Positions 1-64,000 of a stretch of DNA of 64,000 bases are shown here, one piece after another. The notes below the pieces were generated by a model that searched no databases, was not told the DNA's origin, and saw only the letters and a program-made list of their open reading frames with translations. Source of the stretch: a virus. Its lineage: Duplodnaviria; Caudoviricetes. A program made the position numbers and the translations under genes. The stretch's first letter is position 1. Each line of letters opens with the position of its first letter. The stretch is from the IMG/VR virus record IMGVR_UViG_3300028887_000070, positions 128,001 through 192,000 of that record. The stretch is one strand, 5' to 3'.

Positions 1-672
1 GACGCTGCAGATCCATCTCATGCTAATTCAGATTTCTATAAACAGCTATTCGCTAACATGAGTGATGAACAGTTCCTTAACTTCTGTAAGAGACGTCTTC
101 CCTTCAGATGGCAGACTTCAGCCTTCGAAAGGGAACTTACACCAGAGAAGTGTCTCAATGCTCTCAAAGCTATCAACGTACCACTGATGGAGAAGGTAAA
201 GAACCCTCAACTCTACGAGAACAAAGATGGTGTTCCTGTAGGAGGAGAGTATGAAGCTTTCATATGCTATCTTAACATTCCTAAGCTCAAACAGTTTGCT
301 ACTAAGAAGAGTGGCTATAACACAAACATCGACACTCGTAACCCTAAGACTGGTCAGATCGTTGGTAACAGTAAGGGTATCGAGAGTGATAGAGAGCTGG
401 AGAGTCTTGTACTTCAGGGACTCGATAGTACAATCAAAGAGGTTACTAGAGCTAAGGCTGATGATATGGAAGCTAAGAACAAGATGTACACAATGATCAA
501 TACTACTGGTCAGGTATCATTAAAGGACTTAGAGAGTCCTAAGACTGCTCAGGTAGCTAGAACTACAACAGACGTCTTCTTGATAGGAAGCTTCATCATG
601 ACAAACCTGTTGGAAGAGGACTACATGACTCCATACACTCTGTCGATGAAAAAGAAAAGAATCGAGAAGTAA
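1..672 (+). CDS. Phage RNA polymerase beta subunit, extreme C-terminal piece (probably virion RNAP); 5'-truncated by the window
   Basis: The frame is open from base 1 (DAADPSHANSDFYKQLFANM...). YLNIPKLKQ..TGQ..SDRE..KADDMEAKNKMYTMI aligns with the RpoB C-terminus (YMLKL.H...GEME...KSDDVNGRTKMYKNI). It supplies the part missing from 25215-30530. Confidence 0.8.
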   Translation, partial: DAADPSHANSDFYKQLFANMSDEQFLNFCKRRLPFRWQTSAFERELTPEKCLNALKAINVPLMEKVKNPQLYENKDGVPVGGEYEAFICYLNIPKLKQFATKKSGYNTNIDTRNPKTGQIVGNSKGIESDRELESLVLQGLDSTIKEVTRAKADDMEAKNKMYTMINTTGQVSLKDLESPKTAQVARTTTDVFLIGSFIMTNLLEEDYMTPYTLSMKKKRIEK

Positions 673-678
673 GAGAAT

Positions 679-703
679 GCCCCACCCCGCGAAGGGGTGG
701 GGT
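679..703. terminator. GC-rich hairpin between convergent genes, likely bidirectional terminator
   Basis: gccccacccc-gcgaa-ggggtggggt followed by tgttt, located between convergent stop codons. Confidence 0.7.
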
Positions 704-710
704 TGTTTGC

Positions 711-1124
711 TTAGAAAACTGAAATCCTTGGATCGTCTCCATGTAGAACTGTAAGTTCTCCGAGTCTTACAGACTGAGTGAAAGCTGCAAAGTCTGCAAG
801 TTCTGCTATGTCTGCTTCGAGTATCATCCGAGCATATTTCTCTGCATTTATCGGACTGTCTTGAATACAAGACATAACAAAGAGAGGAAATACATCACTT
901 ATGATCTCGTTCTTAGTGAACGGATATCCATGATCGATCCAATGGTGTATATAATCTATGTTTGACGGATTGCGTGGATCATGGAGTACTTTGACTAGTG
1001 TGTTTATGATTACACTGTCTCCGTACACATATTCGTGAGCGAGACCCATTATAATCTCATCTCTTTTTGCGTTGAAGAGTTCGCTTAAACCTCTAAAATT
1101 AGCTCTAACTTTTGTAGTAGCCAT
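711..1124 (-). CDS. Hypothetical protein (137 aa) behind conserved leader cassette copy 1; candidate anti-defence protein
   Basis: ORF track; start moved to ATG 1124, which follows GAAAGGCAGG at the 3' end of the leader. Confidence 0.7.
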   Translation of the reverse strand: MATTKVRANFRGLSELFNAKRDEIIMGLAHEYVYGDSVIINTLVKVLHDPRNPSNIDYIHHWIDHGYPFTKNEIISDVFPLFVMSCIQDSPINAEKYARMILEADIAELADFAAFTQSVRLGELTVLHGDDPRISVF

Positions 1125-1134
1125 AAGTACCTGC

Positions 1135-1281
1135 CTTTCATAGTTCCCACTTACTCCAATCCCGCCTTTCCTCTCGGGATCATAGTCATTGAGCAGTGGC
1201 AAGCCAAGAACGTCAGCACTTTACTGATCTATTACCTTGACTCACTATGATTATATACATTCGAAGTCACCCACTTTTACG
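1135..1281 (-). promoter_or_regulatory. Conserved promoter + structured 5' leader cassette, copy 1
   Basis: Shares GTAAAAGT..TGTATA..AT..AGTGAGTCAAGGTA..TGACGTTCTTGRCTTG..AATGACTATG..GGAAC.ATGAAAG with 40586-40732 and 50019-50162; stems covary between copies. Confidence 0.85.
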
Positions 1282-1687
1282 AACTCTTAGTACCGCCATT
1301 CTGATTGTCAAGCACCTTAATGGCTTTGTAGAGGTCATCGTATACATTCTTAATCATGCTTGTAAGATCCTTGCATGCATTGTAGTCGTTCTGATTATAC
1401 TCCATATTGAAGTCTTCTGGAAGTCTGAGTCTCTTAATACCATCTATCTGCATGTCAAGCAGAGGTGCAAGTGCATCTTCATAAGTGATTGATGCGTCTG
1501 CATCTAAGCTACCTATAGTGCCAAGGTAGTGGCTTGCTATAGTATAGTAGATTTTGTCCTTAGCACACTGATTCTTCCAGTGCTTATCGAGTGTAGTTCC
1601 GTCATACTCGAAGTTATCGAACATGCTGTCTGCAGCATCGTAACGGATACGTGCAAATGTCTTAACAAGTTTTCTTACCTTAATCAT
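1277..1687 (-). CDS. Hypothetical protein
   Basis: 136-aa ORF in a co-oriented minus-strand run, overlapping the upstream stop. Confidence 0.7.
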   Translation of the reverse strand: MIKVRKLVKTFARIRYDAADSMFDNFEYDGTTLDKHWKNQCAKDKIYYTIASHYLGTIGSLDADASITYEDALAPLLDMQIDGIKRLRLPEDFNMEYNQNDYNACKDLTSMIKNVYDDLYKAIKVLDNQNGGTKSS

Positions 1688-2318
1688 TTCCCTTTACCTC
1701 CATCCCCAAATACTTCTTCCTCAGCTCAACCCATTCATTCATGAGTGTTACTGTCTGTTCATGGATTGGAGAAGAGGTATGACGAATATGACTTATGATT
1801 CCGCTCTTGCCAAGTGATTCAATAAGCTCAATGTCGTCGACTAATCTAAGAAGATCACCTGCAAGGTCTGTATCTCCCTTATATACATCAGGGAACTTTC
1901 TTTCGTCTACAATTCTCTTAAGACTTCCAGCTACTTCACAGAAGTAGATATAAGAAGTACCATAACGCTTATTATGAAGCTCTATCATAGCCTTCTTCTC
2001 TTCTGCTACTTCTGAAGTGGTAGTCGTATCATCTTCCATATTAAGAGCATTAAGAAACTTGTAGTATGATTCTACAATCTGCTTAGCCTGTTCATTGCCA
2101 GAACGGGAGTATGATATCATATTCTCCTTACCACACTGATCGAACAGTGATACAATGCTGGCAAGTTCATTAACCTGCATCAAGTCTTTGGGAATGTCAT
2201 CAGCCTGTCTCTGGTTAATCATTATCCTTATATGATCCATTTCGGTATCATATGAGGTTGCTTTTGTACCATACTTCGCTTCCAGATACTTAAGTATCTG
2301 ATCTTTAATTTTGTTCAT
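1680..2318 (-). CDS. Hypothetical protein
   Basis: ORF track; start moved to ATG 2318, which follows AGAAAGGAGAG. Confidence 0.7.
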   Translation of the reverse strand: MNKIKDQILKYLEAKYGTKATSYDTEMDHIRIMINQRQADDIPKDLMQVNELASIVSLFDQCGKENMISYSRSGNEQAKQIVESYYKFLNALNMEDDTTTTSEVAEEKKAMIELHNKRYGTSYIYFCEVAGSLKRIVDERKFPDVYKGDTDLAGDLLRLVDDIELIESLGKSGIISHIRHTSSPIHEQTVTLMNEWVELRKKYLGMEVKGND

Positions 2319-2375
2319 AAGAACTCTCCTTTCTAAAAAGAAACCGTGGTTGTTAGCCACGGTTTCATGATTGTG

Positions 2376-3386
2376 TTATTCACTTATTTCGATATTGCCG
2401 ACATCGATAGCTTCGATACAGATATCAACGTTTCCATTGAATGACTCTGCTATTGTCCTGATTACAGAATTGCCGACATTGCTAGCATTGATCATTACAT
2501 ATGGACGGTTAGTGTGTATAGGTTCTGAATCGAAAGGTTTGAAAGAATCGTTGAAAGCCTTAACCTTTTCCATCATAGCGGTCTTTGCCTTTTCATACTT
2601 CTTACCCTGGTTATCAGAATCAACCTTGTCATCGTTCACATTAGGAAGATTTACTACTCCCTTCTGGTAGAGATACTTCTGAAGCGGAGCAAGATCAACT
2701 CCTTCTTCCACTCCATTTACAGCCACCTCGTGCAGCGTGCTGTAAACAGCATCATCAACGAGCTTATACATAGGCTCATCAAGTTCGTTTACTGAAGCAT
2801 CGAATGGACTGTTAATGTATATGTAATTAATTACAGTCCTTAAAGCCTCGATGAGTTTTCCAAATGACTGAGCAGATTCAAACTTACCAGAGTCTGCTGC
2901 TACAGTGACCGTATCATTAGATCCTGTGTAGTTACAGAATAAGGAATCGTTTTTGAAATCTCCGCTTCTAAAGATCTCACATAATGCTTCTCCGATCTCT
3001 TTTACATTCTCTCCCCAGTTCTTAGGCCATGTGAACTGAAGATTGAGTGTGTTTACTTCAGACGCTTTAGTGCCATTAGAACTGATTGTGCCTGCTTTCA
3101 CTATTGCAGCGAAAGCCTTTTCAACTTTGTCCTTTTTAGTGCCAAGTATCGTTGTTAAGGACATCAGTTCTCCTCCTGTAGGGAGGCGTTCTTCGTTAAG
3201 AACCCTTGCCAGCATGTTCTTGAACCTTGAAGAAGATTTTGAAATCTTGGTCTTTATTTCTGAGATAGTGGTTCCTGTTGCTTTAGAGAGTGCTTCCATA
3301 AAGAGATGCGGAGTACTCTCAACTTTGTTACCATCTTTGTCTTTTGCAGTAAAGGTTATGGTTTCTCTCATGTATTCTTTGTTCAT
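2376..3386 (-). CDS. Hypothetical protein, possible N-terminal XRE-like helix-turn-helix
   Basis: 336-aa ORF; the segment TTISEIKTKI...LARVLNEERLPTGGELMSLTTILG resembles XRE HTH helices. Confidence 0.5.
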   Translation of the reverse strand: MNKEYMRETITFTAKDKDGNKVESTPHLFMEALSKATGTTISEIKTKISKSSSRFKNMLARVLNEERLPTGGELMSLTTILGTKKDKVEKAFAAIVKAGTISSNGTKASEVNTLNLQFTWPKNWGENVKEIGEALCEIFRSGDFKNDSLFCNYTGSNDTVTVAADSGKFESAQSFGKLIEALRTVINYIYINSPFDASVNELDEPMYKLVDDAVYSTLHEVAVNGVEEGVDLAPLQKYLYQKGVVNLPNVNDDKVDSDNQGKKYEKAKTAMMEKVKAFNDSFKPFDSEPIHTNRPYVMINASNVGNSVIRTIAESFNGNVDICIEAIDVGNIEISE

Positions 3387-3404
3387 GGTTTATACATCCT
3401 TTCG

Positions 3405-4178
3405 TTATTCAGACTCTACATTGGAGTCATTCTTCTTAGTCTTGACGCATTCGATTGAGCCGTCTTCTTTAACAGACAAACTACATTTGGTAAAAGTAAC
3501 ACCTATGTTGTAGTCCTTACCGTCTGATGAAAGTTTGAAACCCGTATCTACAATATTCAGTATCATTGACGTGATAGCAAAGTCTATCACATCTGGTGAT
3601 TCCAATACAGCTACTACGTTGTTTCTGAGTGACTCGTAAGCCTTAGCTCCTGTTTCATCATACATAAAACAGCTCCACGTACCGTTGGTGCTGTTATCAA
3701 TATGACTTATACAAAGAGGTGTAATGCACTTCCATATAGGAAGATCTCTCTTTGCATTCTTTGGTACTTTTGCCGTATAGAACTCAAAACGTACCATATC
3801 AGTAACAAGAATGTCACCAAATAGGTCTCCATCCTTGAACTGTTTGATTCTTTCTGCTCTGTTTGGTAGAGGGCAGAATGAGATTCTTATCCTATACTTA
3901 CCTTTATAAAGTAGATCACCATTACTCATTGTAGTTACTGGTTCGTACTGATATGGGTTCCAGATAAGATTCTTAATCGCTTCTGCTCTTGTCCAGTTTA
4001 TAACTTTCAGTATAGCCTGAGTATCCTTCGGTATCACACTTGGTTCCAAAGAATCTGTCAGCTTGTTCTTTTGATTCTGAATCTCTTCAGTGAGTTCCCA
4101 AATTTCCTTAGAGAACTCTTGTTTGATGAGATCATCTTCATCGTAAAAGATAAGGTCGTCCATAAGATTCATGAGCAT
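3405..4178 (-). CDS. Hypothetical protein
   Basis: 257-aa ORF with AAAGGAGGAG RBS and an early-type promoter upstream. Confidence 0.75.
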   Translation of the reverse strand: MLMNLMDDLIFYDEDDLIKQEFSKEIWELTEEIQNQKNKLTDSLEPSVIPKDTQAILKVINWTRAEAIKNLIWNPYQYEPVTTMSNGDLLYKGKYRIRISFCPLPNRAERIKQFKDGDLFGDILVTDMVRFEFYTAKVPKNAKRDLPIWKCITPLCISHIDNSTNGTWSCFMYDETGAKAYESLRNNVVAVLESPDVIDFAITSMILNIVDTGFKLSSDGKDYNIGVTFTKCSLSVKEDGSIECVKTKKNDSNVESE

Positions 4179-4258
4179 ATGTATACTCCTCCTTTCATAT
4201 AAGATCTATACACATCAGCCAAAGGAGTGGTGCAAGTGGCCGTTGTATATACACCTTA

Positions 4259-4268
4259 ATAGTATGTA
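4259..4268 (-). promoter_or_regulatory. Early-type promoter box TACATACTAT
   Basis: Identical 10-mer at 25124-25133 (-); related boxes precede other non-structural genes. Confidence 0.55.
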
Positions 4269-4340
4269 ACTCAGCTATGTTTTATCAGAGCAATCTGCAA
4301 ACCATACAGTAATCACTATTGTACCGAAGGAGGTGCTATT

Positions 4341-4478
4341 ATGGACGATAAGAACTACGGAGTACTCAATGAGCAGGGCTATGTAGGAGCTAAGCTCGGC
4401 TTCACTCCACTCAATGAACAGGACTCTAAAGCTGCTGAAGCAGAGAAGAAAGAGTCTGAGAACAAGGACAAGGAATAA
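4341..4478 (+). CDS. Small protein (45 aa), MDDKNYGVLNEQGYVGAKLGFTPLNEQDSKAAEAEKKESENKDKE
   Basis: Read manually (below the track cutoff); AAGGAGGT RBS, TAA at 4476-4478, directly upstream of the tubulin gene. Confidence 0.7.
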   Translation: MDDKNYGVLNEQGYVGAKLGFTPLNEQDSKAAEAEKKESENKDKE

Positions 4479-4501
4479 TATCCCAAAGGAGGATCGATCC
4501 C

Positions 4502-5845
4502 ATGCTTAGATCATTCACATTCGGTTGTGGTCAGGGCGCTACTAAGGCAATGATCACTGCCATCGACAATGACGTACTCGATAAGAGCAGATGTGTCGTA
4601 GTTAACTCTACGATCAAAGATGTCCCTTCCGAGTACAGACCCACTGCTATCATCATCTCAGACGATCCTGACGCAGGTTGTGGTAAGGTAAGAGACGCAG
4701 CGCGTGCGTTGATGAACGACTTTATCAAGGTTAATCCAAACTATCTCGAGGAACTCATCCCCGAAGATACAGACTATGTAAACATCATCACCACTTCAGA
4801 GGGTGCTTCTGGTAGTGGTTCTTCTGTAGTACTTGCTCAGTATATCAGTAATTCTATGCAGCTTCCTGTTATCATCACACTGATTACAGGCTTTGAATCT
4901 GATGTAAGAGGTCTCCAGAACACCATCAACTACTTCAGAGACCTTAAGGGTGCTAACTGCGGAATCATCACTGTATCAAACAGACGTTTCCTCAATGAAG
5001 CTAATGGCAATATCTTCGTTGCCGAGAAGCTTGCTAACGAGGACATCTCCAAGACACTTTCTATCATCGGAGCTCAGGGTCTTATAGACTGCGAGCAGAA
5101 CATCGATGATACTGATCACTACAAGATTATCACCAATCCTGGTATAATCTTCGCTGGAGAAGTAGAAGTATCAGACCGTATCAAGAATGCTGACCAGTTC
5201 AACAAGCTTGTAGGTGACATGATCGACAATACTACTTCACTCGACTTCGAGCCTTCTGCTACTAAGGTAGGTATCTACATGAACATACCTGAGGGTACTA
5301 TAGAGGTTCTCGATACTGAGTTCAGTGTAATCAAGAAAAAGCTCTGCTGGAACGGATTCCAGGAGTTCTTCATCCACAGACAGTACAATCCTAAACAGAA
5401 GAGCTTCATCAGAGTCATTGCTTCAGGTATCAACATGCCTAAGGCTGAGCTGATGAATATGTACGACAAGTTCGAGAAGTCTACCAATCAGATGAACGCT
5501 GCAGAGGATGACTTCTTCGATACTCTTGGTAAGCTTGAGACTAATGCTCAGCTCGAGAAGAAGGTAGAGAGAGATGACTCATTTCTTGACGCCTTCGCAA
5601 CAGCTTCTAGCGATGAAGCTAGCGCAGTCTTATCTCGAAACAAGAGGAAGTCGGGTGTCAGACTCGGAACGTCAAAGCACTCAGCACCTGAGAAGGTTCA
5701 GGACACAACTAACAAGGTGGCTGATGAAGAGGTAAAGAAGGGTTCTAATCCTCTTACTTCTGACGGAAAGACACGTTCAAACCCTAAGCACTCTATGGGT
5801 ACTAGCAAGCACCTTACAGAGTTCTCGGAAGAGGGAATCAAGTAA
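4502..5845 (+). CDS. phuZ: Tubulin/FtsZ-family GTPase (PhuZ/TubZ-like)
   Basis: N-terminal GCGQG, GCGK loop, tubulin signature variant EGASGSG, NIDDTD T7-like loop, low-complexity C-terminal tail. Confidence 0.85.
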   Translation: MLRSFTFGCGQGATKAMITAIDNDVLDKSRCVVVNSTIKDVPSEYRPTAIIISDDPDAGCGKVRDAARALMNDFIKVNPNYLEELIPEDTDYVNIITTSEGASGSGSSVVLAQYISNSMQLPVIITLITGFESDVRGLQNTINYFRDLKGANCGIITVSNRRFLNEANGNIFVAEKLANEDISKTLSIIGAQGLIDCEQNIDDTDHYKIITNPGIIFAGEVEVSDRIKNADQFNKLVGDMIDNTTSLDFEPSATKVGIYMNIPEGTIEVLDTEFSVIKKKLCWNGFQEFFIHRQYNPKQKSFIRVIASGINMPKAELMNMYDKFEKSTNQMNAAEDDFFDTLGKLETNAQLEKKVERDDSFLDAFATASSDEASAVLSRNKRKSGVRLGTSKHSAPEKVQDTTNKVADEEVKKGSNPLTSDGKTRSNPKHSMGTSKHLTEFSEEGIK

Positions 5846-5973
5846 AAAGATGATGAGGGTGGTTAGCTCCACCCTCTAATTCTACCCGTTGTAAGACTTT
5901 ATAGTTCTCGAAACTATTCAATACAGGAGTACTTAAGAGTGCTCATAATCGATCCAATCAAGGAGGAATAGTT

Positions 5974-7233
5974 ATGTTACTAACAGAAATGTTCAGGAAC
6001 GCCGTTAAGGATTCCAAGGACTATGGCATGAAAACCGAGGCAGTGTTTGACGTTCAGTATAGCACTGGCTTCCCAAACGTTGACTATCTCAATGGTCAGA
6101 TCATCAGAGTGACTGACACTAACAGAGGTATAGAGTTTGAGTACGATAGCGTAGGCATCGTAGATGGCTCAATCAATATGGTAATCGGTCGTTCAGGATG
6201 TGGTAAGTCCACATTCATCAAGCAAGCCGCAGGCAATATAATAAGAGGCTTCGACAAGGGCGCTATCTTTGAGGATAGTATCGAGGGCGGTATCACTCGT
6301 CGTCGTGACGAGATACTTACAGGTATGACTCCAGAGGAGCTTAATACTAAGATGATCGTTCGTAATGCAGGTATCAGCACTGAGACTTTCTATAAGTCTA
6401 TCAAGATCATCTACGATAAGAAGACAGAGAATGCAGATGAATTTACCTATGATACTGGCAAGTTTGACAGTAGAGGTAACCGTATCTTCAAGATGCAGCC
6501 AACAGTATACATTCTGGACTCACTGGCTATGCTGATGCCTGAGAAGATGACTCAGGAAGAAGAGCTTAGTGGTCAGATGTCTACTACAGCAGCTGCTAAG
6601 ATGATAGCTACTACAATGAGAAGAATAGTTCCTCTCTGTAAGGCAGCTAACATCATCGTCTTCATCGTTAACCATATCACCCAGAAGATAGAGATCAATG
6701 CGTTCAGCCATTCTAAGGGTCAGAACATCTACCTCAAGCAGGATGAGACCTGCCCTGGTGGTGTAACACCTTTCTACATCGCAAACAATATCTTCAGACT
6801 TGATGACAACACCAAGCTTACTGAAGATAAGGGTCTTGGTATCTCTGGTAACCACGTCCTAATCACTATGGTTAAGTCTCGTACTAACCGTGCAGGCGCA
6901 AGTACAGATATGATCTTCAATCAGGACATTGGCTTCGATGTAATCCTCACACTCTACAACATGCTCAACGACAATGGTTTCATCAAGGGTGCAGGTGCAT
7001 ACCTCTACATTGATGGATATCAGGACGTTAAGTTCGCTCAGAAGAACTTCAAGAAGAAGCTCTTTGAGAGTGAAGAGTTCAAGAATGTCTTCCTCGACAC
7101 TTGTACTAAGGTTCTCCACAATATGCTCCATAGAATGGATTGTGCTACTGATGAAGAGTTCATCAAGGCTACTGGTATTACTCAGGAGCTCTACATGAGA
7201 CTCAACAGTAGAGAAGAAGATATCGTAGCATAA
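5974..7233 (+). CDS. uvsX: RecA/UvsX-like recombinase
   Basis: STGFPNVDYLNG, Walker A GRSGCGKST, Walker B YILDSLA, IVFIVNH, PGG, VKSRT. Confidence 0.85.
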   Translation: MLLTEMFRNAVKDSKDYGMKTEAVFDVQYSTGFPNVDYLNGQIIRVTDTNRGIEFEYDSVGIVDGSINMVIGRSGCGKSTFIKQAAGNIIRGFDKGAIFEDSIEGGITRRRDEILTGMTPEELNTKMIVRNAGISTETFYKSIKIIYDKKTENADEFTYDTGKFDSRGNRIFKMQPTVYILDSLAMLMPEKMTQEEELSGQMSTTAAAKMIATTMRRIVPLCKAANIIVFIVNHITQKIEINAFSHSKGQNIYLKQDETCPGGVTPFYIANNIFRLDDNTKLTEDKGLGISGNHVLITMVKSRTNRAGASTDMIFNQDIGFDVILTLYNMLNDNGFIKGAGAYLYIDGYQDVKFAQKNFKKKLFESEEFKNVFLDTCTKVLHNMLHRMDCATDEEFIKATGITQELYMRLNSREEDIVA

Positions 7234-7256
7234 ACTAGAGAGTTGTTATATACTAT
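7231..7256 (+). promoter_or_regulatory. Early-type promoter (TAAA...TATATACTAT) followed by a hairpin, upstream of the non-virion RNAP gene
   Basis: Motif shared with 4259, 12192, 25124, 31800, 42955 and 44345. Confidence 0.55.
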
Positions 7257-7312
7257 GGATTGGAGAGAGCCCACACTCTCTCTAATCTGTATCTTCAAAG
7301 GAGGATCACACC

Positions 7313-9544
7313 ATGAAAATGGAACAGAACCCGAAGTTTGATCAAGCATTTGCAGAGGTACATGCCACATTCAGGCAGGATCAGATAGATCTAATGCTTG
7401 GTCGTTCAGGACTCCAGCCATGTGAGTCTCTGAATTCATCATCACGAAAGATAATGCATTCCAACCAGAAGAAACAAGCTAAGTGTCCTAAGGAATCAGA
7501 AGTTCCTCTTGTTGGTACTGGAAGCGAGAATAGATATGGACACATGTCTTCTGCGTTTATAAGAGCAGAAGACTCACAAGAAGTAATAGCTAAGATAAGT
7601 AGGTACTCTATGTATCCAGATCACGAGTACTATCTTATTATCAGGAACGAACGTAACGAGCTCAATATGGTGACTCGTACTGTTTGTCAGCATAACACCG
7701 AAACATTCGGTTTCCTTTGGAACAATGACTATATCGACTCTCTTAATGAAGGAGATGTCATTCCTAAGGGAAAAGTATATAAGAAGAGCACCAGCTTTGA
7801 TGAGTATGACAACTATAAGGCTGGTGTCAATGCACTTGCTACATATGGAAGTCTTCCACAGACTACTGAAGATCCAGTAATCATCAGAGAAGGTTTCCGT
7901 AAGAAGCTTAGTTCTCCAGAGTTAAAGCCCATAACCGTTAAGTTGAATGATAACGATGTGCTTCTTAACTTGTATGGAGACGATACTGTCTATAAGGCTT
8001 TCCCTGATCTTGGAGAAGAGACAAAGAATGGTATACTCTGCTCTATAAGAAAGGCCAACTCAGACAACTCAGCATTCACCTTATCTAGAGACTCTCTTAG
8101 AAACATAACGATCTCTGATGAGACTATAGTTCCTAAGGAGGGTAAAGTCGTAGACATCAAGGTGTATTCTAACAAGCAGATAGCCCCAGGATGTGAAGAG
8201 GGAGAACTCTACAACGTCTTCGAGGGTCAGCTTAAAGCATATAATGATGAAGAGAACCGTTTCGCTAGACAGTTTGTCGAAGCGATGGCCAACTACATCA
8301 ACAACAAGGACTACAAGATATCGTATGAACTTGAAGAGATGTATTATACCTGTAAGGGTAGGCTTGAAGGTAAGCAGTTCATTGAAGATGGTAAGATCTC
8401 AAGTAACATGGTCATAGAGTTCCTTGTGTATTGTGATCATACTATATCTATAGGTGATAAGCTTGCTAATCGTAATGGTGGTAAGGGCGTTATCGCAGAC
8501 ATATGGCCTGATGAGAGAATGCCTAAACTTCCAGATGGTACTCCTGTCGACATCATATGGGACGAGAGTACTTGTGTAAACAGACTTAATATAGCTCAGC
8601 TCTCAGAGCTGTCTCTCAATCGTATCGGTAGAGGAATTCTTAACTTCATTGATTCAAACTGTCTTAATGCAGTCGAGATTTTCGATATTCTTGAGCATTA
8701 CTATAGAGAGCTTTCACCAGATCTCGCAGACTTCCTTAAGACTGCAATAGATAACTTTGCTTCTGATCAGGAAGCTATCTTGTTTATAGAGTCAATGCTT
8801 CACCCTAATGAAGGACCTAGAGGAATCTATACTTCTCTTCTTCCTATCAGTGAATGTGTAGACTTCGATAAGATTAGAAAGATCTATGAAGAGTTCCCAT
8901 ATATTAAACAGGAACATCTTCTTGTTTCTATCCCTAACTCAGATGGAACTTATCGTGACGTATGGTCTAGTAAACCATCTACAGTAGGTGAACAGTTCGT
9001 ATACATCCTCAAGCAGGAAGCTGAGGAGAAACACTCTGCTACTTCTGCATCTTCGACTAATATCAAGGATGAGAATAGTAAGAGTAAGGAATCTAAGGAG
9101 TATAGATGTGCTATCACTAAGACTCCAGTTAAGTGGGGCGAGATGGAGACAATGATCTTCCTCCACTGTAGTTCAGAGACAGTAGTAATCAACGCTATGC
9201 TGATGTCTCTGTCTCCTAGAGCACGAAGGAGTGTTATGGATATGCTTCTCGGAGATCCGTATCATGTAGACATTCATATTGATATGGATGCACGTAACAG
9301 ATCTGCAGAGAAGGTTCAGGCTATCATGAAGGCTATGGGACTTAGACTCAAGTTTAAGAAGATCCCAATAGTTCAAAAGCCTGTATTCGAAGTAATGCCG
9401 CAGAAGATGCTCTTTGAGGTTCTTCCACAGAAGATGCTCTTTGAACAGTTGCCGCAGAAGATGCTGTTCGAGCAGATGTCTCAGAAGATGTTATTTGAAC
9501 CGATGAAACAGGAGTTGCTCTTTAAGCCACTTTGGGTGGAGTAA
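7313..9544 (+). CDS. Non-virion RNA polymerase beta subunit, C-terminal half
   Basis: RpoB motifs SRKIMHSNQKKQA, VGTGSE, TEDPVII, GDKLANRNGGKGVI, DGTPVDII, VNRLNIAQ, WGEME. Confidence 0.92.
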   Translation: MKMEQNPKFDQAFAEVHATFRQDQIDLMLGRSGLQPCESLNSSSRKIMHSNQKKQAKCPKESEVPLVGTGSENRYGHMSSAFIRAEDSQEVIAKISRYSMYPDHEYYLIIRNERNELNMVTRTVCQHNTETFGFLWNNDYIDSLNEGDVIPKGKVYKKSTSFDEYDNYKAGVNALATYGSLPQTTEDPVIIREGFRKKLSSPELKPITVKLNDNDVLLNLYGDDTVYKAFPDLGEETKNGILCSIRKANSDNSAFTLSRDSLRNITISDETIVPKEGKVVDIKVYSNKQIAPGCEEGELYNVFEGQLKAYNDEENRFARQFVEAMANYINNKDYKISYELEEMYYTCKGRLEGKQFIEDGKISSNMVIEFLVYCDHTISIGDKLANRNGGKGVIADIWPDERMPKLPDGTPVDIIWDESTCVNRLNIAQLSELSLNRIGRGILNFIDSNCLNAVEIFDILEHYYRELSPDLADFLKTAIDNFASDQEAILFIESMLHPNEGPRGIYTSLLPISECVDFDKIRKIYEEFPYIKQEHLLVSIPNSDGTYRDVWSSKPSTVGEQFVYILKQEAEEKHSATSASSTNIKDENSKSKESKEYRCAITKTPVKWGEMETMIFLHCSSETVVINAMLMSLSPRARRSVMDMLLGDPYHVDIHIDMDARNRSAEKVQAIMKAMGLRLKFKKIPIVQKPVFEVMPQKMLFEVLPQKMLFEQLPQKMLFEQMSQKMLFEPMKQELLFKPLWVE
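9374..9541 (+). repeat. In-frame 27-bp tandem repeat encoding (PQKMLFEQL)n
   Basis: cagaagatg at 9401, 9428, 9455 and 9482; degenerate copies at 9374 and 9509. Confidence 0.9.
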
Positions 9545-9623
9545 AGCTTACTATAGTCATATAATATAGAAGGGTATGATGGTGAAAGCCATCATACCTA
9601 ACTTATGGAAAGGAGGCAATACA

Positions 9624-9812
9624 ATGGAAACCCCAACTACAGATGGAGTAGTACTTATAGGAATCTTCGGTTTCGCAATCGCTATCTTTATCACAGCACT
9701 GATATGCTTCGTGAAGATCACTATAAGTCCAAGAGATGAAGAAGAGGAGGAATGGGATGATGAAGATGAAGATCTCAACCCTCTTCAGATATCGGAAAGG
9801 AGTGAAAAGTAA
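9624..9812 (+). CDS. Small single-pass membrane protein with acidic tail
   Basis: AAGGAGG RBS; hydrophobic VVLIGIFGFAIAIFITALICFV followed by DEEEEEWDDEDED. Confidence 0.7.
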   Translation: METPTTDGVVLIGIFGFAIAIFITALICFVKITISPRDEEEEEWDDEDEDLNPLQISERSEK

Positions 9813-12160
9813 TGTATAAGCAGATCATTCAGCATCTTCTTCAGGGAGATACCTCTGATCTCACACCTGAGACAATCAGGAACATCAATGCTCATGTCGT
9901 AAGGTTCTTGAATCTGAGAAGTCTAGAGCCGCATGAGGTTGAAATAGTAGGAGATATACTGCACATCAGTAACATCATCTACAACAATACTGACAGGAGT
10001 ATACTTGTACTTGAAGATGGAGTCTATGATAACCTTCTTCAGATGTATAAGGGATACAATCCTAACTATCAGGTTGGTGCAGAGCCAGTACACTTTGCCC
10101 CTGCTGGTGAGACTATAGTTAAAGAAACAACTCAGCAGAGACCAGTACCGCTCTTCCAAGTGATAGACTATAACAGTGATATGCTCTTCAGGAATGATAT
10201 CTATTCTAACAACACGTATAGAAGAGCAGACTTTGGCGGAGAAGACGTTAAAGCGTCTAAGCGTATCCGCAACACTAGCCACAACTATCCGCAGCTTGTC
10301 GGAACTCTTGATAAAGCTAAGTTTACGCTCAATCAGGAAGCTATAGAGAGACAAGCTTGGGATAATCCGAATGTGGTTATCTTCGAAAGAGACTTCCTTG
10401 CTAAGCACATCCAGGAGGGTATAGTCAATCCTAATGACATAACCCTTGTATGCGAGCTTAAGTATGACGGAATTTCTGTAGAGGCAGATGTAACCGATGA
10501 AGTTATATCTGCTAGAACTAGAGGAGATACTGGTATGGATAAGGCTACAGACCTTACCTCAGTACTTCAGGGCTATCCATTCATGGAGGCCAAAGAATAT
10601 GCCAAGAAGGTCGGTCCTATAGAGCAGTTTGGTATGAAGTTTGAAGCTATCGTAGACAACTTTGCTCTTCAGGAACTCGACAGGAAGTATGGCATAAGAT
10701 ATGTGAGCTCACGTAATGCAGTTATCGGTCTTACTAGTAGGTCTGATGCTCGTAAGTATGCTCACTATATAACTCTTGTTCCTCTTCAGACTAGCCTGAG
10801 TATGGATGATGGTGTAACAAAAGCTGACACTATCATGAATCTTGGCAAGATGAGTAGAATAGAGGAGATAGAGTTCATGAACAAGTTCTATGCAAACGGT
10901 ATCTATATGAGCTATGCCGTTGTACATGGAAACTATCAGAACGTTCTGTATCAGGTGTATAAGTTCGTACAGGAAGCAGAAGCAATGAGAGACTACATAC
11001 CATTCAAGTATGATGGCATAGTTGTGTCTTATGTGGATCCTGTGATAAGAGCTGCACTTGGTAGAAAGAACTCAGTAAACCAGTTCTCTATAGCAATTAA
11101 GTTCAACACCATGAAGAAGCTTACCCAGTTCATCGGGTATGACTATACTGTTGGTAAGGACGGAACTATCACACCGATGATCAACTACAACCCAGTAGAG
11201 TTCTTCGGAGGAATCAACACTAAGTCTTCTGGACATTCATGGAAACGTTTCTATGAGCTTGGACTTCGTAAGGGTGATATCTTACAAGCAGAGTTCAGAA
11301 ACGATGTAATGGTGTACATCGAAAAGGCTAATGTGATAGAGAATCAGTATAACCCAATGCCACTGGAAGAGTTCCCAAGGAACTGTCCGTGTTGTGGCAC
11401 TCCATTAGTATTCTCAGACAAGAATGCCAAGTGCGTGAATATCGCATGCCCTGGAAGAGCAGTATCCAGAGTAACAGATATGATAGCTAAACTTGGTTTC
11501 AAGGGATTCGCTGAAGAGAGTGTTAAGAAGCTTGGACTTAGAGGATTCAATGATCTTGTAAACGGAATGACTGAAGAAAGAGTAGTAAAAGCTCTCGGCA
11601 AGGCAGATGGTCAGAACTTCATAGAGCAACTCTCTACGTTCCTGAGTACTCCACAGTTCGACTATATAGTGCTTGGAAGTCTTGGCTTCACTTCTTTGGC
11701 ATCAACTAAATGGAAAGCAATACTTCAGAAGGTCTCATTGAATGATCTTATAGCTCTTGACCAGATGACATTGTCTGCCAAGATGCAGAAGAAACCAAAC
11801 AAGATAGGACCTAAGACGATACAGACTGTACTTGAAGAGAGATCACTCTTCATGGAAGATCTTGTCGCAATAAGAAATCTCACTAACCTCATCACAGGTG
11901 GAGATATAAATAACTCAGCTCGTAAGGTAATCAGGTTCACTGGTTGTAGAGACGTCGACATGATGATGGCTCTCAACAAGGAAGGACATGATTGTTCAGA
12001 AGGTTCCGTTACCAAGACAACGGACATCTTATTAGTACCTTACATGGGATTCACTAGCACCAAGGTTGCTTCGGCAGTTAAGTACAACACCAAAGGTGCA
12101 TACATTCGTATCATCCCTATAGAAGAATTCAGAAAGAACCCAATCGCGTTCCTTCAGTAA
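9812..12160 (+). CDS. ligA: NAD-dependent DNA ligase
   Basis: ELKYDG adenylation motif, TRGD, DGIVV, IAIKF, VGKDGTITP, CPCCG..C..C zinc finger, C-terminal BRCT (FTG...SVTKTTDILL). Confidence 0.95.
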   Translation: MYKQIIQHLLQGDTSDLTPETIRNINAHVVRFLNLRSLEPHEVEIVGDILHISNIIYNNTDRSILVLEDGVYDNLLQMYKGYNPNYQVGAEPVHFAPAGETIVKETTQQRPVPLFQVIDYNSDMLFRNDIYSNNTYRRADFGGEDVKASKRIRNTSHNYPQLVGTLDKAKFTLNQEAIERQAWDNPNVVIFERDFLAKHIQEGIVNPNDITLVCELKYDGISVEADVTDEVISARTRGDTGMDKATDLTSVLQGYPFMEAKEYAKKVGPIEQFGMKFEAIVDNFALQELDRKYGIRYVSSRNAVIGLTSRSDARKYAHYITLVPLQTSLSMDDGVTKADTIMNLGKMSRIEEIEFMNKFYANGIYMSYAVVHGNYQNVLYQVYKFVQEAEAMRDYIPFKYDGIVVSYVDPVIRAALGRKNSVNQFSIAIKFNTMKKLTQFIGYDYTVGKDGTITPMINYNPVEFFGGINTKSSGHSWKRFYELGLRKGDILQAEFRNDVMVYIEKANVIENQYNPMPLEEFPRNCPCCGTPLVFSDKNAKCVNIACPGRAVSRVTDMIAKLGFKGFAEESVKKLGLRGFNDLVNGMTEERVVKALGKADGQNFIEQLSTFLSTPQFDYIVLGSLGFTSLASTKWKAILQKVSLNDLIALDQMTLSAKMQKKPNKIGPKTIQTVLEERSLFMEDLVAIRNLTNLITGGDINNSARKVIRFTGCRDVDMMMALNKEGHDCSEGSVTKTTDILLVPYMGFTSTKVASAVKYNTKGAYIRIIPIEEFRKNPIAFLQ

Positions 12161-12263
12161 GAAAATATAGGGTGGCAAACATGTTTATAAGCATATACTA
12201 TGCTTATGTACAGGACAACAAGTCGTCCTGTAACGATATATCAAATTCAAGGAGGGTTTTCAC

Positions 12264-13028
12264 ATGAAAACATTTGAACTCAGAGAAACCAACATGCCTC
12301 AGCTTTTCAGAAGCGCACTGATAAGCGAGCTTACAGGAAGCGGGGCAAATGGAAACGCTGTACACTTCGTAATCAGCGATGCAACAAACGAGAAGGATCA
12401 GCGCAATGATAGCGTATATCCTTTCACAGCATTCATCGGCGCATGTGCTCGTGTTATGAGTGCTGACGCAATGAAGAGCAAAGATCATAAGACAGCTCTC
12501 GTTTTCTCAGATCCTAAGGGCGCAGGTTCAATGCTTATGGCATGCGTATCTGAGTGGATTCCTGAAGGAGACGATGGAAACTACAATTTCTACTTCACTT
12601 TCGATCCAGAGGATATCAAGGGTATCCCTGAGGACGCAGTGAAGCCATTCTATGACATACAGGCAATCATGCCCTGGGGTCCCACACTCAGAGGCGTACT
12701 TGACAATGTACATTGCCGTCGTATCGATGACCTTGAGATTCTCAATGGCATCACTATTCTCGTTGTTAAGACTATCTGCAACTGGCTCGATAGCAATGCA
12801 AGCGAGAATGAAGCTATCGCTGTAGAGTTCAAGGACAGCACAGTATACGATGTAGAACTCACAGCAGAAGGCAAAATGCCTAACCAGATCGACTTCGAGA
12901 CATACAAGTCACACTGGGTTACATATGCAACAGCTACAGTCTCAGTAGAGCGTGGTCTTAAGAAGAAGACTATGACTTTCGGTGAAGAGATGAAGGCTAT
13001 AGCTAAGGGTAACGCAGACCTTACTTGA
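12264..13028 (+). CDS. Hypothetical protein
   Basis: 254-aa ORF with AAGGAGG RBS, early-type promoter and a downstream hairpin. Confidence 0.8.
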   Translation: MKTFELRETNMPQLFRSALISELTGSGANGNAVHFVISDATNEKDQRNDSVYPFTAFIGACARVMSADAMKSKDHKTALVFSDPKGAGSMLMACVSEWIPEGDDGNYNFYFTFDPEDIKGIPEDAVKPFYDIQAIMPWGPTLRGVLDNVHCRRIDDLEILNGITILVVKTICNWLDSNASENEAIAVEFKDSTVYDVELTAEGKMPNQIDFETYKSHWVTYATATVSVERGLKKKTMTFGEEMKAIAKGNADLT

Positions 13029-13105
13029 TAAGCTATAGAACGAAGTCAATCAAGGTAATCGGGGAGTTCGCTCCCCGATTATTTTTAAGGAGGAGAGTAT
13101 AGAAG

Positions 13106-13798
13106 ATGTTAATATCGACACCAATCAACCAGGCTTACATCAATGGTGTTAGAGTCGATGTTGTAAGCCCAACAGAATACATGTACAACCAGGAGTTGTA
13201 TGACCCTAAGACTACATGCATTATGATGGAGGGTGTAGACTACATCCTTCCAGTTCGTACTACTAATGTAGATCTGAATGTTCCTGGCTTCTATATGACG
13301 CCAGGAGTCTATGGTCCTGGAGCAAGTCCGTTCATTCCTGTAGTTCCACCCGCTCAGTGTGATATGGAAATGTACTCCAGAAATAACATCGTAGATTTCT
13401 CCGTTATATCATCCATAGCAGAGTATCTTGCTGCCAACGCAGAGTTAGTTGAACAAGAGAGAAAGGCCTTTCTCTCTGATCAGCCAGACGACGTAGTGAG
13501 ACTCCCTATAGATGAAGTGTCTGACACACCTCTGATGATACTGTGTAAGAGTATCATCAATAGTAAGTACGTTACCTCTAAGTTTCTCGAGAACAGAATG
13601 GGTAACAACTACAACAACAACATGCGTCTGCTTAAGAACAAGAACGATATCTCTTACAACAAGGCGGTTGAGATACTCAACTGTATTGATGTGAAGATAA
13701 CAGCTACAGCAGACAATGCAATCAATTCTGCGATCTATCCAATGCAGTCCCCTATAACTTATGACCTCAACTCAGGTATAAACGGGGGGTGCTTCTGA
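13106..13798 (+). CDS. Hypothetical protein, possible C-terminal HTH-like region, coupled to the RNAP gene
   Basis: 230-aa ORF with AAGGAGG RBS; overlaps the start of the next gene. Confidence 0.7.
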   Translation: MLISTPINQAYINGVRVDVVSPTEYMYNQELYDPKTTCIMMEGVDYILPVRTTNVDLNVPGFYMTPGVYGPGASPFIPVVPPAQCDMEMYSRNNIVDFSVISSIAEYLAANAELVEQERKAFLSDQPDDVVRLPIDEVSDTPLMILCKSIINSKYVTSKFLENRMGNNYNNNMRLLKNKNDISYNKAVEILNCIDVKITATADNAINSAIYPMQSPITYDLNSGINGGCF

Positions 13799-15594
13799 TG
13801 AGACCGATAGAATGGAATGGTGAGACCTATCAGATGTATCCTGACCAGCGATCTTTCATCGCTGTGTATAATGAAACACATAGAGCTCGCTTCAATGAAG
13901 CACTGTTCAAGAGAGACGTTAGTGACATCATCAACTGTCTCAAGAACATCATACTTTCTGCTCAGAGAAATGAGTTCTTCAAGATAGAAGTCAGAGGCTT
14001 CAAAGAGATAACCTCTTATGCCGAAGTACAGGAACGTCTTAGAGAACTCGAGTCTAACTCTAACAACAAGAGAAAGAGATTCAATGAGTATGACTATATC
14101 AACCTCAAACCGTCTAGTGTAATGCTTCTCGAAGTCTTCTATCATCTTGAGACTGAAGAAGAGAAGTGTGACACTTCGGTTATCATTCAAGTACCGATAG
14201 TCGTTGATAAGTACTACTTCAGAATCAACGGCTGTAAGTATTCTGCGATGTATCAGATCGTTGATGCATCAACCTATAACAACACTAGCATGGGATCTGC
14301 AAAGATCCCTGCAGTATTTATGAAGTCAGCATTCTCAAGAACTGTTGTACATCGTATGGAGAAGAAGCTTACCACTATCGATAAGAATACAATACCTTGT
14401 ATACAGTTCGTATGTGACATCTTCGCTAACAAGATATCTGCCGAGAAGTTTATACTATGTAAGTTTGGTCTTAACAGAGGTATAGAGTTCCTCAATCTGC
14501 ATGATATCGGCTATACGAAGATAGAAGGAGAAGAAGCACTTAATGAAACATACTACTACTTCCCTACAGAGATTCCAGGAGTCTGTGTGTATTGTCCTAA
14601 GTATCTCTATGACAACAACTACATGTATCAGAGCATGTGTTACTGTCTCGTAAAGAGTGCTACTCAGGGCTATTCATGGGCTGATCTCTATACGGAAGAC
14701 TATTGGTTGGAGGCTCAGGGTGCTGAGTTGAAGACTAGAACTAAGTTCAAGGGTATGTCATTCAGAGAATCATTCGAAGTCTCTATAGACTATAACACAT
14801 ATGACCACCTTAGAGTGTCAGATGAATATAAGAAGAGAGACGCATATACGGTTCTCAGATGGATCCTTCAAAATCACGCAGCATTGTTGCTCAAGGACAA
14901 CACAAACATTGCTGCTAAACGAGTAAGATTTGGTGAGTATATCGCTGTTCACTATGCTAGAAAGCTTGCTAACAATATCAAGCGTGTAGCTAATGCAGCT
15001 AACAAGGTATCGATGAAGAAACTCAAACAGATCATTGGTATCAAGCACCACTATCTTATCGATCAACTTAAGAGTAGTTGTACTCTCGTCACCTACAACA
15101 ACATGGTTAATGATGACGATGCTATAGTACCACTCTCTTATTCGTTCAAGGGCATCTCAGGTATTGGAGAGAACAAGACATCTGCGGTTCAGACTAAGTA
15201 TAAGCTTGTTAACCCAAGTCATCTTGGTCGTCTGGATATGACTGACTCTTCCAATAGTGATCCTGGAATGTCTGGTACATTAGTTCCATATGCTAAACTC
15301 TATGAAGGAGGCTATCTCAGTGACTTCCATGAACCTTGTAAGGGTCGTGATGATCTGGATAAACTCTATGAAGAGTATAAGCAGTTGAATGGTATAGTTG
15401 AGCTTGAGTTCGCTAAGAGTGCAATGCTTGGCAAAACAAACTCAGATACCATAATGGAGTTAACCTCATATAAAGAGCTCATGGAGAAGATCTCTGCAGC
15501 GGCTCTGAAACTTGATGATCCTGTAGTAGATGTCGTTAGCGAACTCCCGTTAGTCGATGACGGCTCTATCGCTATAGGTACAATCGCAGCTTAA
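13789..15594 (+). CDS. Non-virion RNA polymerase beta subunit, N-terminal half
   Basis: YFRING, KRVRFGEY, VNPSHLGRLDMTDSSNSDPGMSGTL (RpoB HYGR.CPIETPEG.NIGL region); it ends where 7313-9544 begins in RpoB. Confidence 0.85.
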   Translation: MLLMRPIEWNGETYQMYPDQRSFIAVYNETHRARFNEALFKRDVSDIINCLKNIILSAQRNEFFKIEVRGFKEITSYAEVQERLRELESNSNNKRKRFNEYDYINLKPSSVMLLEVFYHLETEEEKCDTSVIIQVPIVVDKYYFRINGCKYSAMYQIVDASTYNNTSMGSAKIPAVFMKSAFSRTVVHRMEKKLTTIDKNTIPCIQFVCDIFANKISAEKFILCKFGLNRGIEFLNLHDIGYTKIEGEEALNETYYYFPTEIPGVCVYCPKYLYDNNYMYQSMCYCLVKSATQGYSWADLYTEDYWLEAQGAELKTRTKFKGMSFRESFEVSIDYNTYDHLRVSDEYKKRDAYTVLRWILQNHAALLLKDNTNIAAKRVRFGEYIAVHYARKLANNIKRVANAANKVSMKKLKQIIGIKHHYLIDQLKSSCTLVTYNNMVNDDDAIVPLSYSFKGISGIGENKTSAVQTKYKLVNPSHLGRLDMTDSSNSDPGMSGTLVPYAKLYEGGYLSDFHEPCKGRDDLDKLYEEYKQLNGIVELEFAKSAMLGKTNSDTIMELTSYKELMEKISAAALKLDDPVVDVVSELPLVDDGSIAIGTIAA

Positions 15595-15609
15595 AGGAGG
15601 TGAGAGGAA

Positions 15610-15855
15610 GTGGCTGATATCTTTACTCGCTACTTCCTCTTCTCTCAGTCTCACTATGATAAGATCAAGGAGATTGAGAAGAAGGCAGGAAACAGAAACT
15701 ATAAACCTGGTACAGTATTAGTGAACGGCTACTATAGACCTTTCACTACTATGGAAACCAGACCAGAGAAGTATACTCAAGTGCACGGAGATGCTAAGAC
15801 CGTTCTGGTTGGAGACATCCGTAAGGTTAAGTATACTGATCCTGTAAAGGAGTGA
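15610..15855 (+). CDS. Hypothetical protein
   Basis: 81 aa, GTG start after AGGAGGTG. Confidence 0.7.
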   Translation: MADIFTRYFLFSQSHYDKIKEIEKKAGNRNYKPGTVLVNGYYRPFTTMETRPEKYTQVHGDAKTVLVGDIRKVKYTDPVKE

Positions 15856-16277
15856 TTACTATGTCAAAACCAAAGACAGAACCTTTGTTCAAAGTAATCA
15901 ATATCGGTGAGTGTCCATGCTGCGGTAAGGACGGTAAGCTAACTGTTAAGTTCCGCAACACTGAGTATGTGACACTCAACAAGAATGGAAGAGTGCAGAA
16001 ATGGACTGATGTACAGAACCATATCGGCACTGCTTTCTGTGGTACATGTATGCAGAGATTTGGCGCAATCAATCTGAGTGATCTCGTTGACATTCCTGGA
16101 GTGGTACGTGTAGTACCATTAGAGTATGTCAAGGAAGTCGCATTAGAATACCTCAAGGTCTATGCCAAGGATGAGTTCGAGGCTGCTGGAGAGAATCCAT
16201 TAGTGACCAAGACCATGACTGAAGCAGAGGATGCTGAGGAAGCCAGACAGCATATGGCAGAAGTATCATACTTCTAA
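15852..16277 (+). CDS. Zinc-ribbon protein
   Basis: CPCCG and CGTC pairs. Confidence 0.7.
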   Translation: MITMSKPKTEPLFKVINIGECPCCGKDGKLTVKFRNTEYVTLNKNGRVQKWTDVQNHIGTAFCGTCMQRFGAINLSDLVDIPGVVRVVPLEYVKEVALEYLKVYAKDEFEAAGENPLVTKTMTEAEDAEEARQHMAEVSYF

Positions 16278-16297
16278 TATAAGGAGGACTAGCCACC

Positions 16298-18829
16298 ATG
16301 GAGAATCGCATTAAAGTAGAGGATGAGGTAAAGAATAGAGGAGGATTCAGAGATGAATCCTCCAAGCTTTATGTCGTAATCAACGGAAGCTATGTCTTTC
16401 TCTTCCCAGAAGAAGAGTTCGATAAGCTCAATTCTATCGACAGAAAAATTATATGGGATACTGTAGACTATGTCTTACAGAACTCCCTTACCAATAAAGA
16501 AGGCGATACAGAATACACCTTCGACATGTTTGATCTCATGAAGATATCTCATACTGTCGTACTTCCGCCTATAACACTCAAGGTTGATATAAGCAGTGAT
16601 GATGATGTATCTGGAAATGAGTTCAATACATTATACAATGACACACCATACCATGTACACTCAATGGTGATGAAGAAAGCTGGAGAGTATACAGTGTATG
16701 TGAATAGAGCAGTCTATGATGGTCTCTCTGAAGATGACAAGGATACCATATGCGATAACGTAGGCTCAATAGCATGGAGCGGCTGTGATAAGCATGTATG
16801 GTTTATAGAGTCTAACACTGACTTCATGAACTTCTCCAATATCATATTCATCGATATCGAACCCAACTACGCAAGAAAGTTTGTTCTTGATGAAATAGAA
16901 GAGTATGGAGGGTTTAAAGACGATAAGACTGGCGAGTATGTACTTTATCAGTATCCCTGTACATTTGTACTTCCCGACTGGTTTGAGAATGTCGACAAGT
17001 CGTGTAGAGAGAACATATACTACATATGCCATAAGATATCTCAAGACGAAAATCGTCCATCGAGTAACAGCACTAATAGCTACACTTATAAGTGGGACGA
17101 TATCATGTCGTGTATGCCAATATACTGCACTCCAAGAAAGGCATATAGTGGCGATGCGTTAGGGCAGCTCATAGAACGTCAGGCTAAGGATCAGTTAGCA
17201 TCGTTTAATACTGAAATCAGTGGGAATCGAATCATATTCGGCACACACCATACACCATTTAAAGGTGAGTTATCGGTAAGTGTAAAAAGATGTATATGGG
17301 ATACGTTATCTCCTTCAGTACAGTCAGAAATAACTATGGCTTTACAGCGTATAATCAAAGCACATAGTAATGATAATCCTTATATGGGTTGGGACTTAGC
17401 AACTCTTGAATCAGTACATTACTTTATCGAAGCTGCTAAGCGTGATCCTGTTAATCTTTCTCAAAGAACTTTTGTAGATATGTATATGTATACAGATGCT
17501 CTTTCGAGAGAGGTATACGGTGTCAAAGTGTTCGACTTCATGATGGATCATGTTGAATCGTTTGAATTCATCATCGGAAAAAGAAGCTTCTTTGACAAGC
17601 CTCTAGACGATAGTGTCAAAGAGTCTATAGGGAAGGAAGCTATGAGAATAGCGCTTCTTTGTCCAGAAGAAAGAAAAGTATCATTCAAGCTTTCAGAAGA
17701 TTGCTATGTATGGAAGTTAGAAGGAGATCATTTCGTGCCTTATCATCCAGAATCTGTTCCTATCATACCAGATCCAGATACAGAGATTAAGCACATTTGT
17801 GCTGGTATGATAGGCGGTTTCAATGGAACAACTTTCTATGTCACCGATAACGATGATATAGTTAAGGAGAATATGTATGAAGACGAAGTTAGAGGTGAAA
17901 GATGTAAGATCCTGAAGTTTACTGCTAAGCGTAACGGCATATACTTCTTCTCTATAGAAATGACTGCTTGGAATGCACTTGATGCAGTCATGGAAGATAT
18001 GCTTATCAACAAAGCAAGGATCGTATCTAAGATAGGTTGTAGTGCTCATATATGGCATCTCAACTCAGTTGGTGCTGTAGAAGAGTTTCTCAATATACCC
18101 GTAAAGGACGAGAAGAATCTTCTCGGACTCAATAAACCCAACCCAATCAAGGAGGAAAACACTATGTTTAACAAATTCCCACTCAAGAAGAAGAACAATG
18201 ACAACCTTCCTAAGAAGGAAGCCAACCCCACTATGCCTACACCAGAGCAGGCAAAAGTTATCCTGGATGCTATGTATGCATGCCAGGCAGACACAACTCA
18301 GTACGCTGAAGATATGAGACGTGATAGAGCAAGAGCTAACGCTGTAATGGCTAGAGCTGTTCTCACACATGGTATTCTGACAGACATTTCGATGATGTTC
18401 AGAAATCTCCCTCTTCCTAAGGACGTTAAGTATCATTATGCTACGAGAATACCTGATGGTGAGCTTGTTGTAGTTACTAACGGTAAGTCAGCAACAGAGC
18501 AGTATCTTGATACAACAAACTCTGTTCCAGTTACTAATCTTCAAGACTATGCTAACATTCTCGGAACTCTTAACGCGGTCAAAGAACAGTCTGACAGCAT
18601 GAGTCTTACAGCTGAAGAAACAGCTTCTGTAATTACTAACTACATAGGTTGCCGTGATCAGGCTCTACTGAACATGCTTCAGGATACTAACAGTCTTAAG
18701 CATGTCATTGGAGAGAACACAGTTGAGGAGATTGAGAGTACCGAATTCGACGATCTCATGATTACCACATCTCCAACTGTGATGGAGTATGTTTCTGTAG
18801 TATCTGATGACGATGAAGGTAAGAAGTGA
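16298..18829 (+). CDS. Large hypothetical protein with internal duplicated domains; C-terminal part paralogous to 19017-19724
   Basis: 843-aa ORF; repeated GGF.D and C..H.W motifs; TNSVPVTNLQDYANI shared with the next gene. Confidence 0.75.
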   Translation: MENRIKVEDEVKNRGGFRDESSKLYVVINGSYVFLFPEEEFDKLNSIDRKIIWDTVDYVLQNSLTNKEGDTEYTFDMFDLMKISHTVVLPPITLKVDISSDDDVSGNEFNTLYNDTPYHVHSMVMKKAGEYTVYVNRAVYDGLSEDDKDTICDNVGSIAWSGCDKHVWFIESNTDFMNFSNIIFIDIEPNYARKFVLDEIEEYGGFKDDKTGEYVLYQYPCTFVLPDWFENVDKSCRENIYYICHKISQDENRPSSNSTNSYTYKWDDIMSCMPIYCTPRKAYSGDALGQLIERQAKDQLASFNTEISGNRIIFGTHHTPFKGELSVSVKRCIWDTLSPSVQSEITMALQRIIKAHSNDNPYMGWDLATLESVHYFIEAAKRDPVNLSQRTFVDMYMYTDALSREVYGVKVFDFMMDHVESFEFIIGKRSFFDKPLDDSVKESIGKEAMRIALLCPEERKVSFKLSEDCYVWKLEGDHFVPYHPESVPIIPDPDTEIKHICAGMIGGFNGTTFYVTDNDDIVKENMYEDEVRGERCKILKFTAKRNGIYFFSIEMTAWNALDAVMEDMLINKARIVSKIGCSAHIWHLNSVGAVEEFLNIPVKDEKNLLGLNKPNPIKEENTMFNKFPLKKKNNDNLPKKEANPTMPTPEQAKVILDAMYACQADTTQYAEDMRRDRARANAVMARAVLTHGILTDISMMFRNLPLPKDVKYHYATRIPDGELVVVTNGKSATEQYLDTTNSVPVTNLQDYANILGTLNAVKEQSDSMSLTAEETASVITNYIGCRDQALLNMLQDTNSLKHVIGENTVEEIESTEFDDLMITTSPTVMEYVSVVSDDDEGKK

Positions 18830-19016
18830 TATTAGTATTACTTTTGGTGAATGGCGGCTCGGTGATTCTACTCACCGAGCCTATTATTCTTAATATTTCA
18901 GTTTAAGTATAATTGTGCTGAAGAAACAACATTATATTGTGAGGAAGTGAATAAACACCCGTGAAAAGCTTCTGATCATAAGCCATTCATACAAACGCGA
19001 ATAGGAGGAACACACT

Positions 19017-19724
19017 ATGACAGATATGAACAATATCGACTTTAACCTTCCTATCTCTTTTAAGAAGAGAATAGGACGCCCAAGCGATTCAACAGACTTC
19101 TTTGAGGATGAACCTGATCAGGAAACAGAACAGGTATCTGTAGAAGTGATAGAGGAAGAGGATCCTCTCAAAAGAAAAATGATTGAATGTCAGATAGACT
19201 TTCGTAAGTACTATGCAGACATGAAGCGTGAAAGAGACAAGGCTAACCTTGTGGTAGCCAGAGCTTATCTAACAAACTCTATACTGACATCAAACATGAT
19301 GAAACAGAACAATGTATATCTGCCTACAGGTGAAAACTTCTCATCTGGTATAAGAGTATGCGACAACGAATACGTTGCTGTAACTAATGGTGGTACACCA
19401 ATCAACCAGATTCTTGACTACACGAACTCTGTTCCTGTTACTAATCTTCAGGACTATGCAAACATCATCAATTGCTACAGTGAAAAGGATCGTGATTCAG
19501 ATTACATAACCAAACAGGAAGCAGCATCTATAGCGACTAACTATATCACATTTCGTGATCAATCCCTTCTCGATAGCATCGTTAAGAATGGATGTGTCGA
19601 TAGACTTATAGGCAAAGACACTATCAAGAAGATCAAGTGTACAGAAATAAACGATCCTATGATAATCACTTCACCTACAATAAGAGCAAACTCGAAGATT
19701 CAGCAGGACAATGATGAAGGCTGA
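19017..19724 (+). CDS. Hypothetical protein, paralog of the C-terminus of 16298-18829
   Basis: Shared ANLVVARAYLT/ANAVMARAVLT, VTNG, TNSVPVTNLQDYANI, TNYI..RDQ.LL. Confidence 0.8.
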   Translation: MTDMNNIDFNLPISFKKRIGRPSDSTDFFEDEPDQETEQVSVEVIEEEDPLKRKMIECQIDFRKYYADMKRERDKANLVVARAYLTNSILTSNMMKQNNVYLPTGENFSSGIRVCDNEYVAVTNGGTPINQILDYTNSVPVTNLQDYANIINCYSEKDRDSDYITKQEAASIATNYITFRDQSLLDSIVKNGCVDRLIGKDTIKKIKCTEINDPMIITSPTIRANSKIQQDNDEG

Positions 19725-19729
19725 TAAGA

Positions 19730-20098
19730 ATGGATATTACTATTTACAGGGACAAGCCAGAGTATTTCAACAGGATCTGTACTGCTAATATTGTCTGGAA
19801 TGCTTTGATCCCTCTTAACTACTACGAACCCGTGTTATCGATCAAAGACGTAGAGAAACAAGAAGACTATAAGAGCAACTATGACGAGTCGATTAGTGCT
19901 CTCGATATCCTCTACAAAATGCTACAGATAACGACAGGAGACATAGTAGAAATCACTAACTCGAACTCATGTGATGGCGTGTACTATTACAGATCTTATT
20001 GTTGGTACGAACTGAAAAGAGACGAGTTTGATATCAACTCTAAAAAGCTTGTATGTGATATCGTACAGTGCCTAAGAATAACCGAAGGGTGGAGGTAA
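19730..20098 (+). CDS. Hypothetical protein, paralog of 20347-20703
   Basis: KDVEKQEDYKSNYDE vs KDVDKQENYKENYDE; G.Y..RS..W..L. Confidence 0.75.
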   Translation: MDITIYRDKPEYFNRICTANIVWNALIPLNYYEPVLSIKDVEKQEDYKSNYDESISALDILYKMLQITTGDIVEITNSNSCDGVYYYRSYCWYELKRDEFDINSKKLVCDIVQCLRITEGWR

Positions 20099-20132
20099 TC
20101 CACCCTTCTTCTTACACATCAAGGAGGAAATA

Positions 20133-20357
20133 ATGAGCGACAGTGATAAGCTAAATTGCATACTTGATTATCTAGAAGCTTTCAAGGCAGATTTGTGGAC
20201 AGACTTCATTAACGGCAATGAAGTAACAAGACCGATTGTTGCGGCTAAAGAATCTGTTATAGAAGAAATAATAGATTATATAGAACGTGAGACAGGCGAA
20301 ACTGTAAGAACCTCAGATGGATACTTATTTAAGGAGGAAATCTATAATGGATGCTAA
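20133..20357 (+). CDS. Hypothetical protein
   Basis: 74 aa, AAGGAGG RBS. Confidence 0.7.
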   Translation: MSDSDKLNCILDYLEAFKADLWTDFINGNEVTRPIVAAKESVIEEIIDYIERETGETVRTSDGYLFKEEIYNGC

Positions 20358-20703
20358 GATCTATAGAAGAAAGAAGCTAGACGACAATCTATTAGCAGAA
20401 ATCTTTGTCGATAGTCGTTGGCATGGAGATGTTCCAATGAACAAGTATGAGCTCTTAACTGAACTCAAAGATGTCGACAAGCAGGAAAACTATAAAGAGA
20501 ACTATGATGAGATTCAAGGGCCACTTGATTGTCTCTATCTCATAGTACCATTACAGGCCACTGATATAGTAGTACTCGCAAACACTACATGGGAAGGTAC
20601 TTACTTCTGCAGATCATTCGGCTGGTTTGTACTTAATGGGGATAAGTTCGATATCGAAAGCGATGAGCTTGTGAGCTCTATTGTTGCAAGACCGATGCTC
20701 TAA
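20347..20703 (+). CDS. Hypothetical protein, paralog of 19730-20098
   Basis: AAGGAGG RBS before ATG 20347; shared motifs. Confidence 0.75.
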   Translation: MDAKIYRRKKLDDNLLAEIFVDSRWHGDVPMNKYELLTELKDVDKQENYKENYDEIQGPLDCLYLIVPLQATDIVVLANTTWEGTYFCRSFGWFVLNGDKFDIESDELVSSIVARPML

Positions 20704-20755
20704 ACGGCTATACATAGAGAAGAGTGGATCACATCCACTCTTCTTTTTTGTCATG

Positions 20756-20767
20756 AACATCTATGTA
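20756..20767 (+). promoter_or_regulatory. Late promoter AACA-N6-TA (holin)
   Basis: AACA tctatg TA directly after a terminator and upstream of the RBS. Confidence 0.7.
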
Positions 20768-20786
20768 ATAGGAAGGAGGAATCGTA

Positions 20787-21224
20787 ATGGATGAATTCCT
20801 GTCGTCTGTCTCCGAACTATTTCTTGGCAATGGTATAATCATATCATTAGCATGTCTCACAGTAGGTATGTTTCTTAAGGGTACCTTCAAGAAGTTCCCT
20901 AACAAGTATATCCCTTTTAGTAATGTCGTAGTCGCCATTATTGCTGGATTCGCGATACCAGGAACTTATGACGATAAAGACCCAGTGTCAAAGGTGATCA
21001 TACTAGCATTCTTGGGACTTTCCTCTGTAGGCCTTTATGAGTCTCTCTGTGTAATTGTGAAGAAACGGTTCGATATAGACATTGCCGAGATCATTTCTCA
21101 CTATGGGTCTTCTGCCAGTGACCCTAAGACTGGCGAATCTTCCAATGACGTTCTCCTGGATGCTACCACATCAGAGGAGGTCGAAGAAACTATCGATCAA
21201 TCCGAAGACGATGTGCAAACATGA
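20787..21224 (+). CDS. Phage holin (Firmicute type, three TM segments) with acidic tail
   Basis: G..LK...PNKYIP motif, three hydrophobic helices, GL.SVGLYE; late promoter upstream. Confidence 0.7.
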   Translation: MDEFLSSVSELFLGNGIIISLACLTVGMFLKGTFKKFPNKYIPFSNVVVAIIAGFAIPGTYDDKDPVSKVIILAFLGLSSVGLYESLCVIVKKRFDIDIAEIISHYGSSASDPKTGESSNDVLLDATTSEEVEETIDQSEDDVQT

Positions 21225-21326
21225 TCCTGGTGAATGAACATAAGTGGTGTCCGAGGGAGCGCTCCCTCGGACGTCATTCTCGTCTTTTACCATATGCGTA
21301 ACTATCTGATGAAAGGAGGCAATAGT

Positions 21327-21560
21327 ATGTCAGAACCACTCTTCAAGATGGCTGGACCTAAGTACTGTACGAACTGTGGTACTGATGGTTTGTCTATCAT
21401 AGTAGTAAACACTCGTAAAGGTAAAGAGGCTCGATGTATGAGATGTAAGAACTGTAGAGCCGAGTTTGATATAGATTGGAGGAATCCTAGGGCTCCTAGA
21501 CCTCTATCAATGGGTTTATATGCTAATGTATGTCTAAGAGGTTTGAACAAGTATGTGTAA
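21327..21560 (+). CDS. Small zinc-ribbon protein
   Basis: AAAGGAGG RBS; CTNCG and CKNC. Confidence 0.7.
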   Translation: MSEPLFKMAGPKYCTNCGTDGLSIIVVNTRKGKEARCMRCKNCRAEFDIDWRNPRAPRPLSMGLYANVCLRGLNKYV

Positions 21561-21586
21561 AGTTACATACACCATAACATATCATT

Positions 21587-21852
21587 GATGGACGGATAGG
21601 ATAGATAGCTTCATGTTCATCTATATACTTAAAGCTTTATTGTCGTTGACTTGATTTGAAGAGCGTGTTATTGGGACTTAAGTCATCCCAATTCAGGGCA
21701 AGAAGCTATCTATCGTGTCCGCTCCGTCGGATAACAAACTATTCCAAAATAAACCCACTATAACTTCTAGCCTTTGGTAGACCTGACCTTACTTATGGTT
21801 TACAACATCTTAATACTCAGGGGTCCCGAAAGGGACTCCCATCCTTTTTTTT
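21587..21852 (+). ncRNA. Candidate structured non-coding RNA
   Basis: Late promoter AACA tatcat TG (21576-21587); 5' end pairs with ~21702-21728 as a long stem; intrinsic terminator at 21820-21852; no long ORF. Confidence 0.5.
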
Positions 21853-21891
21853 GTTGATTAACCATTCATAATCAATCCAAACACGTACGTT

Positions 21892-21903
21892 AACAATACT
21901 ATA
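21892..21903 (+). promoter_or_regulatory. Late promoter AACA-N6-TA (sbcC)
   Basis: AACA atacta TA upstream of the RBS. Confidence 0.6.
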
Positions 21904-21923
21904 ATCTAGCGAGAAAGGACGTT

Positions 21924-24677
21924 GTGAACGTTATGCGTATAAACTACTTGGAACTGCATAACTATGCAGGTATCTACAATGGCATGGAGCTCAACGAACT
22001 CGTTATCGACTTCTCCAAATGCCAACACAAGATCTGTCTCATTAAGGGAGACAATGGTTCTGGTAAGAGTACAATCATGAAAGCACTCAATCCTCTTCCA
22101 GAGCCTTCATCAGCATTCATTCCAGGAATGGTAGCATATAAGTGTATCGTATATCTTGACGAGTACACTGGTATTATGTATAAGATAGAGTACATCCATG
22201 AAGTGAACTCTAAGGGAGATAGAGCTACTCCTAAGGGTCACATCTACGAGATCACTCCAGCATCAGTTATTGATCTCAATCCTAGCGGTAATGTATCTTC
22301 TGCTAAGGAGATCATCTACGACAAGTTCAGTCTTGATCCTTGTTACTTATCTCTTACTCAGCTTAGCAGTACTAAGAGAGGTATGGCAGACATGAAGCCT
22401 GCAGAGAGAAAGAAGTTCGTCAATAGCATCCTTAATAATGTGGACGCTTATAATGACATGTATAAGGTTCTCAGCAAGAAGAGCATCATGTACAAGGGAG
22501 TCATCAAGAACATCGAGAGTCGTCTCGGTACTATAGGTGATGTAGGTAAGCTCGATCTCAGAATACAGAACCTCACATCAGCAGTTAAGCAGGCTGATGA
22601 GCTTCTTAACGATGAGAAAGACCTTAAGTCTAAGGCAGAAGCAGTCATTCTTACTCTTGATCCTGATGGTACTAAGAACCAAAAGTATCTTGATACTATG
22701 TCAGAAATGACTAAGTGTAAGAGTGACATCGATATGACTGAAAAGGTGATTGATCATAAGTATAGAGGACAGGATGTGTGTAGGATTGATCCTGCTCATC
22801 TTACTACTCAGATAGAACTCGCTAAGCAGAAGAAGAGTTCACTCAATACAGAGATTGGTACTCTTATGTCTAAGACTGAGATTGATACTATAGAGATTAA
22901 CCAGAAGAGACAGAAGCTTAAGGATGTCAACAATGGCGAGTCTCTTGAATATCTTAGAGAACTTAAGAAGAACTTCCAGGCTAGGTTCGGTGAGATAAGA
23001 GAAGAGCTTAGTAAGATCAATATCAACACTCTCGAGATCCCATTCACTAAGGACACACTCGTGCAGTGTATCAGTACTCTATGTGAAGTAAGAGACAGAC
23101 TCTCTTCTTCAGAGTTTGCTGATATAGAGTTCCTTGTAGAGTGTGTATCTGAGTTCGGCCATGAAAGAGACGGAGAGATATCTTCACTCTCTATCATGAA
23201 AGCTGCATCTAAAGCTATGGAGGATAATAAAGAATTCATCAATGCAGCTAAGCAAGATCTTAAGGCTAAAGAAGCTCTCAGGAGTTCATTCGAAGGTCCT
23301 CTTGAGTTTAGACCTAGTGGTTGCACAATTGATGGTTGTCAGTTCATTGCCAATGCTTTACGTAAGAAGCATGAGTATGATACATATCGTAGCGACGAAG
23401 ATTATGAGTCTATCATCAGAAACGCTACTGCTGAATACAATGGCGCTAAGCTTATGTATGAGAAGATGGAAAGAGTAGAGAATGGGTTCCGTGAACTTCA
23501 GATGCTTAAGGCTAAGGTGAATGGTATCTCATCTACTCTTAAGCTTATCACTCCTAAGGAGTTCATGCCTGCATACGACTTCATTGTCAACTTCAAATAC
23601 ACTTCAGATAGTAAGGTAGTCAAGACTATGGAAATCTTCAATCAGTATGTAGACTTCCTCTACAATCATCTCTATGTAGCTAATTCCTTCGAGGAGTATA
23701 AAGACATTCAAAACAATCTCTCTAAGATACAGGGTGACATCGATAGACTTGAGTCTAATGAACAGCTTATCAACATGCTCACTGAAGATATCAATAAGCT
23801 TCAGGATGAGCTCGATACTACTCTTAAAAAGACTCAAGACAATAGATATGAGATAGCTCAGCTCGATATATCTATAACAGACAACGAGAGAAAGCTTGAA
23901 GAAGTTCGCGTTTACAGAGAAGAGATGAACAAGTTGGCTCTACTTTGTGATAAGGTCAAAGAGATTGCTGCTGAGGTTATGACTCTCGAGTCTTCTATGT
24001 CTAAGTTACTGGAAGCTAAGAAGACTATACATGAGTGTGAAGCAAGCATCAAAGAGATCGAAGAGAAGCTCATTCCAATGAAAAAAGAATTGGCTGATCT
24101 GGAGACGTCTAGAAGACTCTATGGCTCATACATAGATGATCTCAAGACTAACAAAGAGATGCTTGATAAGATAGAAATCATCAAGTACTATACTTCTCCT
24201 ACTACTGGTATACAGTTGGTATTCGCTACACTCTATCTAAGTAAGATACTAGAGAAGGCTAACTGGATGCTTTCAGGACTCTTCGGAGGAGCATTCAACA
24301 TACTTCCATTCGTCATTACAGAAGATGAGTTCCGTATACCTATAGCAGTACATGGTGGACTCAATCATGATGACATAACTTCTATGTCATCTGCTCAAGT
24401 AGCTTTGATTAGTATGATCATCAGCATCAGTATGCTTAGTCAGGTCTCTACTAGGATGAATATCATAGTAGGTGATGAGATAGATGCTTCGTTAGATACA
24501 GAGAACAGAAGACGTTTCTTTGACATTCTCTTAGGTCTAATGGACATGGTAAACGCTAGTCAGAGTGTACTGATCTCTCACAACAGTGAGTACACACAGA
24601 ATGAATGTGATGTCATCTGGTTGAGAAACAAGGAGCACATCACAGAAGCAGGTAACATAATCTGGAGCTTTGAGTAA
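21924..24677 (+). CDS. sbcC: SbcC/Rad50-like SMC ATPase
   Basis: Walker A GDNGSGKST, long coiled coil, central CTIDGC hook, signature MSSAQ, Walker B IIVGDEID, LISH. Confidence 0.92.
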   Translation: MNVMRINYLELHNYAGIYNGMELNELVIDFSKCQHKICLIKGDNGSGKSTIMKALNPLPEPSSAFIPGMVAYKCIVYLDEYTGIMYKIEYIHEVNSKGDRATPKGHIYEITPASVIDLNPSGNVSSAKEIIYDKFSLDPCYLSLTQLSSTKRGMADMKPAERKKFVNSILNNVDAYNDMYKVLSKKSIMYKGVIKNIESRLGTIGDVGKLDLRIQNLTSAVKQADELLNDEKDLKSKAEAVILTLDPDGTKNQKYLDTMSEMTKCKSDIDMTEKVIDHKYRGQDVCRIDPAHLTTQIELAKQKKSSLNTEIGTLMSKTEIDTIEINQKRQKLKDVNNGESLEYLRELKKNFQARFGEIREELSKININTLEIPFTKDTLVQCISTLCEVRDRLSSSEFADIEFLVECVSEFGHERDGEISSLSIMKAASKAMEDNKEFINAAKQDLKAKEALRSSFEGPLEFRPSGCTIDGCQFIANALRKKHEYDTYRSDEDYESIIRNATAEYNGAKLMYEKMERVENGFRELQMLKAKVNGISSTLKLITPKEFMPAYDFIVNFKYTSDSKVVKTMEIFNQYVDFLYNHLYVANSFEEYKDIQNNLSKIQGDIDRLESNEQLINMLTEDINKLQDELDTTLKKTQDNRYEIAQLDISITDNERKLEEVRVYREEMNKLALLCDKVKEIAAEVMTLESSMSKLLEAKKTIHECEASIKEIEEKLIPMKKELADLETSRRLYGSYIDDLKTNKEMLDKIEIIKYYTSPTTGIQLVFATLYLSKILEKANWMLSGLFGGAFNILPFVITEDEFRIPIAVHGGLNHDDITSMSSAQVALISMIISISMLSQVSTRMNIIVGDEIDASLDTENRRRFFDILLGLMDMVNASQSVLISHNSEYTQNECDVIWLRNKEHITEAGNIIWSFE

Positions 24678-24685
24678 CAAAAAAT

Positions 24686-24719
24686 AAGTTGAGGGTAGCA
24701 AGTAAGCTACCCTCAACTT
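24686..24719. terminator. Bidirectional intrinsic terminator
   Basis: aagttgagggtagc-aagtaa-gctaccctcaactt between convergent genes. Confidence 0.8.
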
Positions 24720-24735
24720 TGCATCGAGATTACTG

Positions 24736-25092
24736 TCACATGTTTGGAGGTATTATAACAGTGAACGCAAACATCAAACCATACATGATGAAGCCAAGTA
24801 CTGTGAGTATAGCGATAGTGCCGATCGCTATAAGCGTCATCTCAAAGTAACTGAGCTTCTTGTGCAACTGCTGTAATTTGTATCTTGCAGCTGCGACTCC
24901 TTCCAAACAAAGGAATATGATCTCCACCAGATCACATAAGAACTGGTGAATTAGGGATATGATAAGGTATGCACCCCACCATATGATTCCAAGAACGATA
25001 TAGCCTACAAAGGCTACTGTTCTTATCAAGAACCTCGCTTCAGGGCTCTTGACATAGTGATTCAGCGTGTGATGATTATGATTGTTAGTCAT
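24736..25092 (-). CDS. Membrane protein
   Basis: ATG 25092 after GGAAAGGAG; several hydrophobic segments; early promoter at 25124-25133. Confidence 0.65.
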   Translation of the reverse strand: MTNNHNHHTLNHYVKSPEARFLIRTVAFVGYIVLGIIWWGAYLIISLIHQFLCDLVEIIFLCLEGVAAARYKLQQLHKKLSYFEMTLIAIGTIAILTVLGFIMYGLMFAFTVIIPPNM

Positions 25093-25177
25093 AATAGTGC
25101 TCCTTTCCAATTGTTCTACCTCAATAGTATGTATTTGAAAGTCTATATGTTTACGAAGCGGCTTCTTTGAGCTGTTG

Positions 25178-25189
25178 AACATTTTAGTA
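25178..25189 (+). promoter_or_regulatory. Late promoter AACA-N6-TA (virion RNAP gene)
   Basis: AACA ttttag TA. Confidence 0.7.
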
Positions 25190-25214
25190 ATCTAATTGGA
25201 AAGGAGAAGTTCAC

Positions 25215-28200
25215 ATGAGTATTCATATACATGAGCTTAAGCCCTACAAACTCTATAGCTCTAACAACAAGCTATACTTACCGTTGAATGAAGACTCTAA
25301 CAAGAAGGGTAGTGCTGTTATCCTTCTTACCCCTAACCTCGAATCATCTATAGGAGTAATCAACTCTAAGACCTTTATCAACAGAGCATGGTTCCAGTCC
25401 TACTATCTTGAGAAGAGCATCAATACTATTCTTACTCAAGAGAACTACATACAGAGCTTTGTAGACTCTACTGACAGATTCCTCGACTATATCTTCGTAG
25501 AGGCTAAGCTCCCCTCTGATAAGAGGAACAAACTCGATGACAAGCAGTTCGGCATTCCTAGTAAGAGGAAGTATCCTCTGAATGATGAAGCCCATGTTCG
25601 TGCTGCAGTGAGGATGTTCAACCATGTACATCCCGAAGATGAGAAGACACTTGCTCGTAACATCGTAAAGGCTATCAAGAAGTACAATATCACCGACCTT
25701 GAAGTAGGAGAAAACAATCGCTTCCATAAGTACTATCATCCTATCAAGGAGATGACATTTGACGATTATGATATCTACTTCTTCAAGGATACTGCTACTA
25801 TCACTAAGGAGTTCAAGGAGTGTGATACACTTTACTCTAAGGAGTATGGTAGAGGTATGACCCTTAAGGGAAGTGTAAACGACATTAAGATCCTCGTGAA
25901 AGCATATCACGAGGGCGAGAATGAGCTTGCTGGTTTTATATATGGTCGCAAGGAGTCTGTATCAGGTAAGACACTCGAGTGTACTATCTGTGTAGATCCT
26001 AATGAAGAGTATCAGGAGTACTGTACTAATGCTTTGATCTATGGTATGAGGAGTCATATCATGACAAACATGAAGGGTAAGTACGAGTATGCTACTATCT
26101 ATTACGATGAAGACATGACTCAGGTTATGACTCGTATAGCTACAAAATATAAGACTCTTCTCAAGGGTGAAGCACTCACTGGTATAGACAACAAAAAGGC
26201 TTCCAGAAAGAGTATCAAGCTTGTTCTTAAGGAAGAGACTGTACCTCTTGAGGAAAGCTACAAAGTAGATAGAGTCAGCGAAGCCACAATGACAGAGTTG
26301 GGTCTTCAGAGTGGAAACGAGATCATCATATGTGATGATGTCTTCAATGAAGATACTGTTGCTCGTAACAGTGCTAAGCTTAAGCAGATACTCTATCCAG
26401 AGAGAATACGTAATCAGAAGGATATCACTGCTATCTACAAGGCTGTAAAGAGTCAGTGTCCTTCTATTAGATTCACCTACTTCAACTATCCCGCTTATAA
26501 GATGAAGAATCTCTATGTAGATACATCTTACTACAACAAGGCATTCTTCGAGAATAAGAACAACACCTTTGTTAACGATAAGGCTGTTGACCTCTACTAC
26601 GATCTCATCGGTAGACTGCTCAACAACAAGGCTTTCGTTAACTCTGGATATACTAAGAAGACTCTTGTTATCCCAGTTATCGACTGGAACAAGAAGAATG
26701 GCGATATTCTCGACTACAGAGAGAATATCAATCCTATCTCTATCATGATACGTCTCCTTAGAACCAATAAGGTAGGCAAACTTCGTACTCTCTTCGGAGA
26801 TATGGATACTATCTTTCTTGGTGCTACAGGATACTTCAAGATCAACTTCCAGAACTTCGATAAGAATGTGATGTCTAAGTTCATGAACAATATCCGTACA
26901 CTCATCTCTAAGGCTCCTATAGAGGATGATGAGATGGTTCAGGATACTCCAGATGCTATAGTAACAGACATTGTAGATAAGCTGGAGAAGAGTCAGGGTA
27001 TACAGATGTATGCTCTTACTGGTACTAAGGGTGCTAGCAATAAGAGTTCACTATCTGGTCTTGCTAACAAGCTGGCTAGACTTCCAGAATCTCCTAAGGA
27101 TGAAAAGAAGGAGACTCCTAAGAAGGAGACAACTCCAAAGCCTGTAGAAAAGAAGGAAGAGCCTAAGAAGACAGAAACTACTGTTAAGGCTACTACCAAA
27201 ACTACAACTCCTAAGGAAGACAAGGAGAAGGTAGTTCCTAAGGAAGTAGGTCCTGCTAAGTCTGATAAGCAGGCTGAAACAGAGGATACTCTTCAGAAGA
27301 AAGTTAAAGTAGCTAAGGCTATAGCTGATGCTGCTTCTACATCTACCTCTACAGATGAAGCTATAGAGAAGCTCAACAACGACGAGTATATAGCTAACCT
27401 TATCAAGGACATCGCAGATGAAGAGTCTAATGGTGTTAAGGTATCTAGTGCTCGTACAGCACGTATCAACACTCTGAATGACAACTTCAAGACTCAGTCT
27501 GTAAAGGGTAAGTCTGTTAAGGAACTCATTGAGAAGTCTCAGGATACTGAGCTTGAAGAAGAGCTTCCTAAGACCTCACTCAGTATCAACTCTATCAACA
27601 AGGATCAGTGGTCTAATCTCCAGTACATCAACTTTAACAAGGAGTATGATGTAGATGAGGATATCATGGCAATCCTTTCTTTCTTCGGTACTAGAACAGT
27701 TCCTGTAGCTGTAAGAGATGTCAATGTAGAAGATACTTCTACTTCAGAAGACCTCATAGAGACATGGACTGCTCATATGGAAGACATTCATGGTACTCGT
27801 TTCACTCTCAAGTTTGATATCCCTAAGTTCATCAATAATCGTTTCATGAGACTTAGAGGTAATGATAAGGCTATCAATGCTCAGCTCATGAATCTTCCTA
27901 TCATAAAGACTGAGAAGGACGTTTGTCAGATCACTACAAATTATAACAAGATCTTCTTCAGAGTATATGGCTCTTCACTTGGTAAGAGTAACCTGTATGC
28001 TGACAAGATCTGTAAGACACTCAATAAGCTTGAAGGAAAGCATATCAATGTAAAGCTGGGTAACAACTACATCGGATCTCTGAAGTATGATCTTCCTATA
28101 GACTATATAGATCTTGGTACTAACTACTCTATGCTTTCATATAAGCACTATACATTCTACTTCGACCAGGATGTAATCAGAGAGAAGTATAAGGATAAGC

Positions 28201-30530
28201 TTGATCTTAAGCAGGGTACTCCTATAGGATACGACTCGCTTAAGGGAGAGATCATCTATCACCCAAACACAAACGTTATCTGTACTCAGATGATAGCAGA
28301 CTATCTCTGCCAATGTCCTGAGTTTAAGGAAATCTACGATGAGTGTAAGGCTAGTGTAAGATACTCTTATTCAGACGCTTCAATCATGACTACTACTATC
28401 CCTGTAGTTGTAATCTGCTGCTACTGTGAGGGACTTACTAAGACTCTCTCAAAGGCTAATATAGAGTACAGAATCAGTGAGACTCGTTCTTATGATAGAG
28501 CTACAGAGGACATCATCAAGTTCTCAGATGCTTATCTTATCTACAAGATCAACTACTCATCATCTATGCTTATGAATGGTCTTAAGGGTGTACCTACAGA
28601 TACATACTCTATCAAGGACATCAACACTAAGCAGATGTGGACAGAAGCACTCGACCTCTATGGCGGACGTATCAAGGCAGACGGTCTGGATAACTTCTAT
28701 GACCTCATGTTCGATCCTATCTCTAAGAGAACTTGTGAAGCATATGATATCCCTTCAGACTTCTGTTCTGCTCTCATCTATGCTTCAAACATGCTGGTTG
28801 ACTCTAAGTATAACAAGCATACAGACATTACTGGTAACAGATTCAGAACTAATGAGCTTGTTGCTGGTTATACATATAAGGCTCTTGCTAAGGCATATGC
28901 TGAGTATAGGACTCGTCTTAAGAAGACAGGTAAGGGTAACATGTCACTCAAGCAGTCTGCTATCATAGACCTTATCCTTCTCGACAACACTACTGGTGAT
29001 GCTTCTACAATCAATGATCTCTGTTACGCAGAAGCTGCTAACACTGTATCATTCAAGGGACTCTCTGGTATGAACTCAGAACGTTCTTACTCACTTGATA
29101 AGAGAACCTTCGATGATTCTATGAATGGTATACTCGGTATGTCTACTGGATTCGCTTCTACAGTTGGTACAGTAAGACAGACTACAGTCAATGCCAACGT
29201 TGCTGGTAAGAGAGGATACATCAAGGACACTGCTGGAAATACAGAGATCATGAATGATGTCAATACTATGGCTATGAATGAGGCTCTTGTTCCTGGCTGT
29301 ACTACACACGATGACCCATTCCGACTCGCTATGTCATTCACTCAGAGAACTAAACATGGTATGCGTGTACAGGGTGGTGATCCTTTACTCGTTACCAACG
29401 GTGCAGATGATGCTCTCGCTAACTTCACTCCAGACGTATTCTCAGTATGTGCTAAGCAGGATGGTAAGATAGTAGAGAGAACTGATGAGTATATAGTAGT
29501 CAAGTACAAGGATGGCTCTATAGACTATGTAGAACTTCGTAACAAGGTCTATAAGAACTCAGATGGTGGTTTCTATGCATCTGTTAAACTCAAAGCATCA
29601 GACAAGCTTGGCGGTACTGTAAAGGCTGGTCAGGTAATTGCCTATGATCCTCTGAGCTATGATCAGCATATGGGCTACGATGACAATCCTACATATATTC
29701 AGGGTGCTCTGCTTAAGGTAGGTATCATGACTACAGATGAAGGATTCGAAGACTCTACTGCTGTATCTAGCTATGTATGTGAAGCTCTTTCTTCAGATAT
29801 CATTACTCAGGTTGATATCAATCTTGAGAAGGGAACTAACGTATTCAATCTCGTTAAGATTGGTCAGCCTATCCAGGAGGGTGATCCTCTTCTCGTTATA
29901 CAGAACTCTTACGAAGATGACGATGTCAATACACTTCTTAAGAACCTTGTAGATGATGAAGAGACAGTAACTTCTCTTGGTCGTATACCTATCAAGTCAC
30001 ATAACACTGGCTATATAGAAGACATCAAGATGTATAGAACTTGTGAAATCTCAGAACTCTCACCATCTCTCCAGAAGATAGTAAAGGAGTATGAGAAGAA
30101 GCAGGGTGAGATTCGTAAGACTATCGAGAAGTACGACAAGGTAAAGGCTCAGTCCTATACTAACGACCAGAAGCTCTCTAATACAGGAAAGCTTAAGGGC
30201 CTTGAGTCAGGAGTACTGATAGAGGTCTATGTTAGATACAAGGATGACTTCGCTACAGGAGATAAGCTTATCGCACTCGGAGCTCAAAAGGGCGTATGTA
30301 AGGAAGTCTTCCCTAAGGGCAAGGAACCTAAATCTGAATACAGACCAGACGAACCAATCGATGTACTCTTCTCTATGAGATCCTTTGATGCTCGTATGTG
30401 TGCTACTCCGCTTCTCCATGGTATGGCTAACAAGTTCCTCGTAGAACTTGATCGTCAGGTTAAGGATATTATGGGTATCAAGCAAGACTACACTGTACAC
30501 CGTAAGGACATAGAAGACAAGCTCAAGTAA
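25215..30530 (+). CDS. Virion RNA polymerase beta subunit, large N-terminal part, with accessory N-terminal domains
   Basis: HDDPFRLAMSFTQ, GFEDS, GDKL....AQKGV, PIDVLFS..SFDARM; lacks the RpoB tail found in 1-672; late promoter. Confidence 0.88.
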   Translation: MSIHIHELKPYKLYSSNNKLYLPLNEDSNKKGSAVILLTPNLESSIGVINSKTFINRAWFQSYYLEKSINTILTQENYIQSFVDSTDRFLDYIFVEAKLPSDKRNKLDDKQFGIPSKRKYPLNDEAHVRAAVRMFNHVHPEDEKTLARNIVKAIKKYNITDLEVGENNRFHKYYHPIKEMTFDDYDIYFFKDTATITKEFKECDTLYSKEYGRGMTLKGSVNDIKILVKAYHEGENELAGFIYGRKESVSGKTLECTICVDPNEEYQEYCTNALIYGMRSHIMTNMKGKYEYATIYYDEDMTQVMTRIATKYKTLLKGEALTGIDNKKASRKSIKLVLKEETVPLEESYKVDRVSEATMTELGLQSGNEIIICDDVFNEDTVARNSAKLKQILYPERIRNQKDITAIYKAVKSQCPSIRFTYFNYPAYKMKNLYVDTSYYNKAFFENKNNTFVNDKAVDLYYDLIGRLLNNKAFVNSGYTKKTLVIPVIDWNKKNGDILDYRENINPISIMIRLLRTNKVGKLRTLFGDMDTIFLGATGYFKINFQNFDKNVMSKFMNNIRTLISKAPIEDDEMVQDTPDAIVTDIVDKLEKSQGIQMYALTGTKGASNKSSLSGLANKLARLPESPKDEKKETPKKETTPKPVEKKEEPKKTETTVKATTKTTTPKEDKEKVVPKEVGPAKSDKQAETEDTLQKKVKVAKAIADAASTSTSTDEAIEKLNNDEYIANLIKDIADEESNGVKVSSARTARINTLNDNFKTQSVKGKSVKELIEKSQDTELEEELPKTSLSINSINKDQWSNLQYINFNKEYDVDEDIMAILSFFGTRTVPVAVRDVNVEDTSTSEDLIETWTAHMEDIHGTRFTLKFDIPKFINNRFMRLRGNDKAINAQLMNLPIIKTEKDVCQITTNYNKIFFRVYGSSLGKSNLYADKICKTLNKLEGKHINVKLGNNYIGSLKYDLPIDYIDLGTNYSMLSYKHYTFYFDQDVIREKYKDKLDLKQGTPIGYDSLKGEIIYHPNTNVICTQMIADYLCQCPEFKEIYDECKASVRYSYSDASIMTTTIPVVVICCYCEGLTKTLSKANIEYRISETRSYDRATEDIIKFSDAYLIYKINYSSSMLMNGLKGVPTDTYSIKDINTKQMWTEALDLYGGRIKADGLDNFYDLMFDPISKRTCEAYDIPSDFCSALIYASNMLVDSKYNKHTDITGNRFRTNELVAGYTYKALAKAYAEYRTRLKKTGKGNMSLKQSAIIDLILLDNTTGDASTINDLCYAEAANTVSFKGLSGMNSERSYSLDKRTFDDSMNGILGMSTGFASTVGTVRQTTVNANVAGKRGYIKDTAGNTEIMNDVNTMAMNEALVPGCTTHDDPFRLAMSFTQRTKHGMRVQGGDPLLVTNGADDALANFTPDVFSVCAKQDGKIVERTDEYIVVKYKDGSIDYVELRNKVYKNSDGGFYASVKLKASDKLGGTVKAGQVIAYDPLSYDQHMGYDDNPTYIQGALLKVGIMTTDEGFEDSTAVSSYVCEALSSDIITQVDINLEKGTNVFNLVKIGQPIQEGDPLLVIQNSYEDDDVNTLLKNLVDDEETVTSLGRIPIKSHNTGYIEDIKMYRTCEISELSPSLQKIVKEYEKKQGEIRKTIEKYDKVKAQSYTNDQKLSNTGKLKGLESGVLIEVYVRYKDDFATGDKLIALGAQKGVCKEVFPKGKEPKSEYRPDEPIDVLFSMRSFDARMCATPLLHGMANKFLVELDRQVKDIMGIKQDYTVHRKDIEDKLK

Positions 30531-30625
30531 CATATCAGTGTGTAGTAGTTAGTGGTTTCTCTACTACATGGTCTACATTCTTTCACTAGGACTCTAAGTC
30601 CAGACACAATTCCCAAAAGGCAAAT

Positions 30626-30649
30626 GCGGAGTACCTTTCGGTACTCCGT
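30626..30649. terminator. Hairpin terminator between the vRNAP gene and the tRNA
   Basis: gcggagtacc-tttc-ggtactccgt. Confidence 0.65.
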
Positions 30650-30691
30650 ATCTGCTTCTTTAGAAGGTATATCACATATGACAGTAACGTT

Positions 30692-30765
30692 TGGTTAGGG
30701 TAGCGGGGTTCGAACCCACGATCGCAGATTCAAAATCTGCTGCCTTACCGCTTGGCCATACCCTA
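30692..30765 (-). tRNA. trnQ: tRNA-Gln (anticodon UUG) with encoded CCA
   Basis: Reverse complement TAGGGTA-TGGCCAAGCGGTAAGGC-A-GCAGA-TTTTGAA-TCTGC-GATC-GTGGGTTCGAACCCCGC-TACCCTA-A-CCA. Confidence 0.95.
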
Positions 30766-30919
30766 GCGCTTCATTATAGTAAAGTTACGTCTCTAAACAC
30801 TAAGTTTCCCCTAGGGTCCCACACCCTAGGGGAGGTTCGGTTATCATATATGAAACAAGGAGGATCATTATGATATACATCGAGTATAGATGGAGGGGGT
30901 AACTCTCCATACTATATAG

Positions 30920-31336
30920 TTAGCGGCAGAGTGGATTACTATACACTCTCACGAAGGGGTTATAGTACTCTGCAGTCTGCACATTGTTGCGATGCTCACG
31001 GACTTGCATAGTCTCTGCATCTACTCTTCTTCTAAATGTCTCCTTGCTACCACTATACCAATGCTCAGTAGTAATGCCTGTACGTACGTTGCCGTTAACT
31101 TTGTATGTGATGTCTCCATACTTATCATACTCATATAGACTGAACTCTCCGTCAGACTTATAGAATGCAGTCTTACGATCATTAGAGTCGTATTCGTACT
31201 TATACTCTACAGGAACTGTCTGGTTGTTCTCGTCTTTGTCGTATATGACGTAACTCAACTTGTTACCATGGAGATCTCTCTCCATGTAATACGGTTCTCC
31301 AAGACGTGGGTTCTTAGGTGGCTTGTTGTACTTCAT
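30920..31336 (-). CDS. Small protein with YD/RHS-like repeats
   Basis: YVIYDKDEN, YKYEYDSNDRK, YEYDKYGDIT. Confidence 0.6.
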   Translation of the reverse strand: MKYNKPPKNPRLGEPYYMERDLHGNKLSYVIYDKDENNQTVPVEYKYEYDSNDRKTAFYKSDGEFSLYEYDKYGDITYKVNGNVRTGITTEHWYSGSKETFRRRVDAETMQVREHRNNVQTAEYYNPFVRVYSNPLCR

Positions 31337-31890
31337 GGTGTAACATACCTCTTTCCGTTAGATTTGGCTGATCTTAGACATCTGAAATGAAAACGAAACG
31401 TATTCTCCTCTCTCCTCTCTTTATCTATATCGCGTCCTGCGCGCTTCTTCGACTCCCTTCTTTCTTTAACTCTTCTCCGTCTATACTCCCTTGTCCTTCC
31501 TGGTTGCTCCTTGAAAGTCCTTTCTGGCTGCTCCTCCTGGAACCAATCGCGCCCTCGCGATTGGCTTGTTTCCTCTTGAGCTCTCCTCGTCTGTTGCTCC
31601 GTTCGTCCCGCGTCGGTATCACCATCAGATGTTTACTTAGGTGTTCCCAGAGTAATATTTTACTACAATCTAGCTGTCTTCTTTCAGTATTGACTTACTA
31701 TCTTGAACTGTTTTGTACTATCTAGTAGGTCTTACCTCCAACCAGGTTCTTTATATCATTACCTCCAACCATGTATCAAAGACCTAATGAGTGAATGGTT
31801 ATATATTATATAGATGTATCAGTATACTGGTCAGAGTACTGGTACTTCATATGCATAAACAAACACCTAGATTCAAAAGGAGGAATCTAT

Positions 31891-33666
31891 ATGAACTTTA
31901 ACCTTTATGGACAAACACCAACAACTTTAACTGAAGAAGAAAAGAAGATTCTAAAAGCTACTGGTGATAGTAGCTTAGACTTTACAGAAGAGGAAGCTAA
32001 AGAAGCTCATAAGAACAAAGGAGTACCTTATATGAGATCCTACTCAACCGATATTAGCACAAGACTCGCTGAAGAAGAATCACAGCTTTACAGTATGATA
32101 AAGACGAAAAGATTGAAACTGAAGCAAGGATACAAGAAAGCTTTGATTGAAAAAGATGAAAAGGATATCAACTTCATTATCGATAGACCAAACAAGTCAT
32201 ACAAGTATGAGAATAAAACGATAGCCAGTTTAGTAAAAAACAGTCCATATCTTTGCTACTTCGATGAACCTGATTCAGATCCAATAACATTGTATACCAT
32301 AGGTATGCACATATTCGACAAAGGACTCAAGTATCTAGAATCCATGTCAGTAAATGGCAAGAAGTCATACAATGACCTATTCAATGCTCAGCTTAAGAAG
32401 ATAGCAGAATTCAACACAGAATCAAAGTTTGATCATCTCCCATATCAACATCTCGAATGTCTATCTTTCGCATTCGAATCTGCTATGAGTGCAAAAGATC
32501 CAGATTACAAAAACATTCTTCATCAAGAAGAATACCTCGAAACAGTCGGTAATGTCAGTTCGTTTGTAATGTCATTAGTATACAGTGTAATAGAGTATGA
32601 CTACAATACATACAATATAATCAAAGACAAGCATCATAAAGATATGCTTCCAGATTGGTTACTAAACTTTGTTCTTGTAATATCTAAAGACGATGATCCG
32701 ATCTATATAGCAAAGGAAAGAGATGATGATACATTTGATGATGATAAGGATCGAGCCATATTGGAACTTGCTTATGATGTTATGGAATACATCGAAGATG
32801 AGATACGTCGAGACGGCGAATCAACAGAAGAGTTTATACGTACGTATTGTGACTATAAAGACAAGACTTATAACGACTATGCTATAATGATGGTCATGTC
32901 TTATGTAGAAGCATTGATTGTATACGCTCTTCAGATATATACTGATTCATTCTCACCTGACTGTCATCATGACTTATATCATAAACTTACAGACCTATGG
33001 ACAATGCCTATGTATGTGATAGACGCAACCTATTCAAGTTACTTACATCTTAGAGTGGATGAGGTCTTAATAGACTCCAACGTCAATGCTTTGAAACTTG
33101 CAATGACAATAACTAGTTCAATACAAGAACTCTTAAAGAAAGAAACAACACACTCAGAACTGTTGAATGATTATCACAATCATATACAATACTCTGATTC
33201 ATGGACTTCACAGCCACAATCACAAATCCCAGGCAGTCGGTTCAATCCATCGGCACAACCACCATATCTCAACATGAGACTCAATCAGTTAGAGACTACT
33301 GTCAACTCTCTTGTTAGAGAGAATGCTGAGCTTAAGGGTAGATTGGATAAGCTTGAAACTTCGTATGCTTCTAAAGACCAATCATCAATCTCAGAGAGCG
33401 ATAAAGAAGAATCCTGTGTTCATAACGACTATGTCGCATATCTTTACAATAACGACTATCCTAAAATAGACCCTTTTAAAAAGGGCGCTGATATGGAGTA
33501 TGAAAAGTGGAAATCTGGTATGAGTGGACCAGTATTAAACTACTTTAGACACTCTATCTATAATATGAGTATCGAGTCAGATGATGGTACTGTAATAAGG
33601 CACAAATGCAATCTATGCGGAAAGCATTTCGTCATAGACAGACGTCTTATAACTTTCAGCAAGTAA
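31891..33666 (+). CDS. Hypothetical protein with C-terminal coiled coil and possible zinc site
   Basis: ATG 31891 after AAAGGAGG; early box at 31800; C-terminal HKCNLCG. Confidence 0.75.
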   Translation: MNFNLYGQTPTTLTEEEKKILKATGDSSLDFTEEEAKEAHKNKGVPYMRSYSTDISTRLAEEESQLYSMIKTKRLKLKQGYKKALIEKDEKDINFIIDRPNKSYKYENKTIASLVKNSPYLCYFDEPDSDPITLYTIGMHIFDKGLKYLESMSVNGKKSYNDLFNAQLKKIAEFNTESKFDHLPYQHLECLSFAFESAMSAKDPDYKNILHQEEYLETVGNVSSFVMSLVYSVIEYDYNTYNIIKDKHHKDMLPDWLLNFVLVISKDDDPIYIAKERDDDTFDDDKDRAILELAYDVMEYIEDEIRRDGESTEEFIRTYCDYKDKTYNDYAIMMVMSYVEALIVYALQIYTDSFSPDCHHDLYHKLTDLWTMPMYVIDATYSSYLHLRVDEVLIDSNVNALKLAMTITSSIQELLKKETTHSELLNDYHNHIQYSDSWTSQPQSQIPGSRFNPSAQPPYLNMRLNQLETTVNSLVRENAELKGRLDKLETSYASKDQSSISESDKEESCVHNDYVAYLYNNDYPKIDPFKKGADMEYEKWKSGMSGPVLNYFRHSIYNMSIESDDGTVIRHKCNLCGKHFVIDRRLITFSK

Positions 33667-33735
33667 GAAAAGGGAAGGGTGAGAGATCACCCTTCAGTTT
33701 ACATCTTAATATAACACAAAAGGAGGAAGATCATC

Positions 33736-34806
33736 ATGATCTACAATTCATTCACAACCGTCATTGACGGTCCAGACGCTTGTGGTAAAGGAACTATCAT
33801 CAATGAACTTGATAAGAACCTTTATCATAGAACACCCACAGATCCAAAGAAGCACATCTATATCTTTTCTACCAGACCAGCAACAAGACTGGCAACTGTA
33901 GACAAGGAAAAGGCTGACGAGTATGAGGATAATATGTATAAGTACATGGATGCATTCCTTCTCGGAAGACTCTGCAACGTTAATATTACAGACTCAAGAG
34001 AGTTCATGTCTGAAACAATCAGAAAGCCTATTGTTAAGATATATGACAGAGGACTTCTGTCTACGTTCTTCTACGCATATGTCCATGACGACGGAGGTAA
34101 TGACTATGCTAAGATGATTAAGGAACTCAACAAAGGTATCAAGCCTGCTTCAAAGACGAAGAAGTCTGAGACTACTGTAGTATCTACTGCTACCAGAGAA
34201 GAGATAGCTGATAAACTCATCGCTAGATACATCAAGTTCGAGTCTGTCATAAGAGACAGGCTTAAAGTTCTTCTCAACTCATCTGAGGATAAGAAGATTC
34301 AATTTAAGTATAACTGCGAAGAATGCTACAATGATGAAATGGTTCATATCAATCATAATGGTATTGATGTAGGAGCTTTAACTGAAGCACTACACACTGA
34401 CATCACCATTGCTATATGCTGCTCAGAAGAGCTCTCTGACAAAGCAATAGAGAGAAGACACGCAATTCAGAATGATTCCGACCAGTACGAACAAATCTTC
34501 GAGACGAACGAAGTGTTCCGCAAGAACATGAATCTTGTGTACAACTTCTTCATGATCTATTGCTTGCCGAAGCTCGACTCAATGAACTACGTAAATCCAT
34601 TCATCGGACACATCGTCAAAGTCTATACTTCTCAGACTATCAATGGTGAGATCGAATGGAGAAAGCCAATCAATACAAACAGAGACATAGTAAGCTGGTG
34701 GAACTACTATCTGTCTACTAACAACTTTACCACCCTTGGCTATAAGGGACATGAACAGTACAGATTCCAGACCTGTACAGACTGTATGCCTGAGGAGGAG
34801 TACTAA
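33736..34806 (+). CDS. Thymidylate/deoxynucleotide monophosphate kinase-like protein
   Basis: P-loop IDGPDACGKGT and YDRG..ST motif; adjacent to thyX. Confidence 0.7.
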   Translation: MIYNSFTTVIDGPDACGKGTIINELDKNLYHRTPTDPKKHIYIFSTRPATRLATVDKEKADEYEDNMYKYMDAFLLGRLCNVNITDSREFMSETIRKPIVKIYDRGLLSTFFYAYVHDDGGNDYAKMIKELNKGIKPASKTKKSETTVVSTATREEIADKLIARYIKFESVIRDRLKVLLNSSEDKKIQFKYNCEECYNDEMVHINHNGIDVGALTEALHTDITIAICCSEELSDKAIERRHAIQNDSDQYEQIFETNEVFRKNMNLVYNFFMIYCLPKLDSMNYVNPFIGHIVKVYTSQTINGEIEWRKPINTNRDIVSWWNYYLSTNNFTTLGYKGHEQYRFQTCTDCMPEEEY

Positions 34807-36188
34807 TGAAGAAGACGCCTGAAGAGAAAGCAAGACTCAATGCATTCTACGGAGTGCAAGGGTTTCCAATCAATGGTACAGGAGGTTCACTTACTGGAGT
34901 AAGTGAACCTCTTTACTACAATGACAGCATCCATATCATCTATGATGCTTGTCGTTCTTGTTACGCCATTAAGGACAATAACAAGAGTTATGAAGACATT
35001 AAGACATATATCGGTAAGAGAGTCCAGGCTGGTCATGACTCTATCGTAGAGCACAGCAATATCATCATTGCTGTACATGGCACACTTGATGATTATCTGC
35101 CAGACCTTCTGAGACTCACTACTAATAAGCGCAATCTCTGTAAGTATCTGAAAGTTGCTTCTGATGCAGCAGATCCTAACAGAGAAGGCAATACATTCAA
35201 CACTATCTTCCAGGGTAGCATTAGAGGATTCAAACACCTTCTTATCAACTTCCCTTGGAATGAAGAAGATAACTGTTTTGTCGAGCATATCCGCAGACAG
35301 CTTTACCAGTGTACGGTAAAAGAACTTTGGAGCAATGTAGCACCAGAGATCATGGATCCTACACAATTCATCGATAACATCGCCATCAATCAGTTCGATA
35401 TCGATACTGAACTTGATGAAGAAGATGAGAAGGAACTGAGAGAACAGGCTGGTATAGAAATCGAAAAGCCATTCACTATGTCTTATAAGAAGAATGATAA
35501 GTTCGAAATAGTGAATATAGATAATGCTGCGGCAGTGCGTTATCTGGTGCCACAGGGATTGCTCGACGATGAAGGATTAAGAGAATGCTGTACCATTACC
35601 GTGCTATTCAAGAATATGTCACGTACGGCAACCCACCAGCTCGTCAGACACCGCAATGCGATAACTCAGGAATCGCAAAGATACGTAAACTATGACAATG
35701 CTGGTTTTACTACACCTCCAGTAGCTAAGTATCTTCCTAAGGAGGATATGTTCGAAGTAGAGCTTGGAGGGCAGAAGAAGAAGTACACACTTGAGTCACT
35801 TGGAAAAGAGATCTGCAGTGTATACCCTCAGCTCAGAAAGCAGGGTATAAAGAAGGAAGATGCTCGTGCATACCTTCCTGGTAATGTACAGTGTCATGCA
35901 ATCTACATGACTTTCACATTCTCGTCGCTTCTGAAGTTCTTTGAGCTTCGTTGTGAGCCTCATGCTCAGGCTGAGATAAGAGAGTATGCTTGGGAACTCC
36001 TTCATACACTTCTCAAACTCCAGGAGTGTAAGGCACACGGATACACTGAAGAATTCGCAGCCGATCAGGGGATAGACATCACTTCACCGTTCTGGATTCC
36101 TGGCCTTAAGGAGTTCTATAACATGAAGCTCGTACAGTTTGATGACGATGCTGAAGTGATTGCTGCATCAGAGAACTCCGTAGAATAA
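34806..36188 (+). CDS. thyX: Flavin-dependent thymidylate synthase ThyX, long form
   Basis: GHDSIVEH, SR.ATHQLVRHR..ITQESQRY, EDARAYLP, FFELRC..HAQAEIR. Confidence 0.92.
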   Translation: MKKTPEEKARLNAFYGVQGFPINGTGGSLTGVSEPLYYNDSIHIIYDACRSCYAIKDNNKSYEDIKTYIGKRVQAGHDSIVEHSNIIIAVHGTLDDYLPDLLRLTTNKRNLCKYLKVASDAADPNREGNTFNTIFQGSIRGFKHLLINFPWNEEDNCFVEHIRRQLYQCTVKELWSNVAPEIMDPTQFIDNIAINQFDIDTELDEEDEKELREQAGIEIEKPFTMSYKKNDKFEIVNIDNAAAVRYLVPQGLLDDEGLRECCTITVLFKNMSRTATHQLVRHRNAITQESQRYVNYDNAGFTTPPVAKYLPKEDMFEVELGGQKKKYTLESLGKEICSVYPQLRKQGIKKEDARAYLPGNVQCHAIYMTFTFSSLLKFFELRCEPHAQAEIREYAWELLHTLLKLQECKAHGYTEEFAADQGIDITSPFWIPGLKEFYNMKLVQFDDDAEVIAASENSVE

Positions 36189-36195
36189 CACTTTA

Positions 36196-36437
36196 TGACG
36201 ATTTTGGGGTGCGAACCATATTATTATATATGGTGGTCACCCAGAAATCGTCACTTTTGAAGAATCTTGGGCATCGACCATATTATTATATATGGTGACT
36301 GCCCTGAATTCTTCAATTCTTGATAGTTCTTCAGCAGGGCGCTCCGACTCCTCCGCAGAAGGAGGAGAAAGGCACCAGAAGATAAAGATACGGAGGTTGA
36401 ACGGCCGTGGTTAACTCCACGGCCGCCTTATTTTTTG
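36196..36437. other. Intergenic structured element: two tandem long hairpins with identical 20-nt apex, then a terminator
   Basis: accatattattatatatggt caps both 36196-36253 and 36257-36316; the stems differ in sequence but both pair. Confidence 0.7.
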
Positions 36438-36442
36438 TCGGA

Positions 36443-36454
36443 AACATCTCTATA
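36443..36454 (+). promoter_or_regulatory. Late promoter AACA-N6-TA
   Basis: AACA tctcta TA, identical to 59569-59580. Confidence 0.75.
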
Positions 36455-36484
36455 AACTATACAACGTGTAAAGGAGGACTCGTG

Positions 36485-39400
36485 ATGAGAGAAGATACAT
36501 ACAAAGAAGTCCTAGCAAAGAAGTACGCTAGGGAGTCTAACTATGTGATTATAACCCCTACTGATAATCTCGAAGAACTTGAAGAGCTGTGGAATAAGTT
36601 CCTCTCTACGATGACTATCAGACAACAGAGATTATGTGATGATAGATCTATTCAGATCTATGGTATGACCAACCAGCAGCATTATGAAGCTCTTAAGGCT
36701 GACTTTATCAAGCATACTAAAGAGCCTAAGAAGAGAGACTGGGGTTTAGATAACAGAGAGCTCAGCTTTAAGATATCTCCAGATGATAGTCTCGTTAATG
36801 CTAAGAGCAACACATTCACTACAGACACTGATGCAGACTTTGAAGGACTCGTCTTTGAAGGTACAGATGGACCATACTTCTCTGGTAGTGGTATCTATGT
36901 TATACCTGATATAGAAGGTGGTACTGCTAAAGAACAGCTCGAAGACCTTGAGAAACACTATGCTAACTACATGTCTCTTACAGTACATCAGAGAAAGCTC
37001 AGCGATGATGGTTCAAGAATGATGTATGGTCTTTCCAACCAGCAGAGATATGACCAGCTTAAGGGTGAACTTCTGAAGAATGTGGATACTTCTGACGATA
37101 GTGATGTAGTTGGTAAGCTTGAACCAGACCTTCAGAGCGATGAAGCTAATATAGTAGACGAGATGTTCCATGACCCTAATACTTTTGTAGGACAGCACTT
37201 CCTTAAGTCTCTTGAAGAGAGCAAGAAGGCTGATAAACCTGTAAAGAGTAGACTCAACAATACTCCATACTTCACTCCTACAGAGTTAATAGATATGGGT
37301 GTTCATGGTAATGACAACTACTACTCTCAGAAGGCTGACAATGATGGTCTTACCAAAGATATCTCTTCAACTGCCTGGTTTGACTCTTATAAGAACATGA
37401 TCGCTCAGCATGTCTATGAAGACTTCACTGCTGAGTGGATCAATACTCTTAATAGACTTTATCTTGACTATGACGAGATCAAAGAGTGTGGTACTGAAGA
37501 AGAGTTGCTTGCTAGAAAGCAGAGCATACTTGACCTTGGATGGAATCCTGAAGTACCTTTCACACCAGAGAACAGAGTTAAGGCTTCTAAGAGAATCAAT
37601 GACTACATAGATCATTGCGTTCCAAGAGATATCTTCATCAATATGGATGACATTGTACCTGATGATCTTCCTGATGTAGTAGAAGAGGCTGTCTCTAAAA
37701 AGACTCATAAACCTGTCTTCATAGTACTCACTAAGGGTAAGACACCTATCATATCGTCAAGTATTCAGAAGGTTACTAAGAGTGAGTATAGCCACGCTAG
37801 TATCTCATTCGACCATAACCTCAAGGAGCTCTACTCATACAACTTCCGTAAAGAGAATCTTGGATTCGTTATGGAGAAGCTTGAAACTATAAAGGACGTA
37901 CCAATTACCGTATGGTGCTTCTTTGCTGAGAGTGAAGTAGTAGAGAACATGAAGAAGAAAGTATATGACTTTAAGACTCACGACACTCACTACGACTTCA
38001 GAATGCTTCCTAGATTCATTAGAAAGAAAGACATCAAGCCTGACGACAACGAGTACAACCAGGTATGTAGTACATTTGTAGATACTGTTCTGAAAGCTGG
38101 AAACATCAATCTCGTAAGAGATATCAATATGCCTAGCCCTGCAGACATCTATGATGGGATCAAGACAAGAGCTAACACCATCTTCAAGGTATATGATGGA
38201 CCAGCAGGTCAATACAACGGTAGCAGAGTAAAAAAGAAGGTTGATTATCTTCTCAACAAGGATACTACCGAAGCAGTTAACGAGGCCTGCAAAGATGTCA
38301 AGACTGCCAGGAAGTTCGTCAGAGAAGTTGAAAAGCTCGCTAAGAGATACGATGCTAACTACTTCATTGTTACTGATGGTGCTAGTGGTATTCATAACAA
38401 TGGTAACCCTGCTGTAAAGAATGCTAGAGACGCTCAAGTGAGATGGGAAAAGGAAAACGGCTATGATCCTGATGAGGATTGGAGTAAGAATCCTATCAAT
38501 GAAGCTTCTCTCCCTTCAGGAGTTACTCTTAGATCAGCTAATAAGAACGATGAAGAGAATATCTATAAGTGGGAGATGGAGTCTATAGATCCATCCAAGA
38601 GAACTAAATCTAGAGTCATCAAACTCATGCGGCAAGATGCCAAAGAATCTGTTAACCATGCAAAGATGATCATGTATAACGGAGAGACTATCGGTATGTA
38701 TGATGTAGTTCCTATAGACGGAGGAGAGTGGACTTACATAGGTGAGATCTACATAGTAAAAGAACACCGTAACAAAGGTATAGGTACAGCTCTTCTGAAA
38801 GACACTATAGAGAAACATGATCGTATCAAACTCAGAGTAGCATCTTCCAATACTAAAGCTATCAAACTCTATAAGTCTCTCGGCTTCGAAGTTGTTGAGA
38901 AAGAAGATTCAAAGTCTTATATCATGGCTCTTGATAAAACAGAGTCTCTTAAAGAGTATGTGGAAGACTTGAAGTCTGCTGAAAGAAATGACATCTACCA
39001 CAATATTGAAGACTGGGAGTCTGGTAAGTCTAATCTTATATGGGTGTGTGGCTTATCTGGTTCTGGTAAGTCTACTATGGCTGAAGAGATTGTTGGATCT
39101 GGAGATATAGAACATGTAGAACTTGATCTGATCCAGGCTGGCAAGATAAGACAGTGGGAAGATGATGATGAACGTCTTACTGGAGTACTACTAGACTTCG
39201 TAAAGTATAAAGGAGGATTCGACAATATCTTCCCTAAGTACACAGAGAAGGCTAGAAAAGGCGAGCTGAACTTTGGTGATATGATGGACAAGAGTTGTGC
39301 AGAACAATTCGATGAGCTCTTTGACTATATCATGAAGTATGCAAAAAAGAATCCTAACAGAAGATTCGTTGTTGAAGGAGTTCAGATAGCAGTATGCTCT

Positions 39401-40078
39401 AAGGATACTAGTATTGCAAAGATAGCAAAGTATCCAGTAGTTATAAAGATGAATGGTCCTATCAAGACCGAATTACGTAGAGAGAAACGTACCATACAAC
39501 ACTGTCTTGATGATGATGCTAAGCTTATAGATATCATCAAGAAAGTTGCTCGTAGACATAAGCAATGGTGGAAGCAAGGATTCTATAAACATGACTGGGA
39601 CGAACTCAAATACTTTAAGACACATATAGGAGAAGCTGTATCAATCTTCAATGAGATGAAGAAGTTCCCTGTTGAGTTTGATAAGGATGGTAATCTTATC
39701 ATCTATAAGTGTTCTACAGGAAACATAGACTTCGACGAAGAGATAGACAACAGTGTAACTCTTCTCGAGACTTATAGAAACACCAACAATGAAGAGGGTA
39801 TGAAGTATGAGCTCGCTAAGATGTGGTACATTATAGCAGAGCTTGAGAAGAGAATGAAGAAGAGAAACGTTCCTGTGGACGAGTACAACAAACTCGTTAG
39901 ACAGAGAAGCATAGCTATGAATGTGTTTAAGACAAACTTCAAGCACATGAGTAGTCTCGACAAGAACTTCAACTTCGCAGCATACTACAACAGTACACCT
40001 TTCTCAGACAACGGTGTTAAGATCACTAACAGTACGTTAAGATACGGACTGGCGGCAATGAAGAGAATCGTTAGATGA
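36485..40078 (+). CDS. Multidomain late (virion-type) protein: permuted papain/NlpC-P60-like, GNAT acetyltransferase and P-loop kinase modules
   Basis: YSHASISFD...YDF...VCSTFV; YIGEIYIVKEHRNKGIGTALL...AIKLYKSLGF; CGLSGSGKST...VVEG; start after AAGGAGG. Confidence 0.75.
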   Translation: MREDTYKEVLAKKYARESNYVIITPTDNLEELEELWNKFLSTMTIRQQRLCDDRSIQIYGMTNQQHYEALKADFIKHTKEPKKRDWGLDNRELSFKISPDDSLVNAKSNTFTTDTDADFEGLVFEGTDGPYFSGSGIYVIPDIEGGTAKEQLEDLEKHYANYMSLTVHQRKLSDDGSRMMYGLSNQQRYDQLKGELLKNVDTSDDSDVVGKLEPDLQSDEANIVDEMFHDPNTFVGQHFLKSLEESKKADKPVKSRLNNTPYFTPTELIDMGVHGNDNYYSQKADNDGLTKDISSTAWFDSYKNMIAQHVYEDFTAEWINTLNRLYLDYDEIKECGTEEELLARKQSILDLGWNPEVPFTPENRVKASKRINDYIDHCVPRDIFINMDDIVPDDLPDVVEEAVSKKTHKPVFIVLTKGKTPIISSSIQKVTKSEYSHASISFDHNLKELYSYNFRKENLGFVMEKLETIKDVPITVWCFFAESEVVENMKKKVYDFKTHDTHYDFRMLPRFIRKKDIKPDDNEYNQVCSTFVDTVLKAGNINLVRDINMPSPADIYDGIKTRANTIFKVYDGPAGQYNGSRVKKKVDYLLNKDTTEAVNEACKDVKTARKFVREVEKLAKRYDANYFIVTDGASGIHNNGNPAVKNARDAQVRWEKENGYDPDEDWSKNPINEASLPSGVTLRSANKNDEENIYKWEMESIDPSKRTKSRVIKLMRQDAKESVNHAKMIMYNGETIGMYDVVPIDGGEWTYIGEIYIVKEHRNKGIGTALLKDTIEKHDRIKLRVASSNTKAIKLYKSLGFEVVEKEDSKSYIMALDKTESLKEYVEDLKSAERNDIYHNIEDWESGKSNLIWVCGLSGSGKSTMAEEIVGSGDIEHVELDLIQAGKIRQWEDDDERLTGVLLDFVKYKGGFDNIFPKYTEKARKGELNFGDMMDKSCAEQFDELFDYIMKYAKKNPNRRFVVEGVQIAVCSKDTSIAKIAKYPVVIKMNGPIKTELRREKRTIQHCLDDDAKLIDIIKKVARRHKQWWKQGFYKHDWDELKYFKTHIGEAVSIFNEMKKFPVEFDKDGNLIIYKCSTGNIDFDEEIDNSVTLLETYRNTNNEEGMKYELAKMWYIIAELEKRMKKRNVPVDEYNKLVRQRSIAMNVFKTNFKHMSSLDKNFNFAAYYNSTPFSDNGVKITNSTLRYGLAAMKRIVR

Positions 40079-40128
40079 CAAAAAAGAAGGGGTGGCAGTG
40101 CTGACCACCCCTCCTCTTCTTGTATTAG

Positions 40129-40575
40129 TTACATTGCTACTTGAACGAATTCGTCCAAGTTACAATCGTAACTGAGCAGTTCAACTATTTCTTCATTACT
40201 CATTTCCATACCTTTGATATCTTTATACCATTCAAATTGTACATACATTTTGTCAAGGATAGATGTGATATGATTGATAGCTTCGTTTCCTGTGTACGAT
40301 TGTCTCTCAAATACAGCAGTCTTATCAAAGAAGTCTATTAAGTCCATTACTTCGCTGAAGAATGTGAAGTCGATCTCGTTTAAAGTTACTAAAGCATTTC
40401 TGATAACTCTTATATACTTTGCGTCGTTGTCATCATTTACTGATGCATCATCTAAGCTTGCACCGTTGTCATTTACTTCGTGCATTATCGTATCATACAT
40501 TCCGCCCAGAAGTACAAAGAGTTCATATGCCTTACGGTCAACTATACTCTTCTTGATTATATCGCGTCTTAACAT
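40129..40575 (-). CDS. Hypothetical protein behind leader cassette copy 2; candidate anti-defence protein
   Basis: 148-aa acidic ORF starting right after the cassette. Confidence 0.7.
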   Translation of the reverse strand: MLRRDIIKKSIVDRKAYELFVLLGGMYDTIMHEVNDNGASLDDASVNDDNDAKYIRVIRNALVTLNEIDFTFFSEVMDLIDFFDKTAVFERQSYTGNEAINHITSILDKMYVQFEWYKDIKGMEMSNEEIVELLSYDCNLDEFVQVAM

Positions 40576-40585
40576 AAAGCCCTCG

Positions 40586-40732
40586 CTTTCATTGTTCCTA
40601 CCCTAGCGGCTCCTACCTTTCCACTTAGGAGCATAGTCATTTGCTGAGTAGCAAGCCAAGAACGTCAACCTTTGTTGAACTACTACCTTGACTCACTACA
40701 ATGGTATACAGTCAAAACCATCTACTTTTACG
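40586..40732 (-). promoter_or_regulatory. Conserved promoter + structured 5' leader cassette, copy 2
   Basis: Homologous to 1135-1281 and 50019-50162 with compensatory stem changes. Confidence 0.85.
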
Positions 40733-40780
40733 CAACAAAAAAAAGAACGGACCCGTTAAGGTCCGTTCTCTATCTTTGTC

Positions 40781-40903
40781 TTACTCCTGGTTGGGCTTCT
40801 CTTCAGGCTCGTAATCCTTACAGTCCATGCAGCCGTTACATTCGATATGATATATGCAGCATTCATCGTAGTTGACGATGTACTTACAGTTTCTTGTATC
40901 CAT
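40781..40903 (-). CDS. Small Cys-rich protein (40 aa), MDTRNCKYIVNYDECCIYHIECNGCMDCKDYEPEEKPNQE
   Basis: Read manually; AAGGAGGT RBS; followed by a terminator hairpin. Confidence 0.7.
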   Translation of the reverse strand: MDTRNCKYIVNYDECCIYHIECNGCMDCKDYEPEEKPNQE

Positions 40904-40914
40904 ATTATACCTCC

Positions 40915-41694
40915 TTAGATATCGATCATACGTCTTACTCCATTGATGTCATACTTACCAAAGCTCATTACATTAAAGAGACCATTCACAGCATTGATAA
41001 GAGTAGAACTAGTCTCAGCATCAATCTTATCCTTAAGACGTGCTATAAGTGAATCGATACTCTTTGTCTTTACACATGGGAATTTTGGTGTTTGGTATAA
41101 AGATGACATCGCCATATCACTATACTCTGCTGCAGGAATCGACTTTGCTTCAATGCCACCTATAAGTTCTGTGAAGAGATTTGCTGTCTCATAGTCTCTA
41201 AGCTTCTCGAATATTTCCTTTATAGTATCGAGGAAGTTTGTATACACAGGAGTCCATTCACCATCAGAGTGCGTATAGCTTATTTTAGGAAGACAGAGTT
41301 CATTGTATACATATCTGAGCATAAAGTACAACTTAGACTTGTTTGTCTTAGCGACAGTATCAAGAGATGTATCTCTGAGCTCTATATTGCTATCTCTTGA
41401 GATGACATAGATCTGACTAAGAATAGCATCTCTGATGTTTCCTTCTCTGAGATCTTTACAGATGTATTCATTGTAGTCCTTGTAAGGTTCGCCGTCTTCG
41501 GTACAGCAATCGGGCGCCTTGTTGTACAGCTCCCATATCTTATCATATGCGTTTTGTGATACAGGATCGATCAGTGATTTCATGTTCTCCATGATAACGT
41601 AAAAGTTCATACCAGAAGGATAGTCTCTATAGAGTTCCTCTTGAAGACTTGTAAGTTGCTTCTTGAGCTCTTTGAGCTTCTTACTGCTCTCCAT
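40915..41694 (-). CDS. Hypothetical protein, tandem paralog of 41681-42505
   Basis: Shared SLDTVAKTNKSKLYF and LINAVNG...MSFGKY. Confidence 0.8.
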   Translation of the reverse strand: MESSKKLKELKKQLTSLQEELYRDYPSGMNFYVIMENMKSLIDPVSQNAYDKIWELYNKAPDCCTEDGEPYKDYNEYICKDLREGNIRDAILSQIYVISRDSNIELRDTSLDTVAKTNKSKLYFMLRYVYNELCLPKISYTHSDGEWTPVYTNFLDTIKEIFEKLRDYETANLFTELIGGIEAKSIPAAEYSDMAMSSLYQTPKFPCVKTKSIDSLIARLKDKIDAETSSTLINAVNGLFNVMSFGKYDINGVRRMIDI

Positions 41695-42505
41695 TGTTAG
41701 TACCTCCTCTTATACATGGTGGGATCTCACAGAGATCTATCATGCGTTTAATGTCTACTATCTCGTACTTGCCAAAGCTCATTATGTCAAGCATGCCATT
41801 GACTGCATTGATAAGAGTGGTATCTGTCTCAGCGTCTATTCTAGTCTTAAGAGTTGCTTCAAGTCCAGTTATGAGATCCATGTTAACACACTGGAACTCT
41901 GGAGTCTGACATATAGCAGCTACGAACTCATTGACATTGTTAGAAATTGGCGGCTTCTTCATCTCTATAGATCCCAATAGACGATTGAGCATACTTATCA
42001 TCTCATCATCTTTCAGGTCTTCAAAGATGTCTCTTAAATTGAAGAGATAACTTGTATCTACTGGCATCCACGTTCCATCTGGGAGATTGAAGCTTATCTT
42101 AGCCATAGTGATATCATTGTAGAAGTATCTAAGAATGAAGTACAACTTAGACTTGTTTGTCTTAGCGACAGTATCAAGAGAGTCGTCTTTGAGTTCAATC
42201 TTATTCTCTCTTGTTATAGTGTAGATCTGGCTAATGATACCATCTCTGATTGTACCATTTCTGACGTCATTACAGATATACTGATTGAAGTCCTTATAGG
42301 GTACATCACCACCATTAGTACTACGGAAGTCAGGTGCCTCGTTGTAGAGATTCCATATTTCCTCATATGCTCTCACAGATACAGGATCAATCAAATCCTT
42401 TATAGCTTCCATGATAGTCTTGAAGTTGTGCCTGCTAGGAAAGTCTTTATAGAGTTCTTCCTGAAGGGCTATGAGCTGTTTCTTGAGCTTCTTACTGTTA
42501 TCCAT
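41681..42505 (-). CDS. Hypothetical protein, tandem paralog of 40915-41694
   Basis: Colinear similarity over the whole length. Confidence 0.8.
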   Translation of the reverse strand: MDNSKKLKKQLIALQEELYKDFPSRHNFKTIMEAIKDLIDPVSVRAYEEIWNLYNEAPDFRSTNGGDVPYKDFNQYICNDVRNGTIRDGIISQIYTITRENKIELKDDSLDTVAKTNKSKLYFILRYFYNDITMAKISFNLPDGTWMPVDTSYLFNLRDIFEDLKDDEMISMLNRLLGSIEMKKPPISNNVNEFVAAICQTPEFQCVNMDLITGLEATLKTRIDAETDTTLINAVNGMLDIMSFGKYEIVDIKRMIDLCEIPPCIRGGTNNGEQ

Positions 42506-42887
42506 TGTTAGTTTCCTCCTTGTTATACTCGAAGATTCGAGTTACTTCGAACAAGCCAACCTCAGCAAAGAAATCGACACACATTTTGTCGACAGCTTTG
42601 GCTTCGTCCTTTCCATCAGTCCATGTGTCGAGCGCGTTCAGAAGTTCCAAACCAGGTACAGCATCTTCACACTCGCCATTCAGTTCGCAGAGAAGTATAT
42701 AACCCATAGAGTAATCGTACTTCCCTCCTATGTTTCTTTTGTTCTTGTCATGTTCATTGTAGGCCTTATTAGCCTTACACATCACAGTCGCCCAGAGATT
42801 GACTCTTCTATCGAAGTCGACATTCTTGTCTCTGATAGCAGCCACTATCTCATCAGTAAAGCTAACTGTTATGTTCTTCATAATCAT
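42498..42887 (-). CDS. Hypothetical protein
   Basis: AAAGGAGGT RBS; early box at 42938-42947 (-). Confidence 0.7.
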   Translation of the reverse strand: MIMKNITVSFTDEIVAAIRDKNVDFDRRVNLWATVMCKANKAYNEHDKNKRNIGGKYDYSMGYILLCELNGECEDAVPGLELLNALDTWTDGKDEAKAVDKMCVDFFAEVGLFEVTRIFEYNKEETNNG

Positions 42888-42937
42888 AAGTCTACCTCCT
42901 TTCATAGATTGATGTATACCCTTGGGTGTACATCACT

Positions 42938-42964
42938 ATAATATGTAACTAGGTTATATATTAT
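42938..42964. promoter_or_regulatory. Back-to-back early-type promoter boxes
   Basis: TACATATTAT on - (42938-42947) and TATATATTAT on + (42955-42964) between divergent operons. Confidence 0.55.
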
Positions 42965-43011
42965 CACGTTGAGACTGAGAAGTCTTAATACTTTGGAAAG
43001 GAGGCATTCTT

Positions 43012-43581
43012 ATGCTAACAGGATCCGCGATTATACAGGCGGTCAAGAAGAAAGAGATACAGATCACGCCATTTGACATATCATGTATCAACCCAAACAG
43101 TTACAATGTCCATCTCGCTAACACTCTGAAGATATACACGGAGCATAGAGTTTTGGACACTAGGGAGAAGAACATCCCTGATTATGAACGTACAATACCA
43201 GAAGAAGGATTCATACTCTATCCTGGTAAGCTGTACATTGGCTCTATAGTAGAACGAGTCAAGAGCAACTTCTATATATCTGCAATCGACGGAAGATCTT
43301 CTATAGGAAGACTTGGTCTGCAGATACATGCAACAGCAGGTTTCGGAGATATAGGATTTGATGGACACTATACTCTGGAGATGATCGCAACTGTTCCAGT
43401 GAGAGTCTATCCTAATGACCTCATAGGACAGCTGTACTTTGAGAAACCTGATGGCGATGTAGACTTCCTCTATAGTGGAAGATATCAACACCAGGTAACG
43501 CCTACTGAGAGTAGGATTGAAATCGATAGCCGAACTATCAAGGGCTATCACTATGTAGAACAACAGAAAAAAGATGAGTAG
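43012..43581 (+). CDS. dcd: dCTP deaminase
   Basis: INPNSYNVHL, GRSSIGRLGL, TAGFGDIGFDGHYTLE, IGQLYF, Y.GRYQ.Q. Confidence 0.92.
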   Translation: MLTGSAIIQAVKKKEIQITPFDISCINPNSYNVHLANTLKIYTEHRVLDTREKNIPDYERTIPEEGFILYPGKLYIGSIVERVKSNFYISAIDGRSSIGRLGLQIHATAGFGDIGFDGHYTLEMIATVPVRVYPNDLIGQLYFEKPDGDVDFLYSGRYQHQVTPTESRIEIDSRTIKGYHYVEQQKKDE

Positions 43582-44338
43582 GAGAGATGTAATCATGAGT
43601 AAGGAAACAGATAACAAGAAACTGGTAGGAACCTATTGGTACAACAAGATAAGTGATGATGAGTATGAGCTCTATCGTCATATAGACTATGTATATGGAG
43701 ACAAACCAGTATATGAAAACGTTGAGACACATAAAGTTTCACTCAGTATACCTGAGACTTGTATAGAGCTTGTACCTATCATGACACTTGCTATAGATAA
43801 GGTGATGGGTGAGTTCTACTTCGTGCTCAGACATGATGATGGTAAGATTGTCAGAGCATACAACGCATGGTCTATCAAGAGACCTATACATATCAAGAAA
43901 GAGATAAAAGCTATTGAAGCTAAAGAGAACTATGTATTTGCTCTCTATGTAAACGATGATGTAAACACTCTTAAGAGACTCGGAATCAACAATGATGTTG
44001 TAGTCTATAACATCTTATCACTGTTTCACATCGAAACTGGTATTGTTGAGACTCAACATTCTAACCTCATAACAGATAAATATGAGGGTGAGCAGTTCAT
44101 CGAAGAGTTTGAGAACCAGTTCGATATAGAACTGGTTGGCTATAAGCTCTTTGACTACGACTTCTCTATTAACCTCTCTAAGATAGTGCAAGAGTATCAA
44201 GTGATAGTAGATAAAGACAATCACTTCTATCTGATCACTTACACAAGCAAGGCTAGAGAGATCGATCCAGACAACAACGAAGATGACAAGAACCTGAAGG
44301 AGATATCAGACTTCATGGATAGTCTTGTCAAAAGGTAA
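43574..44338 (+). CDS. Hypothetical protein
   Basis: 254-aa ORF overlapping the dcd stop. Confidence 0.7.
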   Translation: MSRRDVIMSKETDNKKLVGTYWYNKISDDEYELYRHIDYVYGDKPVYENVETHKVSLSIPETCIELVPIMTLAIDKVMGEFYFVLRHDDGKIVRAYNAWSIKRPIHIKKEIKAIEAKENYVFALYVNDDVNTLKRLGINNDVVVYNILSLFHIETGIVETQHSNLITDKYEGEQFIEEFENQFDIELVGYKLFDYDFSINLSKIVQEYQVIVDKDNHFYLITYTSKAREIDPDNNEDDKNLKEISDFMDSLVKR

Positions 44339-44428
44339 GATAACTGTATATAATAGGAGTGTCCTTAGGTAGCTTCTTACCTTAGGGACAACTCCATTAT
44401 AATAATAACACAAAGGAGGACACATACT

Positions 44429-45478
44429 ATGAGTATGAAGTCAATGGAATCAGCCGTTCTCGATGAAATCTTTAAGGACCACATCGATGACAGTGACGAC
44501 ACCACAAATGTAGCAAATCCCACAGCTGCATCAACAGACTCAGAGGATGCTACAACAGTAGATACATCATCTACTTCAAAGGATACATCATCCACAACAA
44601 CATCTGCACCCGCAGAAAAGAAGATCGGTAAGATCAAGTGGAAGGGTGATTATAAGCCCGAACCCGTACAGTATGCTATACCTGTGAACAGCAACATGAT
44701 CCTCAAGGAAACATCTGAGTTCCTCAGAGGAATCTTCGATGACTTCGATGGCTGTGCATGTGATTGGCAAGACAACGTTAACAGTAACAATCAGCAGGGT
44801 ACATTCAGTATAACAGCTCGTTTCATCTACAAGCAGAATCTTGATGACGACAAAAAGTTCAGAGCAGTACAGTCTAAGCTTGGTTCCGTTAAGGAATCAT
44901 CTGCATCAGACGCACTCAGCATCTACAATGCTATGAAGTTCGGCAAAGCTGCAAAGAACAATGAGGTATTCATCACTGAGAACCTCAAGGAAGTTCTTAA
45001 GGACTATGTTCCTAACTGCGTTGGTGTTATAAATGAGCAGAAAGGCACAGTAACTATCAACCAGATCAAGAACAATAAGGGTCAGATTAACTGGGATCTT
45101 GTAACTAAGGTCAATGTAGTCGACCATCCATTCAACTACAATCAGAAGATCTATGAGGTACTTGTTACACTCGATGGTCTGAAGCTGTATGAGGAAATCC
45201 TCAAGCACGGTGAAGACGCTCTGATCGAAGATTGGCACAAGAACAAGGACGGAATCTGGGTTCGTAAGACCAAGTATGATGACTGGACTGTACAGCTCAT
45301 CAGAGAGTGGCAGGGCGAGCTCCGTACTGACCTTTATGATAACGGAGATTATCAGAACATCAACGTTATCAAGATGAAAGCAATACTCCAGAACAATCCT
45401 GCAGCTCGTAGAATAAACTCAGTAATGAACCAGGGTGTTATCGTTACTGGCATTCCGATGCAGAGAAAGTTCGTATAA
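44429..45478 (+). CDS. Hypothetical protein with S/T-rich N-terminal linker
   Basis: AAAGGAGG RBS; early box at 44345-44354 followed by a hairpin. Confidence 0.8.
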   Translation: MSMKSMESAVLDEIFKDHIDDSDDTTNVANPTAASTDSEDATTVDTSSTSKDTSSTTTSAPAEKKIGKIKWKGDYKPEPVQYAIPVNSNMILKETSEFLRGIFDDFDGCACDWQDNVNSNNQQGTFSITARFIYKQNLDDDKKFRAVQSKLGSVKESSASDALSIYNAMKFGKAAKNNEVFITENLKEVLKDYVPNCVGVINEQKGTVTINQIKNNKGQINWDLVTKVNVVDHPFNYNQKIYEVLVTLDGLKLYEEILKHGEDALIEDWHKNKDGIWVRKTKYDDWTVQLIREWQGELRTDLYDNGDYQNINVIKMKAILQNNPAARRINSVMNQGVIVTGIPMQRKFV

Positions 45479-45551
45479 GCTTACACACAGCAAACATCAT
45501 AAGGTGGCGGGGTCTAACTCCGCCACTATTTTTTATGAAAGGAAGATCTAC

Positions 45552-45950
45552 ATGACCGAAACGACAGGTACTAAGATTACCTTTGATATCACTGGTATCA
45601 ATGAGATAATCGAAGAGAAAGAGAACCAGTTTACGGCTCTCAGAGAAGTTCAGTGGGGAGACAGACAGTCAAACCTTGAGCTTCGTCGTTGGAGAAACAT
45701 GCCTGATGGTGGAGAGTTCCCTCTTAAGGGTGCAACTTTCATGACACCTGAAGGTCCTAGTACTCTTGCAGAGACATTAGTTAGCCTTGGATTTGGCAAT
45801 ACTAAAGAGATCCTTTCTAGCATTAAGAACAGGGATGACTTCAGAAGAAGTCTCAACACTGTTCTTGGAAAGAGCGATGAGCTCTATGATGAAAGTGCGG
45901 GGGAAGTTGATGATGATTACTATGATCCTTCGGAGCTAATGAAGCTTTGA
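45552..45950 (+). CDS. PC4/YdbC-like ssDNA-binding protein
   Basis: LREVQWG....LELRRW.....KGATF pattern and acidic tail. Confidence 0.65.
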   Translation: MTETTGTKITFDITGINEIIEEKENQFTALREVQWGDRQSNLELRRWRNMPDGGEFPLKGATFMTPEGPSTLAETLVSLGFGNTKEILSSIKNRDDFRRSLNTVLGKSDELYDESAGEVDDDYYDPSELMKL

Positions 45951-46192
45951 GATGGAAAGCAATCATTGAAAAGAACGAACGTGGGGAGTTGATAACAATC
46001 ACCCCCACTAAGTTCGACTTTATCAAGACTAGCCATGATATAGATGCACTTCATCAACAACCAATCATAATACCTGATAAGAATGACAGTAGGAAGCTCG
46101 CTATATACTTTAACTGTGAAGATAGTGTAGTAGAAGCTGTCAATGTTGCCCAAGAACTCTATCTTGGGTATATTGAAGGAGGTTTTAAGTAA
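45947..46192 (+). CDS. Hypothetical protein
   Basis: 81 aa, overlaps both neighbours in an operon. Confidence 0.55.
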   Translation: MRWKAIIEKNERGELITITPTKFDFIKTSHDIDALHQQPIIIPDKNDSRKLAIYFNCEDSVVEAVNVAQELYLGYIEGGFK

Positions 46193-46509
46193 TGGGAGCA
46201 TATGATGATTATATGGACGAGAACCATCCCTTTGGCATCACATCTACAGTAGATGATGAGCATAAGAAGCTTGATGAGGATGGTATCTATATAGAGAAGT
46301 GTGACGACACCTCTTGCATCAATCATGATTCAAGAGGATTCTGTAGATACGAGTCTTGTGTACTCAAAGCAGCAATCCTTCCCAAACAGCATACTAAATT
46401 CATGTGTCATTGTGTAGTATGTGGAAACGAGAAAGACTTCTCTAATCTTCGTGGAGACATCTGCACTGACTGTATGGGCCGTATCATCAATAAGCTTCTG
46501 GAGGAATGA
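46192..46509 (+). CDS. Cys-rich zinc-binding protein
   Basis: CDDTSCINH...C....C and CVVCG...CTDC. Confidence 0.7.
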   Translation: MGAYDDYMDENHPFGITSTVDDEHKKLDEDGIYIEKCDDTSCINHDSRGFCRYESCVLKAAILPKQHTKFMCHCVVCGNEKDFSNLRGDICTDCMGRIINKLLEE

Positions 46510-46512
46510 ACC

Positions 46513-47595
46513 ATGTACTTCGTTCCTGCAAAGAGAGGCTTTAACTCAGAGTATATCCCAGTACAGGCTATACTCTTCTCTTACTACATCAAGTATGATA
46601 ATCTGAGGGAGCTCACTAGTGAGGCTTTCTCAGGATCAGATTCAGATGAACTGATAGTGTACATAGACTGCTATGATATCATCAAGTCTATATACAACAG
46701 ATCTCTGTTAGGACCAGATGGACTCTTTGAGTCTTCATCCAATATCCTTACATCAGCCCTATTGAATCTGGCTGCTCACCTTAGATCATTCTATTGGAGC
46801 GGCTATCATGTAAAAACAGAGTTCTATCTAGTGTTCAGTGAACAGCCTCAAGGGGTTAGTCTTAACCACTACTGTCATAACGAACACCTTGATAGAATCA
46901 TCGACTTAAACCTTAAGATGCTGCGTACACTATGTCCATACATTCCAGGTGTCTATCTTATGGAGAGAACTTGGGATTCTTCTATAGTAGTAATGACGGA
47001 TGTCAAGCAGCATAGAGAAGCAGGAATCAACACTCCTGCGATAATCATTTCTAAAAATGATATGATGTGGCAAATACCTTGCCAATACCCAGATATTGCT
47101 GTATTCAGACCACGCAAGACGTCATCTGGGGACACGTCATTTTGCGTACATCAACGCAACGTCGTTTCAGTGTACAGAACACAGAGAAGGCACATGAAAA
47201 CGATGCTAGAGGCATTTCTAGCTCCTGGACTACTTCCGTTATATATAGCGATGACTAGTTATAGTGAGTTGGATCTGCCAATCTACTTTAGCTCTTCCAG
47301 AGCAGTATCTTTGATAACTGGAATGGTAAGAGATAACAGAATTCTTAATGGCTATAACTCTCCAGATGCTATAGAGGGCATACTGAAAGAAGTTAGTCTT
47401 AAGAGTGGACAGATGAACTTGTATGAGAGGTATAAGATAATAGACCTCTTCTATAAGGCAAACATCTACCAAACAAAGCCTGAGTCTACCATACTGCTTA
47501 AGACTCAGTTATCAGACGTAGCAGGTGTAGAAAGCATCAATAACGAGTACTTCACAAGTAACCCGATTGACATCATACACTTGTTCTACTCATAA
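46513..47595 (+). CDS. Hypothetical protein, possibly a degenerate PIN/5'-3' exonuclease-fold protein
   Basis: VYID N-terminal strand, YLVFS, IIISKND pattern; catalytic set not clearly intact. Confidence 0.45.
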   Translation: MYFVPAKRGFNSEYIPVQAILFSYYIKYDNLRELTSEAFSGSDSDELIVYIDCYDIIKSIYNRSLLGPDGLFESSSNILTSALLNLAAHLRSFYWSGYHVKTEFYLVFSEQPQGVSLNHYCHNEHLDRIIDLNLKMLRTLCPYIPGVYLMERTWDSSIVVMTDVKQHREAGINTPAIIISKNDMMWQIPCQYPDIAVFRPRKTSSGDTSFCVHQRNVVSVYRTQRRHMKTMLEAFLAPGLLPLYIAMTSYSELDLPIYFSSSRAVSLITGMVRDNRILNGYNSPDAIEGILKEVSLKSGQMNLYERYKIIDLFYKANIYQTKPESTILLKTQLSDVAGVESINNEYFTSNPIDIIHLFYS

Positions 47596-47611
47596 GATGG
47601 GAGGAATAGTT

Positions 47612-48121
47612 ATGAACTTATTCAATGAAGATAAGATTGATAGGTTTACTAGTACGATTGAGATGGACAACATAAACAATCTAAACGACAATAGACTGAA
47701 GGATATGATCGACAGCTTCAAAGGTCACTACTTCAATGTGATTAGGTATCATATAATGGAGCATTATGGCATGTCTTCACTAATACTTTACTGTAACAAC
47801 GCTCCTAGTAGTGATACGTTCGAAGGGACTACTCTTCATGCGATCTTCTGTGTTGACCCAGAATATGATAAGCTTTCTAGATCGATAGTAGAGACAACTT
47901 ACAAGAAATTTATCAAAGCTGTTCGCGACAGTGTAAACAACAATGAGAATCCTACATTCTCGATAGGCACTGAAATATTTGGAGAGACACTTAGTCGTGA
48001 TGAAGAGAATCATCCAGTAAACGATTCATTCAGTCATCAGCATCCATTACTCAATGTAATCGAGAACATCTGGAGTGAAGAAGAAAACGATGATGAGAGA
48101 GAAGAAGGTAAGATCATATGA
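47612..48121 (+). CDS. Hypothetical protein
   Basis: GGGAGG RBS before ATG 47612. Confidence 0.7.
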   Translation: MNLFNEDKIDRFTSTIEMDNINNLNDNRLKDMIDSFKGHYFNVIRYHIMEHYGMSSLILYCNNAPSSDTFEGTTLHAIFCVDPEYDKLSRSIVETTYKKFIKAVRDSVNNNENPTFSIGTEIFGETLSRDEENHPVNDSFSHQHPLLNVIENIWSEEENDDEREEGKII

Positions 48122-48366
48122 TGACACATGATATTATCTTAAGGATCGCTAAGACGATCTGCTTCGTGATTGCTGGAACATGTATCTATATAGGGATGGA
48201 TAACATGAAGAAAGCATTCCAGTGTAAGAATAATCCTCTGACAGAGAAGGAAAGACTTCATGGTTGGAGAATACTTATTACTATCTCTATATCGTTCTTC
48301 ATAGCAGGATTCCTGCTGATAGTGTTGGGGTACTATCTTATAACAAGACTTGCTGGGACAGGTTAA
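48118..48366 (+). CDS. Small two-TM membrane protein
   Basis: Two hydrophobic helices. Confidence 0.65.
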   Translation: MMTHDIILRIAKTICFVIAGTCIYIGMDNMKKAFQCKNNPLTEKERLHGWRILITISISFFIAGFLLIVLGYYLITRLAGTG

Positions 48367-48451
48367 TCCTGTCTCGGCACTCTTGTGCCTCTAACACGCT
48401 TTGTTTTTTCTTAGCCATGTACATCTTAATAAGTATGAAAGGAGTGATCTC

Positions 48452-49642
48452 ATGGCACTTGAATCGTATAGATACAAGGTGACTCTTAGCTACATCCACT
48501 TCGGATACGAGATAGCTATAGACCCACAACAGATACAGTATGTAGGTATAGATAGAACTTTCGATAGTAACAACATGCCTGTCATAGCAGTGAACTGTAA
48601 CATCGAAAGAGATATACTGGACATGATGATACAGAACACTAATGAGAACATCGTAGAGTTAGGTATCTTCAGATACGATGCTTCTAATCAGAATGATAAT
48701 ATAACTAAGAAGTACTTCCATGATCGTTTCATCTACTTCTTAGGAGATGACATCTCTCAGACTGCTGAGATAGACTATGGTAACGGACAAGAGCATACAA
48801 GAGAGAAGTATAAAGAGGTTACTATGTGGCTGATTCAACAGGATGCAGTGAACAACAACCGTAAGGTTATCAATGGTATCTTCAAGAATGCTACTACCAA
48901 CTCTCTGATTCTTCAGATAACTGACTATGTAGGAAACACTGTACTTGAGCCAGTAGACTATGATAACAAGTACGACCAGATTATCATACCTCCTACAAAC
49001 AGCATAGCTCAGTACATAGCATTTCTCAACAACAATCTGTCAGTTTTCTATGATACTGGATATAGGTTCTTCATAGACTTCGACATGACATACATAGTGT
49101 CTAGTAAGGGGAAGCCTATACAGACAAAGAACCAGAACATCTTCACTGTCGAAATCAATGTGACGAATATCATACCTGATGAGGACTCTGAGTCTGGTAT
49201 GGTAGTAGATACAAGGAATGGTAAGTATATCATGGATGTACCATTGGCAAACATCAACTTCACAAAAAATAATGTGACTAACAAGATGGTGAACAAGATC
49301 ACCACCATCGATAGCAGCGGTAATGTGAAGGAGAAGTTGATAGAAGGTAATGATACTAATGTAACGACTATGATGAACAAGATAGTGAATCTGAGCAACA
49401 ACGACCAGAACGCTATCAACAACATTACTGCAGATTACGAGTTGAACAATGTATTCCTTAGTATCACCAAGAATGACCTTGATGCTAGTATCTTCACTAT
49501 GAACAAGGAGTACATCATCACTATGGATGAAGACCATGAAGAGTATAGCGGAAGATACCTTCTGAGTGCAGTAAAGCAGTTCTTCGTAAAGCAGAATGAG
49601 TACTTCGTAATGACAACGATACTGTTGTTCAAGAAGATATAA
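48452..49642 (+). CDS. Probable virion structural (baseplate hub/tail-like) protein
   Basis: Late-like TACA tcttaa TA upstream; beta-rich; C-terminal YSGRYLLSAVKQ.F resembles hub-protein termini. Confidence 0.5.
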   Translation: MALESYRYKVTLSYIHFGYEIAIDPQQIQYVGIDRTFDSNNMPVIAVNCNIERDILDMMIQNTNENIVELGIFRYDASNQNDNITKKYFHDRFIYFLGDDISQTAEIDYGNGQEHTREKYKEVTMWLIQQDAVNNNRKVINGIFKNATTNSLILQITDYVGNTVLEPVDYDNKYDQIIIPPTNSIAQYIAFLNNNLSVFYDTGYRFFIDFDMTYIVSSKGKPIQTKNQNIFTVEINVTNIIPDEDSESGMVVDTRNGKYIMDVPLANINFTKNNVTNKMVNKITTIDSSGNVKEKLIEGNDTNVTTMMNKIVNLSNNDQNAINNITADYELNNVFLSITKNDLDASIFTMNKEYIITMDEDHEEYSGRYLLSAVKQFFVKQNEYFVMTTILLFKKI

Positions 49643-49687
49643 GAAATAAAAAAGAACCCCCTATGGGGGTTCTTACTTCTGACTGAA

Positions 49688-50008
49688 TCAGCACTTGCTG
49701 ACAAGCCAGAAGTTTATTGTTGCACCTTCTGGGAGCGTTGTAGCTCCCTCAGGCAGTCTCGGCCCAGTATACTGAGCCACCAAAAGCGTCTCATCGGATG
49801 TGAGCTGTACGCTCATTCGATTTGGGTTTACCTCGATGCCAAGAATGCCGCCTACAATGTTGGCGGTGTCATCATGGCCTATAGCTGATATTATATCATC
49901 AGCCTCTTTGATGAATGTTCGAGCAGTCTCTGTGGAGATCTGCTCGAAATTTACCTTTGCTGTACCAGACAGCATGTTTATCGAGAATGCATTTGTGATA
50001 ATAATCAT
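49688..50008 (-). CDS. acrIII-1: DUF1874 (STIV B116/YddF-like) family; AcrIII-1-type cA4 ring nuclease anti-CRISPR
   Basis: 106 aa; NAFSINML, SAIGH..TA (catalytic GH), NR..V, RLPEG and terminal F.W match the family pattern. Confidence 0.85.
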   Translation of the reverse strand: MIIITNAFSINMLSGTAKVNFEQISTETARTFIKEADDIISAIGHDDTANIVGGILGIEVNPNRMSVQLTSDETLLVAQYTGPRLPEGATTLPEGATINFWLVSKC

Positions 50009-50018
50009 ATGACTATTC

Positions 50019-50162
50019 CTTTCATAGTTCCCGTTACCATATTCCTGGCCTTCCCCCAGGATCATAGTCATTGGCAACGACAAGTCAAGAACGTCAGCAC
50101 TTTACTGAACTACTACCTTGACTCACTATAATGATATACAACTATTCGACTCTACTTTTACG
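50019..50162 (-). promoter_or_regulatory. Conserved promoter + structured 5' leader cassette, copy 3 (upstream of acrIII-1)
   Basis: Homologous to copies 1 and 2; ends in the RBS GAAAGGA. Confidence 0.85.
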
Positions 50163-50200
50163 AAAGATATCGGAGAGGGAACTTCCCTCTCCGAAAAGTT

Positions 50201-51649
50201 TTAGCTAGTAGCATTTGTATTCTGAGGCTTACTGTCAGTATTCTGATCAGGAGCAGTTGTAGTGCCGATCCATGTTCTTACATGTGCTCTGATTACGTCG
50301 AAGTAGTCTCTACGAGTATCAGAGAGTGAGTTCAGAGCAGCGCCCATACAGAGAGATCTAGTATTGCCCCATGCTCTTATCATTGAAAGAGCATAGTCTT
50401 CATACTTTGCAAGGTTCTCATCAGATACACCTTTCTCCTTCATATTAGCTGCTGTCTGTTTACTCTGACCTCCAGCAACGCCTTTCATATGATTGGAATC
50501 AGACTTAATATCCGAAGCTGTTTCTGATCCTTCTTTTCTGTTAGCTTTATTAGCTGTATCGAGAGACTTGTTGTCTTTCTGGCTATATGAAGAATCTCCA
50601 GCATTGATCTTCGAATCTGTATTCTTGCTATTTCCAGCATCAATCTGTACACCGTCTTCGTTTATAACTCTACCGTATACATATGAGTATGCTTCCTGCG
50701 TAGCTTCTGCTTCAGCCTTAGCATCTTTCAGTTCTTTACCAAGTTCTGAACTAGGATTATCGGTGGCTGCGTCTGCTTTTGCTTTTGTGACATCAGCAGA
50801 AGAAACACCTTTGAGGGTTTTGCTCACGGCATCGTAGCCCTTCTTATATGCGGACTCGATGCCGCTCATTCCGTTATCAAAAGCATCCTTGATCTTCTTT
50901 AACTTCTCTACAGTAGCATCATACTTGTAGAGGAAGTTATACATATGCTCCATATGAGCACCTTCGAGATCGGATCCAGAATACTCATCGATCTCTTCTC
51001 CGCCGTTAAGCCAGTTACGAATCCTACCAGCGAATCCAGCTATATCATCAGGATCAACGAAGCTCTTTACATTGGTTATACCAATAGCTGTAGCAACTTG
51101 CGTTTGCTGAGATATTGTGAACGTATCTACTGCAGCATTGCCTGCTTTTGTAAGATCCCCTCCAGTAGGAGTGTTAGTCTTATCTGTACCAGCTATCTTA
51201 CCAAGTTCAGCTTCTATCTTCTCAAGATCGCTAAGATCTGGAACTTTAGAGAACACATCTTTAACTTTGCTGACTAATGTGTCAAAGTTCTTCTGACCCT
51301 CGAAGTGATCCTGCATCTTGACAGATTTAAGAGTACACTTCTTCTCGAAGATTATATTCGCATACTGCTTAAGATAAGCAATGTTATCTCCTGCCCAAGC
51401 CTGAAGACTCTCGAGGAACTTCTGATAGATCTTTGCGAAGAAGGACTTGATTCTAGCCCATACCTTCTTGAACTTGTCACCGAGTGCACCTTCATTGAAA
51501 ATAGCCATCTCCTCGATAGCCTTTCTCTTATCAGTACCAGAGAGGATTACACACTCGTTAACATATCTTGTCATGTCAGCCTGCTGAAGCTCAAGATCTA
51601 AGAGATAGTACTCGTTAGCTATTATATCAGTATATCTACTTTCATACAT
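50201..51649 (-). CDS. Putative internal head protein, paralog 4
   Basis: Acidic propeptide, then NEG..DKFKKVWARIKSFFAKIYQKF shared with three neighbours. Confidence 0.65.
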   Translation of the reverse strand: MYESRYTDIIANEYYLLDLELQQADMTRYVNECVILSGTDKRKAIEEMAIFNEGALGDKFKKVWARIKSFFAKIYQKFLESLQAWAGDNIAYLKQYANIIFEKKCTLKSVKMQDHFEGQKNFDTLVSKVKDVFSKVPDLSDLEKIEAELGKIAGTDKTNTPTGGDLTKAGNAAVDTFTISQQTQVATAIGITNVKSFVDPDDIAGFAGRIRNWLNGGEEIDEYSGSDLEGAHMEHMYNFLYKYDATVEKLKKIKDAFDNGMSGIESAYKKGYDAVSKTLKGVSSADVTKAKADAATDNPSSELGKELKDAKAEAEATQEAYSYVYGRVINEDGVQIDAGNSKNTDSKINAGDSSYSQKDNKSLDTANKANRKEGSETASDIKSDSNHMKGVAGGQSKQTAANMKEKGVSDENLAKYEDYALSMIRAWGNTRSLCMGAALNSLSDTRRDYFDVIRAHVRTWIGTTTAPDQNTDSKPQNTNATS

Positions 51650-51666
51650 AGTCTTATCCTCCCTTC

Positions 51667-52899
51667 TTATATAGTATCTGCTTTATGACCCTTGATCTTT
51701 GAGAGGGCCTTGTACAGAATAGCCTTATCCTGATTGAAGCAGTCCTTAGCAGCAGTCAGCTTAGCAGAGAATGCAATGCCGTGGATATTGCTCATCTGGT
51801 TTACCTGAGCAGCACGAGCTCTGAGGAATGACTCGATAAGTGCCTTCTGCTCAGCAGCAGTAGCTTTAGTCTTAGTACCATCAGGTCCATTTGCGAGAGT
51901 CTCTTCGTACTTTTTCTCGTCATCATATCCATCCATGCCGAGATGTGTCTTCTGAGCATCAACATATGAAGCATGAGAACCGCTGTAGTCTGTGATCTTG
52001 AATGAATCCTTAGACAGTTTGTATGACTTCTCGAAGTATCTCTCGAGAGCACCATACTCCTTGTCGATATCATTTCTTGTCTTCTCGACAGACTTCTTGA
52101 GCTTCTCATAACCATCGAATCTCATATAAGCAGCACTTACTTCAGATGAAGTGATAGTAAACTTACTCTTATCTTTAGAGTCATCTCTGAACTTGAGGAA
52201 GCACTCTTCATCAAACTGACTTGCAGGGATATCATTCTGATCTCCAAGAACCTTACCTCTGAAAGTATCAAAGAAATCTTCTTTATTATCCTCGAAAGCA
52301 TCATACTTACTCTTGAGTACATCGTAATTGAGTTTGCCACTACCGAATGCTCCTGCAAGAGTATCGTTAGTACTATCCATATCAAGACCCAAAGTAGTGA
52401 TTACAGGAACATTACCGCCATCATAAAGGTTGGTGAACTTATATCCCTCGAACTCGAACTCGTCTTCAGTTTTGAACTTGGAAAACTCATTCTTGTTCTT
52501 CTTAAGATATCCTTCAGCCTTGAACATACTGTTCATCTTAGCAATGAACTTGTTAAAGATCTTCTTGATCCAAGCAAGGAACTTCTTGATGATCTCTTTG
52601 ACCTTGCCAAAGAAGTCACCAAAGCCTTCATGAATCACTTCAGGTGAGTCACAGCTTTCCATGATAGTCTTGTAAAGCTGCTTAGAAGCATCGAAGTATG
52701 AACGGTTATAGTCTGAGAGGAATGCATAACACTCAGACATATAGTCGTAAGAAGCTTCTGCTTCTGCAGTAGTCAGGTTGTCTATAGCTAAAGCACTTGA
52801 GAATGCATGCTCGTGAATAGTAGTGTCTCCAGAAGCCTCTGAATGGGATCTCTTAGGAGCACTAGACAGAGCAGCAAAGTCAACTTTGAAAAGTGACAT
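51667..52899 (-). CDS. Putative internal head protein, paralog 3
   Basis: HEGFGDFFGKVKEIIKKFLAWIKKIFNKFIAK; FEFEGYKFT. Confidence 0.65.
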   Translation of the reverse strand: MSLFKVDFAALSSAPKRSHSEASGDTTIHEHAFSSALAIDNLTTAEAEASYDYMSECYAFLSDYNRSYFDASKQLYKTIMESCDSPEVIHEGFGDFFGKVKEIIKKFLAWIKKIFNKFIAKMNSMFKAEGYLKKNKNEFSKFKTEDEFEFEGYKFTNLYDGGNVPVITTLGLDMDSTNDTLAGAFGSGKLNYDVLKSKYDAFEDNKEDFFDTFRGKVLGDQNDIPASQFDEECFLKFRDDSKDKSKFTITSSEVSAAYMRFDGYEKLKKSVEKTRNDIDKEYGALERYFEKSYKLSKDSFKITDYSGSHASYVDAQKTHLGMDGYDDEKKYEETLANGPDGTKTKATAAEQKALIESFLRARAAQVNQMSNIHGIAFSAKLTAAKDCFNQDKAILYKALSKIKGHKADTI

Positions 52900-53017
52900 A
52901 GACTTCTCTCCTTTCGTATGTATTACTATAAAGTTAAGACAAAGAAATCGGGAGGGTCTATTGGCCCTCCCGACTCTATATGTGCTTGTGTATAATCGTG
53001 ATGTAGATCAGAGCCGA

Positions 53018-54235
53018 TTACTTGAGAACGATGCTGTCGAAGTAGTTAGCTGTTTCAGCAACTCCCTCATAGTCATCATCGTAGTCATATGACTCGTTTG
53101 TCATCTTCTTACCGCCGCCGATAACCTTAACCATGATAGCCTTAGCCTGACGCTTTCTGTCAGTGATAGCCTGGAGGTAGATACCGTTAGCCTGTGTGAA
53201 GCAATTAGAAGCGAACTTGAGCTCATCCATAGCAGATACAACAAGTGCGAGAACATTTGAAAGGTTGTTTGAACCCTTTGTTTTCTCTGCACCGCTCTTG
53301 CCCTTTATGTCTTCACCAGACTGAGCCTTGCTGAGCTTCTTTTCAGCTGTCTCAAGCTTTCTGACTGTATCATTGTAACCCTTTGTGAAGTGATCACAAA
53401 TTTTCTGAGCAGCCTTCTTGAACTTCTCAGAATCCTTTACATCTGACACAATATCAGAAACAGTAAGATCCTTCTTTTCGATGGATTCCTTCTCTGATTC
53501 GCCGTTTCTGAAAGCTTCGAAGATTTCCTTAGAGAACTCTGAAGCTGTAAGAGGCTGATCAGCCACAACTTTAGTTGAAAGCTTATCAGTGATCTTATTA
53601 GCAACGAATCCACGGATAGCCTCTTCCTTGTCTTCCTTGTTATCTCTTATGGTATCGACAGCCTTCTTGAGATCAGCATCATCGGCATCAAGGATAGTAT
53701 TTATGTCTGCATCGAGAGCACTCTGGATAAGATTATTGTTAGCAACTGCTCTTTTAACTGCCTCGTCAGCAGCAGCAGATCTTTCGAGACCAACGTTATC
53801 AAGCTTTACAGTGAACTTATAACCCTTGAACTCGAAGTCGCTCTTAACCTTGCTCCACTTGAGTGAGAATTCCTTCTGATACTTCTGTACGAATGAATTA
53901 TCGCTTGAAGCCATAGAAGAAAGCTTAGCAATGAATGTATGAAGGAGCTGACGAATCTTCTCGATAAGCTTCTTGAAGAATTCCTTGATCTTGCTGAGCA
54001 CACCAGACACACCGCTTGCCTCATAGATAACCTCTTCGCCGTTCTGAGCGAAGTAGTTTACCTCGTTAAGGCCGATAGCCTTCATGATAGAGATATAGTT
54101 CTGCTCGTTCTCTGCTACCATAGCAAGAGAGAGCTCTTCGTATGTAGCAGTCTCACCGCACTCTGCGAAGAGGTCTCTAGGAGTGAAGCTACCATCATCT
54201 ACATATGAAGAATTGAAGTTAGAATAGATTCCCAT
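53018..54235 (-). CDS. Putative internal head protein, paralog 2
   Basis: Start MGIYSN after AAGGAGG; YEASG..SKIKEFFKKLIEKI; FEFKGYKFT; tail NESYDY. Confidence 0.65.
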   Translation of the reverse strand: MGIYSNFNSSYVDDGSFTPRDLFAECGETATYEELSLAMVAENEQNYISIMKAIGLNEVNYFAQNGEEVIYEASGVSGVLSKIKEFFKKLIEKIRQLLHTFIAKLSSMASSDNSFVQKYQKEFSLKWSKVKSDFEFKGYKFTVKLDNVGLERSAAADEAVKRAVANNNLIQSALDADINTILDADDADLKKAVDTIRDNKEDKEEAIRGFVANKITDKLSTKVVADQPLTASEFSKEIFEAFRNGESEKESIEKKDLTVSDIVSDVKDSEKFKKAAQKICDHFTKGYNDTVRKLETAEKKLSKAQSGEDIKGKSGAEKTKGSNNLSNVLALVVSAMDELKFASNCFTQANGIYLQAITDRKRQAKAIMVKVIGGGKKMTNESYDYDDDYEGVAETANYFDSIVLK

Positions 54236-54254
54236 AATGTGTGTCCTCCTTTCC

Positions 54255-55520
54255 TTAGCATATAGCCTGGAGATCTGACAGAGTATCATACTCTACAGCC
54301 TCTCCGATTGCTGTGTAGTAATCATAAGACTCGTTCTTGTGGTCTACAGAAGCGTAAGCAGCTGCAGAAGAGAATACACGACGAGCCTGTGTGATAGCGA
54401 ACTTATAAGCGCCAAGACGAGCTGCAGTAAGCTTGTTGATTACAGCCTGCTCAGCGTTAGCATAACGCTGCCAGAATCCAGCAAGACGCTCAACTATCTC
54501 AATTGAATCTGCAGTTTTAGCCGTAGTACCAGCTGAGGTAGCTGTATCACGTACAGTTGATGCGGAGCCTTTGAACTTATCTGATTCTTTACCACCGCCT
54601 ACAACTGTCTTGTGGGGTTTATATTCATCAGGTGACTTTGTACCAGTCTTGCCGTTAAGTCTGTTGTTTGAGAGAGCCTTAGAAACGTTCTCAGCTTCCT
54701 TGTTGATCTGCTTGATGATCTTTTCGATAGTGCTCTCCATATTTGCGTTGCACTTCTTGATCTTCTCTTCGTTCTTTGTAGCATCCTTGAGAAGATCGCC
54801 GATGTAACTGTGAAGAATCTCACCAGAAGACCAGTCATCCTTAACTTCCTCATCGTCAAATACGATGTCCATGAACTCCTTACCGATATCATTGATATCG
54901 CCGCCGTTTATAGCGTTCTTGAGATCATCTGAGAGAGATGCAGATACTACTGCGCTGTAGATATCATCCTGATCGATGTCTGAATCTTTCTTAACTATAT
55001 CCGATACATTGATATCGCCTACTTTACCGCCAGTAGTCTGATTAAACCAGTAGCAGTCACGATATTTGTAAGTACCCTTGTCGTTGATATAACCAACAAC
55101 GTCAGCACCAGAGCCCTTGAAAGGTCTTACCTTTGCCTTGAAGTTCTTCCAGTTGCTGTTCTTTGAGATAACAGGGCCGTACTTCTTGTGAAGTGCTGCG
55201 CTGTCTGCGAATACGCCGCTGATCTTTGCGATGAATGATTTGAAGATACCCTTGATCTTAGCGAGAAGCTTTGTGAAGATCTCCTTGAGCTTGCTCCAGA
55301 TTTCCTTGGCACCTTCGTTGATAACTTCGTAACCCTCGTTTACAGCAGCGATCTCAGCCATGTCGCTGTGAATAGCTGACTCAAAGAGTGCGAAGTCGTT
55401 CTGATAACCTTCGATAAGAGCCATTGCACAACCAGTTACACAGTTGTATGACTCGTTAGCAGCTACATCTACGTTGTAGTCGCCTAAATTATCGTATCTA
55501 GTATTTGAATAGATACCCAT
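54255..55520 (-). CDS. Putative internal head protein, paralog 1
   Basis: MGIYSN start; NEGAKEIWSKLKEIFTKLLAKIKGIF; tail NESYDY; late promoter at 55607-55618. Confidence 0.65.
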   Translation of the reverse strand: MGIYSNTRYDNLGDYNVDVAANESYNCVTGCAMALIEGYQNDFALFESAIHSDMAEIAAVNEGYEVINEGAKEIWSKLKEIFTKLLAKIKGIFKSFIAKISGVFADSAALHKKYGPVISKNSNWKNFKAKVRPFKGSGADVVGYINDKGTYKYRDCYWFNQTTGGKVGDINVSDIVKKDSDIDQDDIYSAVVSASLSDDLKNAINGGDINDIGKEFMDIVFDDEEVKDDWSSGEILHSYIGDLLKDATKNEEKIKKCNANMESTIEKIIKQINKEAENVSKALSNNRLNGKTGTKSPDEYKPHKTVVGGGKESDKFKGSASTVRDTATSAGTTAKTADSIEIVERLAGFWQRYANAEQAVINKLTAARLGAYKFAITQARRVFSSAAAYASVDHKNESYDYYTAIGEAVEYDTLSDLQAIC

Positions 55521-55606
55521 AAATGGTTTCCTCCTTTGTATAGTATTCTTTACCTAATGGTATATTAGTAAGGTCTCTATGGTCTTAATGATAAGACCGT
55601 AAGATT

Positions 55607-55618
55607 TACTAATATGTT
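55607..55618 (-). promoter_or_regulatory. Late promoter AACA-N6-TA
   Basis: Reverse complement AACA tattag TA. Confidence 0.7.
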
Positions 55619-55633
55619 GGTCTGCCCAGTCGC

Positions 55634-57697
55634 TTAGAACAGGGCAGATGAGGCGGAGTCAGGAAGTTCATCAAGAACTTCTTTGGTTTGGTACTTCTTG
55701 TTTTCCTTGGTAAGTTCTTTGGTTGCTTTGACTTCGGACTGCTTAACTTCTATAGCGATGTGAGATGAAATCCTACGGAAGCGTTCAGCAATCTTCATCT
55801 GCTTTGTAGAGATGCTCTTCTTCTGCTCATTGTTGAGATCAGGACGAGAGTGCTCTACGTTATATGCATTTATCTGAAGCATGTCAGCCTGCATATCGAA
55901 GTATTCTGATATCCTTACTCTATTGTAGTAGAACAGGAATATCACTTCTCTGAGTATAGGCACAATAGCAAAGAGGATAGCAATCACACCGAGAGCTGAT
56001 CCTGCTACTGTAAGCTCACCCATGAAGTTCTTAGAGTTGGACTTGATTACATACTCCATAGCGTTTGTAACCTGTCCCTTATCGTAAGCCTGATTGAACT
56101 TCTCAAGAGTCTCAAAGACCATATGATCCTTAGTCTTAACAAGAGCAGACTTATCGATAGTAGCTTGGAATGTGTCTGTACCTGGAAGCTTTATATACTG
56201 TACACACATGGAGATGAGATATGATGTACTCTCTATAATGCTCAGGACGATTGAGTTGTAGAACACGATTGGGAGTTCTACATTGAGGGCATATGCTCTC
56301 TTCCAGATCGATGTAGAATCGATGATGTTAGAGATAGCTGTCCTTATAGTATCAACAGGCTTAGTGTCCTGCTTATACTCGAGAAGAAGATTCTTCATTG
56401 TGTCGAGAGAGTCCATAAGACGGAGATAGTTAGAGAGCTTAGTGATATCACCCTTAGTAGATGGTATCTCTCCAAAATCTACATCGTCAACCCTTTCAAC
56501 TACATTATCGTATAGTTTTGAAGTTAAAGAGACAAGTACCTTAGTTTGGTCATCTTCATTAACTGCAAGGAGAATCTTACGTGTTTCGCGGTCATTGAGA
56601 TCAAAGTACTCTGTGATCGCTTTGCTGTACTCAGGTGTTCTATACACTGAGCGGAAGTCGAAGTCTTCCTTCTTAACTTTCTTGCTGATCTTCTGATACT
56701 CAGTATCGAGAGCTTTGTTGTAACCCTTCTTTATCTTAGTACCAGTACGAGTAGTATCTATAGCATCGCCGACAATCTTGCCAGCAGCACCACCGATAGC
56801 ACCGCCTACAGAAGCACCAACTGATCCACCAATCATGGCTCCACCAACTGATCCTCCAGCAGTACCGAGTGCACCCATTACTGCTCCTGCAGGATGACGG
56901 ATAGCATCTCTCGCATCTTCAGCAGACTGGTATACATATCTCTTACCATGGAATACGACACCCTGGCCGAACTCCATAGTCTTCTCTTCACCCTTCTTTA
57001 TAGGACGAAGGATTGCTTTGCCGACTTTGAGCATACCATTCTTCAGAAGAACAGGCTTGTCTGCTTCAGTGAGAACTATATTACCCTCTGTATCGAGAGC
57101 ATGGAACTCTTCTGAAGTGTACTCTTTTCTGTCCTTCTTCTGTCCTCTCTTAGCGCCTTTATCAGCCCATCTACCGCCAAGAAGAACTGCACCAGTTACA
57201 CCACCGATCTTCTCTCCAGCAGCACCACCAATAGTTCCGCCAATAGCAGTACCTAAAGCACCACCTATAACGCCACCACCGATAGCTCCAGCAAGAGCTT
57301 TACCTCCAGTGTTAGGACCGCTGATAAGGATATATTTATCCCCATCTACATCGATAATTACATCAGAGTTTGCTTTCATGAAGTCTTTATCTGATGTCTT
57401 CTTCTTAGAGAGTCTCTGGAATGTATAGCCGTCTTTAGTTATCATCTCAGCTTCAAGGAGTGAACCTTGAGTAGACTTACCTGTCTCTTCGTTAGTGATG
57501 GTGTAACCCTCTTTGGTTATATGGAGTGTTCTCTTGGACTTCTTAAGGTTTTCCTTAACGTTGTTCTTGAGTTTCTCCTTACCCTCACCGATCTTAGCAC
57601 CGAGCTCGTCGATGTTGTCTGATACTGTTTGAGCAACAGACTTGTCTTTAGACTCATTGAGTACTCTAGCAAGCTGTTCGTTAGAATAGATAGCCAT
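55634..57697 (-). CDS. Putative virion protein with two glycine-zipper modules in the N-terminal half
   Basis: MAIYSN start; GAIGGGVIGGALGTAIGGTIGGAAG and GGSVGGAMIGGSVGASVGGAIGGAAG; located in the structural operon. Confidence 0.65.
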   Translation of the reverse strand: MAIYSNEQLARVLNESKDKSVAQTVSDNIDELGAKIGEGKEKLKNNVKENLKKSKRTLHITKEGYTITNEETGKSTQGSLLEAEMITKDGYTFQRLSKKKTSDKDFMKANSDVIIDVDGDKYILISGPNTGGKALAGAIGGGVIGGALGTAIGGTIGGAAGEKIGGVTGAVLLGGRWADKGAKRGQKKDRKEYTSEEFHALDTEGNIVLTEADKPVLLKNGMLKVGKAILRPIKKGEEKTMEFGQGVVFHGKRYVYQSAEDARDAIRHPAGAVMGALGTAGGSVGGAMIGGSVGASVGGAIGGAAGKIVGDAIDTTRTGTKIKKGYNKALDTEYQKISKKVKKEDFDFRSVYRTPEYSKAITEYFDLNDRETRKILLAVNEDDQTKVLVSLTSKLYDNVVERVDDVDFGEIPSTKGDITKLSNYLRLMDSLDTMKNLLLEYKQDTKPVDTIRTAISNIIDSTSIWKRAYALNVELPIVFYNSIVLSIIESTSYLISMCVQYIKLPGTDTFQATIDKSALVKTKDHMVFETLEKFNQAYDKGQVTNAMEYVIKSNSKNFMGELTVAGSALGVIAILFAIVPILREVIFLFYYNRVRISEYFDMQADMLQINAYNVEHSRPDLNNEQKKSISTKQMKIAERFRRISSHIAIEVKQSEVKATKELTKENKKYQTKEVLDELPDSASSALF

Positions 57698-57712
57698 ATG
57701 GATTACACCTCC

Positions 57713-59002
57713 TTATCGAGAAACTTTGGTAAGAAGATTTACCATCTTCTTATACGTATTGTCAGAGGCTTCTCTCTCCATGTTGGAGAATGTAAGTCTC
57801 TCGTAGTTGTCATCGCCACTGTCGTAGAGGAACGAAGCAGTTTCTACTGCTTCATTGAGCACGATGATAGTGATGAAGTTGTAAGCATCAAGAATCTTTC
57901 TAGCAGTCGATACGTTCATAATATCGATACCAGTTGATTCCTTCATTGTCTTAGCAACGTTGTCCGAGATACAGAGAGCAGTGATAGCAGTAGCATCATT
58001 GTACTGCTTAAGATTGCGTCTGAACTTAGACTTTGCAGCTCTTCTCTCAAGAACCTTCCAGAGCTTGCTGGATGTAGCGTCCTTGCCGTAAGAAAGAGCA
58101 TCGAGCTTAGCCTTATCAACTGCGAACATGAAGTCACGGAAGAAAGCTATCTCATTAGTTGTAGCTCTGATGAAGCTGTTGAGTACATTTCTGTCCTGTA
58201 CCTTAGAAGTAATACGGTTGATGATATCGCCTGTAGATACAGGATATACCTTAACCTTTACACCTATAGTACAAGTCTGAGTGTAGGTTTCACCGTTCTC
58301 AGACTTACCGATGAAGTTAACTACCATCATAGTCGGCATGAGCTCGTTAGCTTTCTTATACTCAGAGTTAAGCATACGCTTAGTCTCTATATCTGTATAG
58401 TCGAGAACTCTCTTAGCTCTAGCCTCTGCATCCTGGTTAGGACCCTCCATAACTACCATATCTTTCATTCCAGTTTTATAACCAGGAACGATCTTGTAGT
58501 CTGAGATTGCCGACTCATTGATATCGTCGGGAAGTGTATAGTTTGATTCCTTGAGATCCTCAAGTACAGCGTTGATAAGATTCTTGTCTATCTTAAGTGT
58601 ACTTGCATTCTCGTCGAACTTGAGCACGAGTCTGTCGAGAGCATCTGAATAGTCATCGAGTGTAGCATCAAGAGTTCCAAGATTGCTATGGAACTTTCTT
58701 ACATAGTCATACACATCTTCATTCTCTCCAACACAGATAGCGGTGAAAAGAACGTGCAGCATAGCAGCGCACTTCTTCTCATGAGCCTTAGCAGCCATAG
58801 CTACTGATTCAGGGTCGAGGTCAGCTGAAGCCAGCATAGGGAATGTTAATATGAGATCTTTTGTAGCAGATGCAACCGACTTGAATGAACGACGGTTGAT
58901 ATTGCTCAGATAGAACTGAACTTCATCATAGTCCTTCATGCTTGTCACGATGTCTACGATATCTCTCACTACAGATTCGTGAAAGTATTCTCTACCGTTC
59001 AA
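57713..59002 (-). CDS. Putative virion structural protein
   Basis: 429 aa, TTG start after AAGGAGGT; late promoter at 59030-59041. Confidence 0.65.
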   Translation of the reverse strand: MNGREYFHESVVRDIVDIVTSMKDYDEVQFYLSNINRRSFKSVASATKDLILTFPMLASADLDPESVAMAAKAHEKKCAAMLHVLFTAICVGENEDVYDYVRKFHSNLGTLDATLDDYSDALDRLVLKFDENASTLKIDKNLINAVLEDLKESNYTLPDDINESAISDYKIVPGYKTGMKDMVVMEGPNQDAEARAKRVLDYTDIETKRMLNSEYKKANELMPTMMVVNFIGKSENGETYTQTCTIGVKVKVYPVSTGDIINRITSKVQDRNVLNSFIRATTNEIAFFRDFMFAVDKAKLDALSYGKDATSSKLWKVLERRAAKSKFRRNLKQYNDATAITALCISDNVAKTMKESTGIDIMNVSTARKILDAYNFITIIVLNEAVETASFLYDSGDDNYERLTFSNMEREASDNTYKKMVNLLTKVSR

Positions 59003-59029
59003 GTATATTACCTCCTTGCCTAGTATTTT

Positions 59030-59041
59030 TATAGTGATGTT
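59030..59041 (-). promoter_or_regulatory. Late promoter AACA-N6-TA
   Basis: Reverse complement AACA tcacta TA. Confidence 0.7.
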
Positions 59042-59114
59042 TCATTGGTTTAGCGTATCAGACCAAAAAAGAAACAGATGGGGACGTCCCATCTGTTCCT
59101 TATCATCGAAAGAG

Positions 59115-59447
59115 TTAGAGCTCTACTACCACTTCACCACTAGACATAGTTCTGATTGTATTATAGTTGGTCTCATTGGTTGGCTTTCTCTCGATGACTT
59201 GGAAGAGTTGCTTCTGCTCTATTGCATCTACTCGACTGCTGAGATTACACAACTCTTCTCTTATGATTCTTATATCTGATTGTATAGCTAGTAGAGCTCT
59301 CTCTACTGTTGGATCTGAATTACCATTGCCTACTCCTCTTAAAGCCTCACTAAGGTGGCTAGCCATAGAAGCAAACATTGCATCGTTTTGTCTTTGCTGA
59401 ACTTCTTCGTAGTAGTTAGCTAATAACTGTTCGTCTTTTCCATTCAT
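59115..59447 (-). CDS. Hypothetical coiled-coil protein
   Basis: 110 aa, GGAGG RBS, own terminator. Confidence 0.65.
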   Translation of the reverse strand: MNGKDEQLLANYYEEVQQRQNDAMFASMASHLSEALRGVGNGNSDPTVERALLAIQSDIRIIREELCNLSSRVDAIEQKQLFQVIERKPTNETNYNTIRTMSSGEVVVEL

Positions 59448-59568
59448 GATGAAAACCTCCGTTCGTTAGTTGATTGTAATTGACGTATGTTTGAACGTGG
59501 AGATTCATCATATGAATCGTACATAGACACTCCTATACTATACAACTGAGAACAAAATTGGAGGGTGG

Positions 59569-59580
59569 AACATCTCTATA
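59569..59580 (+). promoter_or_regulatory. Late promoter AACA-N6-TA
   Basis: AACA tctcta TA. Confidence 0.75.
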
Positions 59581-59607
59581 ATTGATCCCAAGAAAGGAGG
59601 ATTACGC

Positions 59608-60852
59608 ATGGCAGATAGCATGTTCGATAATAGTAATGTGCCTGGTCCTAACTCCGATCCAGACTATACTAACTCCCAGAGAATGAACAACACTGGAAAC
59701 AATTCAGACAAGGTAGCTGCTAGTACAATAGATACTATAGCAACTGCTGCAAATAGTCTTATGTCTCATAAGGATAGAATGTGGAGAGATACTCTTGAAG
59801 GAAGATCTATCCCATTTGATGCTAAGGCGTTCGATATTGATGAAGCCACTATGCAGTCTATCATCAACAGTGCCAATATTAAGTCTCCAGAACAGCTCAA
59901 CAATCTGAGGTTCAATAGCTTTGCTAGATACGGAGTTCTGGATATAGCTCATAACCATTCTGGTTCTAGAGAGTATCTGTTCTTCACTAAGCCAGATCTT
60001 CATATCTTTAGTACTAATGGCTTTGAGATCAACAAGCAGCTTAAGGATGTCACATTCTTCAAGAATGCTATAGAACAGTATCCTATGAGTCTATTAGCAT
60101 TACAGCAGACTTTGAAGAGAGGTAATGGTCTCTATCCTCACCATTTCGATCCAGCATCTAAGTTCATACCTCTTCTTTCGAACCATGTAACTAGTTCTCT
60201 CGATCTCCCCGCAATAGCAGCTACAGAGACAGAGAACAACACTTCACTCTTCCAAGTGAAGACAACTTATAGAGATAGCTCAGAACAGTCAGATTTTGGA
60301 TTCGACTTCTCTCTTGAGTTCTGGGATACTCGATATCTTGATGTGTACATGTTGTTCAAGGCATATGATGAGTACTGTAGACAAGAGTTCTACAGGAACA
60401 TTACACCGCCTAAACTCTCATACATTACAGATAGGGTAAACTGTAAGCAGTTCTCTATCTATAAGCTCATAGTAGACGAAACAAACACTATCATCTTCTA
60501 TGGTAAGGCTACTGGAGTGTATCCTATGGGTGTACCAAGAGAAGCTATGAGTAACTTCGATGGTACTATCAAGATCACTGTTCCGATGAAAGCTCAGTTT
60601 GTTTCTGATATGGATCCTATCATACTCGATGAGTTGAATCGTATAACACGAATGTCGTATTATGATGGCAATAGTGGTGGTACAGGAATCACTTCTGGAA
60701 TCATGCCATTGTATAATCGCTATACTGGAACTGCAGATACAAGATGGGGAGGATTCCCATACATTGTTAAGGATAAGGGCGCTGCCAGAAAGGGAGCACC
60801 TGATGGAGAACAGTTCTATAGACTTACATGGATCTATAACTATAACAGCTAA
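59608..60852 (+). CDS. Tail-tube-fold/baseplate structural protein
   Basis: YLFFTKPDL, F.LEF.D, GVYPMGVP pattern; late promoter; precedes the wedge gene. Confidence 0.6.
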   Translation: MADSMFDNSNVPGPNSDPDYTNSQRMNNTGNNSDKVAASTIDTIATAANSLMSHKDRMWRDTLEGRSIPFDAKAFDIDEATMQSIINSANIKSPEQLNNLRFNSFARYGVLDIAHNHSGSREYLFFTKPDLHIFSTNGFEINKQLKDVTFFKNAIEQYPMSLLALQQTLKRGNGLYPHHFDPASKFIPLLSNHVTSSLDLPAIAATETENNTSLFQVKTTYRDSSEQSDFGFDFSLEFWDTRYLDVYMLFKAYDEYCRQEFYRNITPPKLSYITDRVNCKQFSIYKLIVDETNTIIFYGKATGVYPMGVPREAMSNFDGTIKITVPMKAQFVSDMDPIILDELNRITRMSYYDGNSGGTGITSGIMPLYNRYTGTADTRWGGFPYIVKDKGAARKGAPDGEQFYRLTWIYNYNS

Positions 60853-60872
60853 TATTAGAAAGGAGGACACTT

Positions 60873-63800
60873 ATGTCAGTTAAAATACCAGTACAGAACA
60901 CTACTGACAAGATTCTTAACTCAGACATCTATGATCTTACAGCGTTCGTAGATGACATTAAGAAGACAGTCATTGATGGTGTCGATAATCCAACCGAAAC
61001 TCTACAGGTTGGTATGTACGGATATCTTGGATACGAGTTTGCATCTCTGCTTCAGAACTCTATAGTCGTAGCATCTGAGCTGGCAAACGAAGCTATCCCT
61101 ACAAGAGCTAAGTTTGATAGAAACGTTATCACACATGCTTTATCTCTTGGCATCAAGAAGGTACAAGCTACAGCGGCTTCTATGAAAGTACTGCTCATCT
61201 TCCCAGAAAAAGCTCTTCTCAACAATATGGTCAACGACAAGTTTGTTCTGAAAGCTTCTACTCCGATATACTTTGACGATATCGAGTTCCATACAGACTA
61301 TGATATTGTCATCAACAAGACTAAGCTTGACTCATCTACTATGGGTAGCAGGACTATGGACTACGTCTATACTGCTGTCTATGATATGAGTATCATGAAC
61401 ACCGAGTCTCCTATAGATAATGCATATCTCCCTCCGATAGGAGTCTATGCAGATGAGACAGACAATATGATAGTGGTAACAACCACTATCCATCAGGTTG
61501 AGTATCATACTATAGAGAACAAGATAGTCGGCAATGACAACCTTGCTAACAAGACTCTTAACTTCACATTCGAGAATCAGCTTAGCCACTTCACTGTCAC
61601 TGTATTCGAGAACAACAATGATACTCCTATCAATCTTGTTCCATACTATGACGGTCTCTACCATAACCCTTATACTACAAGAAACTATGATGAGTCTAGA
61701 GCTCTTCTGAATGATCTCATTGTGCAGAGTCACACAGGAGTTACTGGAACTACAGCAGTTCAAGAAGAGAAGTACTGTTACTATCAGTACATCAACTCTA
61801 ATACTATCCGTATAAGATTCGATCCTGAGTCTTATCAGCCTAGAACGAATGCTAATGTAGTTATCACTGTATGGACTTCTCAGGGCGCTGGAGGAAACTT
61901 CAACTATGAGGATGACATCACTGTTCGTCTCTCTTCAGATAACTATACTAATCTCTACATGACAGTTAAGCAGCGTGGAGATGAAGGTTCTTATGGTGGT
62001 ATTGATCGTAAGAGTGTACCAGAACTTCAGAAGATCATTCCTAAGGAAGCTCTTAGTAGAGGTAGTGTAACAACAGTTACAGACCTGAAGAACTACTTCA
62101 ACTCTATCAACAGTGAAGACTCAGTTCTCCATATCTTCAGAAAGGAAGACAATACACTCAGACGTATCTACTACACATATCAGTTGATGAAGGATGAGTT
62201 GAACAATGTCATCCCTACAAACACTATACCTATATATGAGCCACTTCCTCCGATGCATACTGACGAGACAGTTGGTGATATGTATGTAGAAGCTGGTGAT
62301 CCTATATACTTCTACAAGAATCAGCATATGGCTATCCCTTACATGAGGAAGAACTTCATTGGCTATACTGGTTCCGAAGACGCAGTAGATGTAACCAATG
62401 TACAAGTAGTAGGACGACTCAGAGAAGAGAATACTCCTAGCGAATGGGAAAGAGACATCGATGGATATAGCAATGGTATCAGAGCAACAGCTATAAATGA
62501 ATTCAGAATGAACAGTGCTGTCTTCGATAACAACTTCACTAAGTTCGTTAAAGATCAGCTTAGCATATACTATCCAGATGTGTATCCTTTTGAACCAGGT
62601 CAAGTCGTAAAGTTCTCTGTATCTAGTATATATGGAGCACCAGATCACTTCCACAACATGGGTGGAACTTATGAAGGTAGCGTAGTATCATACGGATACT
62701 ATGGCGACACTGCAGGTGAAGACAATACGAGTTACTTACCTTCTGATTGGACAGATTCATCCCAGTATGCTTACCTTAAGCTCGTAGTATGCGCTAAGAA
62801 TGACTTGGATGAGTTGGAAGACGTTACTTTCATCATTCCTTATTCAAGGACTTGGACGTATCCAATAGTCAGAACAGCAACGTTTGTCATTGAAGCTTAC
62901 GAAACATACACATACAATGCTCGTTATAGTCCTATGTATACTCAGGATCTCACCCAGGGTAGTCATATAAAGTTCTGTGTCTACAATGGAAACAATGTAT
63001 ATGACTCTCTTGCTGATGAATCATGCTGGTATGTCGGAGAAGTAGTAGGTGTATCAAGATCTTATACCAATGGCTCTGGTAGTATCTCTAGTGTTACTAT
63101 GCTTTATCTGAAGCCTATGGATGACATAGAAGAGACTAACCTTAGCTTCATGCAACACACATTCAACTTCCCACCTCCTTCAGCAGGACAGTCTCATGGC
63201 AGAGCTCTCGATACAAATGATATTATAGCTATACAGCCTCTTACAGACTTCGTGTACACATCACCTCTGAACATTCTTCTCAGAGATAGTGCTGTTGCTG
63301 GATCACATAGAGTAGATGCTTCATTCTATCTCGATATGATCAATGAGACTCGTTATCTTGACTACACACATATCAATACACGTTCGCCATTCCAGTACAT
63401 TTCATCATACACTAAGGTTATAAGACCATCATGGATCTCTTATGATCGTTATAGATACACTATCGATGTAGACGTTACTCCGAATATTGGCGGAGAAATC
63501 ACTGATGAAATCAAGAAGCGTACTCAGATAGTTGCTGTGTACTACAGAGACAATGATATGAAGAATCCTATCTGTTGGTCAGTAGGTGAACTCGTAGCTT
63601 CAAGTGGATCTGTAGATACATACAGATTCTATCTCTATACAAAGCCATTCAAGGAGAGAACTAGTGAGACTGATCACATAGTAATCGATCAGAATGATCG
63701 TCTTTATGTAGGAGAACAGAATCCTTACTTAGCTCCTCTCACTGCAAAGAAAGATGAGATACAGGCTGATTATGATGCTGAACCTGCAGGAACTCCTAGA

Positions 63801-64000
63801 AAGGAAGAGCTTGCTAGAGATCTTGCGCAAGCGACTCTGGAACTCCACAGATGCACTAACTTCGGATATAGACCTCATACAGATGATCCTATAGATGATC
63901 TTGGTATTCGAATGGATCTCAATACTCATATGAGAATCTATACTCTCTATAAGTATTCTGGTTATACTCCTCACGATGGTAATCCTGGTAAACTGATGGA
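60873..64000 (+). CDS. Baseplate wedge protein (T4 gp6-like); 3'-truncated by the window
   Basis: Absent from the track, presumably because it runs off the window end (I did not check every codon); AAGGAGG RBS; MSVKIPV...NEAIPTRAKFDRNVITHA...TSQGAGGNF...GGID...ELQK.IP. Confidence 0.75.
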   Translation, partial: MSVKIPVQNTTDKILNSDIYDLTAFVDDIKKTVIDGVDNPTETLQVGMYGYLGYEFASLLQNSIVVASELANEAIPTRAKFDRNVITHALSLGIKKVQATAASMKVLLIFPEKALLNNMVNDKFVLKASTPIYFDDIEFHTDYDIVINKTKLDSSTMGSRTMDYVYTAVYDMSIMNTESPIDNAYLPPIGVYADETDNMIVVTTTIHQVEYHTIENKIVGNDNLANKTLNFTFENQLSHFTVTVFENNNDTPINLVPYYDGLYHNPYTTRNYDESRALLNDLIVQSHTGVTGTTAVQEEKYCYYQYINSNTIRIRFDPESYQPRTNANVVITVWTSQGAGGNFNYEDDITVRLSSDNYTNLYMTVKQRGDEGSYGGIDRKSVPELQKIIPKEALSRGSVTTVTDLKNYFNSINSEDSVLHIFRKEDNTLRRIYYTYQLMKDELNNVIPTNTIPIYEPLPPMHTDETVGDMYVEAGDPIYFYKNQHMAIPYMRKNFIGYTGSEDAVDVTNVQVVGRLREENTPSEWERDIDGYSNGIRATAINEFRMNSAVFDNNFTKFVKDQLSIYYPDVYPFEPGQVVKFSVSSIYGAPDHFHNMGGTYEGSVVSYGYYGDTAGEDNTSYLPSDWTDSSQYAYLKLVVCAKNDLDELEDVTFIIPYSRTWTYPIVRTATFVIEAYETYTYNARYSPMYTQDLTQGSHIKFCVYNGNNVYDSLADESCWYVGEVVGVSRSYTNGSGSISSVTMLYLKPMDDIEETNLSFMQHTFNFPPPSAGQSHGRALDTNDIIAIQPLTDFVYTSPLNILLRDSAVAGSHRVDASFYLDMINETRYLDYTHINTRSPFQYISSYTKVIRPSWISYDRYRYTIDVDVTPNIGGEITDEIKKRTQIVAVYYRDNDMKNPICWSVGELVASSGSVDTYRFYLYTKPFKERTSETDHIVIDQNDRLYVGEQNPYLAPLTAKKDEIQADYDAEPAGTPRKEELARDLAQATLELHRCTNFGYRPHTDDPIDDLGIRMDLNTHMRIYTLYKYSGYTPHDGNPGKLM

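Follow-up and report, generated by a model that had tools for sequence, protein, structure and literature searches.

A shared promoter and folded leader RNA precede unrelated small accessory genes in a rumen jumbo phage

Introduction

In phage T4, the PeSL (promoter-early stem-loop) is a simple stem-loop that sits beside a host sigma-70 early promoter and works by homology at the DNA level. These repeated units of promoter and hairpin flank non-essential accessory genes and are sites of gene gain, loss or exchange. At the RNA level, several Firmicute messages carry 5' stabilisers: the aprE leader of Bacillus subtilis, which combines a 5' stem-loop with ribosome binding, the STAB-SD of B. thuringiensis cryIIIA, and the polypurine stabiliser of Hue et al. 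1995 (reviewed in PMC3997798). The DUF1874 RNA motif (Weinberg et al. 2017) is a multistem structure in the 5' UTRs of small genes, including DUF1874 genes, that is repeated before successive unrelated ORFs, and its authors raised a role in cassette shuffling (PMC5737381). Finally, the jumbo phage AR9 has 5' UTRs of 26-491 nt, with predicted shared motifs in early and late transcripts (Lavysh et al. 2017, PMC5312081).

Here we describe a repeated promoter-leader element in a phage from bovine rumen, an AR9/PBS1-like jumbo phage with a genome of 231,846 bp; the stretch of that genome analysed here, 64,000 nucleotides long, is referred to as the window. Like the T4 PeSL, the element is a repeated unit of promoter and hairpin at accessory genes that are gained, lost or exchanged; unlike it, the element contains 105 nt of covarying RNA structure that is under selection, and its exchange breakpoint coincides with the promoter. 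With the Firmicute stabilisers it shares a Shine-Dalgarno (SD)-like purine run that has no start codon of its own and lies upstream of the real ribosome-binding site, and portability among unrelated genes; a hairpin at the 5' terminus, as in those stabilisers, is predicted for the phage leader from promoter geometry. The phage also uses an extended SD, AAAGGAGG, of the kind typical of the hosts of those stabilisers. However, the phage leader is far more elaborate (two domains, about 28 conserved pairs), has a near-invariant stem P1 and near-invariant junctions, occurs several times in a single genome and goes with a single promoter class. We regard the likeness as a functional analogy, not homology.

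The resemblance to the DUF1874 RNA motif is qualitative and judged by description: both are multistem 5' UTR structures with conserved internal-loop nucleotides (P2/P3 and J2/3 in the phage). That motif occupies consecutive intergenic regions of same-strand arrays (RNA-ORF-RNA-ORF), whereas the phage copies are dispersed, each with a promoter and a terminator to itself. AR9 belongs to the same broad jumbo-phage group, with two multisubunit RNA polymerases, but blastn detects no sequence relation between it and the leader; its promoter consensus, AAATATATATTAT-N6-G, differs from that of the element, and its 5' UTR motifs have not been shown to covary, as the phage leader does.

Results

The window contains three copies of the element, all on the minus strand, at 1128-1280, 40579-40731 and 50012-50161. 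A preliminary description had placed three minus-strand copies there, and both a genome-wide BLAST search and a covariance model confirmed them: copy 1 returned exactly three matches in the 231,846-bp genome (E values 2e-83, 4e-30 and 9e-22), and the model recovered copies 1-3 at 123-141 bits. Each copy consists of a promoter, GTAAAAGT-N17-TAnnAT, and a leader of ~105 nt that continues into the ribosome-binding site; 10-12 nt separate its end from the ATG of the gene that follows, a different one for each copy. The copies are spaced 9-39 kb apart, spread over 49 kb, and flanked by convergent or unrelated genes. The count of three holds for the window but not for the genome, where the promoter class occurs five times and a fourth, divergent leader lies outside the window (genome positions 42988-43092, minus strand), downstream of a fourth promoter copy. 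In this fourth lineage the sequence of P1 differs from that of the other copies, and ~105 nt of extra hairpins separate the leader tail from the start codon. The same promoter and folded leader are shared by three or four small accessory genes that are unrelated to one another.

The promoter of copy 1 (1250-1280, minus strand) has its box, GTAAAAGT, at 1273-1280, followed by a 17-nt spacer and TATAAT at 1250-1255. Those of copy 2 (40701-40731, minus) and copy 3 (50131-50161, minus) read GTAAAAGT-N17-TACCAT and GTAAAAGT-N17-TATCAT, respectively. The stop codon of the ORF upstream of copy 1 (1277-1687) falls within the promoter box. A long, structured stretch of non-coding sequence comes after each of the five promoters of the class. 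The intrinsic terminator of the upstream gene (40742-40771, minus) immediately precedes promoter copy 2; at copy 3, a terminator-like hairpin follows the 482-aa upstream gene (50170-50194, minus) and, in relatives with other cargos, is conserved alongside the promoter. An intrinsic terminator read directly from the sequence (49646-49674, minus) closes the copy-3 unit. Every unit is monocistronic, with terminators or convergent genes at its limits.

Both sigma-70-type spacing and the AR9 early-promoter rule, element-N6-G(+1) (PMC5312081), predict that transcription starts at the G of AGTGAG, so P1 would begin at the first nucleotide of the RNA. Metatranscriptome contigs from bovine gut cover the gene and the leader up to 40680 for copy 2 and 50093 for copy 3 and nothing upstream; these ends fall 17 and 34 nt short of the predicted +1, on contigs that are unstranded, may include DNA and cannot show transcript ends. 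DNA runs extend past both points. On these same RNA contigs, leader and gene are joined.

The leaders occupy 1128-1246, 40579-40697 and 50012-50127 (all minus strand; copies 2 and 3 covered by metatranscriptome contigs from 40680 and 50093 downwards). From 5' to 3', each comprises a near-invariant hairpin at the predicted 5' end, a nested hairpin with an SD-like purine loop, and a weakened real SD. In copy 1, the lower stem of P1 pairs 1235-1245 with 1199-1209 and encloses the P1b hairpin (1212-1229); P2 pairs about 1190-1198 with 1147-1156 and encloses the P3 hairpin (1158-1181), whose purine loop lies at 1165-1174; the tail, GGAACTATGAAAGG, spans 1134-1147 and continues into the SD. We aligned 17 distinct leader sequences from four gene contexts, drawn from the window phage and from related rumen-phage contigs, in which the leader precedes orthologues of all three cargo genes. 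Paired positions were compatible with pairing in 96% of cells, compared with 34-50% in slid controls, and nine pairs had changed on both sides; none of 500 shuffles reached the covariation score. Each sequence folded alone gave the same architecture, and the sense strand folded better than the antisense, by 11 kcal/mol (mean minimum free energies of -30.6 and -19.5 kcal/mol). These data bear out the proposal that a structured, covarying RNA leader is joined to a promoter of its own, and all three sets of compensatory stems originally quoted are present.

The fold also appears not to have been described before. Searched with the whole window at the gathering threshold, Rfam 15 gave a tRNA as its sole match, and each copy at E<=10 gave only chance matches or matches to the upstream terminator. 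Likewise, blastn against 50,697 phage records found no match, and IMG/VR, JGI metagenomes and 185,579 species genomes, when scanned by pattern, yielded only close relatives or chance matches. By these scans, the distribution of the RNA is limited to a single phage clade.

Conservation is unevenly distributed over the about 28 conserved pairs, which form two stem-loop domains 0-1 nt apart. Eight of the 11 P1 pairs never vary, the G.U pairs (four are conserved in P1) included, and P1 contains an asymmetric internal loop that is likewise conserved, whereas P2 and P3 are free to drift. Many unpaired nucleotides between the covarying stems are conserved, and J2/3 retains AA..UAUG across lineages. 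Two motifs, ACUAUG and GAAAGG, are duplicated, with one instance of each around P3 and the other at the ribosome-binding site, and P1b and loop haplotypes are common to paralogous lineages. The sequence blocks reported as invariant, AGTGAGTCAAGGTA, TGACGTTCTTG(G/A)CTTG, AATGACTATG and GGAAC(T/A)ATGAAAG, are present as quoted in the three copies, but two of them vary in relatives: AATGACTATG is replaced by AAAGTTTATG or AATGATTATG, and the ATG within GGAACTATGAAAG by ACG. The two suggested alternative pairings, AGTCA with TGACT and TAGTTC with GAACTA, are lost when one partner varies. The predicted folds contain no alternative structure that sequesters the SD and no internal anti-SD or terminator usable as an expression platform, and no terminator or known processing signal lies between leader and gene.

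At -16 to -8, AAAGGAG occurs in 37% of the long ORFs of the phage and GAAAGG in 23%, giving a phage-wide SD of (G)AAAGGAGG; because of these frequencies, we read the leader tail as the start of an extended SD. Relative to this norm, the SD cores of the tails are interrupted (GAAAGGCAGG, GAAAGCGAGGG and GAAAGGAATAG). The P3 loop presents GRRAGG in 17 of 17 sequences and has no start codon of its own; its variants (GAAAGG, GGAAGG, GGGAGG and AGAAGG) are only loosely SD-like. In the fourth lineage this loop reads AAGGAGAA or GGAGAG.

The genes behind the leaders encode three small proteins without detectable similarity to one another, as originally reported. P0001 (137 aa; 711-1124, minus) is an orphan: among 5.8 billion proteins, just two are close homologues. 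P0002 (148 aa; 40129-40575, minus) has an all-alpha model (pLDDT 82) and 11 homologues, every one from related phage contigs; no known fold or family was found for it. P0003 (106 aa; 49688-50008, minus) is a homologue of the DUF1874/STIV_B116-like ring nucleases, matching PF08960 at 1.9e-15 and PDB 2x4i at 4e-9. By sequence it resembles the AcrIII-1/DUF1874 proteins (SIRV1 gp29, PDB 2x4i and 6scf; STIV B116), although phmmer alignments show low identity to the solved structures: the conserved GH, NR and E(G) positions of SIRV1 gp29 (2x4i) are aligned and kept, with IGHDDT opposite IGHDST. The histidine of the GH motif is reportedly the catalytic residue (Athukoralage et al. 2020). The cargos other than this protein have no match in Pfam, PHROG, PADLOC, atlas or PDB-fold searches. 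On sequence grounds, then, the anti-defence link is limited to one cargo, with three of four lacking any link to defence, and the anti-defence regulon originally envisaged is not upheld.

Relatives differ in what follows the promoter. At the copy-3 site, the terminator and promoter are kept up to TATAGTGA, after which three different cargos occur; the homology breakpoint is at the promoter or predicted transcription start, not in the leader. In some relatives this site holds a 363-nt structured non-coding cargo without any gene. Units are present or absent among relatives, and the whole copy-2 unit is missing from some. In related contigs, no integrase or homing endonuclease is among the Pfam families listed for the called genes that surround the units. 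A promoter kept while its cargo is swapped or missing supports cassette exchange, and the early suggestion of a mobile or exchangeable promoter cassette gains by it.

Discussion

Our tentative best reading, by analogy, is that the element provides a Firmicute-type 5' mRNA stabiliser and translation-initiation leader. Each element would serve one stand-alone accessory gene as a complete expression unit, made up of a rare phage promoter class and a cis-acting 5' leader that acts post-transcriptionally, as in long-lived Firmicute mRNAs. P1, beginning at or a few bases from the RNA 5' end, would occlude that end; the P2/P3 domain would present the GRRAGG run in the P3 loop; and the tail would supply the real, interrupted SD (GAAAGG..). 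Together, the three parts may hold a 30S subunit or the 3' end of 16S rRNA on the leader, and the leader would thereby block 5'-dependent decay of the RNase J1/Y type. The closest cultured relatives are jumbo phages of Bacillus, Staphylococcus and Listeria, and we infer that the host is probably a Firmicute.

Some observations count against this reading. A generic stabiliser leaves the invariance of the P1 pairs and of AA..UAUG in J2/3 unexplained, and the reading is weakened by the loose SD likeness of the P3-loop motif and by the extra hairpins between tail and start codon in the fourth lineage. The near-invariant P1 and the J2/3 loop suggest additional recognition of the RNA by a specific factor, and at this point the stabiliser reading grades into its main rival: that the leader is the operator of a trans-acting RNA-binding protein, of phage or host, which recognises P1 and/or J2/3 and P3-loop nucleotides and co-regulates the translation or timing of the three or four cargos as a post-transcriptional regulon. 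An almost invariant P1, with its G.U pairs and asymmetric loop, beside stems that covary freely is what such a protein would leave behind; the doubled ACUAUG and GAAAGG would suit a dimeric binder bridging the structured site and the SD, and SD cores weaker than the phage norm and the presence of one leader on unrelated genes also fit. However, we found no candidate binder: homologues of CsrA, bS21 and RNase III are absent from the genome (for RegA, the search model gave no match in any control genome). In addition, GGA is conserved in neither loop nor tail, so this is not a CsrA-type site, and no alternative structure sequesters the SD. We consider an operator unlikely, though a serious contender.

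The preliminary description had raised the idea of a switch. On such a reading, the P1/P2/P3 junction would be an aptamer for a small molecule, such as a cyclic oligonucleotide alarm signal, that turns on translation of counter-defence genes. The many conserved unpaired nucleotides amid covarying stems, the ring-nuclease homologue among the cargos and the lack of a match to any known RNA family would accord with a riboswitch. We nevertheless think it improbable, since the leader lacks an expression platform and the proposed alternative pairings break upon natural variation in J2/3 or the loop; moreover, the RNA is restricted to one clade, P1 differs in sequence in the fourth lineage, and most cargos have no tie to defence. 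Of the original interpretation, the RNA leader, its novelty relative to Rfam and the cassette thus stand, and the switch and the anti-defence regulon are not supported.

No better are the prospects that the leader is itself the product, a processed trans-acting RNA of ~100 nt (a decoy, an RNA anti-defence factor or a regulator of host RNA) with the genes as passengers. Multiple copies behind strong-looking promoters, structured non-coding stretches after all five promoters of the class, and the geneless 363-nt cargo could be read this way, but the distance from the end of the leader to the SD and start codon is constant, and the leader is followed by no terminator or known processing signal and is joined to the gene on RNA contigs. 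The absence of similar sequence from the 185,579 species genomes indicates, at that sensitivity, that it does not mimic a host repeat or RNA.

It is also very doubtful that the element is primarily a DNA-level recombination module, T4 PeSL- or attC-like, whose repeats mediate cassette exchange and whose RNA structure is secondary. The copy-3 breakpoint with its three alternative cargos, the presence or absence of units, and the P1b and loop haplotypes shared between paralogous lineages, as gene conversion predicts, are all consistent with exchange. Yet compensatory changes and conserved G.U pairs, together with the poorer antisense fold, favour an RNA on the transcribed strand; the breakpoint lies at the promoter, outside the leader; and no integrase or homing endonuclease is among the Pfam families listed near the units in related contigs. 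Exchange more plausibly follows from having repeated promoters than explains what the fold is for. Lastly, a put-like RNA, which as in HK022 would bind the transcribing RNA polymerase and confer resistance to termination, recalls the two adjacent stem-loop domains that immediately follow a promoter at several places in the genome, but is scarcely credible for single-gene units that end at a terminator or convergent gene, as these have nothing downstream to read through to.

If the stabiliser reading is correct, the outcome for the phage would be a stable, efficiently initiated monocistronic message, whichever gene sits behind the leader.

Three copies of one promoter and leader precede unrelated genes

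The preliminary description had reported three related elements on the minus strand, and we found all three in place, each comprising a promoter and a leader of about 105 nt (copies 1, 2 and 3; window 1128-1280, 40579-40731 and 50012-50161). When copy 1 was compared with the complete genome by BLAST, exactly three copies were returned, and a covariance model built from them scored 123-141 bits on each, with nothing else at E<=10 genome-wide under default filters. Each copy ends 10-12 nt ahead of the start codon of a different minus-strand gene: those encoding P0001 (711-1124), P0002 (40129-40575) and P0003 (49688-50008) lie behind copies 1, 2 and 3, respectively. When these three cargo proteins were compared with one another, no similarity was detectable.

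As well as the beta subunit of a multisubunit RNA polymerase, the source record (231,846 bp, G+C 41%; the window is its bases 128001-192000) encodes replication proteins that include a UvsX-like recombinase and an NAD-dependent ligase. This beta subunit shares about 31% identity with those of Bacillus phages PBS1 and AR9, followed by those of Staphylococcus and Listeria jumbo phages. Public runs containing this DNA come from 14 studies and are mostly bovine gut metagenomes. In addition, the extended Shine-Dalgarno sequence (SD) (G)AAAGGAGG is strong among the phage's long ORFs: AAAGGAG occurs in 37% of 145, versus 0.3% in the background. From the kinship of the polymerase, the bovine-gut runs and the use of extended SDs, we infer that the host is probably Firmicute-like. 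The window also holds a tRNA gene (30695-30765, minus strand; 64 bits in Rfam), which sits between a 1771-aa ORF and the next block.

Covariation supports a two-domain fold of the leader

From the contigs of homologues of the three cargo proteins, together with one pattern scan of JGI metagenomes, we collected 17 distinct leader sequences of related rumen phages, and the same promoter lay directly upstream every time. In the alignment of these 17 sequences, which was fitted to the model and hence favours structure, standard pairs fill 96% of cells and both sides are changed in 9 of the 28 pairs; the covariation score was reached by none of 500 shuffles, and sliding the partners by 1-3 columns lowered pairing to 34-50%. 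The same architecture emerged from an independent minimum free energy (MFE) fold of every sequence, and four copy-3-type rows that had scored as unpaired in the P3 helix reflect a one-column misalignment, with TCCTGG pairing with CCAGGA. The mean MFE is -30.6 kcal/mol for the sense strand versus -19.5 for the antisense strand, and four G.U pairs are kept in the P1 helix. Together, these last two results indicate that the structure is a property of the transcribed RNA.

The P1 domain consists of a nearly constant lower stem of 9-11 bp, an asymmetric internal loop, and a covarying upper hairpin (P1b) of 5-6 bp with an AAAG loop. A linker of 0-1 nt joins it to the P2/P3 domain, in which P2, formed of two segments with strong covariation between paralogues, encloses a conserved 9-10-nt junction strand (AA..UAUG) and the P3 hairpin. 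The P3 loop (10-11 nt) carries a purine run that ends in AGG in every case (GAAAGG, GGAAGG, GGGAGG or AGAAGG), and the final bases of the tail, GGAAC(U/A)AUGAAAGG, start the SD. Leader position 15 covaries with position 20, both unpaired in the P1 internal loop (in copy 1, window 1232 and 1227), with A/A in 6 sequences, G/U in 9 and A/U in 2; either a tertiary contact or the linkage of two recombining haplotypes would account for this.

The promoter forms a module of its own

The promoter is a module separate from the leader and does not follow the sigma-70 consensus. GTAAAAGT-N17-TAnnAT has only five sites genome-wide, all five on the minus strand, and three of these carry the leader of copies 1-3. 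Behind the fourth promoter (genome 43094-43124) and the fifth (33390-33420) lie about 180 nt (z = -3.3) and about 255 nt (z = -4.3) of strongly structured non-coding RNA, respectively, and then an ORF; neither stretch matched Rfam. In the fifth-promoter stretch (genome 33128-33420, minus strand; L064:729-985), a terminator-like hairpin stands just ahead of an orphan ORF of 156 aa with a separate SD. This stretch was also considered as a member of the leader family and was rejected, as it scored at most 6.7 bits.

A generic promoter scan of window 39900-41000 did not call the promoter of copy 2. The core TGTATAYHAT occurs 25 times in the genome versus about 7 expected by our base-composition estimate, which makes it a candidate core for promoters that one of the phage's polymerases uses more generally. 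It is often found just past terminator-like hairpins, as at window 345-354 (128946-128955, plus strand), 41302-41311 and 30870-30879. By sigma-70-type spacing and by the rule for AR9 early promoters, in which the element is followed by N6 and G(+1) (PMC5312081), +1 is predicted on the G of AGTGAG, and the P1 helix would therefore start at the first transcribed nucleotide.

We also examined a bovine-gut metatranscriptome assembled as Logan contigs. One RNA contig covers 40300-40680 and another 49744-50093; each contains the cargo gene and most of the leader, and they stop 17 and 34 nt before the predicted +1, with no RNA upstream of 40680 or 50093, while DNA runs cross both points. Such contigs reveal neither ends nor strand and may include DNA carry-over; they hint that leader and gene share one transcript and that transcription does not start downstream of P2/P3.

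The family includes a fourth lineage

With filters off, a broader covariance model gave 21 bits to genome 42988-43092, directly behind the fourth promoter. This was its top non-trivial match genome-wide (the runner-up reached 14.4 bits), and orthologous leaders at the same place in three related contigs scored 19-26 bits. Given the fourth-lineage leaders alone, RNAalifold again predicted the two-domain fold, and four of its pairs are changed on both sides. The P1 sequence differs from that of copies 1-3, but the lineage has in common with them the AA..CUAUG strand, a P3 loop that here reads AAGGAGAA, and a tail, AACAAAGGG. From the model match, the orthologue scores and the fold, we conclude that the family consists of four paralogous lineages, which share the P2/P3 domain and a 5'-terminal hairpin. 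Behind the fourth leader (genome 42905-43092, minus strand; L065:704-893), the 177-aa ORF has no SD beside its ATG; about 105 nt with three compact hairpins separate that ATG from the SD-like AAAGGG tail upstream, and the ribosome-binding site may be split and joined by folding.

Only one cargo belongs to a recognisable family

P0003 (106 aa) belongs to the DUF1874 / STIV_B116-like family (PF08960, 1.9e-15; PDB 2x4i, 4e-9, and 6scf, 2e-7; PADLOC Csx16, 3.6e-9), and its alignment retains GH, NR and E at the conserved positions. Members of this family are known to degrade cA4, as reportedly shown by Athukoralage et al. (2020). The remaining cargos, P0001, P0002 and those of the fourth and fifth promoters, had no match in Pfam, PHROG or PADLOC, and a protein atlas returned nothing for P0001 or P0002. 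P0002 gave a confident all-alpha structure model that matched no PDB fold, and the model of P0001 (pLDDT 46.6) was unusable. The proposal of an anti-defence regulon is not supported: with a single anti-defence-linked member, it amounts to guilt by association. Public gene calls run the cargo ORFs into the leader through internal ATGs and so inflate database lengths, as in records P0017 (125 aa versus 106) and P0004 and P0009 (154 and 171 aa versus 148 for P0002).

Cargo is exchanged behind a fixed promoter

At the copy-3 site of two relatives, the upstream hairpin and promoter are kept almost base for base to TATAGTGA, behind which different gene-less structured stretches replace the leader and the DUF1874 gene. 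The stretch in contig L051 (1613-1975, corresponding to window ~49650-50127) is 363 nt long (z = -4.3) and closes with a terminator, and Rfam gave no match for it; that in contig L041 (~750-990, about 250 nt) is shorter and different. Both are candidate phage ncRNAs. Window 40806-41700 is a hypervariable island: the strain of one public sequencing run has 131 other bases for a 259-aa gene and retains the copy-2 unit, and two further relatives (L059 and L061) have neither the 259-aa gene, nor a 41-aa ORF, nor any of the copy-2 unit. Variants of P1b and of the internal loop are common to different paralogous lineages, as gene conversion would give. These results support a promoter that acts as a fixed junction with cargo swapped behind it. 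The mobile promoter cassette proposed earlier gains support from them, although the exchange breakpoint falls at the promoter rather than within the leader.

No counterpart of the family in Rfam

No Rfam family matches the leader. Exact-block patterns gave 34 matches in IMG/VR, all within coding regions of unrelated phages, and other scans gave none; the same patterns gave one chance match among 185,579 species genomes (an Acidobacteria MAG, 6.9 bits). Neither blastn against 50,697 phage records nor a related-locus search of IMG/VR with the DUF1874 protein found relatives. Because CAAGGUA and AUGAAAG are present, mimicry of rRNA or CRISPR repeats by P1 or the tail was considered, and it was rejected when Rfam and the species genomes gave no supporting match.

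The closest published kind, compared by description rather than by consensus, is the DUF1874 RNA motif (Weinberg et al. 2017, PMC5737381), a multistem RNA with a conserved internal loop that occupies 5' UTRs before successive ORFs and whose function its authors did not establish. Unlike the arrays of that motif, the leader copies are dispersed and each has its own promoter. Long 5' UTRs are also found in AR9, from the group of this phage's relatives, and contain motifs that are shared but uncharacterised (PMC5312081).

Possible roles of the leader

We tentatively favour, at somewhat less than even probability, a role as a portable stabiliser and initiation leader. A hairpin stands at the predicted 5' end, and the P3 loop displays an SD-like purine run with no start codon of its own; the real SD follows close behind, within a phage that uses extended SDs. 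It is this combination that leads us to prefer the stabiliser and initiation role, for which passages of a review (PMC3997798) offer analogies in the cryIIIA STAB-SD, the aprE leader and a polypurine 5' stabiliser. The tail ATG was rejected as a start codon, as it is ACG in three relatives. A coding leader was likewise rejected: the short ORFs opened by internal ATGs are wholly different in each copy, with frameshifts caused by indels.

P1 and the junction strand are more nearly constant than a stabiliser would need, and for that reason an operator for a specific binding protein, which we consider unlikely overall, stays a strong rival. However, a search of the phage genome found no recognisable CsrA, bS21 or RNase III; the RegA model in that search had no match in any control genome.

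A riboswitch is improbable. Of the alternative pairings put forward in its favour, AGUCA with UGACU breaks under natural variation, as AGUCA is constant while UGACU becomes AGUUU or UGAUU in relatives, and for TAGWTC with GAACWA all mismatching arrangements occur in relatives. None of the folds examined sequesters the SD, the leader is not separated from its gene by a terminator, and nothing that we found supplies an expression platform. A released trans-acting RNA is no likelier. The combined interpretation of riboswitch and regulon is not supported. A phage-borne sensor RNA, whose conserved junctions would bind a defence-related signal such as a cyclic oligoadenylate, or a defence protein, and switch on a few counter-defence genes, is also improbable, and a recombination site acting purely at the DNA level seems very improbable. 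A put-like antiterminator is scarcely credible.

Our data establish the leader as a real and well-supported structured RNA family, previously undescribed. It occurs in uncultured jumbo phages of the rumen, where it is tied to a rare class of promoter and to accessory genes that can be exchanged. The form is portable, in that a single promoter class and a single folded leader serve cargo that is interchangeable. The unit flags three orphan genes as accessory, often-exchanged cargo alongside a ring-nuclease homologue, and these are sensible candidates for an anti-defence screen, which is not evidence of that function. Were the sensor reading true, the three orphan cargos would be new anti-defence proteins, with the ring nuclease the only one recognisable today. 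If instead the leader is a stabiliser and initiation element, it would be a compact leader that could be transferred to drive expression in Firmicutes, and a phage that encodes RNA polymerases would be giving newly acquired genes a ready-made expression chassis.

Follow-up and report, generated by a model that had tools for sequence, protein, structure and literature searches.

A lineage-private docking tag repeated on the non-virion RNA polymerase of a jumbo phage suggests a link between late transcription and replication

The beta subunit of the non-virion RNA polymerase (nvRNAP) encoded in the window, a stretch of 64,000 nucleotides from the genome of an uncultured tailed phage, ends in tandem copies of a short hydrophobic peptide that also occurs on other proteins of the same phage. 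We consider it probable that this tail presents, in a multivalent array, a docking tag private to the phage's lineage, its most likely role being to connect late transcription to the replication apparatus of the phage rather than to the host sliding clamp. The features on which the analysis is based are listed in Table 1.

Table 1. Position, strand and supporting evidence of the features in the window.
Feature	Position	Strand	Details and basis
Beta C-half gene of the non-virion RNA polymerase	7313..9544	+	743 aa, P0001; Pfam Rpb2_6, PHROG 3295, PDB 7S00 chain C
Residues 681-686, a short basic linker from the last conserved body strand to the array	9353..9370	+	F681 nearly invariant in the homologue alignment
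Six tandem 9-residue tag units	9371..9532	+	Codon table, Tandem Repeats Finder, AF2, dN/dS
Tag units 1-3	9371-9397, 9398-9424, 9425-9451	+	
Tag units 4-6	9452-9478, 9479-9505, 9506-9532	+	
Terminal W-V-E and stop codon	9533..9544	+	With unit 6 gives the ending L-F-K-P-L-W
NAD-dependent DNA ligase gene, second tag client in the window	9812..12160	+	Pfam DNA_ligase_aden, PHROG 3869
Two tags, P-L-F-Q-V-I and M-L-F-R-N-D, in a ligase loop (residues 111-129) that precedes the adenylation domain	10142..10198	+	Translation
141-aa zinc-finger-like orphan, E-P-L-F-K-V-I at residues 10-16; candidate client	15852..16277	+	PSSM 14.8
110-aa orphan, Q-K-Q-L-F-Q-V-I near the C-terminus; candidate client	59115..59447	-	PSSM 14.8

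The translation of ORF 7313-9544 ended exactly in the tail sequence quoted in the original prediction, whose label of the protein as the non-virion RNA polymerase beta subunit was correct for the C-terminal half. The ORF matched PHROG 3295 at 1.4e-93, together with Pfam Rpb2_6, and chain C of the AR9 nvRNAP structure (PDB 7S00) at 2.4e-69 over residues 33-678, and its homology to the solved subunit takes in the catalytic DPBB region. The top phage match was AR9 gp089, annotated as a non-virion subunit, and the gene order UvsX-like, beta-C, NAD ligase was common to AR9 and the window. By homology the ORF is thus the C-terminal half of nvRNAP beta and, since both the top AR9 match and the gene order point the same way, the non-virion and not the virion copy; the other Rpb2_6 match in the genome was a separate 1771-aa ORF. 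The two phages therefore share a clearly homologous polymerase body and gene order. However, AR9 gp089 and the AR9 beta' C-half gp154 stop soon after the conserved core and have no common motif, unlike their counterparts in the window phage. Relative to AR9, sequence comparison identifies the tails as an addition of an uncultured gut and rumen clade.

The core of the repeated unit reads x-[MLP]-[LV]-F-x-x-[LMIV], and Tandem Repeats Finder returned a 27-nt period at 9395-9523 with 4.8 copies, 72% matches and a score of 111. Among the 204 ORFs that make up the proteome of the 231,846-bp genome, the beta C-half, with six Qxx[LMIV]F matches, was the only one to exceed two. Units 2 to 5 all carry Q-K-M-L-F-E and spell it with varying codons (Leu CTC/CTG/TTA, Phe TTT/TTC, Glu GAG/GAA). 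Measured against a 94%-identical relative, the tail showed a dN/dS of 0.08, the same value as the body (0.08), with a dS of 1.67 vs 0.27; the tail figure rests on 57 codons and its dS is possibly inflated by repeat shuffling. Because the tail is as constrained as the body by this measure, purifying selection at the protein level is supported, and the earlier reading of the synonymous divergence between units as a sign of such selection was borne out within these limits. AF2 returned residues 692-743 as coil with pLDDT values of 30-45, and the beta tail is accordingly predicted to be disordered.

The comparison across homologues that had been proposed with the original prediction found the tail kept in all relatives examined, always in multiple copies. 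In each of about 80 homologous beta C-halves, which derive from related uncultured jumbo phages, several copies of a short motif followed the same anchor, with the basic stretch lying between F681 and the first tag in every homologue of the alignment, and the peptides at the place of the window array were quite different. Copies were alike within one beta C-half and different between lineages. The Q was retained only in homologues at least 76% identical; those 55-60% identical repeated N-P-F-K-R-I, S-P-F-V-R-V or L-F-T-R-V, and in more distant ones the corresponding position was taken by unrelated peptides, K-V-W-H-K and G-M-V-Y-E among them. The spacers measured 9 to 12 residues and varied inside a single homologue, and many relatives showed a layout of tag pair, helical linker and tag pair. 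Literature searches returned no account of such tails on jumbo-phage polymerases.

The same tag was found elsewhere in the genome, with one copy on the beta' C-half, two on the DnaB-like helicase, two in a loop of the NAD ligase and one on the orphan g091, besides the six on the beta C-half. Comparison among related phages demonstrated that the tag is lineage-private, the peptide being respelled on all clients together. Depending on the client, changes in its tag tracked those in the beta tail across 16 to 41 lineages, with permutation p values of 2.5e-4 to 1e-5; the score was the best ungapped BLOSUM62 6-mer, which is crude, and the lineages are not fully independent. The beta' C-half (the AR9 gp154 homologue), with its copy in the tail, co-varied in 26 lineages (p <= 5e-5), and the helicase (PHROG 19), with both copies in the tail, in 25 (p <= 1e-5); the tags of these two proteins fall within the last 35 residues. 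Relatives' ligases bear their own lineage tag in the same region as the window ligase (p <= 1e-5, 41 lineages). Finally, g091 (194 aa), whose family was located by synteny and confirmed by profile iteration, carries its copy at the C-terminus and co-varied in 16 lineages (p <= 2.5e-4). Many tags consist of hydrophobic residues followed by acidic ones. The docking signal that had been offered as an option beside a clamp tether is thus favoured by the disordered tail, by the occurrence of one tag on helicase, ligase, beta' C-half and orphan, and by the co-variation.

When the strict tag regex was run on the 173 ORFs of the relative G005, it matched beta, beta' and the g091 homologue and no others. 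Seven residues are identical between beta and beta' of this phage, with four synonymous differences in their codons, and since such differences separate copies at unlinked loci, gene conversion was rejected as the source of the tag similarity.

The orphan g091 resembles the beta subunit down to its last residues, as its ending L-F-T-P-M-W matches that of beta, and the regex [LMPIV]F.P[LMFIV]W found only these two proteins in the proteome, each at the extreme C-terminus. The AF2 model of g091, confident at a pLDDT of 88.7, shows a three-layer alpha/beta domain from which a free tail extends (tail pLDDT about 55). Foldseek gave no match of the model to the PDB at E <= 0.001, VIA-align gave no informative structural match (best Z 5.9), and matches in BFVD were solely uncharacterised gut Myoviridae proteins. 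Co-folding of g091 residues 1-172 with a 160-aa neighbour/paralogue and the beta tail 682-743, run without controls, returned an ipSAE of 0.00, which speaks neither for nor against contact. A g091 homologue ending P-L-F-T-R-V and a beta C-half repeating the same peptide came from different metagenome samples and so could not be paired.

Two further orphans in the window are candidate clients. The 141-aa zinc-finger-like protein had a PSSM score of 14.8, joint best outside the training set, and gave no match in family searches; the 110-aa protein gave none in the PHROG search. A 575-aa protein ending L-L-F-E-L-M was discarded as a chance match, its G005 homologue not following the G005 lineage tag. 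A loose tag pattern occurred at 11 of 204 protein termini, which is not above chance.

We propose that a short hydrophobic peptide, repeated on a disordered tether, would form a docking array, and that all tagged proteins would dock on one shared partner. Since such a partner would co-evolve with the tags, it would be encoded by the phage itself, and since the other clients are replisome enzymes, it would most likely be a DNA-bound replication hub, for example a divergent protein resembling a sliding clamp. The late polymerase would grip this hub with two arms, six tags on beta and one on beta', in a hold much like that of T4 gp33 and gp55 on gp45, and late transcription would be concentrated on replicating phage DNA. 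With its six copies, the beta array might bind an oligomeric partner with avidity or rebind it rapidly.

The closest parallel is the gp45 system of T4 and RB69. In T4 the tails of gp43, gp33 and gp55 and a loop of the ligase share one gp45-binding motif, and the polymerase holds the gp45 clamp by two arms (PMC2988020; PMC6212786). The likeness lies in one short hydrophobic motif, carried on flexible tethers, that serves replication enzymes, including a ligase loop, as well as late transcription, and in a polymerase that, in our interpretation, would also reach its partner with two arms. Because the client list mirrors that of T4 gp45, a tethering of late transcription to replication is plausible by analogy. 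The differences are considerable. The T4 arms are small factors on the host enzyme, whereas here they are part of the catalytic subunit halves, beta and beta', of a multisubunit polymerase that the phage encodes, and one of them is a six-copy array. The T4 motif is L-D-F-L-F, while that of the window phage differs and takes a new spelling from one close lineage to the next. In this genome the clients include the helicase but not the DNA polymerase, in contrast to T4 with its gp43. A gp45 homologue was not detectable either with Pfam gp45-N or by hhalign of the candidate reader described below.

By analogy only, the array also recalls the C-terminal domain of RNA polymerase II, which consists of tandem heptads of the Y-S-P-T-S-P-S type on the largest subunit, as both would be disordered docking platforms made of short tandem repeats on a catalytic subunit. 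However, the array is on the beta and not the beta' homologue, its units are hydrophobic, nine residues long and unrelated in sequence, and there is no Ser/Thr/Tyr phospho-code; moreover, the partners of the heptads are RNA-processing factors, whereas those proposed here would be linked to the replisome. The beta and beta' C-termini of cellular polymerases are located on the upstream, RNA-exit side.

A more ambitious form of the proposal, in which a private, fast-evolving docking code wires the multisubunit polymerase to the replication fork throughout the clade, by way of the CTD-like array on beta and the second arm on beta', and the reader is a divergent clamp-like hub invisible at the sequence level, is advanced here only tentatively. 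Searches of the genome with the clamp families Pfam PF00712 (DnaN-N), PF02916 (gp45-N) and PF00705 (PCNA-N) found no match, and Group-1 jumbo phages have been described as lacking a classical clamp (PMC7824862). A candidate reader is a 228-aa protein encoded at positions 8139-8825 of the genome (G000), directly behind the polymerase gene, in a synteny that is conserved. This protein gave no Pfam, PHROG or PDB profile match, reached a probability of 0.5% against T4 gp45 in hhalign, and showed no detectable internal duplication.

The tag could instead be a shared address whose reader is not a clamp but another part of the replisome or the scaffold of a replication/transcription compartment, which we judge unlikely. 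One such reader would be the split family-B DNA polymerase together with its small neighbour, on the model of T7 gp5, which recognises the tails of gp4 and gp2.5. In neither this genome nor G005 do the two polymerase halves (G000 6106-8142 and 210462-212618) end in a tag-like sequence, as would be expected of a reader. The absence of a clamp signal in the sequence of the candidate neighbour, the hydrophobic-then-acidic composition of many tags, which resembles the tails of replisome hub clients, and a tubulin-like gene two genes upstream also agree with a reader of this kind. However, no single specific alternative was indicated, and the clients found here, namely ligase loop, helicase and late polymerase, match the T4 clamp-client spectrum. 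Two specific ideas were abandoned: BRC-repeat-like mimicry of the neighbouring UvsX-type recombinase, as the recombinase lacks a matching motif, and riding on the tubulin-like protein, for which support was lacking.

It is very unlikely that the tags act as homotypic stickers, pairing like with like as short beta-strands to build a condensate or a small sheet with no reader involved. Such pairing would account for the forced similarity among copies, which are kept alike within and between proteins, and it would suit the layout of paired tags around a helical linker in many relatives as well as the abundance of beta-formers (V, I, F, Y, W, T) between charged spacers, a sticker-and-spacer arrangement. 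On the other hand, the tags are just 5 to 8 residues long, AF2 gives the array no structure, spacers of 9 to 12 residues within one protein fit independent linear motifs, and the T4 precedent accounts for the same pattern through a reader.

The original prediction had started from the bacterial beta-clamp-binding motif, QL[SD]LF, which is carried by Pol II/IV/V, Hda, MutS and other proteins. If its reading were right, the Qxx[LV]F units would bind the peptide pocket of the host DnaN dimer and tie the polymerase to host-loaded clamps, which we regard as highly improbable. Five of the six units do read Q-x-x-L-F (V replaces L in unit 1) on a disordered C-terminal tail, and the three clamp families searched for left no phage clamp recognisable in the genome. 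In addition, late transcription of phage Mu reportedly makes use of the host clamp (PMC12867686). However, the units, which read Q-K-M-L-F, Q-K-P-V-F and Q-E-L-L-F, fit only the loose form Q-x-x-[LV]-F; neither L at position 2 nor S/D at position 3 occurs in any of the six, and six tandem copies are atypical for the bacterial motif. The Q is absent from the tags of beta', helicase and ligase in the same genome and is not kept in relatives, whose unrelated, lineage-private peptides a conserved DnaN pocket would not read, and the five-protein co-variation indicates a partner evolving with the phage. The motif on which the prediction rested is therefore not upheld; the wider idea of a tail that docks the polymerase and couples transcription to replication is plausible, the replication link being favoured by the client list. 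An expansion of repeats at the gene's 3' end that was neutral and functionless would produce a 27-nt tandem repeat with very high dS through slippage gain, loss and shuffling of units, but it is hardly credible given the low tail dN/dS, the presence of the tail in every relative examined and the occurrence of the peptide, with synonymous differences, at unlinked loci encoding four other proteins.

These results advise caution in taking a Qxx[LV]F peptide on a phage protein for a host-clamp motif before its relatives have been examined. The respelling of the tag lineage by lineage amounts to dozens of natural compensatory experiments by which the reader could be mapped, and matched tag sets could provide orthogonal pairs of peptide and partner. 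Late genes of AR9- and phiKZ-type phages are transcribed by an alpha-less polymerase of the phage's own and, to our knowledge, how this enzyme is brought to replicating DNA has not been described; a tag common to the helicase and the ligase offers a concrete, testable link between the two. Replication-coupled late transcription is, as far as we know, known only from T4-type phages, which borrow the host polymerase. If the proposed mechanism is true, such coupling arose independently in phages equipped with a polymerase of their own, and the respelled tags would constitute an incompatibility barrier between co-infecting relatives.

The product of the gene carrying the repeated tail is, judged by sequence, the C-terminal half of the beta subunit (beta C-half) of the non-virion RNA polymerase. 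It matched Pfam Rpb2_6 and PHROG 3295, the comparison with chain C of the AR9 non-virion RNA polymerase structure returned 2.4e-69 with an alignment through residue 678, and the top match among cultured phages was AR9 gp089. The gene order UvsX-like recombinase, beta C-half and NAD ligase is common to AR9 and the present genome, a 231,846-bp IMG/VR virus record with 41% G+C and an estimated completeness of 100%. The chain C match and the gp089 synteny thus confirmed the label given in the original prediction and narrowed it to the C-terminal half. In contrast to the present protein, gp089 ends about 20 residues past the conserved core and lacks such a tail. The other beta-like ORF (1771 aa) presumably belongs to the virion polymerase as a fused beta-like subunit of great length, and its C-terminus carries no tag. 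Two genes upstream of beta C-half, a 447-aa protein weakly matches the Tubulin/FtsZ GTPase family, at E 2.2e-4 and 22 bits, short of the Pfam cut-off; a PhuZ/TubZ-like gene in an AR9-like phage would be notable. The 78-aa ORF beyond the beta gene contains a 6-nt tandem repeat, AGATGA, in 6.7 copies (window 9734-9773).

The translated tail agreed exactly with the sequence first quoted and consists of six 9-residue units (nt 9371-9532) followed by W-V-E. Tandem Repeats Finder returned a repeat of period 27 nt, with 4.8 copies, 72% matches and a score of 111, and in no other ORF of the genome did Qxx[LMIV]F occur more than twice. In units 2 to 5, Q-K-M-L-F-E stays constant while the synonymous codons vary and, in comparison with a 94%-identical relative, dN/dS in the tail was 0.08, equal to that of the body, which supports the proposed selection at the protein level. 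In the same comparison dS was six times higher in the tail than in the body (1.67 vs 0.27), which fits repeat shuffling under constraint on the protein. Since the AF2 model (32 homologues) showed a confident core and coil with pLDDT 30-45 over residues 692-743, the array is predicted to be a disordered tether.

Further copies of this short hydrophobic peptide (the tag, core x-[MLP]-[LV]-F-x-x-[LMIV]) were found elsewhere in the genome. A regular expression for the ending of g091, an orphan protein, matched only g091 and beta C-half, each at the extreme C-terminus. The helicase and ligase tags were obtained from a position-matrix re-scan, those of the ligase lying ahead of the adenylation domain, and neither half of the split family-B DNA polymerase bears a tag in the present genome. 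Tag-like sequences also occur in a 286-aa PHROG 12252 protein, whose homologue in the related genome G005 showed no obvious match to the G005 tag, and in a 534-aa orphan.

Features of the genome (window, positions in the 64,000-nt stretch, bases 128001-192000 of the record; record, positions in the whole IMG/VR record)
Feature	Frame	Position	Strand	Remarks
447-aa protein	window	4502-5845	+	weak Tubulin/FtsZ GTPase match
beta C-half gene	window	7313-9544	+	743 aa
Hairpin	window	9545-9625	+	G+C-rich, after beta stop codon
78-aa ORF	window	9576-9812	+	follows hairpin; hydrophobic N-terminal segment
NAD ligase	window	9812-12160		directly downstream of beta gene; P-L-F-Q-V-I and M-L-F-R-N-D, residues 111-129
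1771-aa ORF	window	25215-30530	+	second Rpb2_6 match of genome
DNA polymerase, exonuclease (N-) half	record	6106-8142		family B, split into two distant genes
228-aa ORF	record	8139-8825		directly after exonuclease half; overlapping stop/start codons
160-aa gene	record	94346-94828	minus	follows g091
g091, 194 aa	record	94825-95409	minus	ends Q-M-L-F-T-P-M-W, matching last beta unit
799-aa acidic protein	record	95469-97868	minus	upstream of g091
534-aa orphan	record	97868-99472	minus	K-P-L-F-D-P about 40 residues before end
DnaB-like helicase	record	103179-105299		PHROG 19; P-L-F-R-V-I and N-L-F-E-V-M within final 30 residues
286-aa protein	record	120427-121287	minus	ends P-L-F-R-S-P-W-D
DNA polymerase, catalytic half	record	210462-212618		adjoins beta' C-half gene, as in AR9
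beta' C-half	record	213306-215447		non-virion polymerase; AR9 gp154 homologue; extra tail with K-P-L-F-E-I-I

Structure prediction and structure searches assigned g091 a confident alpha/beta domain that was uninformative. g091 and the 160-aa protein look like paralogues: for adjacent proteins of the same gut phages in BFVD, the match to the model of g091 had a TM of 0.44-0.50. Most relatives keep g091, the ~165-aa gene and a 268-aa protein (PHROG 21037) together as a syntenic trio, and the 165-aa paralogue in G016 likewise ends in its own lineage tag. The 799-aa protein has a strongly basic Lys/Asn/Arg-rich C-terminal tail, conserved in relatives while the remainder diverged.

The comparison across homologues proposed in the original prediction, extended to metagenome homologues and 79 IMG/VR loci, revealed a multi-copy tail in every relative sampled, with a lineage-specific peptide. 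An anchor (G-L-R-L-x-F strand and basic linker) precedes several short hydrophobic copies, alike within one protein and unlike between lineages, spaced by 9 to 12 residues and frequently arranged as tag pair, helical linker, tag pair. The Q is retained only in homologues at least 76% identical; at 55-60% identity the repeats are N-P-F-K-R-I, S-P-F-V-R-V or L-F-T-R-V, and remoter homologues carry P-F-T, A-F-T, P-I-x-F, P-M-x-F, A-I-E-F, V-M-C-K, K-V-W-H-K or G-M-V-Y. The host clamp pocket, which reads QL[SD]LF in all bacteria and on which the clamp proposal was based, is contradicted as the reader by these lineage-specific peptides.

Homologues of the tag-bearing proteins (clients) from up to 40 related genomes were then each compared with the beta tail of their own genome. 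In G005 the ending L-F-K-Y-M-G-D is common to beta and beta', the g091 homologue has S-L-F-I-E-F at its end against beta repeats Q-L-F-I-E-C, and a strict tag expression matched only these three among 173 ORFs. The seven identical beta/beta' residues are encoded with four synonymous differences, which rule out gene conversion and indicate that the likeness is maintained at the protein level. In G007 the helicase ends in N-P-F-I-H-V-A and the ligase has N-P-F-I-H-P (beta repeats, N-P-F-I-H-F), the G022 helicase ends in R-G-M-I-Y-E (beta, R-G-M-V-Y-E), G023 (locus L043) has K-I-W-N-K on ligase and beta' (beta, K-V-W-H-K), and G030 uses A-F-S and A-F-T throughout. Co-variation was scored as the best ungapped BLOSUM62 6-mer between client end and beta tail, and its significance was assessed by genome-label permutation after removal of near-duplicate lineages. 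The resulting p values were <= 2.5e-4 for g091 (n=16 lineages; homologues found via synteny and confirmed by profile iteration), <= 5e-5 for beta' C-half (n=26), <= 1e-5 for the helicase (n=25) and <= 1e-5 for the ligase loop (n=41). The beta' tail is absent from the remoter sub-clade G036-G040, and the full tag system is therefore limited to the nearer clade.

The same peptide on flexible tethers of unrelated proteins, respelled jointly, is at the sequence level the mark of linear motifs that a single co-evolving partner recognises; this partner would hence be phage-encoded. No clamp family was detectable in the genome, and the published description of jumbo phages of the same group is that they have no classical clamp (PMC7824862). 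A candidate reader is the 228-aa ORF, whose position is kept in 14/14 relatives where it was found; its protein gave no sequence-level signal, as a clamp or otherwise.

In T4, the gp43, gp33 and gp55 tails and a ligase loop share one gp45-clamp-binding motif, and two polymerase arms hold the clamp (PMC2988020; PMC6212786). The client list here is of the same kind; however, the arms belong to catalytic subunits of a phage-encoded polymerase and one of them is a six-copy array. The original interpretation is therefore partly supported: the client list suggests that coupling to replication is right in outline, while its basis in the host QL[SD]LF motif fails. For the present genome, the analysis adds the six-copy beta array, the second arm on beta', and g091, the helicase and the ligase as clients, together with the permutation tests. 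By analogy, the tag system follows a variant form of the clamp-client logic of T4, with a putative reader on which the replicative helicase, the ligase (via its loop) and the late polymerase (via two arms) would dock; the six-copy arm may provide avidity for an oligomeric partner, and the tail would act as a tether coupling late transcription to replication.
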